From: Thermoanaerobaculia bacterium
GTDB taxonomy: Bacteria > Acidobacteriota > Thermoanaerobaculia > UBA5066
Direction: 5' to 3'
DNA: 64,000 nt
NCBI GenBank assembly: GCA_963816185.1
Contig: CAWFJJ010000024.1
Location: 96,001-160,000 of the forward strand
Positions within the stretch are counted from its first letter, which is position 1, and the number at the start of each line of letters is the position of its first letter. A program made the position numbers and the translations under genes. The notes under the pieces were generated by a model, which was given only the letters and a program-made list of their open reading frames with translations, was not told where the DNA came from and searched no databases. Shown here piece after piece: positions 1-64,000 of this stretch.

Positions 1-128
1 CGTCAGGCTGCGAGGCCTTCTCGACGAGTTCCGCCAGGCCGCGAAACGGCGTCGGGCGCAATGATTCAGATTGGGGATATCCTTCGCGTCTCGGTGAAGA
101 TCTTCTGCGACGACACTGGAGGAACGAG

Positions 129-476
129 ATGAAGAAGACGACAGTGGCTGTTTCTGCTTTCCTTGCGTTCTGCGTCGGCACGACGCTGCTCGCGAACCTC
201 GACAACCAGAAAGCCTTCGTGACGAAGTATCCCGACGCCAAGGCCAAGCTGGGCAAGTGCTCGACGTGTCACGTGAAGCCTCTTCCGAAGAAGGAAGACC
301 ATGTGCTGAACCCGTATGGGAAGGACGTCCTGACGAAGGCGGCCGACGACCCGAAGGCCGTGAAGAAGACATTCAAATTCGAGAAGATCGAGGGGCTCGA
401 CAGCGACGGCGACGGCGTGAAGAACATCGACGAGATCAAGGCCGGCACGAACCCCGGCGACTCGAAATCCAAGTAG
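129..476 (+). CDS. Secreted monoheme cytochrome c with C-terminal Ca-binding (TSP3/EF-hand-like) repeat
   Basis: Sec-type signal peptide, single CSTCH heme motif, LNPYG motif, DSDGDGVKNIDEIKAGTNPGD repeat; GGAGG RBS upstream. Confidence 0.8.
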   Translation: MKKTTVAVSAFLAFCVGTTLLANLDNQKAFVTKYPDAKAKLGKCSTCHVKPLPKKEDHVLNPYGKDVLTKAADDPKAVKKTFKFEKIEGLDSDGDGVKNIDEIKAGTNPGDSKSK

Positions 477-480
477 GCTG

Positions 481-936
481 ATGGGTTCGGAGCCCGTCAC
501 GCGGCGTCGCTGGATCGACGTCCTGCTCGGTACCAGCTTCGCCGCGTGGATGGGGGCCGTCGTCTATCCGGTCCTCAAGTACCTCACGCCGCTCAAGGAC
601 GGAGGCGGCTCGAACAAGGCCACGCTCAACGACGCCCAGAAGAACGAGCTCTCGAGCAACGGGTTCCTGATCGCCCGCGTCGGCACGGACCGCGTGCTGC
701 TCTTCAAGGACAAGAAGCAGAAGCTGAAGGCTCTTTCGGCCAAGTGCACGCACGAGGGCTGCACGGTCCAGTTCGTGCCGGCCGACGGCATCATCTGGTG
801 CGCCTGCCACAACGGGAAGTTCTCCCTCGACGGCCGCGTCATCTCGGGGCCGCCGCCCCGGCCGCTGGCGGCCTTCACGGTGGAAGGCGACCTCAAGGGA
901 GTCGTGACCGTGATCAAGCCGGGGAGCACCGCATGA
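481..936 (+). CDS. Rieske 2Fe-2S subunit of a Rieske/cytochrome b complex
   Basis: Tat-like TRRRW anchor, CTHEGC and CACHNG boxes, GPPPRPL motif; stop overlaps ATG of cytochrome b (ATGA). Confidence 0.93.
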   Translation: MGSEPVTRRRWIDVLLGTSFAAWMGAVVYPVLKYLTPLKDGGGSNKATLNDAQKNELSSNGFLIARVGTDRVLLFKDKKQKLKALSAKCTHEGCTVQFVPADGIIWCACHNGKFSLDGRVISGPPPRPLAAFTVEGDLKGVVTVIKPGSTA

Positions 937-3900
937 GCGACGAGCGCGATTCCGCGCCTGCCCCGGCTTCCGCTCCCGCGCGGATCTGGCGAATGCTGGA
1001 CGAGCGGTTTCAGCTCTCGGGCCTCGTCACGTTCCTCGGCCACAAGGAAGTGCCCGTCGGCTCGCACTCGATGGTCTGGTATTACCTCGGCGGCGTCTCG
1101 CTTTTCTTCTTCGTCGTCCAGATCGCCACCGGAATCCTCCTCCTCATGAACTATCAGGTGGGGGAGAACACGTCCTACGAGAGCATGAAGAACCTCGTGG
1201 GCCGTGTGCCGTTCGGCTGGCTCATCCGCTCGATCCATTGCTGGTCGGCACACCTCATGAGCCTCGCGGTCCTCGCGCATCTCTTCAGCGTTCTCTTCCT
1301 GAAGGCCTATCGCAAGCCGCGCGAGCTGACCTGGTACACGGGCTTCGCGATGCTCGGGATCGTCCTGGGTTTCGGGTTCTCCGGCTACCTGCTTCCGTGG
1401 AACGAGCTCAGTTATTTCGCGACCGCCGTGGGGACCGACTCGGTGAAGTCCGTTCCTCTCGTCGGGCCCTGGATGCTCCGCGTCCTCAGGGGAGGCGAAG
1501 AGGTGTCGGTCCAGACGCTGTACCGGTTCTTCGCGCTCCACGTCTGCATCCTTCCGCTCGTCATGGGGGCGTTCATAGGCGCCCACCTGCTTTTCATCCA
1601 GAGGCAGGGGATGGCCCAGCCGCTCGAAGAAGGGCCTTCGCGCGAGACGAAGCCGCGGCCGCGCGGCATGCCGTTCTTCCCGAATTTCGCGATGCGCGAC
1701 CTGCTCCTGTGGGTGATCTGCCTGAACATCCTCGCGCTCCTCGCGGTCGCCCTTCCGTTCGGACCGAAGATCCCGGGGATGGAATGGGAGCTCGGGGCGA
1801 AGGCGAACCCGCTGAAACCGGCGTATCCGGGCATCAAGCCCGAGTGGTACTTCCTGTCCGTCTATCAGATGCTTCGGGAATTCCCGGCGCATCTTCTCGG
1901 GATGGAAGGGCCGCAGGCCTGCCTGCTCCTCGCGAGCATCCTCGGGGCGATCGCGTTCGCGATCCCGCTCCTCGACCGGAACGCGGCGAAGGGAAAGCCG
2001 AGCCCGCTCTTCACGGATCTTGGCGTCGCCGGACTCCTCTTCCTCGGGTTTCTCACCCTCAAGGCGTGGGACGTGGGCGTCCATGTACCGCACGGAAAGG
2101 ACCCGGCAGGCGACCCCGCGATGGCCGTGACGATCGCGCGGACCGCGGCGATCTGGATCATCGGGATCGGGCTCGCCGCGATGGCGCTCCGGCGCCTGAA
2201 ATGGGGACACTCCGCGTTCTCCTTCACCGCCGCCGTCCTCCTGCAGGCGGCGCTGAACGGATTCACGCGTCTGAGCTGGCTCGCGAGCGGGGGAGTCGCC
2301 CTCGCCGTCCTCGCCGTGCTGCTCGTCGCCGGGCGGGCTCGCCGCGGTGCGTCCGCCGCGGTGCTCTTGGTTGTCGCCTTCGCCGCGCCTTCGCGGGCGC
2401 GTGCGGACGAGAAAACAGCCGCGCCCGCGCCGGCAACCGCGTCGGTGCCGGGGCACATCGTCGAGGAAGCCTGGCCCGCCGAGTTTCAGAAGCTCTTCAC
2501 GGAAGAGGACAAGAAGACGGGCCCGGTCCTGAACGAGAAGGCGAAAGCCCGATTCCGAAGCCTGCCCAGCCACGCGCAGGAGCTGTTCTTCGCGGCCGCG
2601 AAGGACGGAAGGCTCGCGTCCGGAGCCCACCTCGCGACGCTCCTCGCGCTGGACATCGACGACCGCAAGGTCGAGCTGATCATGGGCGACAACTGCGTCC
2701 TCTGCCACTCGAACCCGGACCTGCCGGACGAGATTCTCTTCAAGCCGCGCGAGAAAGGCGATCCGAACGCCCACCTCGATCTCCGCGAGATCGTGAGCGA
2801 CGTCCACTTCCGCGGCGGGCTCATGTGCGCGGGCTGCCACGGGGGAAAGCCCACCGACACCGAGATGTCGGCGGAGATCGCCAAGCGCTGGCCCGCGTCG
2901 GAGATCCGGCACAAGGACCGCTCGTGGATCCCGGAATTCTGCGCCCGCTGCCACTCGTCGAGCGAGTTCATGCGGGGCTACAACCCGTCCCTTCCCGTGG
3001 ACCAGCTCGTCAAGTACCGGACGAGCAAGCACGGGCAGCTCCTCCTCGGGAAGAAGGACTCGAAGGCCGCGCAGTGCGTGAGCTGCCACGGCGTGCACGG
3101 GATCCGGCCGCCCGACAGCACGAACTCTCTCGTCTATCGCGAGAACATCCCGGCGACCTGCGGCAAGTGCCACGCGGACGCGGCCTACATGAAGGGCTAC
3201 ACGCTCGACGACGGGGTGACGCCGATCCCGACGAATCAGCTCGAGCAGTACAAGAAGAGCGTGCACGGCCTCGCGCTCCTCGGAAAGCACGACGCGGGCG
3301 CGCCCGCGTGCAACGGCTGCCACGGGAACCACGCGGCGCTTCCGCCGCAGGTTGCTTTCGTGTCACAGGTCTGCCGGACCTGCCATGCCGCGAACGGGAG
3401 TCTCTTCGACGGAAGCCCGCACAAGAAGGCGTTCCAGGCGCACGGCTGGCCCGAGTGCGAAACGTGCCACGGAAAGCACGACATCGCGACCCCCACCGAC
3501 GAGATGCTCCGCGACGCGCCCGCAGGCCCTCTGCCACTCGTGTCACGCGAAGTTCGGCAAGCCGATATGCGACGAGACGGCGCGGTTCTTCTATGCGTCC
3601 ATCACGTCCCTTCGCGAGTCGCACGAAGCCCTCGGGAAGGACATCGACCGGCTTGCGGAGCGCGGCTTCGACGTCGACGAGCTGCGATTCCAGTCGAGCG
3701 CCGTGACCGACGCGCTCCGCAAGACGCGCCTCGGCATCCACACGTTCGACCGGAGCGACTTCATTCGCAACTCCGAGGCGACGTCCGCGGCCGAGACGAC
3801 CCTCCGAAACGCCGCGGCCGCCGTCTGGGCCGAGTACCGCTTCCGCCGGAACGGCCTCATCCTCGCGAGCGGCCTCATTTCGGCGTTCGCGGTCCTCCTC

Positions 3901-3945
3901 TACCTGAAGATCCGGCAGGTCGACCGCAACTCGCACCCTGAATAG
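933..3945 (+). CDS. Cytochrome b (b plus subunit IV) fused to a nonaheme cytochrome c with C-terminal TM helix; one apparent frameshift at ~3520
   Basis: GWLIRSIHCWSAH, KPRELTW, GYLLPW, RFFALH, PEWY motifs, then CxxCH x8 (CVLCH, CAGCH, CARCH, CVSCH, CGKCH, CNGCH, CRTCH, CETCH); a ninth (CHSCH) plus TM helix follows in the 3352..3945 frame after an extra C in GCGCCCGCAG. Confidence 0.85.
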
Positions 3946-4017
3946 GGCGTTTGGATCATCAAATAGGGCGTCTGAATCATTGGCGGAGGTCCGCCCGCGG
4001 CCCATCGTCCCCTGATC

Positions 4018-4489
4018 ATGAATAGGTTCCTGAAGGACAAGGAACATCTCGTCCGCATGGCGGCGCTGTTCGCCGCGGGCGTGGTTCTCTTCCTGATCCT
4101 CCAGGCGGTGCTCGTGCCGAAGGGATTCGGCGTCTATGGCCACTACCGTGCCGGGGCTCTCGCGGACAACCGCGCGCGCGCGCCGCGCTTCGCGGGCCGA
4201 GCCGCCTGCATCGAATGCCACACGGACGAGCGGGACGCGCTGAAGGGCGGCAAGCACGCTGGCCTCGGCTGCGAGGCCTGCCACGGGGCCCTCGCAAAGC
4301 ACGCCGAGGATCCCTCCGCGGGCAATGCGTTCAAGCCCGACCCGAAGGACGATCTGCTTCACCTGCCACCTCGTGAACGTCGCGAAGCCGAGGAAGTTCC
4401 CCCAGATCGACCCGAAGAGCCACTTCGACGGCGGGGCCTGCAACGGCTGCCACTCTCCGCACGCCCCGGACAAGGAGCCCGCGAAATGA
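4018..4489 (+). CDS. Membrane-anchored tetraheme cytochrome c; apparent frameshift at ~4348
   Basis: N-terminal TM helix, CIECH, CEACH; after removing one G the frame reads ICFTCH...ACNGCHSPH and stops at TGA 4487-4489, overlapping the next ATG. Confidence 0.8.
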
Positions 4490-5247
4490 GTTCCGACCGC
4501 CGCGACTTCGTGCTCACGGCCGGAAAGCTCCTCGTGCTGACGGCACCGGCGGCCGCCTACCTCGAGGCCGTGGAGACCGGCAAGGCGGAAGAGCCCGCCT
4601 ACAAGATGGCCGAGCACTACTGGGGAATGATCGTCGACGTCGAGAAGTGCATCGGCTGCGGCAATTGCGTGAGGGCCTGCAAGACCGAGAACGACGTGCC
4701 TCTCGAGCCCACCTTCTTCCGCACGTGGGTGGAGCGGTATCACGTCGCAGGCACGGCGGAGGAGCATCCCGACGTCGACTCGCCCGACGGCGGCTACAAC
4801 GGTTTCCCCGAGAAATACGCGGCCGGAGACGGCGCCAAGAGCTTCTTCGTGCCGAAGCTCTGCAATCAATGCGCGCACTCGCCCTGCACCCAGGTGTGCC
4901 CCGTGGGCGCCACGTTCGAAAGTCCCGACGGCGCGGTCCTCGTGGACAAGACCTATTGTCTCGGCTGCCGCTACTGTGTGCAGGCCTGCCCGTACGGGTG
5001 CCGGTTCATCGATCCGCGCACGAAGACGGTCGATAAGTGCAACCTGTGCTACCACCGCATCACGAAGGGCCTCACGACGGCTTGCTGCGAGAGCTGTCCC
5101 ACGGGCGCGCGGCAGCTCGTCGACCTCAAGGACCCGAAGGACCCGGTCCACGAGTTCCTGAGGACGCACAAGATCCAGGTCCTGAAGCCGCAGATGGCCA
5201 CCGGGGCGAAGGTCTTCTACAACGGCCTCGACGGGTCGGTGAGGTAG
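4486..5247 (+). CDS. NrfC/PsrB-like 4x[4Fe-4S] ferredoxin subunit, Tat-exported
   Basis: MSSDRRDFV Tat signal; CIGCGNCVRAC, CNQCAHSPCTQVC, CLGCRYCVQAC, CNLC..CCESC. Confidence 0.9.
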   Translation: MSSDRRDFVLTAGKLLVLTAPAAAYLEAVETGKAEEPAYKMAEHYWGMIVDVEKCIGCGNCVRACKTENDVPLEPTFFRTWVERYHVAGTAEEHPDVDSPDGGYNGFPEKYAAGDGAKSFFVPKLCNQCAHSPCTQVCPVGATFESPDGAVLVDKTYCLGCRYCVQACPYGCRFIDPRTKTVDKCNLCYHRITKGLTTACCESCPTGARQLVDLKDPKDPVHEFLRTHKIQVLKPQMATGAKVFYNGLDGSVR

Positions 5248-5251
5248 CGCC

Positions 5252-6430
5252 ATGGAAGAAGGGCTTCGCCACGCGGTTCAGGGTTTCATGTACCCCAACG
5301 AGGTCGAGCTCCAGTGGAGCATCCTGATCGTCCTTTACCCGTTCACGACCGGACTCGTCGCCGGCGCCTTCATCCTCGCGTCGCTCGAGCGCGTCTTCAA
5401 CGTGGCGGCGGTCAAGCCGACGTACCGGCTCGCGCTCCTGTCCGCGCTCGCGTTCCTCCTCGTGGCGCCGCTGCCGCTGCAGCTTCATCTCGGCCACCCC
5501 GAGCGCTCCCTCGAGATGTACCTCACGCCGCACACGAGCTCGGCGATGGCGATGTTCGGGTTCATCTATCTCTGGTATCTCATGGCGGTTCTCGTCCTCG
5601 AGATCTGGCTCGACTACCGGAAGGACATGGTCCTCCTGGCTCGTTCCGAGACCGGCTGGAAAAGAACGCTCTACCGGGTTCTCACCCTCGGCGTGGACAA
5701 CATCAGCGAGGAGTCCCTCCGCATCGACGACAAGCTGGGACGTTTCATCACGATCGTGGGCATCCCCTCGGCCTTCCTCCTCCACGGGTACGTCGGGTTC
5801 ATCTTCGGCTCCGTCAAAGCGAACCCCTGGTGGTCCACGCCCGTGATGCCGATCGTGTTCCTCTTCTCGGCCATCGTGTCGGGCATCGCCCTCGTGCTCC
5901 TCATGTACATGCTCGTCTGCTTCCTGAAGGGCATTCCCATCGACATCCCGTGCGTGGACACGATCGCCCGCTACCTGATGTACGCGTTCCTGATCGACTT
6001 CTCGCTCGAGATGCTCGATCTGATCCACCGCATCTACGAGGCGGATGAATCGTTCAAGAGCCTCGACTTCATGGTTCACACGCGGCTCTACACCTCGCAG
6101 ATCCTCGTGCAGATCATCTTCGGCACGATCGTCCCGATCTCCATGCTGGCCTTCATTCAGGTCGTGAAGCTGAGCGAAGCGGCCCGAAAGGGCATCTACG
6201 TCCTCGCCGGCCTGCTCACGCTCATGGGAATCTTCGCGATGCGGTGGAACGTGGTCATCGGAGGTCAGCTCTTCTCGAAGAGCTTCCTCGGGTACACGAC
6301 GTACAAGATGGCGTTCGCCACGAGGGAGGGGCTGCTCCCGGCGATCGTCCTGATGATCCTTCCGTTCGGAATCCTCTGGGTTCTCGTCAAGATCCTGCCG
6401 CCCTTCGAAGAGGAGAAGGCGGCCGTCTGA
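5252..6430 (+). CDS. NrfD/PsrC-family quinone-interacting membrane subunit
   Basis: WSILIVLYPFTTGLVAGAF start, HLGHPER motif, multiple TM helices, RWNVVIGGQ; follows NrfC-like gene. Confidence 0.9.
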   Translation: MEEGLRHAVQGFMYPNEVELQWSILIVLYPFTTGLVAGAFILASLERVFNVAAVKPTYRLALLSALAFLLVAPLPLQLHLGHPERSLEMYLTPHTSSAMAMFGFIYLWYLMAVLVLEIWLDYRKDMVLLARSETGWKRTLYRVLTLGVDNISEESLRIDDKLGRFITIVGIPSAFLLHGYVGFIFGSVKANPWWSTPVMPIVFLFSAIVSGIALVLLMYMLVCFLKGIPIDIPCVDTIARYLMYAFLIDFSLEMLDLIHRIYEADESFKSLDFMVHTRLYTSQILVQIIFGTIVPISMLAFIQVVKLSEAARKGIYVLAGLLTLMGIFAMRWNVVIGGQLFSKSFLGYTTYKMAFATREGLLPAIVLMILPFGILWVLVKILPPFEEEKAAV

Positions 6431-6479
6431 GCTCCTGTCCGCAGGGGCGCGGGAAACGCGACATCAGGAGCTGACCGCC

Positions 6480-8027
6480 ATGGACGACCCGGTCTCCAGG
6501 CTCGAGAAGGAGGTCGCGGAGCTGGGCCGTTTGCTCCGGTCTGTGGAGGCGCGCGTGGCCGCGCTCGAGGGAAAGGGGGAGGCCTCGCCCGCTCCGGCCC
6601 TCGAACCTGTCCGTGTACTCCCCGCGGCGACGGAGCCGACAGGCCCCTCGATCGTCGCCCTCGCGGGCCGCTGCCTTTTCGTCCTGGCAGGGGCGTTCCT
6701 CATACGCGCTCTGACCGACTCGGGCGCGTTCCCGCGCGCTTTGGGGGTCGCGCTGGGTCTGGCGTACGCACTAACGTGGCTCATCCTCGCAGACCGATCC
6801 GGGCGGGCGGGCTCTGCCGCGGCCGCGACCGCGTGGGGCGCGACGGCGCTCGTCATCGCGTGTCCCCTCGTTTGGGAGGCCGCGACGCGCTTCGATGTGC
6901 TCCGGCCGACGGCTGCAGCAGCCGTGCTCTTCGCAGCGGGCGCCGCCGCCCTCGGCGCGTCCGTTCATCGCAACCTCCGCGCGCTGGCCTGGGTCTCCGT
7001 GCTCTTGGTTCTCCCGACCGCGTGCCTCCTCCTGGTCTCGACGCACGCCCTCGTCTCCTTCGGCGCGCTTCTGGTCGTCGTCGCCGCGGGAGCCGAGGCG
7101 GCCTCGGTCCGCCGTGACTGGCCCGGCCTCCCGTGGCTGCCGGCCGTCGTCGCGGATCTCGTCGTTCTCGAGGCCGTCTGGATCGCCGCGCGCCCTGAAG
7201 GGCTGCCCGAGGTGTACGCGGGCCTTTCCAGGGGCGCCGTCCTCGCGCTCGCTCTCGCGCTCTTCGCCGCTTCCCTCGCGGGAACGGCTCGGCGCGCGTT
7301 CGGCCGCACGGAGACGCCCGACGCCTTCGAGGCCGTTCAGCTCGGAGCGGCCCTGTTGCTCGTGGTCTTCGCGGTCTCGCGGCTCACCCCGTTGGCGGGC
7401 CTTCCGCCGTCTCTCGTCTGGGCCGTTGCCGGATTCGTGGCGGCCGTCGCGCCGGCCCGCGCCGTCGGCTCGACGGCTCCGGCGTACGGCGGTGTCATGC
7501 TTCTGACGGCGGTGATTGTCTCCGGACTGGCCGGGTTCGTCCGGGATGCTTTCGTCGGTTCGCCCGCCGCCGGGAGGCCGGCCACGAGCTCCCTCGTCGT
7601 TCTCGTCCTCTCCGCTGCTGCGACGGTGCTTCTCGCGGGGCGTCTGCGGGCAGGCTCCGGGGGAGCCGTCGTGCGCGGGGCGATGTTCACGCTCGCGTGC
7701 GTCTCGATCGCGGGGGCAGGCGCACTGGCCGTACTCGCCCTGGCTCTCCTCGTCGCTCCCGACGGGGAGCCGGGCCGTACCGCCGCGGCGCGTGGCGCCG
7801 TCCTGGCCGCCGCTTCGGTGCTGCTCGCCTCGCTCAGGCGCCTCCCGACTCTCGCCCCCCTCGCACGCCTCACCTACCCGGTACTCGCGGTTGCCGGGCT
7901 CAAGCTGCTGATCGACGATCTCCCGCATGGACGCCCGAGCACGCTCGTTGTGACTTTCGTCCTGTACGGCGCCGCCCTGATCGTCGTGCCCCGGATTCTG
8001 CGGGCGGCGCGCCGGCCGGCGGGCTGA
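6480..8027 (+). CDS. Polytopic membrane protein (DUF2339-like), function unknown
   Basis: Coiled-coil N-terminus (RLEKEVAEL..VEARVAALE) then ~14 hydrophobic segments; KLLIDDL motif near C-terminus. Confidence 0.6.
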   Translation: MDDPVSRLEKEVAELGRLLRSVEARVAALEGKGEASPAPALEPVRVLPAATEPTGPSIVALAGRCLFVLAGAFLIRALTDSGAFPRALGVALGLAYALTWLILADRSGRAGSAAAATAWGATALVIACPLVWEAATRFDVLRPTAAAAVLFAAGAAALGASVHRNLRALAWVSVLLVLPTACLLLVSTHALVSFGALLVVVAAGAEAASVRRDWPGLPWLPAVVADLVVLEAVWIAARPEGLPEVYAGLSRGAVLALALALFAASLAGTARRAFGRTETPDAFEAVQLGAALLLVVFAVSRLTPLAGLPPSLVWAVAGFVAAVAPARAVGSTAPAYGGVMLLTAVIVSGLAGFVRDAFVGSPAAGRPATSSLVVLVLSAAATVLLAGRLRAGSGGAVVRGAMFTLACVSIAGAGALAVLALALLVAPDGEPGRTAAARGAVLAAASVLLASLRRLPTLAPLARLTYPVLAVAGLKLLIDDLPHGRPSTLVVTFVLYGAALIVVPRILRAARRPAG

Positions 8028-8077
8028 TGGGTTTGCACCATAGCGGCCGGCGCCCGCGATCCGGAGAATCCGGGTCC

Positions 8078-11047
8078 GTGTATCAGATCGTGCGCCGCCA
8101 CCAGTTCTCAGAATCGACGTTCCTGTGGGACGTGTACGCGCCCGACGTGGCCCGTGCCGCCCGGCCGGGGCACTTCGTCATGCTGCGCTTGCGCGACGGG
8201 GGCGAGAGAATCCCCCTGACGGTGGCCGACTACGACCGCGAGTGGGGCACCGTGACGATCGTCATCCAGGCCATCGGGAAGACGACGCGCGAGATGATGG
8301 CCGCCTACCAGGAAGGCGACACGTTTCTCGACTTCGTCGGACCGCTCGGAATGCCGAGCCACGTGCACCAGGTCGGGCACGTCGTCCTCGTCGGCGGCGG
8401 CCTCGGGGTTGCGCCGGTGTTTCCCCAGCTCCGCGCCTTCAAGGAGGCCGGGAACCGCGTCACGGGAATCATCGGCTTCCGCTCGAAGGACCTCGTGTTC
8501 TGGGAGGACCGGTTCCAGAAGCAGTGCGACGACCTGATCGTCTGCACCGACGACGGGACCTACGGCCGGCCGGGATTCGTCACGGCCGCGCTCGAGGACG
8601 TCCTCTCGAAGGAGAAGGTCGACGAGGTCGTGGCGATCGGCCCCCTCCCGATGATGCGCGCCTGCGCGGAGGTCACGCGCCCGCGCGGCGTGCCGACGGC
8701 CGTGAGCCTGAACGCGATCATGGTGGACGGCACCGGGATGTGCGGCTCGTGCCGGGTCTCGGTGGACGGCGCGATCAAGTTCGCGTGCGTGGAGGGACCC
8801 GACTTCAACGCGCACAAGATCGACTTCGACGAGCTCATGCTGCGCCAGCAGCGCTTCAAGGCGCAGGAGACGCGCGCGAACGAGGACTTCGCACACACGT
8901 GCAAGATCGAGAAGGTTCTCTTCGAGGACGCGAAGCGCAACTACAAGAAGCTGAAGGACGTGGCGCCGCATGCCACGAAGATGGCCGAGCGGAACGCCGA
9001 AGAGCGCGCGCACAATTTTCTCGAGGTGAACCTCGGCTACACGATCGCCGACGCGCTCACGGAGGCCGAGCGCTGCATCCAGTGCCTGAGGCCCACCTGC
9101 GTCCAGGGCTGCCCGGTCGCCATCGACATCCCGCGCTTCATCCGGCACCTTCTCGTCCGCGACATCGCGGGCGCCGCGTCGGTCATTCGGGAGAACAACC
9201 ACTTCCCGTCCGTGTGCGGCCGCGTCTGCCCGCAGGAGAGCCAGTGCGAGGTGCAGTGCATCCTCGTCAAGAAGATGGAGCCGGTCGCCATCGGCCGGCT
9301 CGAGCGCTTCGTCGGCGACCATGCGCCCGTCACCGCGCCGCCCCCGCGCCCGGCGGAACCGATCGGCAAGGTCGCGGTCGTGGGGTCCGGCCCCGCGGGC
9401 CTCGCGTGCGCGGGCGACCTCGCGCGCGACGGCGCCCAGGTCACGATCTTCGAGGCGCTGCACGTCATCGGGGGAGTCCTGCGCTACGGGATTCCGTCCT
9501 TCCGCCTGCCGCGCAACATCATCGACCGTGAAGTGAAGCAGCTCGAGGACATGGGCGTCCGCTTCGAGACGAACAAGGTCATCGGCAAGACATTCACGAT
9601 CCCCGAGCTCCTCAAAGAGCACGGCTTCGACGCCGTCTTCGTCGGGACCGGGGCGGGCGCTCCGGCCTTTCTCGGCATTCCGGGCGAGTTCGCCGGCCAG
9701 GTCTACAGCGCGAACGAGTTCCTCACGCGCGTGAACCTCATGGGGGGCGACAAGTTCCCCTACGAGGACACGCCGGTAACGCTCGGCCGCAGCATCGTCG
9801 TCATCGGCGCGGGCAACACGGCAATGGACTGCCTGCGCGTCTCCAAGCGCCTCGGAGCCGAGCTGGTCCGCTGCGTCTACCGCCGCACGAAGGCGGAAGC
9901 CCCCGCACGCGTCGAAGAGCTTCGCCACGCCGAGGAAGAAGGCATCACGTTCCACTGGCTGCGCGGCCCGACCGAGATCGTCACCGACGACAAGGGCGGC
10001 GTGAAGGCCCTCGTCTGCCAGAAGATGGAGCTGGGCCCACCGGACGCTTCCGGCCGCCGGCGCCCCGTCCCCGTCCCAGGCGAGACGGAGACTTTCGAGT
10101 GCGACACCGTCATCTACGCGCTCGGTACGCGCGCGAACCCGGTCATCGCGCGGTCCACGCCGGGCCTCGACATCCGCGGCGAGGGATACATCAACGTCGA
10201 CGAGACGACGCAGGCCGCGAACCTGCCGGGCATCTTCGCGGGCGGCGATATCGTCTCGGGCGCCGCCACCGTGATCCTCGCGCTCGGCGCCGGCCGAAGA
10301 GCGGCCCGTGCGATCACGTCGTACCTGAAGAACCGCGTCTGGCCTCCCGAAGTGCGCGCGGAGTCGAAGATCCCGGCCGTCACGGCGCCCGCCGAGTCCG
10401 TGTGCAAGAGGTGCAGGCGCCCGATCGAGGCGGGCGAGGATTACGTCTGCTGCGCGGGCGAGCGCCGCGCATTCCAGTGCACTTCATGTCTCAAGGTCTC
10501 TGAGGGTTTCGCGTTCCCGTACGGTCTGTGCCCGATCTGCGGCGGCGCGTTCGCGCCCCGCGAGGAGGTCTCGACCCCGGAAGGCGCTCTCGCCGAGGCC
10601 GTGCGGCGCGCCTACGAGATCGAGATCGGCGGAGTCCTCTTCTACGCCCGCGGGGCGGAGGAGATGGCGCGGGCCGGAGGCGACCCCGAGGTCGTCGAGC
10701 TCTTCAATCGGCTCTCTGGCATGGAGCGCGAGCACATGGAGCTGCTCGCGCGGCGCTATCACCTCGAGGCGCCGGATCTTTCGGGGAAGGGGCCGTCCCC
10801 CTCGCAGCTCGCCGTCTTCTCGGGTGTCGAGACCTCGAAGGACGCCGACGCCGTCGCGCTGCTGCGCCTCGCCGTCCATCTCGAGAAACGGGCAGGCCGG
10901 TTCTTCCTCGAGACCGGGCGGTCGTTCTCCGAGGCCTCGCCCGAGTGGCGGCTCTACCGCGAGCTGGAGGCCGAGGAGCGCGAGCACGCCGAGCTCCTCG
11001 AGGGGGCCGCAATGAGGCTCAAGGCGGGGCGCCCGCTCGTGATCTGA
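8078..11047 (+). CDS. Fused NfnA-NfnB (SudB-SudA/GltD-like) oxidoreductase with C-terminal Cys-rich and ferritin/rubrerythrin-like domains
   Basis: GTG start after GGAG; GERIPLT, GGGLGVAP, MVDGTGMCGSC, CVEGPDF (NfnA); EAERCIQC, CGRVCPQE, GSGPAG, GAGNTAMD, FAGGD (NfnB); CKRC/CC/CTSC/CPIC; two ExxH motifs (EREH). Confidence 0.85.
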   Translation: MYQIVRRHQFSESTFLWDVYAPDVARAARPGHFVMLRLRDGGERIPLTVADYDREWGTVTIVIQAIGKTTREMMAAYQEGDTFLDFVGPLGMPSHVHQVGHVVLVGGGLGVAPVFPQLRAFKEAGNRVTGIIGFRSKDLVFWEDRFQKQCDDLIVCTDDGTYGRPGFVTAALEDVLSKEKVDEVVAIGPLPMMRACAEVTRPRGVPTAVSLNAIMVDGTGMCGSCRVSVDGAIKFACVEGPDFNAHKIDFDELMLRQQRFKAQETRANEDFAHTCKIEKVLFEDAKRNYKKLKDVAPHATKMAERNAEERAHNFLEVNLGYTIADALTEAERCIQCLRPTCVQGCPVAIDIPRFIRHLLVRDIAGAASVIRENNHFPSVCGRVCPQESQCEVQCILVKKMEPVAIGRLERFVGDHAPVTAPPPRPAEPIGKVAVVGSGPAGLACAGDLARDGAQVTIFEALHVIGGVLRYGIPSFRLPRNIIDREVKQLEDMGVRFETNKVIGKTFTIPELLKEHGFDAVFVGTGAGAPAFLGIPGEFAGQVYSANEFLTRVNLMGGDKFPYEDTPVTLGRSIVVIGAGNTAMDCLRVSKRLGAELVRCVYRRTKAEAPARVEELRHAEEEGITFHWLRGPTEIVTDDKGGVKALVCQKMELGPPDASGRRRPVPVPGETETFECDTVIYALGTRANPVIARSTPGLDIRGEGYINVDETTQAANLPGIFAGGDIVSGAATVILALGAGRRAARAITSYLKNRVWPPEVRAESKIPAVTAPAESVCKRCRRPIEAGEDYVCCAGERRAFQCTSCLKVSEGFAFPYGLCPICGGAFAPREEVSTPEGALAEAVRRAYEIEIGGVLFYARGAEEMARAGGDPEVVELFNRLSGMEREHMELLARRYHLEAPDLSGKGPSPSQLAVFSGVETSKDADAVALLRLAVHLEKRAGRFFLETGRSFSEASPEWRLYRELEAEEREHAELLEGAAMRLKAGRPLVI

Positions 11048-11066
11048 GCGACGCGAGGCTCGGGCG

Positions 11067-12467
11067 TCAGTACGCGTTCTTGTGGGTGAATCCCCACTTG
11101 AGCGTGAGCCACAGGATCTTCACGTCGAGGCCGACCGACCAGTTCTCGATGTAGTAGAGGTCGTACTCGATCCGCTTGCTGAGGCTCGTGTTGCCGCGCC
11201 AGCCGTGGACCTGCGCCCAGCCCGTGATGCCCGCGCGTACGCGGTGGCGCAGCATGTATTGCGGGAGCTTCTCCTTGAAAGTGCTGACGAACTCGGGGCG
11301 CTCGGGGCGCGGCCCCACGAGGGACATCTCGCCCTTGAACACGTTGATGAGCTGCGGCAGCTCGTCGAGCGACGTCCGGCGCAGGAGGGTGCCCACCCAC
11401 GTGCGGCGCGGGTCGTTCTCCTCGGTCCAGCGAGCCCCTTCGTCCTCGGCATCGACGCGCATCGAGCGGAACTTGAGCATCCGGAAGAGCCGTCCGTCGA
11501 GGCCCATGCGCTCCTGCGCGTAGAAGATCGGCCCGCGATCCTCGAGCCAGATCGCGAGCGCGAGGATCGGGAAGAGAACGGCGAGCGCGACGAGGCCGAG
11601 CGCCGAGAGCGCGACGTCCATCGTGCGCTTCACGAGGGAGTTCCAGCCTTCGAGCGGCATCTGCGTCAGGTTGATGACGGGCAGCCCGTCGAAATCCTCG
11701 ACGCCGGCCTTGAACGTGACGTACTGGAAGAGGTCCGGCACGACCTTGAGGTCGACGATCTGGTTGCCGACCTCCTTGAGGATCGTGAGCATCGTGCGGT
11801 ACGCCTCGACGGGCAGCGCCAGGAACACCGTGTCGACTTCGTGCGCGCGGATGAGCGCCGTGACCTCCGAGGTCGTCCCGAGGACGGCGAGGCCGCGATA
11901 ATCCTCGACGCGCTTGAGCGGGTCGTCGTCGGCGAAGCCTACGGGCTTCAGGCCCGTCGCGGGGTGGTCGAGCAGCTTGTCGGCCAGCGCGCGGCCCGCG
12001 TGCCCCGCACCCACGATGAGCGTCCGCCGCACACCGGTGCCCGTGGACCACATCGTTTCGAGGTACTTGCGGATGCCGTAGCGCACGAGCGACACGAAGG
12101 AGACGTCCAGGAAGAGGAACAGGACGAGAAGCTGGCGGCTCGTGTACGTGAACCCACGCCAGAAAGAAAGGAGGCCCACGAGGAGGATCGTCCCGAGGGA
12201 CGCAGCCACGATCACGGCGAGCATGTCGTCGATCGTCGAGCGGTCGCGCCGGATCTGGTACAGCCGGTGGAAGTAGAAGACCACCGGCCAGATGACGACG
12301 AGGATCGGGATGAGCGGGGCGTAGTTCTCGAAAGGCTGCGCGCCCTTCGGAGTCGGCCACACCGACTCGAAGCGGATGAGCCACGCCGCGCCCAGCGCGA
12401 GCACGGTCGCGAGGACGTCGGCGGCCACGAACAGGGCCTGGAGGCGGCGGGTCTGGCGGCGGATCAC
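11067..12467 (-). CDS. Undecaprenyl-phosphate glucose phosphotransferase (WcaJ family)
   Basis: N-terminal TMs, CoA-binding-like domain, KRTMD, KFRSM, SLDELPQL, GEMSLVGPRPER, GITGWAQVHG. Confidence 0.93.
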   Translation of the reverse strand: MIRRQTRRLQALFVAADVLATVLALGAAWLIRFESVWPTPKGAQPFENYAPLIPILVVIWPVVFYFHRLYQIRRDRSTIDDMLAVIVAASLGTILLVGLLSFWRGFTYTSRQLLVLFLFLDVSFVSLVRYGIRKYLETMWSTGTGVRRTLIVGAGHAGRALADKLLDHPATGLKPVGFADDDPLKRVEDYRGLAVLGTTSEVTALIRAHEVDTVFLALPVEAYRTMLTILKEVGNQIVDLKVVPDLFQYVTFKAGVEDFDGLPVINLTQMPLEGWNSLVKRTMDVALSALGLVALAVLFPILALAIWLEDRGPIFYAQERMGLDGRLFRMLKFRSMRVDAEDEGARWTEENDPRRTWVGTLLRRTSLDELPQLINVFKGEMSLVGPRPERPEFVSTFKEKLPQYMLRHRVRAGITGWAQVHGWRGNTSLSKRIEYDLYYIENWSVGLDVKILWLTLKWGFTHKNAY

Positions 12468-13576
12468 AAAGACTCCGGACGGGGGATTCTAGCGTCCCGC
12501 GCCTTCTCGAGGGCGGCGCGGAAGCGGGCCTGGAAGACGTCCCGCGAGAAACGGGCGGCGTTGCGAGGCAGAGCCGCGGAGTCGAGCGTGAGGCCGAGGA
12601 GGCGGTCGAGCGCCGCGAGCAGGCCCGCGGCTCCCGGTTTGGCGTACAGGACGCCCGTCTCGCCGTCCCGCACCGTCTCGGTCGCCCCCCCGAGTCCGAG
12701 CGCGACGACCGGCGTGCCGCAGGCCTGCGCCTCCAGCGGCACGATGCCGAAATCCTCCTCGCCCGGCATCAGTACGGCCTCCGAGGCGCGGTACAGGTCG
12801 CGCAACATCTCGTCATTGGGAGTGTCGACAAATCGGATCGTCTCACCGGCCCGCTTCGCGAGGCGGGAGCGCTCAGGCCCGAACCCCGCGATCGTGAGGG
12901 GCAACCTACCGGCGTTCGCGGCGTCGATGGCGTCGTCGAGCCTCTTGTACGGGGCGAGCGCCGACACGACGAGGAAGCCGCGCCGGGGCGTTCCGGGAGG
13001 CGGCGGCGTGTAGAACTCCGTGTCGGCGGGTGGAAATACGACGGCCGCCTCGCGCCCCCACAGCCTGGCGATACGGCCTTTCACGTTCTCCGAATTCGCG
13101 AGAAAGGCGTCCACGCGGGGCATGGTCGAGCGGTCCCAGGCGCGAAGCGGGGTGCGCACGAGACGCGCCGCCGCCCGGGTCGCCGCGGAACGGTTCCGAA
13201 AGTAGTCGTCGAACTGGTCGTGCAGGTATCGCACGGGCGTGTGGCAGTAGCAGAGGTGGAAGGCTCCCGGTGCTTTCTTCGCGTTCTTGGCGACGCAGTG
13301 GGAGGACGAGATCACGAGGTCGAACCCGGAAAAGTCCCATGTCTCCGCGGCGACGAAGAAGAGAGGGAGGAGCTTCCGATAGTCGGCGCGCGGCGAGACG
13401 AGCTTCTGCAGGAACGTCGTCCGGATTTCCGCGGCCTCGATTTCGGGAGGCTGCGAGCCTGGGAAATGGAAGAGCGTGAAGACGGGCGCGCCCGGAAACA
13501 TCCGGACCAGCTCCAGCAGCACCTTCTCGCCGCCGCGCGTGCCCGTCAGCCAGTCGTGGACGAGGGCGACCCTCAC
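12464..13576 (-). CDS. Glycosyltransferase family 4
   Basis: MRVALVHDWL..GGEKV, YCHTP, EDFGIVPLEAQACGTPV. Confidence 0.92.
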   Translation of the reverse strand: MRVALVHDWLTGTRGGEKVLLELVRMFPGAPVFTLFHFPGSQPPEIEAAEIRTTFLQKLVSPRADYRKLLPLFFVAAETWDFSGFDLVISSSHCVAKNAKKAPGAFHLCYCHTPVRYLHDQFDDYFRNRSAATRAAARLVRTPLRAWDRSTMPRVDAFLANSENVKGRIARLWGREAAVVFPPADTEFYTPPPPGTPRRGFLVVSALAPYKRLDDAIDAANAGRLPLTIAGFGPERSRLAKRAGETIRFVDTPNDEMLRDLYRASEAVLMPGEEDFGIVPLEAQACGTPVVALGLGGATETVRDGETGVLYAKPGAAGLLAALDRLLGLTLDSAALPRNAARFSRDVFQARFRAALEKARDARIPRPESL

Positions 13577-14832
13577 TAGGAGGAATCCTTTGCTCCCTCT
13601 CGTGTCGAGTCGTGGCCCGGCTCATGAGAGGATGACATTTCTTCGAATGGGTGTGCGTTCGACACGCCCTCGAGTTGCACCGAGGCGGCACCCGCCGCCG
13701 TGACTCCACTCACCCCTCTAAGAAGATCTTCATACACCCTCGCGGTTCGCTCCGCCGCGCGCCGCCAAGTGAATTGCGCTGCCCGCTCCCGTCCCCTCTT
13801 TCTAAGAGATTCTCTCTTCTCTTCATCCCCGAGCAGCGCGTTCAGGGCTGTCGCGAGGGACGCGACGTCGTGCGGATCGAAGAACACCGCCGCGTCGCCC
13901 GCAGCCTCGCGGAGGGCGGGGAGGTCCGAGCACGCGACGGGCGTGCCTGCCGCCTGCGCCTCGAGGACCGGCAGCCCGAAGCCTTCCGCAAACGAGGGCA
14001 GAACGAGCGCTCGCGCGCCCGCGAGGAGCGGCGGCACGTCGGCGTCCGGCACGAAGCCGATGACCTTTGCGCCCTCGGGCAGCGTCCGCCCGGGTCCGAC
14101 ACCCGCGAGGACGAGAGAGAGCGATGGATTCGCCGCGCGCACGCGTGGCCACGCGAGAAGCAACCCGTCGAGGTTCTTGTGCGGTTTGTCGTTGCCGAGA
14201 AAGAGAAGATAAGGAAGATAAGAACGAAGATAAGGAGAAGATTCTTTGAAAGGAAGAACGGAAGACTGCACCTCGGCCACACGACGCGCGCCGGCGCTGC
14301 TTTCTTCCCCTTCTAAGAAGAATCTCTCCTCCACTCCATTTGGAATTACTTCGATCTTGAGGTTACGAGAGGGTCCGAAAGCAAGAATTTCCTTCTTCGT
14401 GGCTTCCGACACCGCGATCACTCGAGCGGAGAGGCGCAATGCGCGGCCGATCATCCAGCGCGCGTACACGCGCTTCGCTCTCGCCGCGTGCTCGGGCCGG
14501 GAAAGGTGCATGAGGTCGTGGATCGTGACGACCGTCGCGCGCGGCGGAAAGAGTGGAACGACGTAGTGCGGAGCATGGAAGAGGTCCGGCCGTGCTACAG
14601 AGATCGCCTGCCTGACCGCCACGAGCTCGCCGATCGAGTAATGTGCGGCCGCGCACGTCGTCGTCGTCACGGCTGCGGGCACGAGCGCCTCGTCGCCCGG
14701 AAGAACGAGCGCTTGGAGTTCGAAACGGTCCAGTCCCGCGAGGCCGCCGAGAAGGCCCCGGATATACGTGCCGATCCCGAAGTCGCGCGCCTTGCGCGCG
14801 TCCACGAGGATGAGCTTCCTTCGCTCCGTCAC
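13576..14832 (-). CDS. Glycosyltransferase family 4 carrying repeat-derived internal insert and C-terminal tail
   Basis: GTG start overlapping upstream stop; GIGTY, TIHDL, KPHKN, EGFGLPVLEA, FTW motifs; AT-rich segments at 14197-14330 and 13634-13730. Confidence 0.88.
   Translation of the reverse strand: MTERRKLILVDARKARDFGIGTYIRGLLGGLAGLDRFELQALVLPGDEALVPAAVTTTTCAAAHYSIGELVAVRQAISVARPDLFHAPHYVVPLFPPRATVVTIHDLMHLSRPEHAARAKRVYARWMIGRALRLSARVIAVSEATKKEILAFGPSRNLKIEVIPNGVEERFFLEGEESSAGARRVAEVQSSVLPFKESSPYLRSYLPYLLFLGNDKPHKNLDGLLLAWPRVRAANPSLSLVLAGVGPGRTLPEGAKVIGFVPDADVPPLLAGARALVLPSFAEGFGLPVLEAQAAGTPVACSDLPALREAAGDAAVFFDPHDVASLATALNALLGDEEKRESLRKRGRERAAQFTWRRAAERTARVYEDLLRGVSGVTAAGAASVQLEGVSNAHPFEEMSSSHEPGHDSTREGAKDSS
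13634..13730. repeat. Dispersed palindromic element copy I
   Basis: ACATTTCTTCGAATGGGTG ... CACCCCTCTAAGAAGATCT imperfect inverted termini around small GC hairpins. Confidence 0.65.
14197..14330. repeat. Dispersed element copy II (in frame in GT4)
   Basis: Purine tract + AGATTCTTTGAAAGGAAGAA ... TTCTTCCCCTTCTAAGAAGAATCT. Confidence 0.7.
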
Positions 14833-15914
14833 GAGAGCGCCTCGACGAACAGGGCGCGTGTTTTCGCCGCTGCGGCCGCCCACGTGAAGGTCCGCGCGCG
14901 TCGTGGGCCTTCCTTCGCCGCGTGGCGCCGGAAATCGTCGTCGTCGTTCGCCTTTTCCATCGCGGCCGCGATCTCGGGGACGTTCGCCGGATCGGGCAGG
15001 AGGCCGGCGTCGCCCATCACCTCCGGCAGCGACGACGCCGACGAGCCCACGACGGGCGTGCCCTGAGCCATCGCCTCGAGGGGCGGCAGGCCGAAGCCCT
15101 CGTAAAGGCTCGGATACGCGAAGACGCGCGCGCCTGCGAGCCAGCGCGCTCGCTCGCCGGAGCCGAGATACCCGAGACGCGCGACGCGCGCGGCATGGCG
15201 CGAGCAGGCGAGGCGTTCGGAGAACCCTTCCATCCCCCACCCGTCCCCGCCCGCGAGGACGAGGTCGGGAAAGTCCGGGCGGCGATCCCAGATCGACTCC
15301 ATCGCCGCGACGAGCCGCGCGATGTTCTTGCGCGGCTCGAGCGTTCCCACGTAAAGGACATAGGGCTTGCCACCGTGCGGCGCCGGGCCGGGAGCGGCCG
15401 GAGTCTCGGCCTCGACGCCGTTGTGCACGACGACCGTCTTCGGGGCGGCATCGGGGAACGCGGCGACGAGGTCGCGGCGCGTGGCGTCGGACACGGCGGC
15501 GATGCGCCGCGCGCGGCGGACGGTCGCGCCGATGAAGGGATTGAAACCAAGACGATTCTTCCGCGAGTGCCACTCGGGAAACAGAAACGGCGTGAGGTCG
15601 TGCACGGTCGCGACGCCCGGCAGTGAAGAAAAGAGGGGCAGGATGCCGAGGCTCCCGAAGAACGCGTCGGCGCCGGCTCGCCGGGCGACCCGCGCGGAGT
15701 CGACCTGCAGCCAGACCGTCCCGGGCAGCGGGGGAGAGCCCGCGACCTCCACGCGACCGGCGAGGCGCGCCGGCACGTGGACCCTGCGCGGCGAGAGCAG
15801 GACGAAAGAGTCCGAAGGCGTCTGGTCGAGCCAGGCGGAAAGGAGTCCTTCGAGATAGCGGCCGACGCCGGTCGGACGCTCCTCGAGCGGGCGCGCGTCG
15901 ACGGCGAGGCGCAT
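14829..15914 (-). CDS. Glycosyltransferase family 4
   Basis: MRLAVDAR..TGVGRY, TVHDL, GTLEPRKN, EGFGLPPLEAM; alternative start 15923. Confidence 0.92.
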   Translation of the reverse strand: MRLAVDARPLEERPTGVGRYLEGLLSAWLDQTPSDSFVLLSPRRVHVPARLAGRVEVAGSPPLPGTVWLQVDSARVARRAGADAFFGSLGILPLFSSLPGVATVHDLTPFLFPEWHSRKNRLGFNPFIGATVRRARRIAAVSDATRRDLVAAFPDAAPKTVVVHNGVEAETPAAPGPAPHGGKPYVLYVGTLEPRKNIARLVAAMESIWDRRPDFPDLVLAGGDGWGMEGFSERLACSRHAARVARLGYLGSGERARWLAGARVFAYPSLYEGFGLPPLEAMAQGTPVVGSSASSLPEVMGDAGLLPDPANVPEIAAAMEKANDDDDFRRHAAKEGPRRARTFTWAAAAAKTRALFVEALS

Positions 15915-15922
15915 GCTTTCCA

Positions 15923-15960
15923 TGTTATATTCCGCGGCTCCTCTTCGTTGCGGAGGAGCC
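15923..15960 (+). promoter_or_regulatory. Extended -10 (TGnTATATT) and hairpin covering the yceD ribosome-binding site
   Basis: TGTTATATT at 15923-15931; GGCTCCTC-9nt-GAGGAGCC stem at 15936-15960 overlaps the GGAGG SD. Confidence 0.45.
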
Positions 15961-15967
15961 TTTTCCC

Positions 15968-16552
15968 ATGGACCTGAACCTCGAAGCGGCTTTCGACGAG
16001 CCGGTTGATCTTTCTCATCAGTTCGACTTTCCGGCCGGGAGCCTGGCCCGCCCCGAGCTCGTGTCGCTCTCACCCGTGGATTTCACGGGTCGCCTCGAGC
16101 GCCAGGGGCCCGGCTTCGTCCTGAACGGCCGCGTCGTCTTCGACGGCGTCACATCGTGCGCGCGCTGCCTCGCCCCCGTCTCGTTCCGCCGTGCGAGCGA
16201 GGCGTTCTGGGTCTTTGCGCCGGCTCACGAAAAGCCGCGCGAGGGCAAGCCCGTCCCCAGGGCGGACCGGACCGAGAAGCGCGCGAAGCGCGAGGGGGAC
16301 GCGGAGGACGGCCTCGAGCTTAAGCCGGAGGATCTCGACGTCCTGTACTACGACGACCTCGTCGTCCCCTTCGACCCTCTCGTCGAAGAGCAGGTGCAGC
16401 TCGAGCTTCCCCTGAAGGCGCTCTGCCGGGACGACTGCCGCGGACTCTGTCCGATGTGCGGCGCCGACCGGAATGTCGCGCCGTGCGTCTGCAAGCCTCC
16501 GACGGACGAGCGCTGGAAATCGCTTCGAACGCTCCTCGAGCCCGGGAGCTGA
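15968..16552 (+). CDS. yceD: YceD/DUF177 23S rRNA accumulation protein
   Basis: CARCL and LCRDDCRGLCPMCG motifs, D.RW..L end; directly upstream of rpmF. Confidence 0.9.
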   Translation: MDLNLEAAFDEPVDLSHQFDFPAGSLARPELVSLSPVDFTGRLERQGPGFVLNGRVVFDGVTSCARCLAPVSFRRASEAFWVFAPAHEKPREGKPVPRADRTEKRAKREGDAEDGLELKPEDLDVLYYDDLVVPFDPLVEEQVQLELPLKALCRDDCRGLCPMCGADRNVAPCVCKPPTDERWKSLRTLLEPGS

Positions 16553-16607
16553 CTCAAGACCTTTTTCGTCCTCGCCGCCGCGCGTCGGACCGTCACAGGA
16601 GACCGCC

Positions 16608-16793
16608 ATGCCGAATCCAAAGCACCGCCACAGCAAGACGCGCCGCGACCTGCGCCGCGCCCACGATTTCCTGAAGCCCAAGCAGACCTCGAACTGCCCG
16701 AATTGCGGCACGGAGAAGCTGCCGCACCGGGTGTGCCCGTCCTGCGGTCACTACAAGGGCCGGGAAGTCATGAGCGGAGCCGAGAAGGCCTGA
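16608..16793 (+). CDS. rpmF: 50S ribosomal protein L32
   Basis: MPNPKHRHSKTRRDLRRAH..CPNCG..PHRVCPSCGHY. Confidence 0.97.
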   Translation: MPNPKHRHSKTRRDLRRAHDFLKPKQTSNCPNCGTEKLPHRVCPSCGHYKGREVMSGAEKA

Positions 16794-16794
16794 C

Positions 16795-17805
16795 TTGACG
16801 ATCGCCGTCGACGCCATGGGGGGCGACCACGCCCCTCGCGTCAACGTGGAGGGCGCGGTCGCGGCGGCCGTGGATTTCGGTCTGGACACGCTCCTCGTCG
16901 GCCGGCGACGGGAGATCGAGTCCGAGCTCCGCAAGATCGCGTACAACGGCAGCCGTGTGGGCGTCGTCGATGCGGACGAGGTCGTCCTCTTCGACGAGCC
17001 CTCGATCACCCCCATTCGTAAGAAGCGCCGCGCGTCCATCCGGATCGCGGCCGAATGCGTGCGGGACGGACGCGCGAAGGGCATGTTCACCGCGGGGCAC
17101 ACGGGCGCCGGCATGGTCGTCGCCAAGATGATCATGGGCGTCGTCGAGGGAATCGACCGACCGGCCCTCGCGACGGTGCTGCCCGGGCTCGACCGCAAAC
17201 GCGTCCTCCTCGACGTCGGGGCGAACCTGACCTGCCGGCCGGAGCACTACCGCGAGTTCGCCATCATGGGCCACTTCTACGCGCAGGAAGTTCTCGGCAT
17301 CGAGAAGCCGAAAATCGGCCTGATGTCCGTGGGCGAGGAGGAAGGCAAAGGCACGGACACCGTGAAGGAGGTCTTCCGCCTCCTGAAAGAGTCCGGATTG
17401 CGCTTCATCGGCAACGTCGAGGGCCGCGACGTTTACGACGGCGACGTGGACGTCATCGTGACGGACGGGTTCACGGGCAACGTCATCCTCAAGGTCTCCG
17501 AGAGCCTCGCGCACCTCGTCGAGGAAGCCCTCAAGCAGGAGATCACGCGAAGCCTCCAGGCCTCGATGGGCTTTCTTCTCTCCAAGGACGCATTCCGGTC
17601 GTTCAAGAAGCGCCTCGACTACAGCGAGTACGGCGGCGCGCCGCTCCTCGGCGTGAACGGGGCGTGTCTGATCGGGCATGGACGCTCGAACGCGAAAGCG
17701 GTGCGTAACGCCATCCGCGCGGCGGACGATTTCGTGCGGCGTGGAATTCCAGAGAAAATCCGCGAGCGGGCGATCTTGTTCGCACCCCCCTCGCTCTCCC
17801 GGTAA
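16795..17805 (+). CDS. plsX: Phosphate acyltransferase PlsX
   Basis: IAVDAMGGDHAP, GIDRPALA, LDVGAN, DGFTGNV, YGGAPLLGV, HGRS. Confidence 0.96.
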   Translation: MTIAVDAMGGDHAPRVNVEGAVAAAVDFGLDTLLVGRRREIESELRKIAYNGSRVGVVDADEVVLFDEPSITPIRKKRRASIRIAAECVRDGRAKGMFTAGHTGAGMVVAKMIMGVVEGIDRPALATVLPGLDRKRVLLDVGANLTCRPEHYREFAIMGHFYAQEVLGIEKPKIGLMSVGEEEGKGTDTVKEVFRLLKESGLRFIGNVEGRDVYDGDVDVIVTDGFTGNVILKVSESLAHLVEEALKQEITRSLQASMGFLLSKDAFRSFKKRLDYSEYGGAPLLGVNGACLIGHGRSNAKAVRNAIRAADDFVRRGIPEKIRERAILFAPPSLSR

Positions 17806-17836
17806 CATCCCGGGCTCACGTTCGCACGGAGGAACG

Positions 17837-18820
17837 ATGTTTCACGCCACGATCGCCGGCACGGGCCGGGCCGTTCCGGACCGGATCCTGACGAACGCGG
17901 ATCTCGCGACGATGGTCGAGACCTCCGATGAATGGATCACGTCCCGCACGGGCATTCGCGAGCGCCGCATCGTCAGCGAGGGAGACGTGCTTTCGGACTT
18001 CTGCGTGCGCGCGGCGCTGCCTGCTCTCGCCGACGCCGGAGTCGCGGCCGCCGATCTCGACACGGTCATCCTGTCGACCTGCACTCCCGATCACTTGATC
18101 CCCGGCGCCGCGCCGGTCGTGCAGCACAAGCTGGGCGCGAAGAAGGCCGCCGCGTTCGACCTGAACGCCGCCTGCTCGGGCTGGCTCTACGGGCTTCACG
18201 TGGCGGACGGGCTCATTCAATCGGGCAAGGCGAGGAACATCCTTCTCGTCGGCGCCGAGTTCCTGACGCGCTTCGTGGATTACACCGACCGAAACACGTG
18301 CGTCCTCTTCGGAGACGGCGCGGGCGCCACCGTCCTCAAGGCGACGAAGGCCGACCACGGCGTTCTCTCGACGTCGATCCACTCGGACGGAGAGGGCGCT
18401 CCCTTCATCTCGATGCCTGGCGGCGGCTCCACGTTCCCGCCAAATCGTCCCGAGACGCTCGAGAAGAAGCTTCCGTTCATTCAGATGAAGGGCGGCGAGA
18501 CGTTCAAGGTCGCGATCCGATCGATGGTAGAGGTCAGCAAGTTCGTCCTCGCCGAGAGCGGCTTCACGACCGCCGACGTGGACTGGCTCCTCCCGCACCA
18601 GGCGAACGAGCGGATCCTCACGGCCACGGCCGACAGGCTCCAGGTTCCGCCCGAGCGCTGCATGAACAACATCGGGCGCTACGGGAACACGAGCTCGGCC
18701 TCGATTCCGATCGCGCTCGACGAGTACGCGCGTGATGGGCGCCTGAAGCGCGGAGACCTCATCCTGATCACCGCGTTCGGCGGCGGGCTCACGTGGGGTG
18801 CCGCGCTCGTCCGCTGGTGA
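17837..18820 (+). CDS. fabH: 3-oxoacyl-ACP synthase III
   Basis: DEWITSRTGI, AACSG, LFGDGAGA, PHQAN, GNTSSAS, FGGGLTWG. Confidence 0.96.
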   Translation: MFHATIAGTGRAVPDRILTNADLATMVETSDEWITSRTGIRERRIVSEGDVLSDFCVRAALPALADAGVAAADLDTVILSTCTPDHLIPGAAPVVQHKLGAKKAAAFDLNAACSGWLYGLHVADGLIQSGKARNILLVGAEFLTRFVDYTDRNTCVLFGDGAGATVLKATKADHGVLSTSIHSDGEGAPFISMPGGGSTFPPNRPETLEKKLPFIQMKGGETFKVAIRSMVEVSKFVLAESGFTTADVDWLLPHQANERILTATADRLQVPPERCMNNIGRYGNTSSASIPIALDEYARDGRLKRGDLILITAFGGGLTWGAALVRW

Positions 18821-18824
18821 GAAG

Positions 18825-19754
18825 GTGAGCCTCGCGTTCCTCTTCCCGGGCCAGGGCTCGCAGTTCGCCGGCATGGGGCGGGACCTCGCGGCCTCCTTTC
18901 CGGAGGCTCGACACGTCTACGAGCGGGCGGACGCGGCGCTCGAGCCGCTCGGCCTGTCCGTTTCGAAGGTCTCCTTCGAAGGCAGCGACGAGGATCTGAA
19001 GCAGACCGCGGTCACGCAGCCCGCGATCCTCACGCACGCCGTGGCGGTGCTCGAGGTCCTGAAGGCGAAGGGAGTCACGCCGTCGGTCGCGGCCGGCCAC
19101 TCGCTCGGCGAATATGCCGCGCTCGTCGCCGCGGGTGCGCTTGCGCTCGAGGACGCGGTCGTTCTCGTCCGGCGCCGCGGCCTCTTCATGCAGGAAGCCG
19201 TCCCGCCGGGAGAGGGCGCCATGTCGGCGGTCATCGGCCTTGCCCCCGAGGTCGTCGCCGAGGCGTGCGCAGAAGCGGCCTCCGCGACGGGCGAGATCTG
19301 CTCGCCTGCGAATTTCAACTCGCCGGAGCAGACCGTCATCGCGGGGAGCGCCGCAGGCGTCGCGAAGGCCGCGGAGGTCCTGAAGAAGAAGGGCGCCAAG
19401 CGCGTCCTTCCGCTCCCGGTCTCCGCGCCGTTTCACTGCGCGCTCATGAAGCCTGCCGAGAAGAAGCTCGTGCCGTTTCTCGCGACGGCGGCGTTTCGTC
19501 CGCTCGCGATTCCGGTCGTCACGAACGTGGACGCCCGCGAGACCACGGATCCCGAAGCCGCGCGCGACTCGCTTCGGCGCCAGATCTGCTCACCCGTGCG
19601 CTGGGTCGAATCCGTGCAGCGCCTCGCGAGCCTCGCCCCGTCGGCGGTCGAGGTCGGGCCGGGGACGGTCCTCGCGGGCCTCGCGAAGCGAATCGCGAAG
19701 GACTGGCCCGTGAAGACGACGTCCACTGCCGTGGCGCTTGCGACGTTCGCCTGA
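18825..19754 (+). CDS. fabD: Malonyl-CoA:ACP transacylase
   Basis: FPGQGSQ, GHSLGEY, VSAPFH, PVRW, EVGPG. Confidence 0.96.
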   Translation: MSLAFLFPGQGSQFAGMGRDLAASFPEARHVYERADAALEPLGLSVSKVSFEGSDEDLKQTAVTQPAILTHAVAVLEVLKAKGVTPSVAAGHSLGEYAALVAAGALALEDAVVLVRRRGLFMQEAVPPGEGAMSAVIGLAPEVVAEACAEAASATGEICSPANFNSPEQTVIAGSAAGVAKAAEVLKKKGAKRVLPLPVSAPFHCALMKPAEKKLVPFLATAAFRPLAIPVVTNVDARETTDPEAARDSLRRQICSPVRWVESVQRLASLAPSAVEVGPGTVLAGLAKRIAKDWPVKTTSTAVALATFA

Positions 19755-19773
19755 CGGAGAAAGGAAGCTCGGA

Positions 19774-20532
19774 ATGGCTCTTTCGTTCTCGCTCGAGGGA
19801 AAGGTCGCGCTCGTCACCGGCGGCTCGCAAGGCATCGGGGAGTCGATCGCGCACGCGCTCGGTGCGGCGGGCGCGCACGTCGTCGTCGCCGCCCGCAGTG
19901 AAGACAAGGCGGCCGCCGTCGTGCAGGCGATCACCTCGTCGGGCGGCCGGGCCGAAGCCCTGCGCCTCGACGTCACCGACCCCGGGTCCGTCTCTCAGGC
20001 GTTCAAGGCGGTCGTGGAGAAGCATGGAAGGCTCGACGTCCTCGTGAACAACGCGGGCATCACGGACGACGGCCTCATCCTCCGGATGTCGAAGGAGTCC
20101 TGGGACAAGGTCGTCGCGACCGACCTCACGGGGGTCTTCCTGTGCGCCCAGGAGGCCGCGAAGGTCATGCTGAAGAAACGGGTTCCGGGGCGCATCGTGA
20201 ACATCACGTCCGTCGTGGGGCTCATGGGGAACCCGGGCCAGACGAACTACGCCGCGGCCAAGGCCGGCGTCGTCGGGTTCACGAAAGCGCTCGCGCGCGA
20301 GATCGGCTCGCGGGGAATCACCGTGAACGCCGTCGCTCCGGGCTACATCGAGACGTCCATGACGGGTGTGCTGAACGAGGACCAGAAGAAGGCGCTCGTC
20401 GGCCAGATCGTCCTCGGGCGGCTCGGAACGGGAACCGACGTCGCGGGCGCCGTCCTCTACCTCGCCTCCGACGCGGCCGCTTACGTGACCGGGACCTGTC
20501 TCAACGTGAGCGGCGGGCTCTACATCGGATAG
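19774..20532 (+). CDS. fabG: 3-oxoacyl-ACP reductase
   Basis: [25 protein letters not shown]; operon context. Confidence 0.95.
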
Positions 20533-20612
20533 ACTCCGCACTCTTGAATTCGGGTCCCGGCAGCCCTCAGAATGCCGGTCTTTCAGACGACGAAGATTTT
20601 CGGAGGATCGCG

Positions 20613-20858
20613 ATGGCGAATTCGGTGGAAGACAAGGTCAAGGGCATCATCGTGGAGCAGCTCGGCGTCCAGGCGGACGAGGTGAAGCCCGAGGCCTCTT
20701 TCGTGGACGACCTCGGCGCGGACTCTCTCGACACGGTCGAGCTGGTCATGGCCTTCGAGGAGGCGTTCGGCATCGAGATCCCGGACGAGGACGCCGAGAA
20801 GATCCAGAAGGTCAAGGACGCGGTCGCTTACATCGAGTCACACGCGAAGCCGGCCTGA
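20613..20858 (+). CDS. acpP: Acyl carrier protein
   Basis: [18 protein letters not shown]; GGAGG RBS. Confidence 0.97.
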
Positions 20859-20877
20859 TCCGGGGCTGCCTCGACGC

Positions 20878-22149
20878 GTGTCCGCGATTCCAGCTCCCCT
20901 CCTCGACGGCCGCGGCCGGCGGCGCGTGGCCGTGACGGGCGTCGGCCTCATATCCCCGGTCGGCCTCACGGCGAAGGAGAACTGGGCCAGCCTGACGGCG
21001 GGCGTCTCCGGCATCGGGATGATCACCCGCTTCGATGCCACGGACTACGCGTGCCGGATCGCCGGCGAGGTGAAGGGGTTCGACCCCTCCGCGTTCCTCG
21101 AGAAGAAGGAAGTCAAGAAGTTCGATACGTTCATTCACTTTGCCGTCGCGGCGGCGAAAGAGGCGATGACCGACTCGGGCCTCGTGGTCACGCCCGGGAA
21201 CGCCGAGCGCGTGGGCGTGTGCATCGGCTCGGGAATCGGCGGCCTGCCGCTCATCGAGGAGACGCACAAGATCGTCCTCCAGAAAGGGCCCCGGCGGATC
21301 AGCCCGTTTTTCATTCCGGGTCTCATCGTGAACATGTGCTCGGGCCTCGTCTCGATCCAGACGGGTGCCAAAGGACCGAATTCCGCCACGGCCACCGCGT
21401 GCGCGACGTCGGCCCATGCGGTCGGCGACGCGGCGAACGCCATCCGTCGCGGAGACGCCGACGCGATGATCGCGGGCGGCTCGGAGGCCGTCATCACGAC
21501 GCTGGCGGTCGGCGGCTTCTCGGCGATGCGCGCTCTCTCGACGCGCAACGACGATCCGAAAGGAGCGTCGCGGCCGTGGGACAAGGACCGCGACGGCTTC
21601 GTCCTCGGTGAAGGGGCGGGCATCGTCGTACTCGAGGACCTGGCCCAGGCGAAGGCGCGCGGCGCCTCGATTTACGCGGAACTCGCGGGCTACGGCATGT
21701 CCGGCGACGCGTTCCACATCTCGGCGCCTTCCGAGGACGGCGACGGCCCGTTTCGCGTCATGCGCAACACGCTTCTCGACGCGGGCGTGAACCCGGACGA
21801 AGTCGTCTACATCAACGCACACGGCACGTCCACGCCGCACGGTGACCGCATCGAGACGATCGCCATCAAGCGGGTCTTCGGCGACCACGCACGGAAGCTC
21901 GCCGTTTCGTCCACGAAGTCCATGACGGGGCATCTTCTGGGCGCGGCGGGGGGGCTCGAGGCCGGCATCATGGCGCTCGCGATGCGCCACGGCGTGGTCC
22001 CGCCCACGATCAACTACGCGACTCCCGACCCCGAGTGCGACCTCGACTACACGCCGAACACGGCGCGTGCGCTCAAGCTCCCCGTCGCCTTGTCGAACTC
22101 CTTCGGATTTGGCGGGACGAACGCCAGTCTCCTCATGCGGGCGGTCTGA
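20878..22149 (+). CDS. fabF: 3-oxoacyl-ACP synthase II
   Basis: [47 protein letters not shown]. Confidence 0.96.
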
Positions 22150-22228
22150 CGGGGCGCTGCTAACATGAGAGCGCCAAACGGAGGACACCGAGATTCGACG
22201 CGTCACCGTCATCGCGGCCGCCGTCGCG

Positions 22229-24247
22229 ATGCTCGCGATCTTCGGAATTGGATTCGTCTTCGTCCGTACGCGGAGGCCCTTTCTCGCGCGGTTCCGTCCT
22301 GACGTCGACGAGCTCGTGTCGCCCGAGAGGATCGGCGAGACGCTCGAAACCCTCGCGAAGAGCCCGCACCGGGCGGGCACGCCCGCGAACGCCGCGGTCG
22401 CGGACGAGATCGCGCGCCGGCTCGCGAACGCCGGCCTGAAGACCTGGAGCGACGTACACGAGGTCGAGCTGTGGGAGCCCGAGACGCTCTCGCTCGCGCT
22501 CACGAAGCCCGTATCGCGCGCCTTCGACCTGCACGAGCGCGCCCTCGCCGAGGATCCGGCAACGGCCGTCGCGAAGGACGAGCTGCCTTTTCTCGCGTAC
22601 GCGCCGGATGCCGATCTCGAAGCGCCGGTCGTGTATGCGGGCTTCGGGGGACCCGAGAACTTCGAGGCTCTGCGCAAAACGGGTGTCGACGTGCGCGGAA
22701 AGATCGCCCTCGTCAAGGCGCAGGGCGTCTGCCGCGGGATGAAGATCCTCGCGGCCGAGCGCGCGGGAGTCGCGGGGCTTCTCGTCTACGTCGAGCCGCG
22801 CGACCAGGGCATCGTCAAGCCGCCTTATCCCCAGGGCCCGTCCACGAACCGATGGGCCGTCTCGCGCGGCACGCTCCTGAAGTACTTTCTCCGGCCGGGC
22901 GATCCCGCGCGTGCGAAGGCGATGGGCGTCGACACGCTGCCGAAGATCCCCGCGCTCGCGATCTCGGGCGAAGTCGCCGAGGCGCTGCTTCGCGAAATGG
23001 CGGGCCCGGCGTGCCCGCCGGACTGGAAAGGTCTCCTCGATGCGCCGTACGCGCTCGGTCCGGGGCCGGCGCGCGTGCGGATGACGGTGCGGGGGAAGAG
23101 GGTGCGTGCCTCTCTCCGCAACGTCCTTGCGACGATTCCCGGCGCCGACCCTCTGGCATCGCCCGTGATCGTCGGCAACCATTCCGACGCCTGGGTTTAC
23201 GGAGCGGTCGATCCCTCGTCCGGCACGGCGGCCGTGCTCGAGACGGCTACCGTTCTCGCTCACCTGGCCAGGCACGGCTGGAAGCCTTCGCGTCCCGTCG
23301 TCTTCGCGTTTTTCGACGGCGAAGAGCCCGGGATGCTCGGCTCCACGCTTTGGCTCGAGGAGCGCCTCGCGAGCGGAGACATCCCCGCTCTCGCCTTCGT
23401 CAACGTGGATTCCGCCGTCCGCGCGAACGACCTCTACACGAGCGCGACGCCGGGCCTCCGCGGTCTCCTCGCCGACCTGTTGCGGGTCGTACGCGACCCG
23501 GCCTCGGGCAGGACGCTCGCGGAAACCTCCGGTAAGCCCGATCTGCCGGGCTTCTCCAGCGACACGGCGCCGTTTCTCGGCTTCTCCGCAACACCCGTCG
23601 CCGAGCTGGGGTTCGGCCGCTGGTACGGGAGCTACCACACGCTCTACGACACGGTGACCTGGGTGAAGCGCTTCGGCGATCCCGGCTACGCGCGAAACGC
23701 GACGCTCAGCCGCGTCCTCGCTCTTTACGCGGGAATGCTCGCGACCCCGAGGCTTTTCCCCTTGCGTTTCAGCGAGATCGCCGATTTTGCGGGCCGCAAG
23801 ATTCGTGAAATGCAGGCGCGTCATCCTTCGTCGATCGGATGGATGACGCAGATCGCGCGGCCGCTCTCGAGCCAGCTCGATCTTTTCGAGTCCGAGGCGC
23901 ACGCGTGGGACGCCCGGGTGAACGCCGCGCACCGCCCGGCAAAGGATGCGGGCAGGTTCGATCGGCTCGTCTCGGTCGCGCTCGGCGCGTTCACCGCACC
24001 CGGCGCGCCGTTCGGACGAGCGTGCCGTCTCTGGGGGCCTTCGCTCGAGACGGGGTGCGGCGCCGCGGCGCTCCCGACGCTCGAAGAGGCCGTCGGACGC
24101 AACGACCGCGTGGCCGCGGCGAAGGAGATCGGACGCCTCGCGGGTGCGTTCTCCCGCGCACGCGACGAGCTCGTCCTGGCGAATCGGATGGCCGAAGGCA
24201 GCGGCCGTCCCCCGCGGCCGACGCCCGGGATCTCGCGCAAGCAGTGA
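22229..24247 (+). CDS. M28 family glutamate carboxypeptidase II-like metallopeptidase (PA domain)
   Basis: PHRAGT, GNHSDAW, GAVDPSSG, FDGEE, NVDS, YHTLYDT; true start uncertain (frame open from 22169; GGAGG precedes an in-frame ATT at 22193). Confidence 0.85.
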   Translation: MLAIFGIGFVFVRTRRPFLARFRPDVDELVSPERIGETLETLAKSPHRAGTPANAAVADEIARRLANAGLKTWSDVHEVELWEPETLSLALTKPVSRAFDLHERALAEDPATAVAKDELPFLAYAPDADLEAPVVYAGFGGPENFEALRKTGVDVRGKIALVKAQGVCRGMKILAAERAGVAGLLVYVEPRDQGIVKPPYPQGPSTNRWAVSRGTLLKYFLRPGDPARAKAMGVDTLPKIPALAISGEVAEALLREMAGPACPPDWKGLLDAPYALGPGPARVRMTVRGKRVRASLRNVLATIPGADPLASPVIVGNHSDAWVYGAVDPSSGTAAVLETATVLAHLARHGWKPSRPVVFAFFDGEEPGMLGSTLWLEERLASGDIPALAFVNVDSAVRANDLYTSATPGLRGLLADLLRVVRDPASGRTLAETSGKPDLPGFSSDTAPFLGFSATPVAELGFGRWYGSYHTLYDTVTWVKRFGDPGYARNATLSRVLALYAGMLATPRLFPLRFSEIADFAGRKIREMQARHPSSIGWMTQIARPLSSQLDLFESEAHAWDARVNAAHRPAKDAGRFDRLVSVALGAFTAPGAPFGRACRLWGPSLETGCGAAALPTLEEAVGRNDRVAAAKEIGRLAGAFSRARDELVLANRMAEGSGRPPRPTPGISRKQ

Positions 24248-26226
24248 CGCGCCGCCCGAGCGCCGCCGTCTTTCTGGCTCTGGTCTCGCTCGCGGCCTGT
24301 TCCGGCCGCGACCCGCTCGCGAGGCGCGCGACGCGTCTCGAGTCGCTCGTGGACGCCTCGCGAATGAAGAGAAACGTGGAAACCCTCGCGCGCGTCCCGC
24401 ACCGTGCGGGAAGCCCGGCGCAGCGCGTCGTCGTCGAGACGACCGCTGAATTCCTCCGAGCCGCGGGCCTCGAGCCGGTGATCTCCGAGCACGCCGTGGA
24501 CATTCCCGAGCCCGTCGAAGCCTCGCTCGCGGTCGAAGGGCCTTCCGGGCGCACGTTCGATCTCGCCGAGCGAGAGCTCGCCGGCGATCCATACTCGGCG
24601 ACCGCGCCGGCGGAGACGCCGTTCTTCGCGTGGACGCCCGATGGCGACGTCTCGGCCCGGGTCGTTTATGCGAATCACGGCGCGCGAGAAGACTACGACG
24701 TTCTGCGCCGGGCCGGCGTCTCGGTGAAAGGAGCGATCGTCCTCGCGCGGGCTCAGGGCGTCTGCCGCTCCATGAAGTCCCTTCTCGCGGAGGAAGCGGG
24801 CGCCGCCGGCCTCCTCCTTTATCCCGAGCGCCGCGATCTGGGGATCGTCAAGCCGGATTTTCCAGCCGGGCCGTACCTGAACCGGTGGACCGTGCAGCGC
24901 GGCTCGATGCTGCGCTATTTCCTGCGGCCGGGCGATCCGGATTGCGCGGCATGCCGTGCCCTGCCTCGACTTCGTCCGGCGCTGCCCGCGCTGCCCGTGT
25001 CGGAGAGCGTCGCGAAGGATCTGCTGGGACGCATGGAGGGGCCGCTGGCGCCCGAAGAGTGGATCGGGTGGCTCGGAGTTCCGTATCGACTCGGCGCGAC
25101 CCGGGAGAACGTCCGGCTGCACACGCGTTCGCGTACCGTGAGGCGCGTGCTCCGCAACGTCACCGCGGTGGTCGCGGGGCGTAGGCGCGAGGCCGGCGCC
25201 GTCGTCGTCGGCGCACACACAGACGCCTGGGTGAACGGCGCCGTGGACCCTGTCTCGGGCGCTGCCTCCGTCCTGGAGACCGCGGCGGCCCTTTCGGCCC
25301 TCGCCCGCGACGGCTGGAAGCCGGAACGCGACATTGTCTTCACGCTGTTCGACGGCGAGGAGTACGGGATGCTCGGCTCGACGCTCTGGGTCGAAGAGCG
25401 CCTGGCCGCGCGCGCCCCGCCGATGGCGGCGTTCCTCTTCGTCGACTCTTCCGTGCGTGCCCTCGACTTCATGGCCGACGTTTCGCCGGGCATGAGGGAC
25501 GCGCTCGACGAGGTCCTCGGGCAGATCACCGATCCGGTCTCCGGTCACATTCTTCTGTCCGTGCGCGGGGTGCCTCAGCTTCCCGGCTTCAGCGGCGACA
25601 CGTCGCCCTTCCTCGGTCTCGGCGGCGTCCCGTCGGCTGAGTTCGGGTTCGGGCGGCGCACGTATCCGCAATACCACTCGGCATATGACGATCCGTATCT
25701 GCTCGGTCGGATCCTCGATCCGGGCTATCGCGTCAGCGCGACGCTCGCGCGCATCCTGGCGCTCTTCACGTCGGTGCTTGCGGAGTCGCCCGAGCCGCCG
25801 TGGCGCTTCTCCGAGGTCGCGGCGTTCCTGGACGACGAGCTTTCGAAGCTCGGGAAAGACCCGTCCTCCTCCCGTCTCGCACGCCGGAGCGACCTTTTCG
25901 TGGCGACGGTACGGTTGCGGCTCGCGGCCCGGGAGTGGGAGTCGCTCGACACGGCGCGCCGCCGGCTCGCCGCGGAAAAAGCCGAGCCTCTCCTTCTCGA
26001 CGCCATGGCCGCATTTCACGACGCGGCCGCGCCCGAGTTCGCGCGCCGCAATCTCCTCCTCGGGCCGTCGGCCGAAACCGGCTGCGGCACGGAGACGCTG
26101 CCCGGCCTTCGGCGGGCGCTGCACGGCGACGGCTCGGTCGATGCCGAGGCCGCGCGGCTGGTGCGCGCTCTCACGACGGCGGCCTCGAAGGTGCGCGAGG
26201 CCGTACGAATCGCAGCGGCAAGCTGA
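24244..26226 (+). CDS. Second M28 glutamate carboxypeptidase II-like peptidase, lipoprotein
   Basis: Lipobox LAAC; GAHTDAW, GAVDPVSG, FDGEE, VDS, YHSAYDD; obvious paralog of the upstream gene. Confidence 0.85.
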   Translation: MTRRPSAAVFLALVSLAACSGRDPLARRATRLESLVDASRMKRNVETLARVPHRAGSPAQRVVVETTAEFLRAAGLEPVISEHAVDIPEPVEASLAVEGPSGRTFDLAERELAGDPYSATAPAETPFFAWTPDGDVSARVVYANHGAREDYDVLRRAGVSVKGAIVLARAQGVCRSMKSLLAEEAGAAGLLLYPERRDLGIVKPDFPAGPYLNRWTVQRGSMLRYFLRPGDPDCAACRALPRLRPALPALPVSESVAKDLLGRMEGPLAPEEWIGWLGVPYRLGATRENVRLHTRSRTVRRVLRNVTAVVAGRRREAGAVVVGAHTDAWVNGAVDPVSGAASVLETAAALSALARDGWKPERDIVFTLFDGEEYGMLGSTLWVEERLAARAPPMAAFLFVDSSVRALDFMADVSPGMRDALDEVLGQITDPVSGHILLSVRGVPQLPGFSGDTSPFLGLGGVPSAEFGFGRRTYPQYHSAYDDPYLLGRILDPGYRVSATLARILALFTSVLAESPEPPWRFSEVAAFLDDELSKLGKDPSSSRLARRSDLFVATVRLRLAAREWESLDTARRRLAAEKAEPLLLDAMAAFHDAAAPEFARRNLLLGPSAETGCGTETLPGLRRALHGDGSVDAEAARLVRALTTAASKVREAVRIAAAS

Positions 26227-26235
26227 CGCGGGGCT

Positions 26236-29200
26236 TCACCGGAAGTCGTGGCTGGGAAGATCGGGCAGCGAGGGAAGCGGCCAGAACCGCTCGGCCCTCA
26301 CCGAGACGTTTCCGCCTTCCTTCTGGAGCTTTCCTTCCACGACGAGGCCTCCCGAGCCCACGATGACCGATCGATGCTTCCGGAAGAGGTCGGGGCGCAC
26401 GATGGCTTGCACGATGCCGCTTTCGTCCTCGAGCGACAGGAAGACGAAGCCCTTCGCCGTGCCCGGCCTCTGCCTCACGATGACGGCGCCCGCGGTTTTC
26501 ACCCGTTCGCCCTCGGGCACGTTCCGGAGCTCCCCGGCCGACAGGATCGACCGCGCCGCGAGCGCCGGACGCAGATGCTCGAGGAGGTGCGGGCCAGCCG
26601 TCATGTCCGTCGCGCGATAGTCGGCGGTCGTCTCCTGAATGGCTGACATCTCGGGAAGAGGAGATTTCTGCGAAGAGGAAGAAAGAGGGAGAGATTCATA
26701 GAGGGTGCCGAGGGGATGGGAGATCTCCGCGACTTGCCAGAGGGCCGTGCGGCGGGAGACGCCGAGGGACAAGAGGGAACCGGAGTAGGCGATCAAGGTC
26801 ATCTCGTCGGGACGGAGCCGGCAGCGGCGCTGAAAGTCCGCCACATCCCGGAACGGTCCTCCGCGCGTTCTTTCGGCTTCGATGGCTTCTCCCGTCGTCT
26901 GCTTCAGCCCCTTGATGAAACGCATGCCGAGACGCACGGAGAGAGGACCATGATTTGGTTGCTTATATGCGTCGGCCGCTGATGCGGCCGACGACAGGGG
27001 CGAATCTGTCCCCGGCGGGCCGCTTTCAAGGGCGCGCTTCGCGCGCCGTGCAGCGGTCGAAGACCCTTGACAGCGCTCCGCCGTCGGACGCCTGGCCGCC
27101 GGGATACCCCGCTCCTTCGCGCGTGAACTCGCTTCGCTCAGACAGCACGCGCGTGCGTCGCGAGGTACCCCGGCGTCCCGCGCCCTATTCATATTCGAAG
27201 AAAAATCTTCTTCTTTCTCTTCCTCTCTCTCTACCCGGCAATCCCATCCCGAAAAGTTCACGTCGATCGGCAGGACCGCAGTGCCCTTGCGCTGGATGTC
27301 CTTCAGGATCGTCGCGGGGTGGTAGAAGCCCATCGGCCACGCGTTCAGGAGGCACGCCGTGAACGCCGCCGGGTGGTGCGCCTTCAGCCACGCGCTCGCG
27401 TACGCGATGAGCGCGAAGCTGGCCGCGTGCGACTCGGGGAAGCCGTAGAGCGCGAACGACGTGATGGACTTGACGATCTGGTCCTGCGCGGGCCCCGTGA
27501 TGCCTTTTTTCGCCATGCCCGAGCGCAGCCGCTCTTCAATCGCGCCCATGCGCTCCTCGGAGCGCTTGAAGCCCATCGCGCGGCGCAGCTCTTCCGCCTC
27601 GCCGCCCGTGAAGCCCGCGGCCACCATCGCGATCCTGAGGAGCTGCTCCTGGAAGAGCGGTACGCCGAGCGTGCGCTTCAGGATCGGCTCGAGGCACGGG
27701 TGCGGATACTCGACCGGCGCCTTGCCCTGCCGCCGGTCGAAGAACGGGTGCACCATCCCGCCCACGATCGGCCCCGGCCGGATGATCGCGACCTGCACGA
27801 CGATGTCGTAGAAGACCTTCGGCGCGTGGCGCGGGCAGCGAAGCCATCTGCGCGCGGCTCTCGACCTGGAAGAGGCCGATCGTGTCGGCTGCGCGGAGCA
27901 GCTCGTACACCTTCGGGTCGTCCGCGGGCAGGTGCGCGAGGTCCACGTCCACGCCCTCGTGCGCCTTGATCAGGGGCAGCATCTTCTCGATCGCGCCCAG
28001 CATCCCGAGGCCGAGGAGATCCACCTTCACGATGCCGAGGTCCGCGCAGTCGTCCTTGTCCCACTGGATGACGACGCGCCCTTCCATCGCCGCGGGCTCG
28101 AGCGGCACGACCTCGGACAGCTTTCCCATCGCCACGACCATCCCGCCCGAGTGCTGTCCGAGGTGGCGCGGCAGGCTCTGGACGCGCATGAAAAGCTTCC
28201 CGAAGTGCGCGACGCGCGGGTGTGCGGGGTCGAAGCCGGCGGCCGCCATCTCCTTCGCGAGATCGGCCGCGCCGTCGCGGTACTCGCCGAAGCTCCACGC
28301 CCCGAGGTGCTTCGCGATCGTGTCCACCTGCTCCGGCGAGAAGCCCAGGGCCTTCGCCATCTCGCGCGCGGCCGAACGGTCGCGGTACGTGATGACGTTC
28401 GCCGTCATCGCCGCGCCGTCGGCGCCGTACGTTTTGTAGACGTGCTGGATCACCTTCTCGCGCGGGTCGCCCGAGGGCAGGTCGAGGTCGATGTCGGGCC
28501 ACTCCCCGCGCTCCTCCGAGAGGAAGCGCTCGAAGAGAAGCTCCATCTTCACGGGATCCACCGCCGTGATCGAGAGCGCGTAGCACACGGCGCTGTTCGC
28601 GGCCGAGCCGCGCCCCTGCACGAGGATGTGCTCCTTCTTGCAGAAGTTCACGATGTCCCAGACGATGAGGAAGTAGCCCGCGAGGTCCAGCTTCGCGATG
28701 AGGTCGAGCTCCCGCTGGATCTGCGCCTGCGCCTTTCCCGTGAGCGGCCGGAAGCGCGAGCGCGCGCCTTCCCACGTGACGTGCCTGAGGAACGACGACG
28801 GCGTCTCGCCCGGTGGCAGCGGGTACGCGGGGAAGCGGTAGCCGAGGTCCGCGAGCGTGAAGGAAAGGCGCCCGCGCGAGCTCGGCGCTCCTTTCGAGGA
28901 CGCCCGGCAGATCCGCGAAGAGGGCCTCCATGTCGGCCGCGGACTTCAGGTGGCGCTCGCGCCCCGCGTGCAGCTTCGTGCCGGCCGCGTCGAGGTGCGT
29001 GTGGTGGCGGATGCACGTGAGAGCGTCGAAGAGGTCCTTGTCCTTCCGCGCCGCGTAGCGCGCGCCGTTCGTCGCGAGGACCGGCAGGCGCGCGGCGAGA
29101 GCGAGATCGAGGAGCGCGCGATTCAGGTGCTCCTCCGCGCGCAGGAAGTGGCGCTGCAGCTCCACGTGAAGGCGCCCCGGGAAGAGCGCCGTGAGGCGGT

Positions 29201-29963
29201 CCAGCTCGCGGCGCGCCGCGTCGAAACCGCCCGTATCGCGCGACGTCAGCGCGCGCGTCACGACGCTCTCCTCGCCGCCCGTCAGGACGTGCAGCCCTTC
29301 CGCGTGCGCGGCGACCTCCTCCCACGTCGCGGCCGCCTGCCCCTTCGGCTTCCCTGCGGCGGCGGCGGTGAGAAGCGAGCAGAGGTTCCGGTAGCCCTTC
29401 TGGTTCTCGGCGAGCAGCGTCAGACGGGGATAAGAAATTCCTGCTGGGAGGGGAGGGGGAACGATTCCGAGAGGACCGGGAAGATTTTCTTCGAATGAGT
29501 GTGTGGGCGATTCGCCGCTTCTGCCCTCTTCCTCTTTACCTTTCAAAGAAATCTTGTTGCTCCATCCCCCGACGAGAGCCGGATGCGGAGCAAGAACGAC
29601 CTCCGCCCCGACGAGCGCTTTCACCCCCGCCGCCTTCGCTGCCTTCCAGAAGCGCGGGGCGCCGGAGAGGCCGTTCGTGTCCACGAGCGCCATCGCGGGA
29701 AGGCCGAGCGCCGCCGCACGCGCGACGAGGTCTTCCGGCAGAGACGACCCGTTCAGGAACGAGAACGCCGAGGCGACGCGCAGCTCGGCATACGGCCTCG
29801 CGCGCTTTGCGGGAGCGGGCGGCCGCGCGAACGCCCGCACGCGCGCTTTCTCCTTGCGTGCGCCGGGAGACGTGTACGCGCCGGGCTGCCCGGGTTTGAC
29901 GATCGGCCCGAGCATGTCGCGTCCCGGCGGCCCGCCGTGCTTCCCGCTGCCGCGCCCGTCCAT
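26236..29963 (-). CDS. dnaE2: Error-prone DNA polymerase DnaE2/ImuC; two apparent frameshifts (~28872, ~27834) and two in-frame repeat inserts
   Basis: YAEL..SAFSFL.G.S.PE PHP start, QGRGSAANSAVCY, PDIDLD, QHSGG, QWDKDD, GFPESHA, RQRPGTAKG, C-terminal SHDFR; three ORF pieces join after removing one base in each of two short homopolymers. Confidence 0.92.
26945..27232 (+). repeat. Dispersed element copy III with hairpin cassette (in frame in dnaE2)
   Basis: TATATGCGTCGGCCGC-TGAT-GCGGCCGACG; TCAAGGG-31nt-CCCTTGA; terminus ATTCGAAGAAAAATCT + pyrimidine tract. Confidence 0.85.
29430..29560. repeat. Dispersed element copy IV (in frame in dnaE2 PHP domain)
   Basis: AAGATTTTCTTCGAATGAG ... CCTTTCAAAGAAATCTT inverted pair. 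Confidence 0.7.
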
Positions 29964-29973
29964 GGGACGTGGA

Positions 29974-30002
29974 ATGTTAGACGTAAGTTAGACGTAAGTC
30001 AA
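29974..30002 (-). promoter_or_regulatory. Sigma70-type promoter of dnaE2 overlapped by ACTTACG direct repeats
   Basis: Minus strand TTGACT-N17-TAACAT; spacer region contains ACTTACG-N4-ACTTACG. Confidence 0.75.
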
Positions 30003-30032
30003 GAGCCAAAAGTCATCCTTCCGGGGCTCGCG

Positions 30033-30557
30033 TCAAGCGCCGACGCCGTACTTTTCCCGGAGGACGGCTAGGTGATGGCGGACGTGGCCGACGAGGATGT
30101 AAGCGAGCGCGCGCGGCGTGACGGGGAGCGCGTTCGCCAAGCCCACACGCACCCAGCCCGCGTCGTCGACGTGTCGCAGCATCAGGACGTGGCTCGCGCG
30201 GAGGCTCGTGAACTCTGCCGCGAGCGACGCGAGCGTGCGGAGGTCGGACCCAGCGTTTGCGGCGTAGTCGTTCTCCTCGAAGGGAGGCAGCGAGGCCTTG
30301 TCGCCGCGCGCGACGCAAAGCGCGCGATAGCCGAAGACACGTTCGGCGTCGAGCATGTGGCCGACGACGCCTCGGATCGTCCACTTGCCAGGCGCGTATC
30401 GGTACTCTTCACGTTCCGACGGGACGGACGCGAGGGCGGCGGTCAGCTCGGCCGGCTGGCTCTCGAGCGCAGCGAGGATGTCCGTCTCCGGGACGCGCGA
30501 AACGTAGCGCTCGAAAGCGACGTCGTATTCGTCAGGGCGCGGCCGGGAGCTCTTCAT
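30033..30557 (-). CDS. DinB/YfiT family protein
   Basis: RYAPGKWTI..VVGH.D.ERVF.YR, PFEEN.YA, GHVRHH. Confidence 0.88.
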   Translation of the reverse strand: MKSSRPRPDEYDVAFERYVSRVPETDILAALESQPAELTAALASVPSEREEYRYAPGKWTIRGVVGHMLDAERVFGYRALCVARGDKASLPPFEENDYAANAGSDLRTLASLAAEFTSLRASHVLMLRHVDDAGWVRVGLANALPVTPRALAYILVGHVRHHLAVLREKYGVGA

Positions 30558-31252
30558 GGCGGCATTTTGCCCCGGAAGGGCCGGGCGCGTCGCCTCCTGT
30601 CCGGCCGCTTGGACCGCTCGGGCGCACGCTCGAGCGCGGTGAGCCTGGGGGCGAGGTCCGAGGCGGCCCAGAACCCGAGGCCGCACTCCAACAGGCCCGT
30701 CTTGCGAAACTTCCGGCGATACCACGACGCGCGGCGCATCTTGAAACCCACGAGGTCTCCCTCGATTCCCGTCTCGAGGTCGTCGTCGGCCGAGAGGAAG
30801 TCGAGGTACGCGACGCCGGCCACGAGCTCCGGCAGCACCTCGAGGCCTGCCACGACCTCGGAGGCTCGCACGTAGTGGAGCGTGTCCGAGCACACGACGA
30901 GGTCGAACGGGTCGTCGAAGCGCAGCTCCGAGAGCTGGCCCCAGGAGCCCCGACGCACGTTGCGCGAGCGGCCGAAGCGCCGCACGGCGTAGTCGCTCGT
31001 GTCGAGGCCCAGATAGCGCACCCTCGGGCGTAGCGCGCGAAGGAGCGGGAACCACGCGCCCTCGCCGCAGCCCACGTCGAGCACCGAGTTGATCCGCCGG
31101 CCCAGCACGTGCTCCGCGACGCCTACGGCCATCGCGACCTTCCGCGCCACGCCTTCACGGCGCACGAGGCGCTTCTTCGGGTCGCGATACCACTTCCGGA
31201 AGTACGCCTCGTCGTAGAGCTTTCCCGTCAGACGAGGCCTTCCTTCTTCCAC
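30554..31252 (-). CDS. Class I SAM-dependent methyltransferase
   Basis: YDEAYF, VLDVGCGEG, FDLVVCSDTLHY. Confidence 0.85.
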   Translation of the reverse strand: MEEGRPRLTGKLYDEAYFRKWYRDPKKRLVRREGVARKVAMAVGVAEHVLGRRINSVLDVGCGEGAWFPLLRALRPRVRYLGLDTSDYAVRRFGRSRNVRRGSWGQLSELRFDDPFDLVVCSDTLHYVRASEVVAGLEVLPELVAGVAYLDFLSADDDLETGIEGDLVGFKMRRASWYRRKFRKTGLLECGLGFWAASDLAPRLTALERAPERSKRPDRRRRARPFRGKMPP

Positions 31253-31315
31253 CGTTCGTGGGCGAGGTCCGCCTTTTTCATTCGAGCCTCCGCCGGAATG
31301 CCGGTCGGTCCTGCG

Positions 31316-31642
31316 TCACGCCTTGACCATGACCAGGATCATCTTGAACGGTGTGATCGCTTTCAAGGCATGCGGCTCGTTCGCGGGGAGGCGAAGCAGA
31401 TCGCCGACCTTGACGCGGTGGGGGACCTTCGAGATCGAGACCTCGGCCTCGCCTTCGACCCCGAGGACGAGCGCGTCGAAGGGCGCGGAGTGCTCTGAGA
31501 GCGCCTCCCCCGTGTCGAACGCGAAGGCCGTCACCGTGCCGCCCGGCGCTTTGACGAGCGTGCGACTCACGACGGCGCCGGGTTGAAGCGCAACGAGCTC
31601 GGACTGGGGAACCGGAGTTGACGGAAGGGCCGGTGTTGGCAT
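31316..31642 (-). CDS. Cupin domain protein
   Basis: VVSRTL, FAFDTGEALSEHSAP, PANEPHAL; AGGAG RBS. Confidence 0.88.
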   Translation of the reverse strand: MPTPALPSTPVPQSELVALQPGAVVSRTLVKAPGGTVTAFAFDTGEALSEHSAPFDALVLGVEGEAEVSISKVPHRVKVGDLLRLPANEPHALKAITPFKMILVMVKA

Positions 31643-31695
31643 GAACGCTCCTTGCGATCCAACGATAGCGCCCTCTGGGAGCGCACGGGGAACGC

Positions 31696-32244
31696 CTACG
31701 GCGACGACGAAAGCTCCAGCTTCCTCAGGCGCGGTCCGACGAGCGTCCCGATGCGCGCGCCGGTGTCGAACAGGACGAGCCCGAAGAGCACGAGAGCGAC
31801 CGTGAAGGCGAGGAGCGCCCAATGATGCCGGCTTTCGAAGCGCTCGAGCGACGGCGCGAAGGCGACGAGCGCGAGGCTGGCGGCGACGACGATGACGGCG
31901 TCCACGCTCGCGCGCTGCCAGTAGCTTCCGCCGAGGTGCAGCCACATGCCGAACTCGTCGAACGTCAAGCCCATCGCGATGCCGTATGCCCACGCGGCGA
32001 GGTGCGCGGCCTTCCCCGCGGGCCGCGCGAAGAGGAGATACGCCGCCACTCCGGCGAGAAGGAAGATCCCGTAGTTCAGGTGGTGGACGTGCGTCCCGCG
32101 CAGGAAGAAGTACAGATTCGGGACGCGCTGCGACATGACGAGAAACACCATCGTCCGCGACGCGATGAAGGTCAGGGCGAAGGCGAGGAGCGAGCGGCGC
32201 GCGAGCCGGTCGGTCTCGTTTTCCGAAGGTGGAGTGGCATCCAC
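31696..32244 (-). CDS. Conserved membrane protein
   Basis: HVHHLNYGI and GLTFDEF..W motifs with 4-5 TM helices. Confidence 0.7.
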   Translation of the reverse strand: MDATPPSENETDRLARRSLLAFALTFIASRTMVFLVMSQRVPNLYFFLRGTHVHHLNYGIFLLAGVAAYLLFARPAGKAAHLAAWAYGIAMGLTFDEFGMWLHLGGSYWQRASVDAVIVVAASLALVAFAPSLERFESRHHWALLAFTVALVLFGLVLFDTGARIGTLVGPRLRKLELSSSP

Positions 32245-32267
32245 GCGAGAAAGGATAGCGGCCTTTG

Positions 32268-33845
32268 CTAGTCGTACACGCCGTCGGCGAACCACTCGCC
32301 GCCGGCCTCGTCGTGGAAGATGCGGTAAAGGCCTCCGCCCGAAAGCTCCACGTCCCAGTACGCGCGGAAGGCGGGTGCCTCCTGCCACCAGCCCTCCTCG
32401 AGGCGCCACGGGCCCGAAGCCACGCGCACGGTGCCGGCCACGTCCAGCGCCGGCCGCCCACCGCCGTCTGCGGAAGCGGGTTCGAGCGCGCGCAGCGAAG
32501 AGGGCCGCTCGCCCTCGAGAAGCACCTCGAGCGGCACGGGTGGACGGAGCACGCGAACCGAGAGAAGCCCGCGGCCGGTCTTCGGCGTCTTTCGCGCCGC
32601 GGGAGGAGGCGGCGGAGCGAACGGCACGAGGGCGAAGCGCTCGGGGCGATGGCCGTCCACGGCGCTCGGCGCGCCGACGCGCCCGGGCCCGAGCAGCGCG
32701 AACAGCTTCGCGAGCGCCGTCGCGAGACGGTCGGGCGAGATCTCGGCCGGCCCGAACAGCGTGAGCTGGCTCTTGCGCGGGGCGTCGGGCTGCGCCGTGA
32801 GGGAGAAGCCCGTGACGGCGGCGCCCGGCGGCCGGCCTTCGAGGCCGAGGCGCACGAGCGTGAGAAGCGTCTTCACGTCGCGCGTGGGCGCGGGCAGATC
32901 CAGGCTGCGCGTGTCGCAGCCCTCGGGGTCGAGCGTCAGGGAGATGTCCAGCCGCGCGCACCCTACGGCCTCCGCCTCGAGACGCCGCGCGAGGCGTTCG
33001 AGCGCGCTCTCGGCGAGCGCGAGGAATGGCTCGAGCGTGACGAGCGGCCACTCCAGCTCCATGCCTTCCGTGAAGCCCGGCGGCGGCCGGCGCGGTACGA
33101 GGGGGCGCGGGTCGCGCCCGCGCGCGATCTCGTGCAGCGCGTGCCCGCGCGCGCCGAGCCGGCTCGCGACGTCGGCCGCGGGCAGCTTCGCGAGGTCGCC
33201 CACCGAGGAGAGGCCCCAGCGCGCGAGCGTCTCGACGATCTCGGCATCGGGATCCAGCTTCGCGAGCGGCAGCGGTGCGAGAAACGCGGCTTCGCCGCCT
33301 GCGGGGACGGCGACGGGAGAGTCCGGCAGCGTCGCGGCCACGCGCGCGGCGAGCTTGCTCGACGCGAGCCCGCAGCGCGCGGGCAGCGACTCGCGCTTCG
33401 CGGCGGCGATCAGGGTGCGGCCGAGATCGCGCTCGTCGGGAAAAAGGCGCTCGAGGCCGTCCGCGTCGAGGTACACGACGCCGTCACCAGCGTCCTCCAC
33501 GCGCGGCGACACGGTGCCGGCCACGTCGAGAAGCGCCTCCATGGCGGCGCGCTCGCTCTCGGCGTCGCGCGCGCGGGTGAGAAGGTCGGGCACGAGCGCC
33601 CGCGCCTGCGGCAGCGTGAAGCCCGGGCGGATGCCGGCCTTGCGCGCCTTGCGCGTGGCCGCGACCACGTGCGCGGCCGTCCCGTTCCCCTCGCACAGAA
33701 TGACCGCCTCGTCCCGCAGCGCGGGCTCGCTGCGCAGCCGCGCGGCGAGGGGAAACAGCGGCACCACGAGACACGCGAGGCGTGGGGCGGGAACGGGAGA
33801 AGGTTGTTTTTGCTGCTCCCCGAGCACGGACGACGTTCGCTCCAT
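32268..33845 (-). CDS. imuB: ImuB, inactive Y-family polymerase
   Basis: A..AGI.PG.TL.QARAL, SPRVE, FLAPLP, GPWRLEEGWW, DGVYD C-terminus; next to imuA, near dnaE2. Confidence 0.9.
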   Translation of the reverse strand: MERTSSVLGEQQKQPSPVPAPRLACLVVPLFPLAARLRSEPALRDEAVILCEGNGTAAHVVAATRKARKAGIRPGFTLPQARALVPDLLTRARDAESERAAMEALLDVAGTVSPRVEDAGDGVVYLDADGLERLFPDERDLGRTLIAAAKRESLPARCGLASSKLAARVAATLPDSPVAVPAGGEAAFLAPLPLAKLDPDAEIVETLARWGLSSVGDLAKLPAADVASRLGARGHALHEIARGRDPRPLVPRRPPPGFTEGMELEWPLVTLEPFLALAESALERLARRLEAEAVGCARLDISLTLDPEGCDTRSLDLPAPTRDVKTLLTLVRLGLEGRPPGAAVTGFSLTAQPDAPRKSQLTLFGPAEISPDRLATALAKLFALLGPGRVGAPSAVDGHRPERFALVPFAPPPPPAARKTPKTGRGLLSVRVLRPPVPLEVLLEGERPSSLRALEPASADGGGRPALDVAGTVRVASGPWRLEEGWWQEAPAFRAYWDVELSGGGLYRIFHDEAGGEWFADGVYD

Positions 33846-33870
33846 GCCTGCTGTGCCCCGCTTTTCATCA

Positions 33871-34225
33871 GGATGTTTTTCTTAGAAGGTGAATATCCCC
33901 GGCTCCAACACCCTCAGCGCGTGAATGCGGACAACCGGCCTGAAAACGCAACGGCGAAGATTTCTTTCTTCTGATATGCGGCGGCTGCAGTTGCAGCCCT
34001 GGCCGGCCTGATTGGACGCGGGGGGTCCGGGGGCGCCCGAAGGCAAGCCCCCGGAGAGCGCGCGCAAGCGCGCCGCGCAGCGGTCTTCGATCCTTGACAT
34101 CGGTCATTCGGGAAATACACGTTCCCCACACTCAGCGCCCGAATGCGGACAAATGACCGGAGAACAAAGTGGCATGCTCTCTTTCCTTTTCCTCTCTTTC
34201 TAAGAAAATTTTCTTTCTTTCTTCC
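33871..34225 (+). repeat. Dispersed element copy V with hairpin cassette (imuA 3' end / imuB leader)
   Basis: TTTTTCTTAGAAGGTGAA ... CTTTCTAAGAAAATT; ATATGCGGCGGCTGC; CCTTGACATCGGTCATTCGGGAAATAC identical to copy IX. Confidence 0.85.
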
Positions 34226-34968
34226 TTGCCTGTCTGAATCGCATCCAGCAGGGAAAGATTCAGCAGGCTCGTCTTTTCTTTCATCTTCGCGTCCCGCGTC
34301 TTCTCGAGCACGAGGCGTGAGGACAGGCCGTCGAGGAGCGACACGCTCTGCGGCCAGCGGTCCAAGCACGCGCGGTCCCAGCCCGCCCGCGCCGCATCGG
34401 CCGCGAGCACGATGCGCGCCGCGGTGCCTGTGACGCGGTAGGGCGCGAGGACGAGGAGCGCCGCGTCGTGAAAGCGCGCGCGACGCGCGAGGCGCAGCCA
34501 GACGGCGTCGTCGAAACGCCGCCTGAAGATGCGTGAGAGCCCGAGGTCGAGGACGACGAGCGCGAAGCCCGTCGCGAGGACGGTCTCGGCCGCGGCGAGC
34601 GCGGGTTTCAACCCGCGGGGGCGCAGCCACAGCACCCGCGAGAGCTCGGCGCCGGCGGCGGCCGCGCCCTGCGGGTCGAAGTGGTCGCCGGGATCCACGA
34701 GCGCGGCGGCTTCGCCCGTCTGCGTCGTCGCGGCGAGCGCGGAGAGGGCCACCGAGAAGCGGCCCGAGGACATGCGCCCCGACATCTCCACGAGAGCGCC
34801 GCGGGGCAGCCCGCCTCCCAGCAGCCGGTCCAGTCCCTCGATTCGCGTGGGCAGAAACTCCGGCGCGAACCGTTCGCGCGAAAGTCCGGAGGCGGTGGTC
34901 AGCCGGGCGGCGATCTCTCGAGGTAAGTCAGGCAGGGGCAGCGGGGCGGGAAGAGACAGCGCCGACAC
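34132..34968 (-). CDS. imuA: ImuA/RecA-like accessory protein
   Basis: GLDRLLGGGLPRGALVE, degenerate Walker A SSGRFS, FDP..A..AG, LVVLDL; C-terminal ~45 aa lie in an AT-rich repeat element. Confidence 0.85.
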   Translation of the reverse strand: MSALSLPAPLPLPDLPREIAARLTTASGLSRERFAPEFLPTRIEGLDRLLGGGLPRGALVEMSGRMSSGRFSVALSALAATTQTGEAAALVDPGDHFDPQGAAAAGAELSRVLWLRPRGLKPALAAAETVLATGFALVVLDLGLSRIFRRRFDDAVWLRLARRARFHDAALLVLAPYRVTGTAARIVLAADAARAGWDRACLDRWPQSVSLLDGLSSRLVLEKTRDAKMKEKTSLLNLSLLDAIQTGKEERKKIFLEREEKEREHATLFSGHLSAFGR

Positions 34969-34974
34969 GCGGCA

Positions 34975-35012
34975 AACGTAGGTCCGCTCGAGACGTAAGT
35001 CAAGCGTAAGTT
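34975..35012 (-). promoter_or_regulatory. Sigma70-type promoter of imuA-imuB overlapped by ACTTACG direct repeats; probably leaderless
   Basis: Minus strand TTGACT-N17-TACGTT; ACTTACG-N4-ACTTACG straddles the -35; predicted start site coincides with GTG at 34968. Confidence 0.75.
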
Positions 35013-35032
35013 TTTATGGCTGGGAAGAGGCT

Positions 35033-35638
35033 TTATGGCCTTTCCGTGGGTGGCTTCTCACCCGGGCCCGGAAGCTCCGGCCACTCACCGCCGGAGTCCT
35101 CGGCGGCGAGCAGATGCTCCAGCGAGTGGTAGCGGTAGATCGTCGGGGCCTTGTTGACAAAAAGCCCGCCCGTATCGGCCGTCGGCCCGTACGTCGAATA
35201 GAGCGGGCGGCCGAGGAGGCGTAGATACACCGTGAGCTGGCCGCGGTGGTGCGACGAGTGCGTCAGCCGACGGAGGAACACCCACGAGCGCGTCTCCTCC
35301 ACGTCGAAGAATTTCGTCCCCTCGTTCCACCAGTCCGCGGTTCTCGCCGCGAGGATCTCGCGCCGTCTCCCGGACGCCTCGGCGTAGTGGTGCAGGAAAC
35401 CGAGCCGGTCCTCGCGCGCGGGCAGCGCGGGAAGCGCGATCTCGATGCCAAGCATGTTCTTCATCCAGGAGTCTTCCGACACGCACTGGTGGACCATGTG
35501 CTCGAGCGGCGTGCGGGCCCTCGGCGCGGGCCGGAAACCGAGATCCGCGTCGCCGAAGCACGACCACACGCTCAGCGTCTTGAGCCGCTCGGTTTCGTAG
35601 GCGGCGACGAAGAAGCCGCCGGGATTCACGTCCGTCAT
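35033..35638 (-). CDS. DinB family protein
   Basis: FRP....RT..EHMVH, HSSHHRGQLTVYLRLLG...STYGPTAD. Confidence 0.87.
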   Translation of the reverse strand: MTDVNPGGFFVAAYETERLKTLSVWSCFGDADLGFRPAPRARTPLEHMVHQCVSEDSWMKNMLGIEIALPALPAREDRLGFLHHYAEASGRRREILAARTADWWNEGTKFFDVEETRSWVFLRRLTHSSHHRGQLTVYLRLLGRPLYSTYGPTADTGGLFVNKAPTIYRYHSLEHLLAAEDSGGEWPELPGPGEKPPTERP

Positions 35639-35684
35639 GACGCCGCCATTCTGCGCCCTGCGGCGTCCGCCACGTCGAGGTTTG

Positions 35685-36149
35685 CTACGGCTTTGCTCCC
35701 GCGATTTCACGCGAGAACTTGACGCCCTGCTGCGCATAGCCCCGCTCGCGGTAGAAGCGATGCGCCGCATCGCGATGCGAGGCGCTCGTCACCTCGATGC
35801 GGCCGCAGCCGAGCTCGGCGAGGAACTCTTCGGCGTGGCGGAGAAGAGCCGAGCCGATTCCCTGCCCCGTGTGGGGCCGAGCCACGACGATCACGCTGAC
35901 GCGGCCGACCGGGAGGGCCCTGTGAAGAACCGGCGTCGAGAACGCGGACACGAGTCCGATGACTCCTCCGCTCTTGACGGCAACGAAGACGCCGTAGTTC
36001 GGGGCGAGGGCCTGCATCCGGGCGATCTGGGTACGGGCGAGAGCCGGCTCGAGGGGATGGCCGAGCTCCGTCAGAAGGTCCGAGATCGCGCCGGCATCGT
36101 CCTGACTAGCGGCCCGAATCTCCAATCCGGCCTGAGCGCTCGTGTGCAC
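35685..36149 (-). CDS. GNAT family N-acetyltransferase
   Basis: IRAA..DDA, GQGIGSALL, AHRFY...GY. Confidence 0.85.
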   Translation of the reverse strand: MHTSAQAGLEIRAASQDDAGAISDLLTELGHPLEPALARTQIARMQALAPNYGVFVAVKSGGVIGLVSAFSTPVLHRALPVGRVSVIVVARPHTGQGIGSALLRHAEEFLAELGCGRIEVTSASHRDAAHRFYRERGYAQQGVKFSREIAGAKP

Positions 36150-36193
36150 GGCCCGACGATACCAAGCGCTGCGCGAGACTCCGCGCCCGCGGG

Positions 36194-36742
36194 TCAGGAC
36201 GCGGCGAACGCGTGGTGCTCGAGGAAGACCGCAAGATCCTGGGGAGAGAAAAACACGAGTCGAACCTCTCGAATCGCGGGCAACTCCGCCAGCGCCGAGG
36301 CGATGGCCGAAGACGACACCCGCGCCGCTTCCGAACGCGGGTAGCCGTAGATGCCGGTCGAGATCGCGGGGAAGGCGATCGATTCGAGGCCGTGCTCGTG
36401 CGCGAGGAGGAGAGACTTCCGATAGCAGGAGGCGAGAAGGGCCGCCTCGTCGCCCGAATGCGATCCGTAGATCGGTCCGACCGTGTGAATGACGAATCTG
36501 GCCGGAAGCCGGCCACCGGGCGTGATGACCGCCTCTCCCGTGGGAAGGCCGGAAGGCCAGACCGTGCGCCTCAGCTCCTGGCATGCCGAGAGAATGGCCG
36601 GCCCTCCTGCGCGATGGATGGCCCCGTCCACGCCGCCACCTCCCAGGAGGGAGCTGTTCGCGGCGTTCACGATGGCGTGAACGTTCTGGCGCGTGATGTC
36701 CCCGGAAATGGCGAGGACGGTGTCTTCCAGAAAGCTGTGCAC
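36194..36742 (-). CDS. Macro domain O-acetyl-ADP-ribose deacetylase (YmdB-like)
   Basis: GDIT, AIVNAANSSLLGGGGVDGAIH, IHTVGP, FPAISTGIYGYP. Confidence 0.93.
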   Translation of the reverse strand: MHSFLEDTVLAISGDITRQNVHAIVNAANSSLLGGGGVDGAIHRAGGPAILSACQELRRTVWPSGLPTGEAVITPGGRLPARFVIHTVGPIYGSHSGDEAALLASCYRKSLLLAHEHGLESIAFPAISTGIYGYPRSEAARVSSSAIASALAELPAIREVRLVFFSPQDLAVFLEHHAFAAS

Positions 36743-36768
36743 GAAGTGCGGGGACCGCGCGTGACGTC

Positions 36769-37290
36769 TCAGCGCTGATACGTGCCGACGAGCTCGGCCC
36801 GCGCGAGCACGTGCGACTTGATGGCGGCTTCGAAGCGCTCCTTCGTCGGAGGCGGCGGGCTGAGAGACGCGACGTCAAGCGCGTAGAGGCGATGCGAGTA
36901 ACGATGAGTCCCCGATGGGGGGCAGGGGCCGCGATAGCCGACCGAGCCGAAATCGTTGGAGCCCTCGGCGGCGCCCGCGGGCAGCGTGCCGGGTTTGAGG
37001 CCTTCGGCGAGGGACGTCGTGGACGCCGGGATGTTGAAGAGGAGCCAGTGGGTGAAGCCGCTCGCGTCCGGGTCGTCTACAACCACCGCGAAAGAGCGCG
37101 TGCCGGCCGGAACACCGGTCCAGGTGAGCGGCGGAGAGACGTCGCCTCCGTCGCAGGAGTGGGGCTTCGGGATCGCGGCACCCGCGCGGAAGGCGGACGA
37201 CGAAAGCGTCATCCCGTGGCTCAAGTCTCGGCCGCACGACGTCGCGAGAAGGAGGAGAGCAGAGAAAAGGGCCTTGGCTTCAGGTCTCAT
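36769..37290 (-). CDS. YbhB/YbcL (PEBP) family lipoprotein
   Basis: Lipobox-like ATSC; DVSPPL.W, DPDA, HW, GPCPP..HRY. Confidence 0.9.
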   Translation of the reverse strand: MRPEAKALFSALLLLATSCGRDLSHGMTLSSSAFRAGAAIPKPHSCDGGDVSPPLTWTGVPAGTRSFAVVVDDPDASGFTHWLLFNIPASTTSLAEGLKPGTLPAGAAEGSNDFGSVGYRGPCPPSGTHRYSHRLYALDVASLSPPPPTKERFEAAIKSHVLARAELVGTYQR

Positions 37291-38087
37291 GGAAGCTCCA
37301 GGTCGAGCGTGAGATGAAGAAGGGCCGTGAGGTCTCCTTCCGTCGAGACGACTCCCTTCTTGTAGCCTTCGGGGCTGCCCGGCGGCGCATAGAGTCCGGG
37401 GATCGTCCGCGGAGCCACGAGCGCGAGCGTCACGGGATGCGACCCGCGAAACGTCGCGTCCACCGGCACGATCGCGGTCGCGCGCGCGAGCTCCGTCGCG
37501 ATCACCTTCCCGATCTGAACGTGAAGAACCTCTCGTGCCGGAGCCGCGAGAAGCGGAATGCGGCCTACGAACTGCCCGATGACGGTGTTCAGGGCCGCGC
37601 CGAGGATCGGCCCCACGGCGTTCGTGCGCTCGACGAAGAGGCACGCGTGGAGGTTCACATGGCTCGACACTTTCACGGCGCCGCCGAAGAACGGATTCCC
37701 GTTCTGATCGGGCGGGAGATCCGCCGCGGCGATCGTCTGTCCTGAGGACGCCGCGAACGGAAGGTGCGCGGAGGCGAGCGCGGAGCTCTCGCCGGAAGCG
37801 GCCGGGTCGGGGTCCTCGAGCTGAAGGACGAGCGAGAGATCCGTCGCCTTCACGCCTTCGCCGGGCCAGCCGTTGTGCTTCACGTCGATCGAGACGAAGG
37901 AGACGGTGAGAGTTGGGGCGGCGGGAGACGAGGATCTTCTTGCTTTCGGAGCGAGCCGAGAGGGCGAGCCCTTAGCCGGGCGGCTGATCGCAGAGGGTTT
38001 CGGTGGTTTTCTCTTAGAAAGTGAATGGGACCCGGGGTTTCGCATCGGGCCTCCTTCCGGCTTCGGCGGCGCCAGCGATTCTTTCAC
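37287..38087 (-). CDS. Hypothetical protein; start uncertain because the N-terminus lies in a repeat element
   Basis: Open frame coupled to the downstream gene (overlapping stop/start); no recognisable motif. Confidence 0.5.
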   Translation of the reverse strand: MKESLAPPKPEGGPMRNPGSHSLSKRKPPKPSAISRPAKGSPSRLAPKARRSSSPAAPTLTVSFVSIDVKHNGWPGEGVKATDLSLVLQLEDPDPAASGESSALASAHLPFAASSGQTIAAADLPPDQNGNPFFGGAVKVSSHVNLHACLFVERTNAVGPILGAALNTVIGQFVGRIPLLAAPAREVLHVQIGKVIATELARATAIVPVDATFRGSHPVTLALVAPRTIPGLYAPPGSPEGYKKGVVSTEGDLTALLHLTLDLELP

Positions 38088-38180
38088 CTTCTAAGAAAAA
38101 TCAACCGTCCCGTTGCTTCGGTGTAGCAAGTCGCGCTGCGGCGGCACCGGCTGCGTCATTCACCCTTCTAAGAAGATCCA
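38006..38180. repeat. Dispersed element copy VI
   Basis: TTTTCTCTTAGAAAGTGAA ... TTCACCTTCTAAGAAAAA plus a second TTCACCCTTCTAAGAAGAT at 38159-38177. Confidence 0.78.
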
Positions 38181-38298
38181 CTTTGACGGGTTGCTTCGCG
38201 GTAGAACGTCACGAGTCGCCGGGATTCGCCGGAGAGGGAGCAGAAATCCCTTCTGCTCCTTCTGTCCCCGTAGAATCCACCCCTTGCAGGAGGATTCG

Positions 38299-38868
38299 AT
38301 GAAACGCCTCTCGTCTCTCTCTCTCGGGGCTTTCGCGCTGTTGGGTCTGCTTCTGGCCGCTCGCCCCGCTCTCGCTCGCGACATGGCGGGCGTCAGCCTG
38401 CCCGACACGCTTTCGGCGGGCGACAAGACGCTCAAGCTGAACGGCCTCGGCTTGCGGAAAAAGGCCATCTTCAAGGTCTACGTGGGCGGTCTCTATCTGG
38501 AGGCGCCGTCGAAGGACGCCGCGGCGATCGTCGCCGCCGACGCGCCAAAAGCGGTTCGCATGCACTTTCTTCGCGACCTGAAGAAGTCACAGCTCACGGA
38601 TGCCTTTTCGGAGGGCTTCGAAGCAAATGCGAAGGCGAAGGCAGCGGCCCAGAAGGCTGCTCTCGACAAGATGCTCGCCCTCGTGCCCGACGTGAAGGAA
38701 GGCGAGACGCTGTCGTTCGTCTACGTGCCCGGGAAGGGGACGACCTTCTTCGCCGGCGCCAAAGCGCTCGGGACGTTCGAAGGCAAGGATTTCGCCGACG
38801 TCATCTTTCTGCTCTGGCTCGGGCCGAAGCCTCCGTCCGAGGATCTGAAAAAGGGAATGCTGGGTTGA
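38299..38868 (+). CDS. Chalcone isomerase-like periplasmic protein
   Basis: Signal peptide; LKLNGLGLRKK..FKVYVGGLYL, WLG.KP....LK..MLG; AGGAGG RBS. Confidence 0.88.
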   Translation: MKRLSSLSLGAFALLGLLLAARPALARDMAGVSLPDTLSAGDKTLKLNGLGLRKKAIFKVYVGGLYLEAPSKDAAAIVAADAPKAVRMHFLRDLKKSQLTDAFSEGFEANAKAKAAAQKAALDKMLALVPDVKEGETLSFVYVPGKGTTFFAGAKALGTFEGKDFADVIFLLWLGPKPPSEDLKKGMLG

Positions 38869-40955
38869 CGAACGGCGCCCCTCTTCAGAGCCTGCTCTCC
38901 GAAAAACGCTTCGATCTCGTCGAAACTGCCTTCCTGGACGCGCTCTCGGATCCCGTCGCGAAATCCGAAACGCTGCTCGCGGCGGTGCGCGGCCTCGCCC
39001 GGGCCGGCCAGAAGGCACGTCTTCAAGGGGTCGCCGGAATGGCCGAGGCCGAGCTGAAGGGGAAATCCTCCGACTCGGCCACGGCGCGCCTTCGCTGGAC
39101 GATCCTGAAGGAAGCGGTGCGCGCCGGGGCGACACCCTCTACGCCCGACGGCTTTCACAGGCTCTTCGAAGAAGTCCTGGCCGCCGCCTGGCCGTCCCAT
39201 CCGTCGCTCCCGGCCCTCCTCGGTCGCTTCAAGTTCCGCGAGGCGAAGGATCCCGCGGACGGGCTCGCGCGGGCCGAGAGGGCCGAGAAGTGGCTGCCGT
39301 TCGAGGTCGGCCGCGTCTTTTCGATGGCGGGCCGCGGGGCAGGCAAGGTCGTCGAGACGAACTTCGCTCTCGACTCCGTTCGCATGGACTTCGAGGCGGC
39401 GAAGGGAATCGCGATTCCGATCGGCGTGGCGTCGAAGGGCCTGGTGCCGCTTCACGAGGGGCATTTCCTGTTCGAGAAGCTCACGGCTCCCGGCGCCCTG
39501 AGGGAGCGAGTCGTCGCCGACCCCGGCCTCGCCCTGAAGCATCTCATCGAGTCCTTCGGCCGCTCGCTCACGATGGCCGAGGTGAAGGAGGCCGTGAAGG
39601 GCCTGATCACGGAGGACGCGTGGAGCTCGTGGTGGGCCGCGGCGCGCAAGAATCCGCAGGCCGTCGTACACGGGAGCGGAAAGACCGCGACGGTGGAATG
39701 GTCGCACTCGGCGGATGCGGCGGACGCCTCTCTTCTTGCGCGCTTCGAGAAAGCTTCGCTGAGGGACCAGATCGACCTCTTCCGGAAGAATCAGAAGCGC
39801 TCGGCGGAGCTCGCCATCGCCATGGCCAGGGCGCTCGCGAAGGAGGCCGAGGCGCTCGAGGACCGGGATCCCGCGCTCGCTTTCGAGATCGCGGTCCTCG
39901 TCGAGAAAATTCCGAGCGTCTCTCTCGCGGGCGCAATCGAGAAACACGTTCTCGGGCAGCCGTTGGCGCTCCTCCCGCGCCTCACGGACCGCGTGATGCG
40001 CGAGCGGGCCCTGGAGATCGTCGTCAAGGAGCGGCCTGCGGAGGCTCCCGGGATCCTCGCGGACTGGTTCTTCAAAGAGGAGGACGTGCGCACGCTCGAA
40101 GCGATCGACCGTCGCCTCGCCGAGATCGAGCCCGACACGCGCGAGCGCACGCTCGAGAAGCTCCTCAAGTCGCCCCGCGTGGGGCCGCGCGCGTTCGTCT
40201 GGTTTGCGCAGCGTTCCGCTCAGGACGAGTCCTTCCGGGCCCGCCTCAACCCGGCGGTTCTCTCGCGCCTTCTCGACGCGCTCACGTGGGACGAGCTGGG
40301 AGCCGCCCGCTCGAAGGTGAGGGAGATGTTCGACCGGACCGGTCTGGTGGCCGGCTGGCTCGTGAAGCAGGCCACCGTCGAGGACGCGCGCGTCTTTCTC
40401 GAAGCGCTCTCGCGCCACCACGAGCTCGAGCCGCACCGGCGCGACGGGCTCGTGGCCGCCGCCGAGATGCGCTTCCCCGATCTCAGGCGAACGGAGGACG
40501 ACACCTTCTTCGTCACGGCCCCGGCGATCGAGGCAAAGCGCAAGGAGCTGGAGAACATCCTGAAGGTCGAGATCCCCGAGAACACGAAGGGGATCGCGCT
40601 CGCGGCCGCAGAAGGTGATCTCACGGAGAACTTCGAGTACAAGGCGCGGCGCGAGAAACAGCAGCTCCTGTCGGCTCGCGCGGGCAAGATCCAGGAGGAG
40701 CTCGGGAAAGCGCGCGCCCTCGACTCCGCGACGGTGGACACGACCGAGGTGCGGCCGGGAGCCCGGGTGACCCTGAAGGGCGCGAAAGGCGCGAAGACCG
40801 CCACGCTCCTGGGGCCCTGGGATTCGAAACCCGAAGAGGGCGTCTATTCGTATCTCTCGGATCTGGGAAAAGCGCTGCTCGGAAAGACGGTCGGGGAGAA
40901 GGCGAACGTGCTCGGAGAAGAGATGACGATCGAGAAGATAGAGGTCTTCGTATAG
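38865..40955 (+). CDS. greA: Long GreA-family transcription elongation factor with large N-terminal helical extension
   Basis: C-terminal ~155 aa: EIPEN..I..A..EGDLTENFEYKA.R, LLGPWDS.PE...SY.S.LG..LLG. Confidence 0.8.
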   Translation: MTNGAPLQSLLSEKRFDLVETAFLDALSDPVAKSETLLAAVRGLARAGQKARLQGVAGMAEAELKGKSSDSATARLRWTILKEAVRAGATPSTPDGFHRLFEEVLAAAWPSHPSLPALLGRFKFREAKDPADGLARAERAEKWLPFEVGRVFSMAGRGAGKVVETNFALDSVRMDFEAAKGIAIPIGVASKGLVPLHEGHFLFEKLTAPGALRERVVADPGLALKHLIESFGRSLTMAEVKEAVKGLITEDAWSSWWAAARKNPQAVVHGSGKTATVEWSHSADAADASLLARFEKASLRDQIDLFRKNQKRSAELAIAMARALAKEAEALEDRDPALAFEIAVLVEKIPSVSLAGAIEKHVLGQPLALLPRLTDRVMRERALEIVVKERPAEAPGILADWFFKEEDVRTLEAIDRRLAEIEPDTRERTLEKLLKSPRVGPRAFVWFAQRSAQDESFRARLNPAVLSRLLDALTWDELGAARSKVREMFDRTGLVAGWLVKQATVEDARVFLEALSRHHELEPHRRDGLVAAAEMRFPDLRRTEDDTFFVTAPAIEAKRKELENILKVEIPENTKGIALAAAEGDLTENFEYKARREKQQLLSARAGKIQEELGKARALDSATVDTTEVRPGARVTLKGAKGAKTATLLGPWDSKPEEGVYSYLSDLGKALLGKTVGEKANVLGEEMTIEKIEVFV

Positions 40956-41188
40956 AAAGATCGAAGACTTTGCTTCGGATGAGGATTCGGATCTCGGATT
41001 TTCTTAGAAAGGTGGAGGAAGCAATGCGCGACAAGGACGGCACCGGCGGCAGGGCGGCGGCGGTCCCCGTTCACCTTCTAAGAAAAGCGCCATCGCGCGC
41101 TGCGAGAGGTCTGCTCGTGCGTGCCAGCGGAGCCCGAGGGGTCTTTCTCTTTCTAAGCAGAATCTCTCTCCTCTTCTTCGTCTTCTTC
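40956..41188. repeat. Dispersed element copy VII (nested pairs of termini)
   Basis: Inner TTTTCTTAGAAAGGTGGA ... TTCACCTTCTAAGAAAA; outer AGACTTTGCTTCGGATGAG ... CTCTTTCTAAGCAGAATCT. Confidence 0.8.
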
Positions 41189-43096
41189 GGACCCATCCCG
41201 GCGCGCGCCGCAGAGAATGTCGTTCTTCCGAACGAGAACCTCGTCGCCGACGGGCTGCCTCCGATCCCGAAGGCGCTGGCGGAGCGCGTTGCGGCGTACA
41301 CGGAGTCGCGGGGTGCGACCTTCGAGGCGTGGCATCCCGTGCGCCGCGAGATGATCATCGGCACGCGCTTCGCCGACGTGCCGCAGATCCACCGGGTGAA
41401 GTTCCCGGGCGGGGCGCGCACGCAGCTCACGTTCTACCAGGAACGCACGGGCGGGGCGAGATTCCGCCCGCTCACCGGCGACGGCTTCGTCTTCAACAAG
41501 GACGTCGGCGGCGGCGAGTGGTACCAGCTCTTCTGGCACGACGAGAAATCCGGCAAGGTCACGATGTTCACGGACGGTAAGTCCCGTAACACGGGCGGAG
41601 ACTTCTCGCATTCCGGCAAGTGGCTCGCGTACCAATCCACGCGGCGGAACGGGAAGGACGACGACGTCTACGTCGTCGACCCCGCCGACCCGAAGACCGA
41701 GAGGAAGGTCCTCGAGGTCTCGGGCGGCGGCTGGGGCGTTTCCGACTGGTCGCCCGACGACAAGACGCTTCTCGTCGGGGAATACATCTCCGCGAACGAG
41801 AGCCGGTACTGGCTCGTGGACGCAACGACGGGCGCGAAGAGCCTCGCGACGCCCGAGTCGAAGGAGAAGGTCGCGTGGGGCCGCGCCGTCTTCGCGAAGG
41901 ACGGGAGGTCTCTCTATACGACGACGGACTCCGGTGCGGAGTTCCACCGCCTCGTCTCTCTCGATCTCGCATCGAAGAAGATCTCCGTGCTGACGCCCGG
42001 CATCGAATGGGACGTGTCCTCGCTCAGCCTCTCCGACGACGGCGGTAAGCTGGCATTCGTCGTGAACGAGGGCGGCGTCGAGACCTTGCACGTCCTCGAC
42101 ACGGCCACGAGAAAGGAGATCGCGCTCCCGAAGATCCCGCTCGGGACGATCGGCGCACTGCGCTTCCACGCGAACGGAAAGGACCTCGCCTTCACGCTGG
42201 CCTCGGCGCGCTCCACTTCCGACGTGTACTCGATCGACGTGACGGCCGGTCCGTCCGGGAAGGTCGAGCGCTGGACGGAGAGCGAGCTGGGCGGCCTCGA
42301 TCCCGCGACCCTCTCCGAGCCCGAGAAGATTTCGTGGAAGAGCTTCGACGGGCGCACGATCACGGGATTCCTCTATCGCCCGCCCGCTTCCTTCCAGGGC
42401 CCGCGCCCCGTGATCGTCAACATCCACGGCGGCCCCGAGGGGCAGTACCAGCCGGGCTTCCTCGGCCGGTACAACTTCTACCTGAACGAGCTCGGGATCG
42501 CGCTGATCTTCCCGAACGTGCGCGGTTCGTCGGGCTTCGGCAAGACCTTCCTCACGCTCGACAACGCGGAAAAGCGCGAGGATTCCGTCAAGGACATCGG
42601 CGCGCTCCTCGACTGGATCGCCGCGCAGCCGTCTCTCGACAAGGGCCGGGTCATGGTGATGGGCGGCTCGTACGGCGGGTACATGACGCTCGCGTCGATG
42701 ACCCATTTCAACGACCGCTTCCGGTGCGCCGTCGACGTCGTCGGAATCTCGAACTGGGTCACGTTCCTCGAGCACACGGAAGGCTACAGGCGCGACTTGC
42801 GACGCGCCGAGTACGGCGACGAGCGGGACCCGAAGATGCGCGAGCGACTGCTCGCGATGTCGCCCCTCACGAACGCCGGCAAGATCACGAAGCCGATGTT
42901 CATCGTCCAGGGCCGGAACGACCCCCGCGTGCCGTACACCGAGGCCGAGCAGATGGTCGCGGCGATCAAGAAGAACGGCGGGCCCGTGTGGTACCTCCTC
43001 GCGAAGGACGAGGGCCACGGCTTCAGCAAGAAGAAGAACCAGGACTTCCAGTTCCTCGCGACGCTGAAGTTCGTCGAGGACCACTTGCTCAAGTAG
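41117..43096 (+). CDS. S9 family (prolyl oligopeptidase/acylaminoacyl peptidase) serine peptidase
   Basis: Beta-propeller region, IHGGPE, NVRGSSGFG, GGSYGG, NDPRVP, DEGHGF; likely GTG start at 41117 after GAGAGG. Confidence 0.9.
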   Translation: MRASGARGVFLFLSRISLLFFVFFGPIPARAAENVVLPNENLVADGLPPIPKALAERVAAYTESRGATFEAWHPVRREMIIGTRFADVPQIHRVKFPGGARTQLTFYQERTGGARFRPLTGDGFVFNKDVGGGEWYQLFWHDEKSGKVTMFTDGKSRNTGGDFSHSGKWLAYQSTRRNGKDDDVYVVDPADPKTERKVLEVSGGGWGVSDWSPDDKTLLVGEYISANESRYWLVDATTGAKSLATPESKEKVAWGRAVFAKDGRSLYTTTDSGAEFHRLVSLDLASKKISVLTPGIEWDVSSLSLSDDGGKLAFVVNEGGVETLHVLDTATRKEIALPKIPLGTIGALRFHANGKDLAFTLASARSTSDVYSIDVTAGPSGKVERWTESELGGLDPATLSEPEKISWKSFDGRTITGFLYRPPASFQGPRPVIVNIHGGPEGQYQPGFLGRYNFYLNELGIALIFPNVRGSSGFGKTFLTLDNAEKREDSVKDIGALLDWIAAQPSLDKGRVMVMGGSYGGYMTLASMTHFNDRFRCAVDVVGISNWVTFLEHTEGYRRDLRRAEYGDERDPKMRERLLAMSPLTNAGKITKPMFIVQGRNDPRVPYTEAEQMVAAIKKNGGPVWYLLAKDEGHGFSKKKNQDFQFLATLKFVEDHLLK

Positions 43097-43159
43097 ACGC
43101 AGTCACGGACTTTCCGTCGCGTTTCGGAACATCCAGGGACCCGATGAGGGCGATCGCGA

Positions 43160-44041
43160 TCATTTTTCGCCAGCCTGCCTCGTGATGCGCTCCGGATGAG
43201 TGTAGACATTGAAGCGCTCGCCGCGCAGGAAGCCGACGAGAGTCAGTCCCGTCTCTTCGGCGAGATCGACGGCGAGGCTCGTAGGCGCCGACACGGCGGC
43301 GACGATCGTGACGCCGGCGAGCGCTGCCTTCTGGGCGATCTCGAAGCCGAGCCGGCCCGAGGCGAGAAGGATCGGGGGACATGGTCGCCGGCTCCTCAGG
43401 ATCGCGCCGATGGCTTTGTCGGTCGCGTTGTGACGTCCGACGTCCTCTCGAGCGAGGAGGAAGGTCCCGTCTGCTTCGAAAAGGCCCGCCGCGTGGAGCC
43501 CGCCCGTGGAGGAGAACAACGACTGTCGGGCGCGGAGGGCGCCCGGAAGGGACGTGAGAAGGGACGCCGAGATCTCGAGGTCTCTCGACGCGGCGGTCCG
43601 CGTTGTCTTTCTTTCCCGGCGCGCAGCCGCCACGAGAGCGACGACGTCATCGACCGACGTGCGGCCGCAGACCCCGCAGGCCGAGCCCATCACCGTGGCC
43701 CGGCGGGCGCGTCGGCGGTCCGCGCGCGGGGCGAGCGTGACGACTCGAACGTTCTTCGCGAGCTCGGGCGCGACACGGGCGTCGGACGGCGGCTCGATGG
43801 CCACGATCTCGGCGATCTCCTCGATGACGCCCTCGCCGAAGAGAAGGCCGACGACGAGGTCGTCGTCGTCGCACGGCGTCCGCATCGTGACGACGAACCG
43901 CTCGGGCTCGGCGCCGCCTTCGCGCAACCGGATCTCGAGGGGCTCTTCGGCGACGAGGAGGTCCTTCTCCCAGCGTGTGCCTTTTTCGTCGCTTCGGAGG
44001 ACTAGCGTCGACACGGACGCGTCGCGGTGTGTGTCCGCCAT
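43160..44041 (-). CDS. fdhD: Formate dehydrogenase accessory sulfurtransferase FdhD
   Basis: EEPLEI, TMRTP..D, SACGVCG, TGGLHAA, EDVGRHNA.DK, SAPTSLA, GFLRG.RFNVY. Confidence 0.93.
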   Translation of the reverse strand: MADTHRDASVSTLVLRSDEKGTRWEKDLLVAEEPLEIRLREGGAEPERFVVTMRTPCDDDDLVVGLLFGEGVIEEIAEIVAIEPPSDARVAPELAKNVRVVTLAPRADRRRARRATVMGSACGVCGRTSVDDVVALVAAARRERKTTRTAASRDLEISASLLTSLPGALRARQSLFSSTGGLHAAGLFEADGTFLLAREDVGRHNATDKAIGAILRSRRPCPPILLASGRLGFEIAQKAALAGVTIVAAVSAPTSLAVDLAEETGLTLVGFLRGERFNVYTHPERITRQAGEK

Positions 44042-44105
44042 CCGGCTAGCCTACTTCACCCCGCGACGCCCGGACCCGGGCTCGCGTCGTTGCCTCCTTG
44101 GTTGG

Positions 44106-44672
44106 TCAGATCCCCCCGCCGTCCACCAGCGCCTCCTCGTACACCCTCTCCCAGAAGGGCTTCACCTCCGTGTCGAAAAGAGAGTACGTGCCCATCTGAA
44201 CGAGAGGCGGGGAATAGACGTGGAGCGTGACGAGGTCACCGCTGTCTTCCGCGAGGTTCGAAACCTGGTGGATGTCGTCGTCCTGCGTCGCGCAGATCGC
44301 GCCCGTCTTCAGCTCGTGCGATCGGACCGCATAGATCATCCGGTTGCGGGCGCGCTCGAAGACGGTCTCGAGCGCAGTGCCGTGGAGGACGCGAACGCCG
44401 CAGCTCGAGCCGCGGTGGTCGTGGATGGGGCTCCTCTGGCCGTTCCGCCAGCAGAGGACGAGCGCCTGGTAGGCCGGCCCGGATTGCAGGACGTTCCGGC
44501 GGTAGCCGCCGCCGTCGAACTTCACGTACGGCCGCACGTCCTCGAGTGTGATCCAGAGTTCCGCCAGGGCGCGCTTCAGCTCGGAAAGGGGGATGCGCTC
44601 ACGCCAAGCGTCGAGCTCCTCGAGAACCCTGCTGAGAGGGGACATCATGAGCCGCTTTGGGAATCCTAGCAT
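44106..44672 (-). CDS. Cysteine dioxygenase family protein
   Basis: YRRN, SPIHDH, IHQV, LHVYSPP; start may be 44649. Confidence 0.88.
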   Translation of the reverse strand: MLGFPKRLMMSPLSRVLEELDAWRERIPLSELKRALAELWITLEDVRPYVKFDGGGYRRNVLQSGPAYQALVLCWRNGQRSPIHDHRGSSCGVRVLHGTALETVFERARNRMIYAVRSHELKTGAICATQDDDIHQVSNLAEDSGDLVTLHVYSPPLVQMGTYSLFDTEVKPFWERVYEEALVDGGGI

Positions 44673-44700
44673 CGGCCGGGTGCTTCGCTAGACTCCGGAC

Positions 44701-47130
44701 GTGGATTTCCGGAACGCCTCACGCGCCCTGAAAGAGAAGGTGTTGCAGATCACGCGCAACGTCCGGGGACGCGTGTCTCCGGCCCTTCGCGGCCTCACCG
44801 ATCGCCTCCGCCGCGTTCCACATCCCGTGCTCTTCTTCGTCGGAGCCACGGGCGCTCTTTTTTTCGTCGCCGGGATCGTCGTCATCCTCTACTTTTCACA
44901 CGTCGTGTCGCGCACGATGGACGGGCGGCGGTGGTCGCTTCCCACTCGCCTTTATTCGGACGCGTGGGCGGTGCGGCCCGGCGACACGCTTTCGGCCGAC
45001 GACGTGGTCCGGCGCCTCACGCGCCTGCGCTACGTCGAGGTCCCAAAACCGCCGGTTGCCGCGGGGCAATACGCGCGGGTTCACGGACGACTCGCGGTCA
45101 CCCTGAACGCGCGGGAGACCGCCTGGGGCCGAACGCCGGGTATCCCGGCCGAGATGGAATTCTCGGGGCGGCGCGTTGCGGCGCTGAAGCGGGCCGACGA
45201 CGGGACGCCGCTTCCCTACGTCGTGTTCGAGCCGGAGGTCGTGGGCTCCGTCTACGACGAGAAGATGCAGGACCGCACGCTCGTCACGCTCGACCAGGTC
45301 CCTCAGGTGGTGCTCGACGCGATTCTCACGACCGAGGACCGCGACTTCTTCACGCACGGCGGCATCGCGTTCAAGCGACTCGTGGGCGCGGTCCTTCAGG
45401 GCGCGGCGCGCGGGGGCAACGTACGCGGAACCTCCACGCTCACGCAGCAGCTCGTGAAGAACATGTTCCTGACGCCCGAGCGCAAGCTGAAGCGCAAGGC
45501 CGTCGAGGCGCTGATGGCGGTCATCCTCGAGGCGAAATACAGCAAGAAGCAGATCCTCGAAGCGTACTTGAACGAGATCTACCTCGGTCAGCGCGGCTCG
45601 ATCTCGGTCACGGGCGTCGAGGAGGCCTCTCGCTTCTACTTCGGAAAGAGCGTGTCGCGCCTGGACCTCCCGGAGGCCGCGATGCTCGCGGGCCTCATCT
45701 CGTCGCCCGGCAAGTACTCGCCTTACCGAAACCCCGACAACGCCCGCCAACGCCGCGCCCTCGTCCTCAAGGGGATGCTCGAGCAGAAGAAGATCGACAA
45801 GGCGGCCTACGAGGCCGCGCTCCTCGCGCCGCTCACGCGGTCGAAGGGGCCTCCGGCGGGGATCATCGCGCCGCACTTCGTCGACTTCGTCCTCTCCCAG
45901 GCGAAGGAGACGCCCGGGTTCGTGAAGGAGGACGGTCTGTCCGTCTACACGACTCTCGATCCCGACATGCAGCAGGCCGCACAGGCGGCCGTCCTCAAGG
46001 GGCTCGAAGACCTCGAAAAGCGCTACAAGCGCCTTCGGCCGCACGGCGAGGAAGACATGCTCCAGGCCGCCGTCATCGCGCTCGATCCGGCGACGGGCTC
46101 CGTGCGCGCTTTGGTCGGGGGGCGGGACTACCAGGTCAGCCAGTTCAACCGCGTCGTGCAGGCTCGCCGCCAGCCGGGCTCGCTCTTCAAGCCGTTCGTG
46201 TACCTGACGGCGTTCGGGAAGCGCGATCTCCCGAAGCCGATCACGCCCGCCTCGATTTTCGTCGACTCGCCCATCGCGCTCGTGTGGGGCAAGGGTGAGG
46301 ACGAGACATGGTCCCCGAGGAATTATGACGGCGATTTCCGCGGACCGATGACGGCGCGCCAGGCGCTCGAGCAGTCCATCAACATCCCGACGGTGCGCAT
46401 TGCGGTCACGGAGACTTCGCCGGGGCGCACGCTCCTCCCGGACATCGTCGACACCGCTCGGCGCGCCGGGATCACGTCGCCCATGAAGCCTTACCCCTCG
46501 CTCGCCCTGGGCGCGTTCGAGACGAGTCCGATGGAGATCGCGGCCGCCTATTGCATGTTCGCGAACGGCGGTTTCCGCGTTCGGCCGAACGCGCTCCTCG
46601 GCATCGTGAGCTCGAATTCACGGCGTATCGAGAGGAAAGACGAGCCCGTCGTGCGCGGGGCCGATGCCGACGCGGTCTCGATCCTCGACTCGGTGCTGCA
46701 GGGGGTCGTGGACCGAGGCACCGGCGCGTCCGCCCGCCGCCTCGGGGCGCAGGGCATCCTCGCCGGCAAGACCGGCACGACGAACGACGGACGCGACGCC
46801 TGGTTCATCGGCTTCTCGCCGCGCCTTCTCGTGGCCGTCTGGGTCGGTTTCGACGACAACCGCGGCCTGAACCTGTCCGGCTCCTCGGCGGCCCTGCCGA
46901 TCTTCGCCGACTTCGTCCGGCGCCTTCCTTCGCAGTACTTCGAGGTGCCGTTTCCGACGACGCCGGGCATCGTCACGGCTTCCATCGATCCGACGACCGG
47001 CATGCTCGTGACCGAAGAGTGCCCGAAATCGCTCAACGAGGTCTTTCTCGCGGGCACCGCGCCGACGGAGCGTTGCACCGTTCACGGCGGCGTCGGGCCC
47101 GGCCCCGGCATCGCCGACGGAGCTCCATGA
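44701..47130 (+). CDS. mrcB: Class A penicillin-binding protein (PBP1B-like)
   Basis: TM anchor, UB2H-like region, EDRDF, STLTQQLVKN, RK..E, YLN; SLFK, SIN, KTGT transpeptidase motifs. Confidence 0.88.
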   Translation: MDFRNASRALKEKVLQITRNVRGRVSPALRGLTDRLRRVPHPVLFFVGATGALFFVAGIVVILYFSHVVSRTMDGRRWSLPTRLYSDAWAVRPGDTLSADDVVRRLTRLRYVEVPKPPVAAGQYARVHGRLAVTLNARETAWGRTPGIPAEMEFSGRRVAALKRADDGTPLPYVVFEPEVVGSVYDEKMQDRTLVTLDQVPQVVLDAILTTEDRDFFTHGGIAFKRLVGAVLQGAARGGNVRGTSTLTQQLVKNMFLTPERKLKRKAVEALMAVILEAKYSKKQILEAYLNEIYLGQRGSISVTGVEEASRFYFGKSVSRLDLPEAAMLAGLISSPGKYSPYRNPDNARQRRALVLKGMLEQKKIDKAAYEAALLAPLTRSKGPPAGIIAPHFVDFVLSQAKETPGFVKEDGLSVYTTLDPDMQQAAQAAVLKGLEDLEKRYKRLRPHGEEDMLQAAVIALDPATGSVRALVGGRDYQVSQFNRVVQARRQPGSLFKPFVYLTAFGKRDLPKPITPASIFVDSPIALVWGKGEDETWSPRNYDGDFRGPMTARQALEQSINIPTVRIAVTETSPGRTLLPDIVDTARRAGITSPMKPYPSLALGAFETSPMEIAAAYCMFANGGFRVRPNALLGIVSSNSRRIERKDEPVVRGADADAVSILDSVLQGVVDRGTGASARRLGAQGILAGKTGTTNDGRDAWFIGFSPRLLVAVWVGFDDNRGLNLSGSSAALPIFADFVRRLPSQYFEVPFPTTPGIVTASIDPTTGMLVTEECPKSLNEVFLAGTAPTERCTVHGGVGPGPGIADGAP

Positions 47131-48179
47131 TGCTCACGCTGCCGCCGATGGACCTCGGGCTCGTGGTGCGCAGCCACGGCTGGTACGACTTGCCTCCATT
47201 CGAATGGGACGCGAAAGAAAAGACCCTGGGATTGATTTTCTTAGAAGGAGAATGCCCCGTACGAGTCGAGGTGGCGGAGCAGCCGGGCGGACTGGTTGCT
47301 CAGGCTCGGGCCATCGCGCCTTCGGCGCGGGAGACCGATTTCTCATATGCGGCGGCTGCTGTGCAGCCGCCGATAGCAGCAAATCTGTCCTCGGATGGCG
47401 GGAGTCAAGGGCGCGCTGCGCGCGCCGCGAAGCGGTCGAAGACCCTTGACACCCGCCTTCCGAGGAAGATCTCTTTCTCTTTCAAAGCAAATCTCTCTTC
47501 GGACGTTCCATCCGAGGCCTCGGTTCGTCGTGCGCTGGAACGGGTCCTCGATCTGAAAGCGGATCTTTCTTCTTTCCACTCCCTCTGCGCCGGGGACCCG
47601 CGCTTCGCGTGGGTCGCCCGGCGCGGGGCGGGGCGGATCCTGCGCGCGCCGACTCTGTTCGAGGACGCCGTAAAGGTCCTCGCGACGACGAACTGCACCT
47701 GGGGTCTGACGAAGCTCATGGTGAACAATCTGATCGAACGCTTCGATCGGGGCGGGGCATTTCCGGATGCGCCCTTCGTCGCGGGCCTTTCCGCGCGCTC
47801 TCTCGCCGCTGCGAAATGGGGTTACCGTGCGCCTTATCTCACCGCGTTCGCGCGGCGCGTCGCCTCGGGAAAGCTGGATCTCGCGCGCTGGGAGGATCCG
47901 GACCTTCCCGACGAGGAGGTCGAGAAGGAGATCCGCGCGGAGAAAGGCTTCGGCCCTTATGCCGCCGACACGCTGGGGCGGCTTCTCGGGCGGCACCGCA
48001 AGCTGGGCCTCGACGCCTGGTCTCGCAAGAAGGTCGCGACCCTGAGGTTTCGGGGCCGCGCCGTGAAGGACGCGCGCGTCGCGCGCTTCTACGCGTCGTT
48101 CGGACCGCACGCGGGCCTCGCGTTCTGGCTCGACATGACGCACGACTGGCACGAGGAGAAGGAGACCGTGTGGCCCTGA
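47127..48179 (+). CDS. AlkA/Ogg-like HhH-GPD DNA glycosylase with in-frame repeat insert
   Basis: SHGW.DLPPF, GRILRAPTLFED.VK....TNC.W, GYRA, KGFGPYAA HhH; ~65 aa insert at ~47307-47510. Confidence 0.78.
   Translation: MMLTLPPMDLGLVVRSHGWYDLPPFEWDAKEKTLGLIFLEGECPVRVEVAEQPGGLVAQARAIAPSARETDFSYAAAAVQPPIAANLSSDGGSQGRAARAAKRSKTLDTRLPRKISFSFKANLSSDVPSEASVRRALERVLDLKADLSSFHSLCAGDPRFAWVARRGAGRILRAPTLFEDAVKVLATTNCTWGLTKLMVNNLIERFDRGGAFPDAPFVAGLSARSLAAAKWGYRAPYLTAFARRVASGKLDLARWEDPDLPDEEVEKEIRAEKGFGPYAADTLGRLLGRHRKLGLDAWSRKKVATLRFRGRAVKDARVARFYASFGPHAGLAFWLDMTHDWHEEKETVWP
47231..47500 (+). repeat. Dispersed element copy VIII with hairpin cassette (in frame in DNA glycosylase)
   Basis: GATTTTCTTAGAAGGAGAA; CATATGCGGCGGCTGC-TGT-GCAGCCGCCG; GTCAAGGG-31nt-CCCTTGAC; CTTTCAAAGCAAATCTCTCTTC. 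Confidence 0.88.
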
Positions 48180-48219
48180 GCGCCTCGTCTGCGAAGATTC
48201 GGTCAGAGAGCGACACGGC

Positions 48220-48963
48220 GTGAAGAGGGTGATCCTCGTCGGCGCGACCGACGGCCTCGGGAAGGCCCTCGCCGAGGTGTATGCCGCGCGCGGCTTCTGG
48301 GTGACCATCCTCGGGCGCTCGGAGAAGAAGCTCGACGCGCTCGTCGCGGATCTGAGGCGGCGCTTCCCGGTTGCGACGGTCAACGGGGTCGTCTGCGACG
48401 TCGCGGACGCGGCGCGGCTCGAGCCGGCGTTCCGCGAGGCCCTCGCCGTCACCGGGCACTGTGACCTCTTCCTCTACAACGCCGGCGTCCTGCACCACAG
48501 CGACGGCGTCACGAGCGTCCCTGCCCTCGACGCCGACACGATGGAGGTCAACGCGGTCGCGGCCGTGAGGCTGCTCGGCCTCGCGGCGAACTGGTTTCGG
48601 GTCGCCGGGCGCGGGCAGATCGCGGCCATCTCGTCCATCGCGGGCGACCGGGGGCGCAAGGGGAATCCCGCGTACAACGCTTCCAAGGCGGCTCTTTCGA
48701 CTTTTCTCGAAGGCCTTCGCAACCGGCTTGCGCCGTTCGGCGTGACCGTCTCCACCGTGAAGCCCGGCTACGTCGGGACGCGGATGACGGCGGGGAAGCC
48801 GGGAATGTTCTGGGTCGCGCCGGCCGACGAGGCCGCGCGGATCATCGCGGTCCGCCTCGAGAAGCGGCACGAGGTCTTCTACGTCTACAGGCGCTGGGCG
48901 CTGCTCGGCTTCGCGATGCGGCACGTGCCCCGCTTCGTGTTCAAGAGGTTCGGCCCGGCGTGA
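48220..48963 (+). CDS. Short-chain dehydrogenase (DprE2-like)
   Basis: GATDGLG, SSIAGDRGRKGN..YNASK, VKPG.V.T.MT. Confidence 0.85.
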   Translation: MKRVILVGATDGLGKALAEVYAARGFWVTILGRSEKKLDALVADLRRRFPVATVNGVVCDVADAARLEPAFREALAVTGHCDLFLYNAGVLHHSDGVTSVPALDADTMEVNAVAAVRLLGLAANWFRVAGRGQIAAISSIAGDRGRKGNPAYNASKAALSTFLEGLRNRLAPFGVTVSTVKPGYVGTRMTAGKPGMFWVAPADEAARIIAVRLEKRHEVFYVYRRWALLGFAMRHVPRFVFKRFGPA

Positions 48964-50267
48964 GCGCGCTTCCTCCGCCCGAGCGCCTCGAGGGCTTCGG
49001 CCTCTACAACGTCTCCGTGTCGCCCGTCTTCCGGCCCGCGTCCCTCGACGCGCTTCGCGACGCGCTCGCCACCGGCGCGTCGAACGGGTCGAAGATAGTG
49101 TTCCGCGGTGCAGGGCGCTCGTATGGCGACGCTTCGACGAATCCCGCGGGTCCCGTCGTGGAGATGACGGGACTGAACGCGATCGCCGGCTTCGACGAGA
49201 CCTCGGGGGTCGTCCGGGCCGGGGCAGGACTCACGTTCGGGGACTTGTGGAAGTGGTCGATCCCCCACGGGTTCTGGCCGCCTGTCGTGACCGGAACGAT
49301 GCACGTCACGCTCGGCGGCGCCGTCGCGATGAACGTGCATGGGAAGAACGGTTGGAAGAAAGGGACGATCGGAGACCACGTCGAGAGCGTCTCGATCCTG
49401 CGCGACGGTGGCCGCGTCGAGGAGATCGCACGCGGCACGCGCGCCTTCGAGGACGTCGTCGGCAACTGGCGGCTTCCCGACCCGATCGTCGAGGTCTCGC
49501 TGAAGCTGAAAAGGGTCGCGACCGGCTACCTCGACGTGGAAGCCTTCGCGACCCCGAACCTGGCCGCGACGCTCGCGGGTCTCGACGGCGCAAAGGAAGA
49601 CTGGGATTACGTCGTCGGCTGGATGGACTGCTGGGCGAGGGGTACGAGCCTCGGCCGGAGCGTGCTCCACGTCGCGAACGAGCAACCTGCGAAAGAGGGA
49701 GAGCCGCGCGGGCTGAGCGTCGAGGAGCAGGTCGCGGACATCCGTATGGGGCCTCTGCCCGTCCCGGTTCTTCTCCTCGGGCTCAAACTAACGGCCGCGG
49801 GGCCCCAGATGCGGTTCGTGAACGCCGGTAAGTACGCCGCATCGCTTCTGCGCGGACGGGCGCACTACCGGCAGTCGCTCGTGGCGTACTCGTTTCTCCT
49901 CGACTACCTGCCCGGCTGGAACGAAGCGTATCGGCCCGGCGGGTTCATCCAGTATCAGCTCTTCGTGCCGAAAGACGCCGCCGAAGCGGCGTTCCGGACC
50001 GCGCTGCAGCTCCAGCACGAGATGGGCGTCGTCTCGTCCCTCGCCGTCGTGAAGCGCCACCGGGCGGATCGTTTTGCGCGCGGCTACGCGCTCGACGGCT
50101 TCTCCCTCGCGCTGGACTTCCCGGTCACGCGGAGAAACGCGAGCCGGCTCATCGCACTGGCCCGCGCGTTCGACGCCCTTCTTCTCGCGTGCGGCGGGCA
50201 CACCTACAAGGCGAAGGACTGCGTCGGGAGCGTCGAGCGCCTCGCTGCGGCGCGTGGAGAGGCATGA
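48960..50267 (+). CDS. FAD-binding oxidoreductase (DprE1-like)
   Basis: RGAGRSYGD, V.GT..VTLGGAVA.NVHGKN, GFIQYQ, SLALDFP, YKAKD; C-terminus short. Confidence 0.85.
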   Translation: MSALPPPERLEGFGLYNVSVSPVFRPASLDALRDALATGASNGSKIVFRGAGRSYGDASTNPAGPVVEMTGLNAIAGFDETSGVVRAGAGLTFGDLWKWSIPHGFWPPVVTGTMHVTLGGAVAMNVHGKNGWKKGTIGDHVESVSILRDGGRVEEIARGTRAFEDVVGNWRLPDPIVEVSLKLKRVATGYLDVEAFATPNLAATLAGLDGAKEDWDYVVGWMDCWARGTSLGRSVLHVANEQPAKEGEPRGLSVEEQVADIRMGPLPVPVLLLGLKLTAAGPQMRFVNAGKYAASLLRGRAHYRQSLVAYSFLLDYLPGWNEAYRPGGFIQYQLFVPKDAAEAAFRTALQLQHEMGVVSSLAVVKRHRADRFARGYALDGFSLALDFPVTRRNASRLIALARAFDALLLACGGHTYKAKDCVGSVERLAAARGEA

Positions 50268-50692
50268 GAAGGCCGGCGCGCGCTCTGCTTCTTGCGAGCG
50301 TTCTCGCGGTCGTTCTCGAGCTCGGAGGATGCCAGTCGAACGAGTCGCCGACGTCGCCGCGGTCCTGCATTCCGCTCACCGGCCAGTACGCGGGCGTCTT
50401 CACGGATACGTGCGGGCTTTCGAAGACCGAGGACGTCACGCTCTTTCAGACCGACTGTACCGTCGTCGCGGAGTTCCCGGGCGTCGGCAGCCTGCAGGGC
50501 ACCGTCTCGGGCGGGACGCTCGTCTTCGCGATCGGCTTCAGCGGATTCTCGCCCTGTGGCGGCTCGGCGAGCGGCTCGGCCGCGCTGACGCCTTCCGGCG
50601 ACCTCACGGGACACTACAGTGGAGAGACGACCGGCACCGGCACGACCTGCTGCGGAAACGTGACGGGCGCGTTCACCCTCACGCGGCGGTGA
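50264..50692 (+). CDS. Hypothetical Cys-rich lipoprotein
   Basis: Lipobox LGGC; coupled to upstream stop (ATGA). Confidence 0.6.
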   Translation: MRRPARALLLASVLAVVLELGGCQSNESPTSPRSCIPLTGQYAGVFTDTCGLSKTEDVTLFQTDCTVVAEFPGVGSLQGTVSGGTLVFAIGFSGFSPCGGSASGSAALTPSGDLTGHYSGETTGTGTTCCGNVTGAFTLTRR

Positions 50693-50699
50693 TCAGATT

Positions 50700-51248
50700 T
50701 CAGGTTCTTTGTTCCGGGTCGGATCTCACGAACTCGTCCGTGTCCGACGACACGATGATCGCCATGCCGCCTTCCGCGCTGTAGGCGGCCGTCTCGGTCG
50801 TTCCGGCCTCGGATCGGCAATAGTCGCCGGCGCGAAGCATGACCCCGTTCAGGAGCACGGAGCCGGCGACGATGAAGACCTCCTCCGTGGCGCCGTGGCG
50901 GTGCGCGGGGTACGTCGAGCCGGGAGCGAAGCGGAGGAGGCGCGTCGTGTAGCCGCGCGCGTCGTCCCGGTGAAGGACCTTGTAGTCGAGGCCCGGCAAG
51001 GGGGCCGGAATCCAGCCGGTGTCGGCGACGAGCACGGCGGTGACCCCGGGCAGCACGGTGCGGCCGCCGGGCGGCAGGGAGGCCGGGCTCGCGGGCTTCT
51101 CCGACGCGATCCTGTCGAGGATGCGCTTCTTCAGGTGGTGCGGCGGGGGCGCCGAGAACGAATACGCGAGCGCGTCGACGACGTCGCCGAATTCACGTCT
51201 CAGCTCGAGCCAATCGCGGTCGTTCGTATCGTCGTTCACGTCGTCCAT
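50700..51248 (-). CDS. ChrR-like cupin anti-sigma factor
   Basis: PPPHHLKKRILDRI anti-sigma helix; LLRFAPG..YPAHRH...EE cupin; follows ECF sigma. Confidence 0.8.
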   Translation of the reverse strand: MDDVNDDTNDRDWLELRREFGDVVDALAYSFSAPPPHHLKKRILDRIASEKPASPASLPPGGRTVLPGVTAVLVADTGWIPAPLPGLDYKVLHRDDARGYTTRLLRFAPGSTYPAHRHGATEEVFIVAGSVLLNGVMLRAGDYCRSEAGTTETAAYSAEGGMAIIVSSDTDEFVRSDPEQRT

Positions 51249-51900
51249 CCTTCGGCACGAGGCCCGAGCGTTTGGCGCAGGCGCTGGAGCGCGAGCCGGA
51301 TCCGTGATTTCGCGGTGCCGAGCGGCTGGGCGAGCCTCTCGGAGATCTCCGTGTGCGTGAGCCCCTGAAAATACGCGAGCTCGATGACCTCGCGTTGCTC
51401 GGCCGGCAGACATGCGAGCGCGGCGCGCACGGTGGAGGCGCGCTGGGCGAGAGCGGAGCCGGACTCCGGGTCGATGAGAGTCGACGCGAGATCGCGCACC
51501 TGATCGAGATCCTCCTCGTGCCGGCAGACCCCTCCCCGCGCACGAAGCCGATCGATGGCACGCGAGCGCGCGAGCATCAGAAGCCAGGCGATCGGCTCAC
51601 CCCGGCCGGCGTCGAATCGGGCCGCCTGCCGCCACGCCTGCGTGTAAACGTCAAGAGTCACCTCCTCGGCATCTGCCGGATCGCGCAGCACCTTGAGGCA
51701 GATTCCGTAGACGTACTTGCTCGAGAGGTCGTAGAGATCCGACAGCGCGGCCGTGTCCCCGCGGCGATCCGGCGCATGAGCTCCGCATGGTCCGGGCGCA
51801 CCTCGCCCTGCCTCGGCGCCACGCTCAAGAGCGGTCTCGCATATTGACAGGGATTATGCCGGGCCCGGCGCTCGCGAGGCATCGGCAAAGCATCGGCCAT
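51236..51900 (-). CDS. ECF RNA polymerase sigma factor (RpoE/SigK-like); apparent frameshift ~51755
   Basis: DAEEV..DVY.QAW..A.RFD, WL..LARSRAIDRLR, LAYFQGLTH.EI, PLGTAKSRIR; N-terminal LMRRIAAG in another frame. Confidence 0.85.
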
Positions 51901-51908
51901 ACGGACAA

Positions 51909-51934
51909 TACGGTGGCCGGCCGAAACCGGATCA
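51909..51934 (-). promoter_or_regulatory. ECF (RpoE-ChrR type) promoter upstream of the sigma gene
   Basis: Minus strand TGATCC-N16-CGTA immediately before ATG at 51900. Confidence 0.7.
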
Positions 51935-51954
51935 CCGCGGGAGCGCGGTCGCGG

Positions 51955-52281
51955 CTAGTTCTTCCCCGGGTCCTTCAGATCCTCCCCCTTCACGGTCGCG
52001 GTCGCATCGTGCCCGAAGCCCCCTGAAACCTTGATCGTGAGATCGGTCTTCGCGGGAGGCGCGAAGTCGAACACTCCCTTCGCGTTCGTGCGCCCGGTGA
52101 GAAGGACCTTTCCCTTTGCGTCCGAAACCTGGACCGGCACGTCGCCCACCGGCTCGCCGTCGCTGAAGTACGCTTCGACGTGGACCCGGCCCTTCACGAC
52201 CTCCGCCCAGACGGCGACGTCGTGGGCGAGGGCGGTCCCGGTGGCCGCGAGGAGCAACGCGAGAACGAAAGCACGTTTCAT
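51955..52281 (-). CDS. Small secreted protein of metal-uptake operon (transthyretin/carboxypeptidase-regulatory-like fold)
   Basis: Signal peptide ending ALA-H, YFSDGEP, G.T...G.F.F, GH motif. Confidence 0.65.
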   Translation of the reverse strand: MKRAFVLALLLAATGTALAHDVAVWAEVVKGRVHVEAYFSDGEPVGDVPVQVSDAKGKVLLTGRTNAKGVFDFAPPAKTDLTIKVSGGFGHDATATVKGEDLKDPGKN

Positions 52282-53162
52282 GAGATGACCTCCCGGCGCC
52301 CGAAAAGGGGACGCCACGCGAGCGTGAGATAGAAGAGGGCGGTCGAGACGAGCGCGATCGCGCCGCCCGTCGGAACGGGGAGAAACCCGGAGAGAAACAG
52401 CCCTCCCGCGGCGGCGAGCGTGGAAAGGGCGACGCTCGCGAAGAAGAACTGGCGCAGGTTGGAGGCCACGTTCTGCGCCGCGGCGGCGGGCACGACGATC
52501 ATGACGAGGACGAGCAGCGCTCCCACGAGCTTCAGGCCGGCGACGACGACGGCCGTCGCGAGCGTCACGAAGACGTAGTCGAGAAGCGCGGGCCGTTTCC
52601 CGCGCGCGGCCGCCAGCGACGGGCTCAGGCTCGCGAGCACGAGGTCGTTGAACAGGAATCCTCCGGCGAGCGCGGCGAGGGCCGCCGTCGCGAGCAGGAT
52701 CGCGAGGTCCGCATCGCGCAGCGTGAGGAGGCTTCCGAAGAGCGTCCCCTCGATCTGGTGGATGTCGAAGCGTTTCGAGACGAGCGCCACCATGAGAACG
52801 CCGAGGCCCAGCGTCTGCGCGAGGAAGAGACCCGTGACGGTGTCGGACGGGACACGGCCGCGATGCTGGACGAACGTGACGAGGATCGCCGAGGCGAAGC
52901 AGAAGCCGTAGAGGCCGGCCCAGGTGGATCCGGGCGGCTCGCCGAGGAGAAGGCCGAGAGCGGTTCCCGTCATCGCGGCGTTCCCGATCGCCTGCGTGAA
53001 GAACGACATCCGCCTCGCCACGACGAGGGTGCCGAGCCCGCCGAAGAGCGGCCCGAGAAGGAGCGCGCCGAGGAGCCCGCGGATCATGAACGTGTGGACG
53101 AAGATCGCGGGCAGGAACCCCGCGCGCGCCCAGCCGGCCACGGCCTCGTAGGCGCCGCTCAC
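52278..53162 (-). CDS. Zn/Mn ABC transporter permease (ZnuB/MntB family)
   Basis: LG..VV.RRMSF, LFGS.L, VGALLV....VPAAAA. Confidence 0.88.
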   Translation of the reverse strand: MSGAYEAVAGWARAGFLPAIFVHTFMIRGLLGALLLGPLFGGLGTLVVARRMSFFTQAIGNAAMTGTALGLLLGEPPGSTWAGLYGFCFASAILVTFVQHRGRVPSDTVTGLFLAQTLGLGVLMVALVSKRFDIHQIEGTLFGSLLTLRDADLAILLATAALAALAGGFLFNDLVLASLSPSLAAARGKRPALLDYVFVTLATAVVVAGLKLVGALLVLVMIVVPAAAAQNVASNLRQFFFASVALSTLAAAGGLFLSGFLPVPTGGAIALVSTALFYLTLAWRPLFGRREVIS

Positions 53163-53860
53163 CGCGCGTTCCCTTCTGCGACGAGATCCGATTCGGAAAG
53201 CCGTCCCGGATCGCCGGTCGACACGATTTTCCGGTTCAGGACGGTGACGCGCGCGCAGAGCCGCGCGAGGAGGCCCCGGTCGTGCTCGACGAGAAGAATG
53301 GCCGCTCCTTGCCGCGCAAGGCGCGTGAGAAGCGCTTCGATGAGGCGCGTCCCGTCCTCGTCCACATGGCTCGCCGGCTCGTCGAGGACCAGAAGCTTCG
53401 GCTGCGGAACGAGCGCCTGCGCGAGAAGGACGCGGCGCAGCTCGCCGCCGGAAAGCTCGGGAAGGCGCCGCGAGGCGAGGGCGTCGGTTCCCGTCTCGGC
53501 GAGCGCGGAGGCGATGCGCGCGCGCAGCGCCTGAGGGCGCCGCCCGAGGACGGGAGCGCGGCGGAGCGCGAGCGCGAGGAAGTCGGAGACGGAGACGGGC
53601 AGCGCGGGATCGAGGTCGAGGCTCTGCGGCACGTAGCCGATCGGCTCGCCGGGAGAGAGCGCGAGTCGGATCGTGCCCGTGAACGGCACGCGGCCGAGAA
53701 GGCATTGCAGCAGCGTCGTCTTTCCGGCGCCGTTCGGACCGGTGAGCCCGTGGACTTCGCCCGCGAAGACGTCGAGGTCGACGCCGTCGAGCGCGAGGTC
53801 GCGCCCGCGCGCCGCGCGGAGCCCGCGGATCGCCACGACCGGGGCCGCCGGGACGTTCAC
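53159..53860 (-). CDS. Zn/Mn ABC transporter ATPase
   Basis: GPNGAGKTT, GYVPQ, LSGGE, LDEP, VEHD. Confidence 0.92.
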   Translation of the reverse strand: MNVPAAPVVAIRGLRAARGRDLALDGVDLDVFAGEVHGLTGPNGAGKTTLLQCLLGRVPFTGTIRLALSPGEPIGYVPQSLDLDPALPVSVSDFLALALRRAPVLGRRPQALRARIASALAETGTDALASRRLPELSGGELRRVLLAQALVPQPKLLVLDEPASHVDEDGTRLIEALLTRLARQGAAILLVEHDRGLLARLCARVTVLNRKIVSTGDPGRLSESDLVAEGNAR

Positions 53861-54746
53861 GGGCGGCGCCCCGCGACGGCCCGGCGGCGTCGACGATCGC
53901 GTCGAGGTTCGCCTTCGTATCGCGCTCGAATCGGTCTTTCGAATCGTCGCCGCCCGTCATGTGCGTGAGCCGGAAGAGGCGGCACCCGGTCTCCTTCTCG
54001 ATCGTGTCGACGTACCGGCCGGCGAGACCCATTTCCATGAAGAGCACGTTCACGCGCGCGGCCTTGATGCGGGCGATCGTGTCGGCGAGCTGCTTCGCCG
54101 AGGGCTCCAGGCCGTGCCGGGGCTGGACGACCGCCTCGACGGTCAGGCCGAGATCCGAGAAGAGATACGCGTAGCCGTCGTGGACCGTGGCGATGTGGAC
54201 GGCGGAAAGATCGAGCCCGTCGAGGCGCGCGAGCGCCTCCGCGAGAAGGTGCCGCAGCCTTTTCGTGTACGCCCTCGCGTTCTCCTCGAAGAGGGACGCG
54301 TCCTCGGGGTCGAGTCGGGAGAGGTCTTTGGCGAGCGTCTGGATCTGCTGCGACGCCGCGAGAACGGAGAGGAAGGAATGGGGGTTCACGCCGCCCGAGG
54401 CGCTGCGAAGGAGCGGGACGCCGCGGTTCGGGTCGAGGCGCGTGAGGCCGTCTCTTCCCGCGGCCTTCAGCATCGGCTCGAGGAAGGCGTCGTGGCCGAG
54501 CCCGTTCACGACGACGGCGTCCAGCGACTCGATCGCCGCGAGGTCGTCGGGACGCGGCTGGTACGAGTGCGGGTCCGCGCCGGCGGGCACGACGGGCACG
54601 ACGGTGACGGCGTCTCCGCCCACGTTCGCGACCCACGAGTAATAGGGGTTGAGCGTGACCCCGATGCGCAGCGGATGCGCCGGCGAGCCGGCGGCGGGGA
54701 GCGCCGCGAGACAGGCGAACGCGAGCGGTGCGGCGAGGGCTTTCAA
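53857..54746 (-). CDS. Zn/Mn ABC substrate-binding protein; apparent frameshift ~53880
   Basis: DPHSY, NPH, HDGYAY, EPSAKQL; a one-base shift near the end restores TGA at 53857-53859. Confidence 0.88.
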
Positions 54747-56172
54747 CGTTGTCCTCCGGCGCCGGCTTCGCCGTCGAGCGCGACGAGCTGATACCAGCCG
54801 TCCGTCGCGGGGAAGGCGCCGGGCACGCCGTGCCGCCCTTCAGGATCCAGACCTCGGCGGCGACGCGCGGCCGGGGGCGAGCGGCGCGCGTGGGGATGCC
54901 CTGGTCGAGGCCGGCCATGGCCCTCTCGGAGAGGCGAAGCAGGAAAGCCGTCCGCCGGCCCTTCGGGTCCAGCCCCGCGTAGTCCGCGGACGCGCCGTCC
55001 GCGCGGCGTTTCCAATCGAGGCCGCGCGCTCCGGCGGGGAGGAGCGCAGGCGCGAAGGGCGGGATCTCGTCCGCGGCGAGAGCCGGGATCTCCGGCCACG
55101 CTCCGCTCTTCCTCTCTGGTCCGTGATGGCGTCGACCGAGACGAGGAGCGCCTGGAAAATGGTCTGGTCCGTCCCCGCGAGGACCGAGGTCGCCGCGGGC
55201 GCGCCGGAGCGGTCGAGGGTCTTCACGCGCACAGCCCCGGCGACGAGAAGATCGCCAGCGCCGCGCCGACCCACGCGGCTTCCCGGGCGGCGCTCGGCGG
55301 GCGGACGACGCGTCCCGGCGCGTCCACGAGGTGCATCATCGCGCCCGCCCCGCGCCGAACCGGACCCGCAGTGTGGCGCTCGTGACCTCGGACGGCGGCT
55401 CCGCCGGGTCGGACGGGTATTCGGTCAGCCTCCTGCTGCGATCCGTGGCGGGCACGTCGGCGGCGAGGAGAGCCGCGCCGTTCCCCGCCGCCGCGACGAC
55501 TTCCTTCCAGCCCGCGCGGCCTTCGAAGTTCGTGTCGGAGAACGTCACCGCCGCGACGCCTTCCTTCGAGACGATCGCCTCGAGGTCCAGCGTCAGTCGC
55601 GCGGTGGGGAGGTCCGCGACTCCGGGCGCGAACTCGAGCGCGCTCCTGACGATGGTGAGCGCGACGCGCGCGCCTCCAACGGTGAGAACGAGGCCCGGAA
55701 GAAAGCGCGCGGCGAGGTCGTCCCGCATCTTCGCGAGCGCCTCCCCCCGCGGCGCGCTCGTCAGGCTCGAATCCGACAGCGCCTTCTGCGTCGGGATCTC
55801 CGCGAAATCGATCACGTGCGTCACGTCGATGCCCCCCGCGCGCGGCGACAGCCGCGTCCAGCGGTTCACGGAGAAATTGCCCATGGGATGGGAGAGAGAT
55901 TTTGCTGAAGAGAAGAGAAGAAAGAGGAAGACAAATACAGAGAAAGATTTTCTTAGAAGGGAAGAGGGGAACGGGGCTGTTCCTGATGCAGCCGCCGCGA
56001 GAAGAGAAACGCTTCCATTTCTTATATGCGGCGGCTGCTGATGCGGCCGCCGATAGATGGAAATCTGTTCCCGAATGACCGATGTCAAGGGTCGGCGACC
56101 GCTGCGCGGCGCGCGAAGCGCGCCCTTGACATCGGTCATTCGGGAAATACGGTCCCGCTCTCTCTTATTCAT
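54743..56172 (-). CDS. Secreted protein with HPMGNF N-terminal domain typical of Ni/Co transporter-associated proteins; C-terminal half broken by frameshifts
   Basis: HPMGNFSVNR, D.AEIPT, GWKEVV, S.RLT.YP.D; ATG overlaps TPR gene stop; N-terminus reads through a repeat element. Confidence 0.6.
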
Positions 56173-56235
56173 TAGCAGAAATCTCTTTCTTCGTCTCTCC
56201 GTCTATCTCTTTCTCGATCTCCTCCTTCATCCTTC
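55893..56235 (+). repeat. Dispersed element copy IX with hairpin cassette (perfect 24-bp stem)
   Basis: AGATTTTCTTAGAAGGGAAG; TATATGCGGCGGCTGC-TGAT-GCGGCCGCCG; 56068-56091 / 56123-56146 perfect inverted repeat; TTCATTAGCAGAAATCTCT. Confidence 0.9.
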
Positions 56236-57418
56236 TCGCTTCGTCTGCGTAGAGCACGTGGAAGCGCGGATCGATCTCGAGCGCGCGCGTCAAATGGGCG
56301 AGCGCGGCCTGGCGATCGCCCGCGGCGCGTGCGATCGCGCCGGCGTGGAACTCGAAGAGGGGGTCGATCGTGCCCATCGCGAGGGCTTTCGCCATCGGCA
56401 GGGCGGCGTCCCGGGCGCGACCGGCCCGGTAGAGGCACCAGGCGTAGGCGTCGTATCCGCCGATGTCTTTGCGGGTCTCGAGCTCCTTCGACGTCATCTC
56501 GACGGCGCGTCTCGCGTCGCCGTGGTCCGCGAGATAGAGCGCGAGAAAGCGGTGGACCTTTCGCTCCTCGGCGGGCATGAGCGCCTCGAGCGTTTTCACC
56601 GTCGCCTTCGCGCGCTCTTCTCCGGCGGCGTCTCCCATGGCGTGCCGGTAGTCGACGAGGGCGGCTGCAACGGTGAACTCGGGGACGAACTCGAAGGAGC
56701 GTTCGGCGAGCCGCGTGGCCGGCTCCCAGAGTCCCTTGCGCGCCGCGATCTCCGCCGCGGCGGCGAGCGCAGGAGCGTGGTTCGGGACGCGGAGGAGGGC
56801 TTCGACGAGGCGCCCTTCCGCATCCTCGTACCGGTTCATCTTCAGGAGGATCCGCGCGGCGCGCGCGCGGCACCACGCGTAACCCTCGAGGTCGGTAGGC
56901 AGGGCGGCGTTCGCGGCAAGATCCATCGCGGCGAGCGCGCCGGCCAGGTCGCCCGCGACGTCCTTCGCGAGCGCGGCGCGGCTGTACGAGGCCGTGCAGG
57001 GCTTCGCGCTAACGAATCGGTCGTAAGCCGCGAAAGCATCCGGGTAGCGGCCCAGGTCGAAGAACGCGTCCCCGAGCGCGCCGTCCAGCTCCGGGTCGTC
57101 CGGCCGGTCCGCTTTCAGCGCCGCGGCCTCGCGCGCCAGCTCCTCGAAACGGTGGTGGGGAAGGAGGAGCCTCAGCCGGAACTTGAGGAGGCCGAAGTCG
57201 CCGGGCGAAGCGAGAAGGCCTTTCGCCACGGCCGCCTCGGAAGCGGCGAGATCGGCGCGATCCAGCGTCCGGCGGTAGCGCGCGTAGCGCTCTTCCGCGA
57301 GAGCGAGCGGGCCGGGCTCTCTCCGGGGGTTCGGAAGCCCGCGCCGCAAGGGCGATGAGAAGAGCGGCGGCCGCCGCTCTTGCGGGAAGAAGGAGCGAAA
57401 GCCGCCGCCGGAGAGCAT
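56165..57418 (-). CDS. Tetratricopeptide repeat protein (DUF4331-operon type)
   Basis: HRF, LGDA..DLGRY..A, DAYAW.LY..G, FHAG.I, ALEIDPRF. Confidence 0.85.
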   Translation of the reverse strand: MLSGGGFRSFFPQERRPPLFSSPLRRGLPNPRREPGPLALAEERYARYRRTLDRADLAASEAAVAKGLLASPGDFGLLKFRLRLLLPHHRFEELAREAAALKADRPDDPELDGALGDAFFDLGRYPDAFAAYDRFVSAKPCTASYSRAALAKDVAGDLAGALAAMDLAANAALPTDLEGYAWCRARAARILLKMNRYEDAEGRLVEALLRVPNHAPALAAAAEIAARKGLWEPATRLAERSFEFVPEFTVAAALVDYRHAMGDAAGEERAKATVKTLEALMPAEERKVHRFLALYLADHGDARRAVEMTSKELETRKDIGGYDAYAWCLYRAGRARDAALPMAKALAMGTIDPLFEFHAGAIARAAGDRQAALAHLTRALEIDPRFHVLYADEARRMKEEIEKEIDGETKKEISANE

Positions 57419-57430
57419 TCACGAAACAGC

Positions 57431-59071
57431 TTACTTGACGCTCGCGGGCTGGATCTTCACGAGGTCGTCGTGATCGCGCGCGATGCGGACGCGCTCCGCG
57501 AACTCCTCGTCGGAGATGCCCTCGGGGAAACCCTTCACGTTGGGGTCGCGGATCGCCTTGACCTGAGCGTTGTGCCCGGGCTGCGCCGGACCGGCGTGGA
57601 AGGCCGCGAAGCCGCTCGTGGGCGACCACATGAAGGGGAAGAAGTACCGGCAGCCGCGCTCCGGGAAGTCCACGCCGTCGCCGAGGAGATTGTTCGGCGA
57701 GCCGTTGAACCCCCCGCCCTGAAGCACTCCCGCCACGACGCGCAGCTCGATGTCGACGACGTCGTCGCAGGGCCGGCGGCCGTTCGGGAAGCCCGCGAGG
57801 TCGCTGCCGAGATAACCGAGCCGGCTCGCGCTGGAGAAAGGCGTCGGCGTCACGGCCGTGTTCAGCCGCAGCTCGTCCGCGTATACCTCGCCCGGATGCG
57901 TATTGATCGGGACATGGAACGGGTTTCCGGGCCGGAACCCGCGGAAGAGTGCGAGCTCGATGTCCGTGCGGGGGTTAGGAGGAACGTTGATGTTGAAGAG
58001 CACGTTCATATAGGTCGCGAGAATCGGAAAGAGCTCGCCCGGGGTCGACGCGTCGCCCTTGAACTGCGCCTCCGCCGAGGGCGGCTGCGAGTTCCAGAAG
58101 TCCTTGCGGCCGACGCCGACGAGGACCTCGTTCACGAGCGGATTGCCGAGGCGCGAACCTGAACGTACGCGCCGCTGTTCGTGACCGAGCCGTCGGCGTT
58201 GATCGTGCGCGAGGCGGGAATGCTGACCGAAGCCCAGCCTCCGATCACGGCGACCGAGTTCGCAGGGTCGCCCACCTGGAAGCCGACGGACGTGAGCTGC
58301 GCGATGGGAACCTGGAGCGCCGTCGCGAGGACCGTGTATCCGAAGAGGGTGTCCCGGCCGTTACCCGTGGCGCCGACACCCACGCCGGGCCGCCCGAGAC
58401 CGGCGCCGGTCTCGAGGTTGATGCCGTCAAAGACCATACCGAGGTCCACGAAGAAGGGATCCTGGCGGGGTCCGGCGAAGACGGAGATCTTGCCGTCCGC
58501 GCTCTTCTGGATGCCGTTCGGAATGTTCACGTAATCCGGGAACGTCTTGGATCCGATGTTCGGTGGGAAGACGGGCTGATCCGTGAGGATGCGCGTGATC
58601 TGGCCCGGCGGAGGGGTTCGCCGCGGGCCCGGTGATCTTGTCCAGGCTGTAGGTCTGGACGACGAGGAGGTTCGGATCCGTGATCGACGCGACGGGGGGC
58701 ACCGCATACAGGAACGTCGAGGGCTGCTTGTACGTCGTCTTGAACGTGAACCGGAAGGTCACGTCCTCCACCCCGTCGCCATTGTTGTCGATCTTGATGT
58801 CGTACCAGGCGCCGTCCTGAAAGCCCGCGTAGTTCGGGCCGCCCTGCGGCTCGATGAGCCCGTAGCGGCACGCGATGAGGTTCACCATCGAGGGGTCGTT
58901 CGGGTCGCGGAACATGTAGAAGTCCGTGTCGTCGAGGCTGGGGTTCTTGGACGTGAAAGGGGCCTCGTTGTGGCTGGACGCAAGCGCTCCGGCGGGCGCG
59001 AGGAGCGCGGCGGCCGCGAGAATTGCGGCCGAGACCAGGCGGCGAAGGCGCAGTTCTCCCGTTTTGGACAT
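57431..59071 (-). CDS. DUF4331 family secreted protein; two apparent frameshifts (~58610, ~58152)
   Basis: ASSHNEAP, D.TDFYMF, FAGPRQDPFFVDL, RLGNPLVNE, AGFPNGRRP.DDVVDIEL; AGGAG RBS. Confidence 0.85.
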
Positions 59072-59167
59072 GAAATCTCCTTATCGGCGAATCGAAGGTG
59101 GTTCGTTCCGTTCGGCGATCGATCTAAGAGCTTCTGACAGGCAGCACGGCTGACATCCGGAGCCTTG

Positions 59168-59194
59168 TACGAAGTGCCGGGCACGACTGGATGA
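59168..59194 (-). promoter_or_regulatory. ECF-type promoter upstream of DUF4331 operon
   Basis: Minus strand TCATCC-N17-CGTA, matching the promoter in front of the ECF sigma gene. Confidence 0.65.
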
Positions 59195-59245
59195 CCGAGA
59201 CCACGCGATCCCGCGTGCGAAAGGCGTGCCGGTAGAATCCGCCGC

Positions 59246-59344
59246 GGAAGCGCAAGGGGCCCGGCGGCCCTCCTGGTCTTCAAAACCAGCGTGCCCGTTC
59301 CGAGAGGGGCGGCGGGTGGGTTCGACCCCCACACGCTTCCGCCA
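59246..59344 (+). tRNA. selC: tRNA-Sec (anticodon UCA)
   Basis: GGAAGCG/CGCTTCC acceptor stem with G discriminator and encoded CCA, 6-bp D stem with 4-nt loop, CTGGT-CTTCAAA-ACCAG anticodon arm, long variable arm, GTGGG-TTCGACC-CCCAC T arm. Confidence 0.93.
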
Positions 59345-59501
59345 ACCTTTCCACAAAGCGCGGGCGGAAACGCGTCATCCGAAGTCCGCACCCTGGTGAC
59401 ACCCCTCACCTTTTGAAAGAACGGTCTGCGTGGCCCGGCCCGGTTGTTGCACCGGATGTAGGACCGGCACGAGGGATCGTGCCATGAGAGGAGGTTCGGC
59501 C

Positions 59502-59926
59502 ATGATCGCCCCCCTTCTTCTCGCCGCCGCAGCAGCGATATCCGTCCCGCACTCGCCGTTCGCGCCTCCCAACCCATCGTCGTGAGCCGCGAGGCGCCGC
59601 AGAGAGTGGAGGGAGGGAGCCTGAACCTCGTCGCATATTGCGACGCGAAAGGTCAGTCCTGGATCATGGCGACGAACGCCGGGCCGAGCGCCTTCGACGT
59701 GTTGTGGACCTTGACCGCCAACAAGCCGGGGTACCCGCCGGACCAGTGGTCGAGCGTCAGCCGCGTTGAACCCGGACAATTCGAAGCGTGGATGTCGCCC
59801 GCGCCGTCCTTGCATCTCGACATTCGTTACGACGACGATGGCCTCCCCGCCACGAAGAGCATCGACACATCGTGCTCGGGTACCGCCGCCCTGGTCGGCG
59901 GGCTCGGTGAAGGGCTCGGGGAGTAG
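59502..59926 (+). CDS. Hypothetical secreted protein, apparent frameshift near 59570
   Basis: GGAGG RBS, MIAPLLLAAAAAI signal-like start; continues in the 59582..59926 frame. Confidence 0.45.
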
Positions 59927-59939
59927 AACGAAATCGGCG

Positions 59940-60750
59940 CGAAGATCTAGAACAGCGTCGCGAGCTGGTACGTGCCGTCGTTCGACGTGTTGTCGACCTC
60001 GACCCCGTAGCCACGGCGTTGTCGGACGCCGTGATGTAGATCCCTCCGTTCGTCGGCGGAATTCGCCGCGTACTGCGCCGAGCCGAAAGGAGACAACGTG
60101 AAGCTGAAAGGGCTGCCGACCGCGAAGTTGTTCGCGTCAACGCCTCGAAGTGACGGTCTGGAAATTCGGCGAGTTGCTCGCGCACCCGACGTTCGTACGT
60201 TTCGTTGCGTTCACCGAGACGCCGATCACATAGCCCGGCAGGACGGTGTGATGTCCCCGAGATCGTCGGCGAACTGGACCGTGGTGGTGTAACGGCCGTT
60301 CAAGGTGTCCACGTAGACCTGGGAATTGACGATGAAGCCGAGCGATGGGTCCCCGCTGTCGAGATCGATGGCCGCTCCGCCCGTGTAGCCGAAGAGATCG
60401 TCGAGAATCCTGTTGAACGTTCGGGTCTGGCCGGGCCTCAACCTGATGAAGGTGTGGTCAATTTCCCCGCTGTTGACGCTCAACCCGACACGAATGCTCG
60501 TACTCGCGGTCACGGCGTTGAAGTGCTGGCCTTCGTCTTGAAGAAGGCGCCGAAAGCGCCGTGGACGTTGGCGGAGGTCGGGAGAAGGAGATGCGACACC
60601 GCGCCGCCGGCGGACGCCTGTCTGCCCTCTGCGGCTCGCGCTGTCGCGACTGTTCGCCGAGGGGTCGTCGCCCCAGGTGGATGCGCTCGTAAGCCGACAC
60701 GGGGCTCATCGACATCGCAGCGAGCAGAAGGACGGGGATCGTGACGACTT
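59940..60750 (-). pseudogene. Fragmented secreted protein gene (frameshifts probably assembly errors)
   Basis: Coding-like pieces LLPTSANVHGAFGAFFKT, IRLRPGQTRTFNRILDDLFG, SQVYVD, GIYITASDNA in different frames. Confidence 0.4.
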
Positions 60751-60999
60751 TCGTTCGAAACTCCTTGTTGAAGGTCGTCGATAGCCTATCAGCGCGCGGG
60801 TGCCGACTGAAAAGCGGCCCGGCGGGGAACGGGCCACGGAAATCGAAAAAATGTGAAATACGCCGCTAGTGTTCCGAAGCATACAGTGATGGGGTGGATT
60901 CGTCTAGGCGATAAAAGTGTCTATATGCCTCAATCATTTTCTGAATACGCGTGCCTTTGTTTGCGGGAGATGACATGATTCCGGCCTCGGGAGGCCCGC

Positions 61000-61940
61000 A
61001 TGATTCACGACAGCATCTCGGCACCATCGGAAACACCCCGTAGTCCGCATCAACCGGCTCGCGCCCGAGGGCACGACGATTACGTCAAGTGCGAGGCCTT
61101 CAACCCGATGAGCTCGGTGAAGGACCGGCTGGCGATCGCGATGATCGAGGACGCCGAGCGGCGCGGCGTATTGAAACCGGGCCAGACCGTCGTCGAGCCG
61201 ACGTCGGGAAACACCGGTATCGCGCTCGCGATGGTCTGCGCGGTCAAGGGGTACCCGTTCGTCGCCATCATGGCCGAGTCGTTCTCGGTGGAGCGCCGGA
61301 AGCTGATGAAGGGGCTCGGAGCGAAGGTGATCCTCGATCCCGGCGCCGAGCGCGGCTCCGGAATGGTGGAGATGGCGAACGAGCTCGCCGCGAAGCACGG
61401 CTGGTTCCTGCCGCAGCAATTCGAGAACCCTTCGAACCCGGAGTACCACCGCAGACGACCGGCCCGGAGATCCTCCGCGACTTCGCGGGCCGCCGGCTCG
61501 ACTACTTCGTCTCGGGCATCGGAACGGGTGGGACGCTGACAGGCGCCGGCGAGATGCTCAAGCTGGCGCGGCCCAACATCCGGATCGTCTTCACCGAGCC
61601 GGCCGCCGCGCCGATGGTGACGCAGGGCGCATGGGCGCCGCACAAGATCCAGGGCTGGACGACGGACTTCATTCCGGCGGTCTTCAACCGGAAGATCTAC
61701 GACGAGGTCGTCCTCGTGACCGACGTCGAGGCGCGCGACGCCGCGCGCGAACTCGCACAGAAGGAGGGGATCTTCTGCGGGATCTCGTCCGGAGGGACGT
61801 TCGAGGCGGCGCGGAAAGTTGCCGAGAAGGCCCCGAAGGGCTCGGTCCTCCTCGCGATGCTGCCCGACACGGGCGAGCGCTACCTCTCGACGATCCTCTT
61901 CGAGGGGATCAGCGAAGGAAGTGACGAGATTCCGGCCTGA
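61000..61940 (+). CDS. cysK: Cysteine synthase A; several apparent frameshifts
   Basis: [63 protein letters not shown]. Confidence 0.9.
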
Positions 61941-62127
61941 GCGCTCTCCCTCCGTCCCCAGGATCTCGTCGCGATCTTCCGCCGGCGGTTCGCGGAGGAT
62001 CCGCGTGCCGCGTTTCGCGACTGGTACGTGCTGCAGGAGCCCTGCGGGACGAGCGTGAGAGGCGGGAAGAGTTGGAGGAGACGGCCCGTGCGCTCGCGAG
62101 CGACCCGTGGAACAGGCGGGAACGCTG

Positions 62128-62540
62128 ATTATTTGTTCGAAAGGGAAGAGGCGGGGTTCCTGCGCAACCTCGCGGTGCTCTTCGGCTCGCGCGGTCCTGC
62201 CGAAAGTCTCGGCCTCTCGCTCTCCTTCTGTTGGAAGAATCTCTCGACGCCGCTGGCCCCGGCAATGAGCTGCGAGGCGCTGGGCGAGAACCTGGCATAA
62301 CCGGGACAGCGCGCTCCAGAAGTCGCGCGCTCGGCGGACGATCTCGGGGAGGCTCTCGCCTCCTACGAGCGCGCCTGACGGTGCGCGACGCCTCGCGCCG
62401 CGTCGCGCGGGAGGTGACGCTTCACGCCAAGGAATTGTTCTTCGAAAGCTGGCCAGGCGGAGCCCCGCCGGCGGGCCGAACACCTCGGGCCGCCATTGCC
62501 TCCTTCGAAGAATCTCTCTCTTCGGTCTGAGAAGAACTTC
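62128..62540. repeat. Degenerate element termini (copy X) within a broken hypothetical gene
   Basis: ATTTGTTCGAAAGGGAAGAG, TTGGAAGAATCTCTC, TTGTTCTTCGAAAG, CCTTCGAAGAATCTCTCTCTTC. Confidence 0.45.
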
Positions 62541-62619
62541 ACGCGCGGGATGGCGGCGACCGCCGCCGCTCTCGCCGAGGCGCGCCGGGCGCTTTCGTCG
62601 GGCTGCTAGGATCGCCGGG

Positions 62620-64000
62620 ATGGCGCGACGCATCCTCGTCTGCGACGACGAAGCCGACATCCGCGAATCGCTCCGGACGTGCTGGCGAGGAGGGATACGA
62701 CGTGACGGCGGTCGCCTCGGGGGCGAGCGAGGTTACCGAGGCGCCCGACCACGACGCCGTCCTGCTCGACATCAAGATGCCCGGCCAGGACGGTCTCGAG
62801 ACGCTCGCGGAGCTGCGCGCGCGCGGGATCGCGACGCCCGTGATCGTGGTCTCCGGCCACGGCGACGTGAGGACGGCGATGGACGCGGTGCGGGCCGGGG
62901 CCGAGGACTTCCTCGAGAAGCCCCTCTCGTCCGAGCACGTCCTGAACGCGCTCCGGCGGGTCCTCGACTCGACGCGCCTCGCGCGCGAGAACCTCGAGCT
63001 GAAGTCGCGCCTCGGCCTCACGCGCCTCGTCGGGAACGGAGGGCGATGCGCCGGCTGCTGGCCGACGTCGCGAAAGCCGCGCCGACGCCCGCGACCGTCC
63101 TCATCGTCGGGCCGAGCGGTACGGGCAAGGAGCTGGTCGCGCGCGCGATCCACGAGGGCTCGCTGGTGAAGGCCGGCCCGTTCGTCCAGGTGAACTGCGC
63201 GGCCATCCCGGACAGCCTCATCGAGTCCGAGCTCTTCGGCCACAAGCGCGGCTCGTTCACGGGCGCCGACCGAAAGCAGACGGGGAAGTTCGTCGAGGCC
63301 GACGCGGGACGATCTTCCTCGACGAGTGGGGGACATGTCCGCCTCGGCGCAGGCGAAGGTGCTGCGCGTCCTCCAGGAGGGCGAGGTCGAGCCGGTCGGG
63401 TAGCCCGCGGGTCGTGAAGGTGAAGGTGCGGTCGTGGCCGCACGAACCGCGACCTCACGGTCCTGATCGCGCAGGGGAAGTTCCGCGAGGACCTCTTTAC
63501 CGGCTCAACGTCCTCGCCGCTCAGGACGCCACGCTCGCCGACCGCCCCGAGGACATCCCCGACCTCGTCCTCTACTTCGCCGAGCTGTTCGCGCGGACGA
63601 ACAACTACAGGCCGAAACGGTTCACCGACGCCGCGCTCGAGGCGCTCGCGGCGCGGCCCTGGCCTGGGAACGTCGCGAGCTGAAGAACCACGTCGAGCGG
63701 CTGATGATCATGACCGAGGGGACGTGGTCGACGCCGCGGACGTCGACCCCGGCGCGGCCCCGCGGCGAGGCCGGCGCCGCCCCCGCCCGCGGTCGTCGTG
63801 CGCGGGGGCCGCGTGGTCGCCGCGGGCCGCGTGCCGCCGCCGGCGCCGGAGCGGGGAAAGGATCCTCGCGGTCCCGACGCTCCAGGCCTTCCAGGACGAG
63901 GCGGAAAAGCTCTTCCTCGTCGCGGGCTCGACAAGAATGGCGGGAACGTGACGCGCACGGCGGAGGCCATCGACACGCCGCGCTCGAACCTCTACAAGAA
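62620..64000 (+). CDS. Sigma54-dependent NtrC/NtrX-family response regulator; many apparent frameshifts, runs off the window
   Basis: [65 protein letters not shown] at end. Confidence 0.85.

Follow-up and report, generated by a model that had tools for sequence, protein, structure and literature searches.

Results

Ten element loci in a 64 kb window

The window, i.e. the whole 64 kb stretch of DNA analysed here, carries genes for a GT4 glycosyltransferase and a further GT, dnaE2, imuA and imuB, an S9 peptidase, an HhH-GPD DNA glycosylase, a TPR protein and a sigma-54 activator, and the AT-rich word TTCTWAGAA recurs within and between them as F-type and R-type sites that face each other. About ten element loci had been predicted, and ten (E1–E10) could be delimited. 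A repeat of ~140 nt (module B) has four copies in the window, all of them between F and R.

E1, 13639..13808, unstranded: F-type variant TTCTTCGAA at 13639; R-type CTCTAAGAA at 13716; R-type TTCTAAGAG at 13800
E2, 14242..14319, unstranded: F-type variant TTCTTTGAA at 14242; R-type TTCTAAGAA at 14311; within GT4 gene
E3, 26955..27202, unstranded: module B at 26955–27094; R-type variant TTCGAAGAA at 27194; in frame in dnaE2
E4, 29487..29550, unstranded: F-type TTCTTCGAA at 29487; R-type TTCAAAGAA at 29542; in frame in the PHP domain of dnaE2
E5, 33879..34206, unstranded: F at 33879; module B at 33964–34124; R at 34198
E6, 38011..38174, unstranded: F (CTCTTAGAA) at 38011; R at 38089; R at 38166; spacings 78 and 77 nt
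E7, 41001..41159, unstranded: F at 41001; R at 41076; R variant TTCTAAGCA at 41151
E8, 47238..47489, unstranded: F at 47238 (read FLEGE); module B at 47336–47471; R variant TTCAAAGCA at 47481
E9, 55950..56183, unstranded: F at 55950; module B at 56014–56154; degenerate R-like end near 56168–56183, picked by eye and not detected by the profile search
E10, 62438..62512, unstranded: F variant TTCTTCGAA at 62438; R variant TTCGAAGAA at 62504

All nine exact copies of the word were found at the coordinates originally predicted:

TTCTAAGAA, exact copies: 14311, 34198, 38089, 38166, 41076
TTCTTAGAA, exact copies: 33879, 41001, 47238, 55950

These nine compare with 0.07 expected and a maximum of one in 100 dinucleotide shuffles. 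When one mismatch is allowed, the count rises to 22 (2.49 expected, largest value 6), a set that takes in 13716, 13800, 38011 and 41151 as well as the TTCTTCGAA, TTCAAAGAA and TTCGAAGAA variants. The claimed over-representation is genuine. Markov models of order 1–4, trained on the window, leave 0.04–0.37 sites expected; order 5 (same training) raises this to 7.1, but there the 6-mer counts stem largely from the motif copies themselves.

TTCTWAGAA is the core of an asymmetric site of ~20–25 nt, gaTTTTCTTAGAAgGtGAA, often followed by GAGGGG, and the extended consensus proposed in the original prediction holds. Further loci were chosen by an exact 17-mer; 79 termini outside this selection yield g..gattTTCTTaGAAgG..aa.ggg as their consensus, with the exact core present in 34. 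The outer purine and pyrimidine tracts that had been described are present above control but optional, not general: a purine tract accompanies 26/96 exact copies (0.6% of control 70-mers) and an outer TCCGAAGA-type word 20/96 (2.9% of controls). The termini are AT-rich, in a host genome of 68% GC.

Convergent pairs with locus-specific interiors

Pairing was counted among neighbours within 600 nt in the window and 95 related loci (316 kb). Neighbouring sites were convergent in 53 cases, tandem in 12 and divergent in none, i.e. orientation is non-random and the units bear terminal inverted repeats (F..R), which supports the proposal that the motif forms the ends of inverted-repeat units. An R-like partner lies 20–330 nt downstream of 53/96 exact copies and upstream of 0/61, and 0/25 control loci from other taxa have a partner. 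Spacing within pairs is mostly 62–91 nt, with a second group at 110–130 nt, and the units range from 52 to 330 nt; alignment of 27 small units gives a consensus with ~24 conserved nt at either end. Folding of complete units brings the termini together as stems (the E6 pair 38011–38097 folds at −32.5 kcal/mol); inverted doublets with a preferred spacing and a predicted hairpin are a feature of REPIN/RAYT systems.

The notion of an inverted pair around GC-rich hairpins is thus right about the pairing but not about the hairpins, since folding of the interiors does not exceed that of shuffled controls (mean z −0.39; 4/41 below −2). Nor do the interiors of the 53 units show mutual similarity, except between orthologues and copies of module B, and they are not copied from flanking DNA. 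Conserved inverted termini around short variable segments, upstream of or within genes, also recall invertons, i.e. DNA switches of which the pairs would be the inverted repeats flipped by a site-specific recombinase. We consider this very improbable: in 21/21 orthologous pairs the interior aligned better forward than reverse-complemented (0/21 inverted), no recombinase occurs among 187 scanned ORFs and a spacing of 62–91 nt is very short for recombinase synapsis.

Extra DNA and native codons inside genes

Of the 53 pairs, 15 fall within coding-like ORFs, another 22 overlap the end of such an ORF and the remaining 16 are intergenic, so that 37/53 lie in or overlap coding-like sequence. Some of these units are in-frame extra DNA that is translated. 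At E3, a stretch of 104 residues encoded by dnaE2 corresponds to just 11 in E. coli Pol III alpha (between 821 and 833), i.e. ~93 extra amino acids, and at E4 (translation ..NKISLKGKEEEGRSGESPTHSFEENLPGP..) dnaE2 has 48 compared with 23 in M. tuberculosis DnaE1, i.e. 25 extra. The exact 17-mer recurs at the E3 position in orthologues L001 and L096, and the E4 copy in L049. LysRS contains ~45 extra amino acids in six species. In the glycosylase family, a segment of 0–60 amino acids between SSKGE (F-type) and PFKENLSS (R-type) translations is indel-polymorphic, the only case of this among the small units, and is missing from distant homologues; its pattern suggests a single old insertion that was lost again in some members. 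Several element loci sit in DNA-repair genes, an anecdotal observation.

Other termini occupy native codons at poorly conserved residues, with no change in length. A GT4 glycosyltransferase ORF has E1 (spacings 77 and 84 nt) at its 3′ end, ahead of the following GT gene, and the element is translated as EDLLRG and ESLRKRG; the stretches with 13716 and 13800 can be aligned 1:1 to helices of PimA and these copies are therefore native codons. E2 reads ...ERFFLEGEE... in frame on the minus strand, and the PDB alignment of this GT4 protein begins only beyond it. E8 lies wholly within the glycosylase gene (47127–48179), and its FLEGE fills native positions of a variable loop that is F/L-invariant in 34 clade homologues, whereas 29 distant homologues vary there. 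The site occurs in several different frames; termini in stop-giving frames bear stop-removing variants, and 4/4 frame-0 R-type copies carry GAA, CAA or AAA for TAA.

Native codons in the FLEGE loop and the C-terminal GT helices, together with the several reading frames, are what an uptake-type DNA signal would produce, with uptake or recombination bias (molecular drive) writing the motif into the genome and the pairs being secondary. Known uptake sequences lie in ORFs at poorly conserved residues (PMC2817400). Unique interiors, as predicted where the sites alone matter, conservation across 28 assemblies among the matches listed and a density of termini of 0.08–0.22 per kb also fit, as does, anecdotally, the location in repair genes. 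Such a bias, however, does not predict strictly convergent pairing, a preferred spacing or the lack of divergent pairs; the native-codon feature fails for the dnaE2 and LysRS copies, where whole units are extra DNA; and the density is several-fold below the 1,471, 765 and 1,892 uptake sequences per genome given in PMC2817400. An uptake signal is, in our view, a possible but unlikely explanation.

Units at gene borders

At E5, F lies 34 nt from the imuB start and R within the last codons of imuA. E6 is intergenic, upstream of a chalcone-isomerase-like gene. E9 has a long purine tract before F, and its R-like end overlaps the 3′ end of the TPR gene. E10, between a PALP-enzyme gene and the sigma-54 activator gene, is the least certain locus because its profile match is weak (E 1.9). 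E7, kept in orthologues L073 and L119, extends over the probable start codon of the S9 peptidase (ATG 41024) and over its N-terminal region, which resembles a signal peptide; the ORF runs for 690 codons from this ATG, 23 nt after F.

The last case might suggest that F is a translation-initiation or ribosome signal consisting of an AU-rich leader and a GGTGA Shine–Dalgarno-like element with a putative likeness to the 3′ end of 16S rRNA. Genes start just past F not only at the S9 peptidase but also at a folC-like gene (L027 group) and GH3 (L077 group), and a coding-like ORF start follows 20/125 F sites and 65/625 random positions. This enrichment is small (16% versus 10%), most copies lie inside genes or are paired at gene ends and the R partner is left unexplained, all of which makes such a signal hardly credible.

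A putative architectural or regulatory DNA-binding protein could alternatively bridge two inverted AT-rich sites ~75 bp apart, with selection keeping those sites that are tolerated. Fixed geometry around arbitrary DNA, and AT-rich sites kept at orthologous places in a 68% GC genome, native codons included, would agree with this idea. Yet the neighbouring genes (tRNA synthetases, the end of a ribosomal operon, folC, peptidases, repair genes) share no function, which makes a regulon unlikely, there is no excess of promoter-like (0) or terminator-like sites (15 versus 10.7 ± 3.9) near the elements, no candidate protein emerged and selection is a poor explanation for whole units inserted into essential genes. 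We regard a bridging protein as possible but improbable.

Spread across the clade and module B

The family reaches far beyond the window, as had been anticipated: among the 120 matches listed in the 17-mer scan, 95 come from 28 Thermoanaerobaculia/Acidobacteriota assemblies, in which short-read and long-read assemblers are both represented, i.e. there are at least 95 loci, among them at least 16 orthologous groups. The hundreds of loci per genome that had been suggested would be an extrapolation from 0.08–0.22 termini per kb. Because this 17-mer had served to pick the loci, its exact recurrence at orthologous sites is inflated. R ends outside the selection show 82.5% identity between orthologues, compared with 72% for cores and 69–77% for flanks, which amounts to no more than a moderate constraint on the termini.

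Module B is nested in E3, E5, E8 and E9 and is polymorphic. At E5, F and a decayed R persist in orthologues L013, L042 and L017, which lack an insert of ~210 nt that is present in L029; at E8, orthologues L104 and L118 have no module B. The module is younger than the units hosting it, and a ~55-nt duplication around it at E5 is the only duplication seen.

Search for signs of mobility

The original prediction had proposed orthologous empty sites and target duplications as a check. This turned up neither a symmetric empty site nor a direct repeat beside the termini in 45 listed units (read by eye); symmetric empty-site and circle-junction forms gave 3 and 1 marginal matches, compared with 70 F and 63 R. 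The units are short and lack a transposase gene of their own in overlapping or neighbouring ORFs. Neither transposase nor RAYT nor recombinase was found in 71 window ORFs and 116 ORFs of related loci (~0.3 Mb), a Y1 transposase domain is absent from these 187 ORFs, and no autonomous IS shares the termini in the 64 kb plus 252 kb of loci. Rfam holds no family matching the units, and no published report of the repeat family was found in the literature.

Discussion

The paired AT-rich word seems to represent a family of hairpin-forming repeats that is old and so far unreported. Our preferred reading, to which we give a probability of roughly 0.45, is that short foldback, i.e. hairpin-forming, units make up a clade-wide family, ancient and vertically inherited, and that the motif is their conserved terminus. 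A unit would consist of two asymmetric AT-rich sites that face each other, usually 62–130 nt apart, around a locus-specific centre. Such units may have been inserted into the genome of the ancestor of these Thermoanaerobaculia and may have been passed on vertically ever since; a putative trans-acting enzyme, recognizing the termini or their stem, would have made or moved them, a dependence modelled on that of REPINs on a single-copy RAYT. Some sequence-specific process might then keep the termini under constraint and AT-rich in a 68% GC genome while the interiors drift. Within genes only in-frame copies would persist, with stop codons mutated away, and these would be translated as loops (FLEGE, HLLRK, SPSKK, FKENLSS), and old units would take in younger repeats such as module B.

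Several observations weigh against parts of this foldback-family reading. The interiors are unrelated, whereas amplification of one master element would be expected to leave similar ones. Neither a target-site duplication (45 listed units) nor a symmetric empty site came to light, the ~0.3 Mb scanned contain no transposase, RAYT or recombinase, and the termini are under moderate constraint at most. The FLEGE copy and those at 13716 and 13800, being native codons, speak against insertion of every terminus; insertion as the origin of all units is a conjecture.

Comparison with known systems

In part, the pairs behave like MITE, REPIN and RPE elements. Classic MITEs such as Correia and ERIC are short, non-coding and present in many copies with terminal inverted repeats, and should come with a common interior, duplicated target sites and a transposase related to them. 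The TTCTWAGAA units have no visible target-site duplication, shared interior or parent IS in the scanned DNA. Module B, with four ~140-nt copies that are present or absent between orthologues, behaves like a classic MITE. Integron attC sites, 60–140 bp long, resemble the units in having conserved inverted ends and a variable centre. They are found in cassette arrays beside an integrase and have paired centres, whereas here the units are dispersed, also inside genes, and their centres are unstructured.

The suggestion of a MITE/REPIN-like family is partly supported, through the inverted paired termini; interiors are locus-specific, no duplication or transposase was seen in the scanned set and 37/53 pairs lie in or overlap coding-like ORFs. 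A classic MITE as stated is not supported, given the locus-specific interiors and the failure to find a duplication, symmetric empty site or transposase in that set. We know of no sequence similarity of the units to the REPs of Pseudomonas or E. coli. REPINs are over-represented, hairpin-forming doublets with tandem clusters and long vertical persistence (PMC3116915; bioRxiv 2021.07.10.451892), and inverted REP doublets, which are extragenic, show next-neighbour peaks at 71 and 110 bp (PMC3116915). Tandem clusters and long vertical persistence are common to both systems, as are a short conserved inverted pair with a spacer (here 62–91 nt, second group 110–130 nt) and a predicted hairpin. A REPIN as stated is nevertheless not supported, REPINs being described as extragenic (PMC3116915), in contrast to the coding location of most pairs here; in addition, the 9-nt palindrome is too short for a REP stem-loop on its own and ~0.3 Mb contain no RAYT.

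Uptake sequences of Neisseriaceae and Pasteurellaceae are likewise short repeated motifs found across a genome and its relatives, within ORFs, in several frames and at poorly conserved residues (PMC2817400). The present sites differ from them in forming obligate convergent pairs 60–330 nt apart that sometimes bring extra DNA. The host, a free-living, GC-rich acidobacterial clade, sets the units apart from Rickettsia palindromic elements (RPEs). RPE families have conserved interiors, whereas here the termini alone are shared and some lie in native codons; to our knowledge, RPEs have no transposase. Yet short palindromic repeats that stand in frame in protein-coding genes and are translated are common to both, and in R. 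bellii 53/526 RPEs lie inside protein-coding genes (PMC1458961).

Results

Enrichment and spread of the motif

The window, in which GC content ranges from 64 to 72%, contains nine exact copies of TTCTWAGAA, all of them where the original prediction had placed them, as against 0.07 expected from dinucleotide shuffles and 0.04–0.37 from Markov models of order 1–4, which bears out the enrichment it had claimed; with at most one mismatch, there are 22 matches versus 2.5 expected. Alignment of the copies in one orientation yields a longer asymmetric common site, gaTTTTCTTAGAAgGtGAA, whose orientation is termed F and whose reverse complement is termed R. A profile built from 13 window sites finds 14 termini in the window at E <= 0.02, with very diverged ends escaping it since it was trained on these 13 sites alone. 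Together with weaker matches at 27194, 29487, 29542 and 62504–62512, these termini form ten loci (E1–E10), in line with the roughly ten anticipated. One-mismatch matches at 8105 and 39165, both missed by the profile, are probably due to chance.

A scan for the exact 17-mer TTTTCTTAGAAGGTGAA across a species-representative genome collection gave at least 120 loci, with at least 95 of them, as counted from the listed matches, in at least 28 assemblies whose titles name Thermoanaerobaculia, Acidobacteriota or Acidobacteria. Apart from these, 25 listed loci are single matches, 23 in AT-rich and 2 in other GC-rich taxa. Because the motif is carried by assemblies from different assemblers, i.e. by contigs with SPAdes- and MEGAHIT-type names as well as by long-read bins, it is not a sequencing artefact. 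None of the listed loci comes from the window's own genome, and the best matches to the window among them are orthologous loci with 77–92% identity. A blastn search for plasmid-borne relatives gave no match for the full unit, and Rfam, used at gathering score (window and ten loci) and at E <= 1 (E9), returned only tRNA-Sec and chance-level matches; Rfam and ARAGORN agree on the selenocysteine tRNA gene itself (59246–59344, + strand, anticodon TCA). Full-text literature searching, with subscription journals outside its coverage, found no published description of the motif, and matches to its 11-mer were unrelated primers.

Convergent pairing of termini

By profile, 176 termini are found in the window and 95 related loci (316,484 bases). 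Where neighbours lie less than 600 nt apart, 53 pairs are convergent (F then R), 12 are tandem and none is divergent, with spacings that form a main cluster at 62–91 nt and further groups at 110–130, 153–185 and 226–319 nt. A regular-expression control detects an R-like 9-mer 20–330 nt downstream of 53 of the 96 exact copies, upstream of none of 61 and in none of the 25 loci of other taxa, and in folds of whole units the termini pair into stems. Taken together, neighbour orientation, this control and the folded stems show that the unit is a facing pair and not a single word, and the inverted pairing that had been read from the sequence thus holds. A protein bridging the two sites is one possibility.

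Runs of GGATTC/GAATCC hexamers directly adjoin termini in the window (40975–41000) and in related loci from other genomes (L026, ~2090–2135; L105, ~170–230; L061; L073), which suggests that element edges may be slippage-prone. In another related locus, L034 (~1800–2020), a ~129-nt unit ending in an F site is tandemly duplicated relative to the orthologues L011 and L028, so local duplication can enlarge arrays.

Interiors, flanks and age

Alignment of 27 small units reveals ~24 conserved positions per end and a middle without conservation, and significant matches among 53 interiors are limited to orthologues and to copies of a nested repeat (module B). The original prediction had placed GC-rich hairpins between the termini; as conserved hairpins the interiors were rejected, since they fold no more stably than shuffled controls (mean z -0.39, with 4 of 41 below -2). 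Nor are they copies of neighbouring DNA, to which they show only 11–16-nt chance matches, in 12 of 53. The outer purine tract, also predicted, is in its strict form enriched over random 70-mers (0.6%) and present at only 26 of the 96 exact copies; 20 of 96 are accompanied by a TCCGAAGA-type word on the outside, versus 2.9% of random 70-mers.

Inspection of unit edges by eye revealed no target-site duplication. Symmetric sites, as expected of empty targets or circle junctions, gave 3 and 1 marginal matches, respectively, versus 70 F and 63 R sites, and with symmetric forms absent, site-specific integration via palindromic att sites was rejected. So were inversion switches (invertons), as the interior is inverted in 0 of 21 orthologous comparisons.

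The loci form 16 groups of orthologues, and many units are therefore older than the divergence of these species. Between orthologues, R ends show a modest extra conservation over interiors and flanks.

Identity between orthologues (46 ordered pairs)
R ends outside search selection: 82.5%
Interiors: 72%
Flanks: 69–77%

Locus retrieval biases how often exact 17-mers recur at orthologous sites, and this recurrence is hence no test of constraint. Indirectly, constraint on the termini can be argued from AT-rich ends that, across hundreds of old copies, are still recognizable in a genome of 68% GC, with interiors that are GC-rich and unrelated.

Units in genes and their translation

In a Pfam search of 71 ORFs from the window and 116 from related loci, the neighbours were ordinary housekeeping genes, and no transposase, RAYT or recombinase was found. 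The 53 pairs divide into 15 within coding-like ORFs, 22 overlapping an ORF end and 16 in intergenic DNA, counts that come from crude stop-to-stop ORF calling with a GC3 filter and take in some antisense ORFs. Within dnaE2, E3 contributes ~93 extra in-frame residues at a place that spans 11 residues in E. coli Pol III alpha, and E4 adds ~25 in-frame residues relative to M. tuberculosis DnaE1; LysRS of six species has ~45 residues more than E. coli LysU. In stop-prone reading frames the termini bear stop-removing variants, for which E4 is a worked example, and in all four R-type copies of frame 0, TAA is replaced by GAA, CAA or AAA; the inserts are therefore translated.

Repair and replication genes recur, anecdotally, in or beside window elements (dnaE2 twice, imuA/imuB and a glycosylase; E3–E5, E8) and at related loci (LigD, UvrD and Lhr at L008, L009 and L045). 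Several genes of the window have features of their own:
26236–29963 (-), dnaE2 of an imuA-imuB-dnaE2 cassette, readable in three frames only, with single-base indels at 27832 and 28871 relative to the orthologue L001
57431–59071 (-), DUF4331 gene, split across three frames
61000–62300 (+), PALP-enzyme gene, apparently split too
38865–40955 (+), 696-residue protein with GreA/GreB domains confined to its C-terminal end, an unusually long GreA-like fusion
23163–23370 and 25199–25406, direct repeat of 208 nt (71% identity) between two M28 peptidase paralogues that lie side by side

The broken dnaE2 frame reflects a pseudogene or else an error of long-read assembly, and the DUF4331 and PALP-enzyme splits are further frameshifts of this kind.

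Termini in native codons

In the DNA glycosylase gene (47127–48179), the F site is translated as FLEGE. Among 34 homologues (>= 65% identity) its F and L do not vary and E hardly does; in 29 more distant ones (31–63% identity) the same columns are gapless and hold unrelated residues in a variable loop, and from position 67 onwards the short form of the enzyme matches a solved Ogg residue for residue. The gapless columns and the Ogg match place this F site at native positions. Downstream, a segment of 0–60 residues, bounded by SSKGE (F-type) and PFKENLSS (R-type), varies among close homologues and is missing from all distant ones; it looks like one old insertion, probably followed by losses. 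Likewise, the stretches of the GT4 glycosyltransferase gene with copies at 13716 and 13800 align one to one with PimA helices, and the exact 17-mer in LysRS (IHLLRK) aligns to native LysU residues, with the extra DNA upstream of it. As judged from these alignments, then, not every terminus is an insertion.

This bears on a further reading, i.e. an uptake-sequence-type signal. Uptake sequences sit at poorly conserved ORF residues (PMC2817400), and termini written into native codons of the glycosylase and GT4 genes resemble them in this respect. An uptake bias, however, would predict neither obligate convergent pairs nor extra DNA.

A younger repeat inside old units

Module B, a ~140-nt repeat with two hairpins and a TTGACA word, has no Rfam match. 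Its four copies in the window, all in one orientation, each lie between an F and an R:
26955–27094, module B in E3
33964–34124, module B in E5
47336–47471, module B in E8
56014–56154, module B in E9

The E5 insert occurs in the window and in L029, whose contig stops partway through it, and not in L013, L042 or L017; the E8 copy is missing from L104 and L118. Missing from orthologous sites of relatives, module B thus looks like a young MITE-like element, probably a conventional small repeat that landed within old units. The E5 insert is flanked by a ~55-nt duplication of the imuA 3′ end (33908–33958 and 34125–34180, by eye), of which the copy still attached to imuA diverges more from orthologues; this recalls elements that bring a replacement gene end.

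Discussion

The best single account of these data is that the units form an old, clade-wide foldback repeat family whose termini are kept by a sequence-specific process. A bolder reading, which we consider unlikely, is that the paired site is a clade-specific, host-maintained DNA signal and not selfish debris: a conserved protein or uptake machinery would recognize two convergent AT-rich sites ~75 bp apart, and these would be actively written into the chromosome, both by insertion and by point changes in tolerant loops (FLEGE, GT helices). If so, hundreds of clade proteins would bear peptides dictated by a DNA word. Regulatory roles were also considered. Across 33000–48000 there is no excess of either terminators or promoters, and enrichment of F as a general ribosome-binding region is weak; the R site may resemble the 3′ end of 16S rRNA. 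The inverton, att-site, terminator/promoter and ribosome-binding readings are all weak.

Thermoanaerobaculia are common, almost uncultured bacteria of soil and sediment, and at least 28 species-level genomes have this repeat system in common. It interrupts short-read assemblies (L029 ends within a repeat), adds peptides to essential enzymes (DnaE2, LysRS and a DNA glycosylase) and, in its old units, draws in younger repeats, all of which makes it useful for genome annotation and as a lineage marker. The wider question is how short AT-rich words persist for so long in GC-rich genomes. Should a dedicated enzyme or uptake system keep the termini, this would be a new long-lived repeat–host partnership outside Proteobacteria and a natural experiment on DNA-level signals shaping protein sequence.

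The foldback family does not fit cleanly into any known one, because its interiors are unique to each locus, neither a transposase among the ORFs searched nor a target-site duplication by eye was found, its units are not extragenic and some termini lie in native codons. The REPIN-like character originally proposed holds for the geometry: REPINs are inverted doublets with next-neighbour peaks at 71 and 110 bp (PMC3116915), and the units share with them inverted doublets and a preferred spacing. Unlike REPINs, the units are not extragenic, and the 71 + 116 ORFs include no RAYT. Being translated inside genes, they are reminiscent of Rickettsia palindromic elements, of which 53 of 526 lie within genes in R. 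bellii (PMC1458961).

Follow-up and report, generated by a model that had tools for sequence, protein, structure and literature searches.

REP, REPIN and BIME repeats, known from Proteobacteria together with RAYT, resemble the nested palindromic cassette described here on several counts. The REP-like hairpin hp1 of the cassette is a GC-rich imperfect palindrome of 24-33 nt that is intergenic and present in high copy; two inverted hp1 hairpins around a spacer make up the complete element, in agreement with the definition given in REPIN abstracts; and the mosaic joining of the cassette with other conserved motifs recalls BIMEs. Cassette copies also persist at orthologous sites, as REPs do, and lie inside replication and repair genes, where an excerpt of PMC3733652 places REPs too. 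However, the cassette comes from another host phylum, mostly lacks a GTAG or CGTC tag, and has as its spacer a branched hairpin of ~110 nt that is conserved and contains an invariant core of its own; RAYT was not found in the 786 kb around cassettes.

The inverted terminal repeats of parvoviruses and AAV are genome termini whose flip and flop forms result from hairpin-primed replication and Rep nicking. AAV termini share with the cassette the T fold, two small internal palindromes in a long stem and an asymmetric centre that is found as both flip and flop, but cassette hairpins are internal to the chromosome, flip at fixed sites and have no Rep-like gene in view. Integron attC sites, which are recognised as folded single strands, are imperfect palindromes whose inner boxes are conserved and whose centre varies and is sometimes branched. 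The cassette has the same kind of palindrome, inner boxes and centre, although it lacks the R/L box consensus, the Pfam-scanned ORFs contain no integrase, and instead of cassette arrays there are spacings of 7-13 kb among housekeeping genes in the window. RPEs and other intragenic MITEs, as characterised in an excerpt of PMC10969869, are palindromes of ~100-300 nt that insert in frame in unrelated housekeeping genes and are translated as surface loops; the cassette is alike in this, but it is mostly intergenic, unrelated in sequence and built of separable modules with a flipping centre. In hairpin-associated minute inversions, which an excerpt of PMC8794818 attributes to template switching, the loop of a perfect or near-perfect hairpin is inverted in place with unchanged flanks and compensatory stem changes. 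The cassette follows this pattern, whereas minute inversions are sporadic and single-copy and the cassette flip recurs family-wide, at nested levels and with a structured 'loop' of 31 nt.

Four cassettes in the window and their family

In the window, meaning the whole 64-kb stretch analysed, a covariance model trained on 80 family members found exactly four sites with E <= 3.5e-6. These four cassettes (copies A to D) are true members of a large family of nested palindromic repeats in Thermoanaerobaculia genomes, and they confirm the positions and core sequences given by a sequence-only reading. The next-best match (22.7 bits, E 0.004) lies within coding DNA and was judged to be chance. The features are as follows.

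26935..27243 (-): composite insertion in dnaE2 (imuC), in frame, with Pfam domains on both sides
26965..26997 (+): hp1 of copy A, REP-like hairpin with variant stem CGTCGGCCGC/GCGGCCGACG; repeat family D5
27009..27087 (+): T hairpin of copy A; covariance model 75.9 bits, E 7e-16; DNA fold z -2.43
33874-33888 (-) and 34197-34211 (+): 'M'-like motifs around copy B
33909..33947: left unit (39 nt) of the direct repeat flanking copy B, from the repeat search
33974..33998 (+): hp1 of copy B, truncated; reference copy of repeat family D5
34026..34114 (+): T hairpin of copy B, degraded; covariance model 35.6 bits, E 3.5e-6
34127..34165: right unit (39 nt) of the direct repeat, including the imuA stop codon
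47233-47247 (-) and 47480-47494 (+): 'M'-like motifs around copy C
47345..47376 (+): hp1 of copy C, from sequence reading and repeat search
47388..47466 (+): T hairpin of copy C; covariance model 95.9 bits
55945..55959 (-): 'M' motif, low-GC palindrome CTTCTAAGAAAATCT, adjoining cassette D
56024..56056 (+): hp1 of copy D, from sequence reading and repeat search
56068..56146 (-): T hairpin of copy D; covariance model 101.1 bits on the minus strand vs 59.9 on the plus strand

The hp1 stem variant of copy A is a compensated double change, and the outer stem of this copy encloses both mini-hairpins and a TC-NNN-GA 7-mer. Copy B, located between imuA and imuB according to Pfam gene context, has lost the ability to fold (DNA fold z -0.38). 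Its left arm is swapped for an unrelated small hairpin, its core is un-inverted and its right arm is identical to that of copy D over 27 nt, just as had been read at 34059-34118. The direct repeats around it (79% identity, spacing 218 nt) are found at a single locus in the 786 kb; flanking direct repeats occur at copy B only, and no regular target-site duplication was seen. For copy C the fold z value is -7.4 when the plus strand is folded; the minus strand reaches -7.9 and has the T shape as its MFE structure. Copy D has a perfect 23-bp stem (z -12), and its core is inverted with respect to both hp1 and the orthologous copy in locus L046; once reverse-complemented, the 56092 core does match the 27033 core at 28/31 positions. 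The 'M' motif has 14 window matches at <=3 mismatches, vs 0.24 expected.

A scan of species-representative genomes with one hp1 pattern returned at least 102 stretches. Among the matches listed, 90/102 have family context and constitute the family loci; they come from 19 MAGs, almost all of which carry the label Thermoanaerobaculia or Acidobacteriota, and contain at least 77 further cassette copies. The remaining 12 stretches, again among the matches listed, belong to other taxa and have the pattern alone. The family is restricted to Thermoanaerobaculia-type Acidobacteriota among these matches. Copy numbers are lower bounds because the loci were chosen by hp1, and gene calls at the loci are crude (GC3-based). 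The set of 80 T hairpins comprises 85 regex matches minus five discarded by eye as false, and a covariance-model search run independently yielded 159 strand-hits, or ~80 sites. The earlier proposal of a dispersed, structured, non-coding repeat family is supported, and the family is apparently undescribed: neither Rfam nor a literature search yielded a family matching the cassette, in line with the same proposal, and there was no plasmid or phage match.

Architecture and covariation

A larger nested palindrome, made up of hp1, a linker and a 22-bp stem around two mini-hairpins with 3-nt loops, includes the cassette as one of its modules, and the complete element measures ~165 nt from ATAT to ATAT. 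Its left half consists of TTCT-N-ATAT, hp1a (a 10-bp GC stem with a 4-nt loop), a AAATCTGT linker and a variable stem arm of ~22 bp ending in invariant GTCAAGGG. The core, [CGCGC-TNC-GCGCG][CCGC-GNA-GCGG][TC-NNN-GA], is followed by CCCTTGAC, the second stem arm, a AATACGTT linker, inverted hp1b and ATAT-N-AGAA; the general hp1 pattern is ATAT-GCGGCGGCTGC-loop-GCAGCCGCCG. The repeat unit thereby exceeds the one first described, as it includes hp1 and the linkers, and the 7-bp stem of that description is replaced by a pairing stem of ~22 bp. Of the proposed T shape, the long stem is robust, with z values between -7.4 and -12 in copies C and D and of -2.4 in copy A, whereas the T with two mini-hairpins is only one of several near-equal core folds under standard energy parameters. 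In 68/80 copies the loop of mini-hairpin 1 is TNC, and in 68/80 that of mini-hairpin 2 is GNA, with both present in 60/80, which extends the suggested rule of one GNA loop per strand to the family.

Covariation in the outer stem is strong. Pairing is retained in 95.1% of cells, vs 31-40% with partners slid, and 11 of the 22 outer-stem pairs have changed on both sides (207 cells), values that 0/500 shuffles reach. Two pairs of hp1 covary as well (n=102 each), one being T-A in 89, C-G in 12 and T.G in one, and the other G-C in 96, T-A in five and G.T in one.

Inversion in place

The flip and flop isomers are both genuine and frequent, and their occurrence in many independently assembled MAGs shows that the inverted core is neither a one-off nor a read artefact. 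A tally of core orientation, as suggested in the sequence-only reading, gave 50 vs 21 against the AATCT linker, with nine undecided (80 copies); relative to exact hp1 the figures are 49 vs 24, with hp1 on both sides in four copies and absent in three. This ratio of ~2:1 is not the 1:1 equilibrium expected from free neutral flipping. Both orientations are found in 15/40 orthologous pairs and 7/13 orthologous groups while the flanks stay put, and copy D differs from L046 solely by the inverted core between identical arms. In the dnaE2 insertion, the T hairpin alone is inverted in L092 and L049 relative to the window copy (W) and L003, and the entire hp1-to-hp1 element is inverted in L035. Because cores are inverted between orthologous loci with collinear flanks, including the dnaE2 reading frame, these comparisons indicate that core inversion occurs in place and at nested levels, with end points that vary (core only, beyond a stem mismatch, or whole element). 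Orientation differs in 7/17 orthologous pairs with >=84% flank identity. A rough two-state estimate puts the flip rate at ~10x the per-site substitution rate, very rare per generation and low enough, we estimate, for spontaneous template switching or arm-to-arm recombination.

Gene context and turnover

At least 12/80 copies lie in frame inside genes. The dnaE2 insertion comprises hp1, a T hairpin, a further hairpin module and an end rich in purines. It separates the finger domain from the HhH/beta-binding domain, at a place where E. coli Pol III alpha residues 821-833 align with query residues 242-347. It also occurs in L003, L035, L049 and L092, for a total of five MAGs. Two in-frame copies are found in uvrA, and further hosts are a MobA-like domain, a carbamoyltransferase and an ABC-F protein; the protein database holds a translated cassette in one additional ABC-F protein. 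Modules also turn over at orthologous sites. The orthologous loci L039, L058, L073 and L090 all have hp1 (4/4), but two of them have the T hairpin, a third lacks it and in the fourth it has been replaced; L091 carries a cassette where the window counterpart (40943-41141) has none.

Mobility and function

The T hairpin could be the working end or recognition structure of a ssDNA mobile element that is nicked and copied by an HUH-type enzyme (RAYT, IS200/IS605, IS91 or Rep-like) encoded elsewhere, with flip and flop arising as by-products when the hairpin is transferred or resolved, as happens in parvoviral terminal repeats. The AAV-like geometry, with its long stem, two small internal palindromes and two common isomers, fits this idea, as do the REP-like hp1, the REPIN-like doublets, wobble usage without RNA-type strand bias, and invariant core stems with free loop centres that resemble a protein recognition site. 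A GCGNAGC-type mini-hairpin, which excerpts of PMC3201870 and PMC13037366 describe as unusually stable in DNA, is present once on each strand in 54/80 copies. We nevertheless consider such an element unlikely. The flip had been taken as evidence of copying by nick-and-transfer or hairpin resolution, but flips at fixed orthologous sites with unchanged flanks, even within an ORF and at nested levels, need no copying step, and variable end points are more in keeping with events driven by homology than with a fixed nick site. Most hp1 copies also lack the tag, GTAG or CGTC, that marks described REP superfamilies. The HUH or RAYT gene sought next to the cassette did not emerge from the 786 kb around the 90 family loci: a motif regex gave no HUH/Y1 transposase, phmmer with E. 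coli RayT no homolog in 6,536 six-frame ORF segments, and Pfam no HUH/Y1 domain in 113 selected ORFs. In the loci sampled, neither a transposase of any kind near copies nor a parent element sharing cassette ends was found.

A structural DNA or RNA element serving the host in the manner of E. coli BIMEs, either as a place where gyrase, a nucleoid protein or a repair protein binds or cleaves or as an mRNA-stabilising or processing hairpin between cistrons, with spread being secondary, is quite unlikely on the present evidence. It would account for the conservation of core stems between orthologs (1397/1440 column comparisons identical, 97%, vs 75-91% in flanks and 281/400, 70%, in loops), for the GNA/TNC loop rule, for the two outward-facing TTGACA hexamers in the invariant inner stem and for the enrichment of copies between co-directional genes (27/33 classifiable spacers vs 274/455 gene pairs overall, p = 0.012). 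Orientation to local transcription is random, however (hp1 with 14, against 12; core 29 vs 31), and there is no RNA-type wobble bias because the sense strand has 16 G.T and 27 A.C mismatches. Consensus scans revealed neither a sigma-70-type promoter nor an intrinsic terminator at copies C and D, some copies are inside coding sequences, and presence, absence and replacement at orthologous sites mean that no single site is essential. A programmed switch, in which a site-specific invertase flips the core to turn something on or off, would explain why both orientations are frequent, also within single genomes, but is highly improbable: a 31-nt segment between abutting arms is too short for a looped duplex synapse, the contexts are unrelated and include protein-coding loops, differences in 7/17 close pairs imply very rare flips, and the Pfam-scanned ORFs contain no recombinase.

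The family probably consists of modular nested palindromic repeats of REP/BIME/MITE-like and RPE-like character, which invert in place via their palindromic arms and are mobilised by a putative trans-acting enzyme. The cassette would then be a non-autonomous element of REP/REPIN/BIME or MITE type that occupies short intergenic spacers, with gain, loss and exchange of modules at orthologous sites, and some in-frame intragenic copies would be tolerated, as with Rickettsia palindromic elements. The palindromic arms may allow the asymmetric centre to invert, as the T hairpin alone or as the full hp1-to-hp1 element; the outcomes suggest replication template switching or arm-to-arm recombination as the most likely route. 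The invariant core and inner stem together form a putative protein recognition site, which we infer to act on DNA, not RNA. Core stems that stay near-invariant in orthologs long after insertion are unexpected for decaying selfish DNA and point to a function for the host, to gene conversion or to a protein that still recognises them.

Cassettes in the window

A covariance model built on 80 family members, drawn from the window and from the numbered loci (L001 and so on) listed by an hp1 pattern scan of species-representative genomes, matched exactly four sites in the window, copies A to D. Re-reading of these sites showed that what the sequence-only reading had stated of their sequences was correct.

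Cassettes and neighbouring features of the window
27009-27087, plus-strand match (75.9 bits): copy A, in frame within minus-strand dnaE2 (imuC), separating its finger domain from the HhH domain
34026-34114, plus-strand match (35.6 bits): copy B, between imuA and imuB
47388-47466, plus-strand match (95.9 bits): copy C, after a class A penicillin-binding protein gene
56068-56146, minus-strand match (101.1 bits): copy D, after a TPR gene
26239-29963, minus: dnaE2
32271-33881, minus: Y-family ImuB
34135-35013, minus: RecA-like ImuA
59246-59344: selenocysteine tRNA gene (Rfam 60.5 bits; ARAGORN anticodon TCA)

Read on the plus strand, copies A-D share a REP-like hairpin module (hp1, ATAT-GCGGCGGCTGC-TGAT-GCAGCCGCCG-ATAG, a 10-bp stem with a 3-4-nt loop), a linker (AAATCTGT) and a T hairpin, in which a long stem, its innermost 8 bp being GTCAAGGG/CCCTTGAC, surrounds a 31-nt core of two mini-hairpins and a TC-NNN-GA piece. 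The stem of copy D is a perfect 23 bp, and the outer stems of A and C differ from it in sequence yet are complementary. Copy D is matched best on the minus strand, which bears out the proposal that its core runs opposite to hp1 and linker. Copies C and D fold much better than shuffled sequences (z -7.4 to -12) and copy A modestly better (z -2.4), while copy B, which is degraded and lacks the left arm, shows no folding (z -0.38). With standard parameters, the proposed T shape with two mini-hairpins is one among several near-equal core folds, and is the minimum free energy structure for the minus strand of copy C only. An additional covariance-model match at 29175-29277 (22.7 bits) was judged to be a chance match in GC-rich coding DNA; the window has a GC content of 68%.

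The other window genes are housekeeping genes (fatty-acid synthesis, glycosyltransferases, respiratory complexes, a zinc ABC transporter, an ECF sigma factor), and no transposase, integrase or HUH protein was found among the scanned window ORFs. Two of the four cassettes lie in an imuA-imuB-dnaE2 mutagenesis gene set (26239-35013, minus strand), where methyltransferase and cupin genes separate imuB from dnaE2. Copy B is bracketed by a 39-nt direct repeat (33909-33947 and 34127-34165, 79% identity), within which the imuA stop codon falls and which occurs at this locus only in the 786 kb searched around the listed loci; it has the appearance of a long target duplication or of tandem duplication on a local scale. 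In copy A, a further hairpin module of roughly 100 nt (27088-27190) separates the T hairpin from a purine-rich end; in L003 a module termed hp1b occupies its position.

Two apparent single-base frameshifts (~28870 and ~27832) spread the window dnaE2 over three frames. Neither interrupts the orthologs in L035 and L092, and the L003 ortholog is uninterrupted at the second; the gene could be either a recent pseudogene or the product of assembly indel errors. A DUF4331 gene seemingly present as two ORFs (profile positions 1-120 and 251-421) and an apparently truncated PALP-domain gene, recorded together at 57434-59080 (minus) and 60979-61940, may be further signs of frameshifts in the assembly.

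Extent of the family

The single hp1 scan returned at least 102 stretches. Twelve of those listed come from unrelated taxa and match by pattern alone; at least 90 family loci occur in at least 19 MAGs that bear Thermoanaerobaculia or Acidobacteriota labels. An exception among the 19 bins is labelled Acidithiobacillales and holds at least 12 family loci (L004, L008, L020, L027, L041, L051, L052, L060, L079, L084, L087 and L092); its dnaE2 locus is 77-78% identical to that of the window, and the content of the bin resembles that of a Thermoanaerobaculia-type genome. Among the listed loci and the window, a regular expression gave 85 candidate T hairpins, five of which were rejected by eye to leave 80, and the covariance model independently gave 159 strand-hits at about 80 sites in L001-L100.

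The cassette matched no Rfam family, as had been suspected: at the gathering threshold the window matched tRNA-Sec alone, and the region around copy D (55900-56300) gave no match at E <= 1. A plasmid or phage origin was considered and set aside, copy D having no blastn match in 72,556 plasmid and 50,697 phage records. No description of the family was found in the literature, with the reservation that repeats of Acidobacteria may be among those tabulated in the supplement of PMC3733652.

A branched fold with one stable DNA loop per strand

The 80 listed copies were aligned in core orientation for covariation counts. Standard pairs occupy 95.1% of cells, against 31-40% with slid partners, and none of 500 shuffles reached the observed pairing values. 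Both sides change at 11 of the 22 outer-stem pairs (207 cells); the inner stem and both mini-hairpin stems hardly vary, compensated change in the latter being confined to mini-hairpin 1 in two copies. Stem position 16-65 is mismatched in half of the copies (40/80; A.A in 22, T.T in 10). The hp1 stem also covaries among the listed matches.

The loop of mini-hairpin 1 is TNC in 68 of the 80 copies and that of mini-hairpin 2 is GNA in 68, the two rules holding together in 60, while the TC-NNN-GA piece has a free centre (GAA in 28, TTC in 12, many others). The claim of one GNA loop per strand is upheld, since exactly one GCGNAGC motif lies on each strand in 54/80 copies; this motif forms a very stable mini-hairpin in DNA (PMC3201870, PMC13037366). 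G.T mismatches are not favoured over A.C, either in core orientation (27 vs 29) or on the sense strand of local genes (16 vs 27), and therefore nothing indicates folding of one RNA strand. A strand-specific RNA element was accordingly rejected as a reading, the cassettes also being randomly oriented to genes. Consensus scans revealed neither a sigma-70-type promoter nor a terminator coinciding with the cassette at copy C or D, and the TTGACA hexamers had no matching -10 under the rule of the promoter scan.

Inversion in place

Both orientations of the core are common. Relative to exact hp1, mini-hairpin 1 is proximal in 49 of the 80 listed copies and distal in 24, with hp1 on both sides in four and on neither in three; relative to the AATCT linker the tally is 50 vs 21, with nine undecided. 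The flip and flop isomers are thus genuine, and both occur within single genomes, including that of the window. When flanks were compared after masking of the central 340 nt, 40 pairs of orthologs, falling into 13 groups, were recognised among the listed loci, and both orientations were present in 15 of these pairs and seven of these groups. Copy D and its ortholog L046 align throughout except for a reversed core between identical arms. Separately, the window carries a 67-nt insertion directly upstream of the copy D hp1 (55943-56018), absent from L046, that holds a half hp1 and the low-GC motif M described below.

At dnaE2, read in gene sense, the window and L003 share one state, the T hairpin alone is reversed in L092 and L049, and a whole complete element (hp1 to inverted hp1) is reversed in L035. 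The outer-stem sequence is specific to this locus group, which argues for a single ancestral insertion and against several separate ones. In copies of one stem family, the T.T/A.A mismatch has turned with the core in some cases and stayed in others, so that inversion does not end at a fixed point of the arms.

The isomers had been attributed to copying by nick-and-strand-transfer or hairpin resolution, an interpretation that is not borne out: inversion occurs in place at orthologous sites. Template switching can invert hairpin loops in place and create compensated stem changes, as outlined in part of PMC8794818. Seven of the 17 listed pairs with at least 84% flank identity have opposite orientations, from which a two-state estimate puts inversion at about ten times the per-site substitution rate, a rough inference, given non-independent pairs and constrained flanks. 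Inversion at such a rate would be rare per generation and would require no dedicated enzyme.

Copies within genes

At least 12 of the 80 listed copies are intragenic and in frame, with homology support on both sides: five in dnaE2, three in MobA-like genes, two in uvrA, and one each in a carbamoyltransferase and an ABC-F gene. The dnaE2 insertion adds about 93 residues between the equivalents of E. coli Pol III alpha positions 821 and 833; it is open in all five MAGs, and the encoded peptide changes with orientation. The UvrA of L030 contains two cassettes, at query 236-282 (T. maritima UvrA 189-200) and 648-785 (564-585). Pfam places copies within the MobA-like domain in L001 and L094, between two carbamoyltransferase domains in L062 and, in L022, ahead of the C-terminal domain in an ABC-F protein; L006, the third of the MobA-like group, was counted by flank orthology, and an AcrB copy (L098) has homology support on one side only. 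A protein database search with the translated cassette identified one further ABC-F protein, the only one among 1,276 candidates (longer proteins), and was too weak for sizing intragenic spread.

Element ends and mobility

Most listed copies carry a single hp1, and at least eight are complete elements with inverted hp1 at both ends, in which the palindrome runs outward to TTCT-N-ATAT ... ATAT-N-AGAA. A low-GC palindromic motif, M (CTTCTAAGAAAATCT), has 14 window matches with at most three mismatches against 0.24 expected (for example at 13715, 38088, 38165, 40996, 41075 and 55945). It is mostly intergenic, often follows TTCACC, is sometimes paired about 80 nt apart, and resembles the two outer flanks of a complete element joined. 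By its sequence it may be an empty site or the outermost shell of the palindrome; target site, outer repeat shell and operator are all candidate roles. The first of these is suggested by flank symmetry and is unproven. A second low-GC stretch in dnaE2 (29470-29580) lies in frame within the PHP domain, which has 212 residues against a 164-position profile, and contains two inverted M-like motifs without hp1 or T hairpin.

For hp1 itself, the listed loci yielded no pair of orthologous sites of which one is filled and the other empty. At one orthologous site where hp1 is constant, the T hairpin is present in L058 and L090 in mutually inverted form, absent in L073 and replaced in L039, and a cassette in L091 occupies a position that is taken up by different sequence in the window. 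The Pfam-scanned ORFs included no transposase. A search for HUH or RAYT genes flanked by the cassette had been proposed; a motif regular expression found none in 786 kb around the listed loci, nor did phmmer with E. coli RayT among 6,536 ORF segments from the same DNA. The earlier interpretation was thus half right, in that the undescribed hairpin family and its isomers stand, whereas the isomers arise in place and the 786 kb sampled yielded no HUH enzyme. An autonomous element between distant hp1 pairs (L019, L043, L048, L064, L066, L101) was also sought, and only housekeeping genes lie there; multi-copy protein families among the locus ORFs comprised orthology clusters and one Ser/Thr kinase family, with no transposase.

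Constraint and relation to known repeats

Between orthologs at the listed loci, whose flanks are 75-91% identical, 1397 of 1440 comparisons of columns in the core stems and junctions show identity, as do 281 of 400 for the loops, and among 600 comparisons of outer-stem pairs there are 34 compensated double changes. The core is near-invariant, and old copies are therefore kept. Judged on these alignments, such retention is not what neutral decay of selfish DNA would predict; either a protein may still read the sequence or shape, or gene conversion may homogenise the copies.

REPs are described in the relevant part of PMC3733652 as short (20-40 bp), high-copy, mostly extragenic palindromes, and hp1, with at least 102 matches, is of this type. 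The REP superfamilies described there carry GTAG or CGTC at one end, whereas hp1 has neither and ends in ATAT... and ...GATAG; CGTC occurs only in a minor hp1 stem variant (5 of the 102 listed), inside the stem. At least eight complete elements have the architecture of a REPIN, two inverted REPs around a spacer forming one long hairpin. In REP/REPIN-RAYT systems the repeats in addition flank a Y1 (RAYT) transposase gene that is present once. The complete elements are also small and noncoding with terminal inverted repeats, as are MITEs, which are further marked by duplication of the target site and by a parent IS whose ends match theirs; no regular duplication was seen at eight listed complete copies. 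At least 12 of the 80 listed copies resemble Rickettsia palindromic elements (PMC10969869, in part) in being inserted in frame with the host frame open, and the dnaE2 and uvrA copies fit the statement, in the same portion of PMC3733652, that intragenic REPs are often found in replication and repair genes.

Parvoviral-type hairpins form replicon ends and are resolved by an HUH Rep protein, whereas the listed copies are all contig-internal, between or within housekeeping genes, and no Rep/HUH gene was found in the 786 kb. Integron attC sites, with R and L boxes, form an array beside intI, whereas the window copies lie 7-13 kb apart among housekeeping genes and the scanned window ORFs contain no integrase. 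On sequence grounds we file the family with the REP/REPIN/BIME-MITE-RPE kind, from which it is distinguished by the branched core, a DNA-type mini-hairpin on each strand and recurrent nested inversion. A rather improbable reading is that GTCAAGGG, two GCGNAGC-type mini-hairpins and CCCTTGAC would form the folded-DNA site of a dedicated, putative Thermoanaerobaculia enzyme that spreads the cassette and maintains old copies. Were it true, this would be a chromosomal, long-lived, REPIN-RAYT-like partnership on a parvovirus-like three-way DNA hairpin, and flip-flop would reflect enzyme chemistry, not a replication accident.

As natural evidence for repeated inversion of a branched hairpin in place, at two nesting levels and even within an ORF, the family is unusually clean. 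Rickettsia-style in-frame palindromic insertion occurs also in Acidobacteriota, notably in DNA repair and replication genes (dnaE2, uvrA), and in this clade the repeats will mislead gene calling and assembly, for instance by giving rise to long spurious ORFs or to C-termini that run on. That old orthologous copies have a near-invariant core raises the question of what reads the DNA shape, and a binding or nicking protein is directly searchable. A large structured repeat family is thereby added to a poorly known, uncultured bacterial class.
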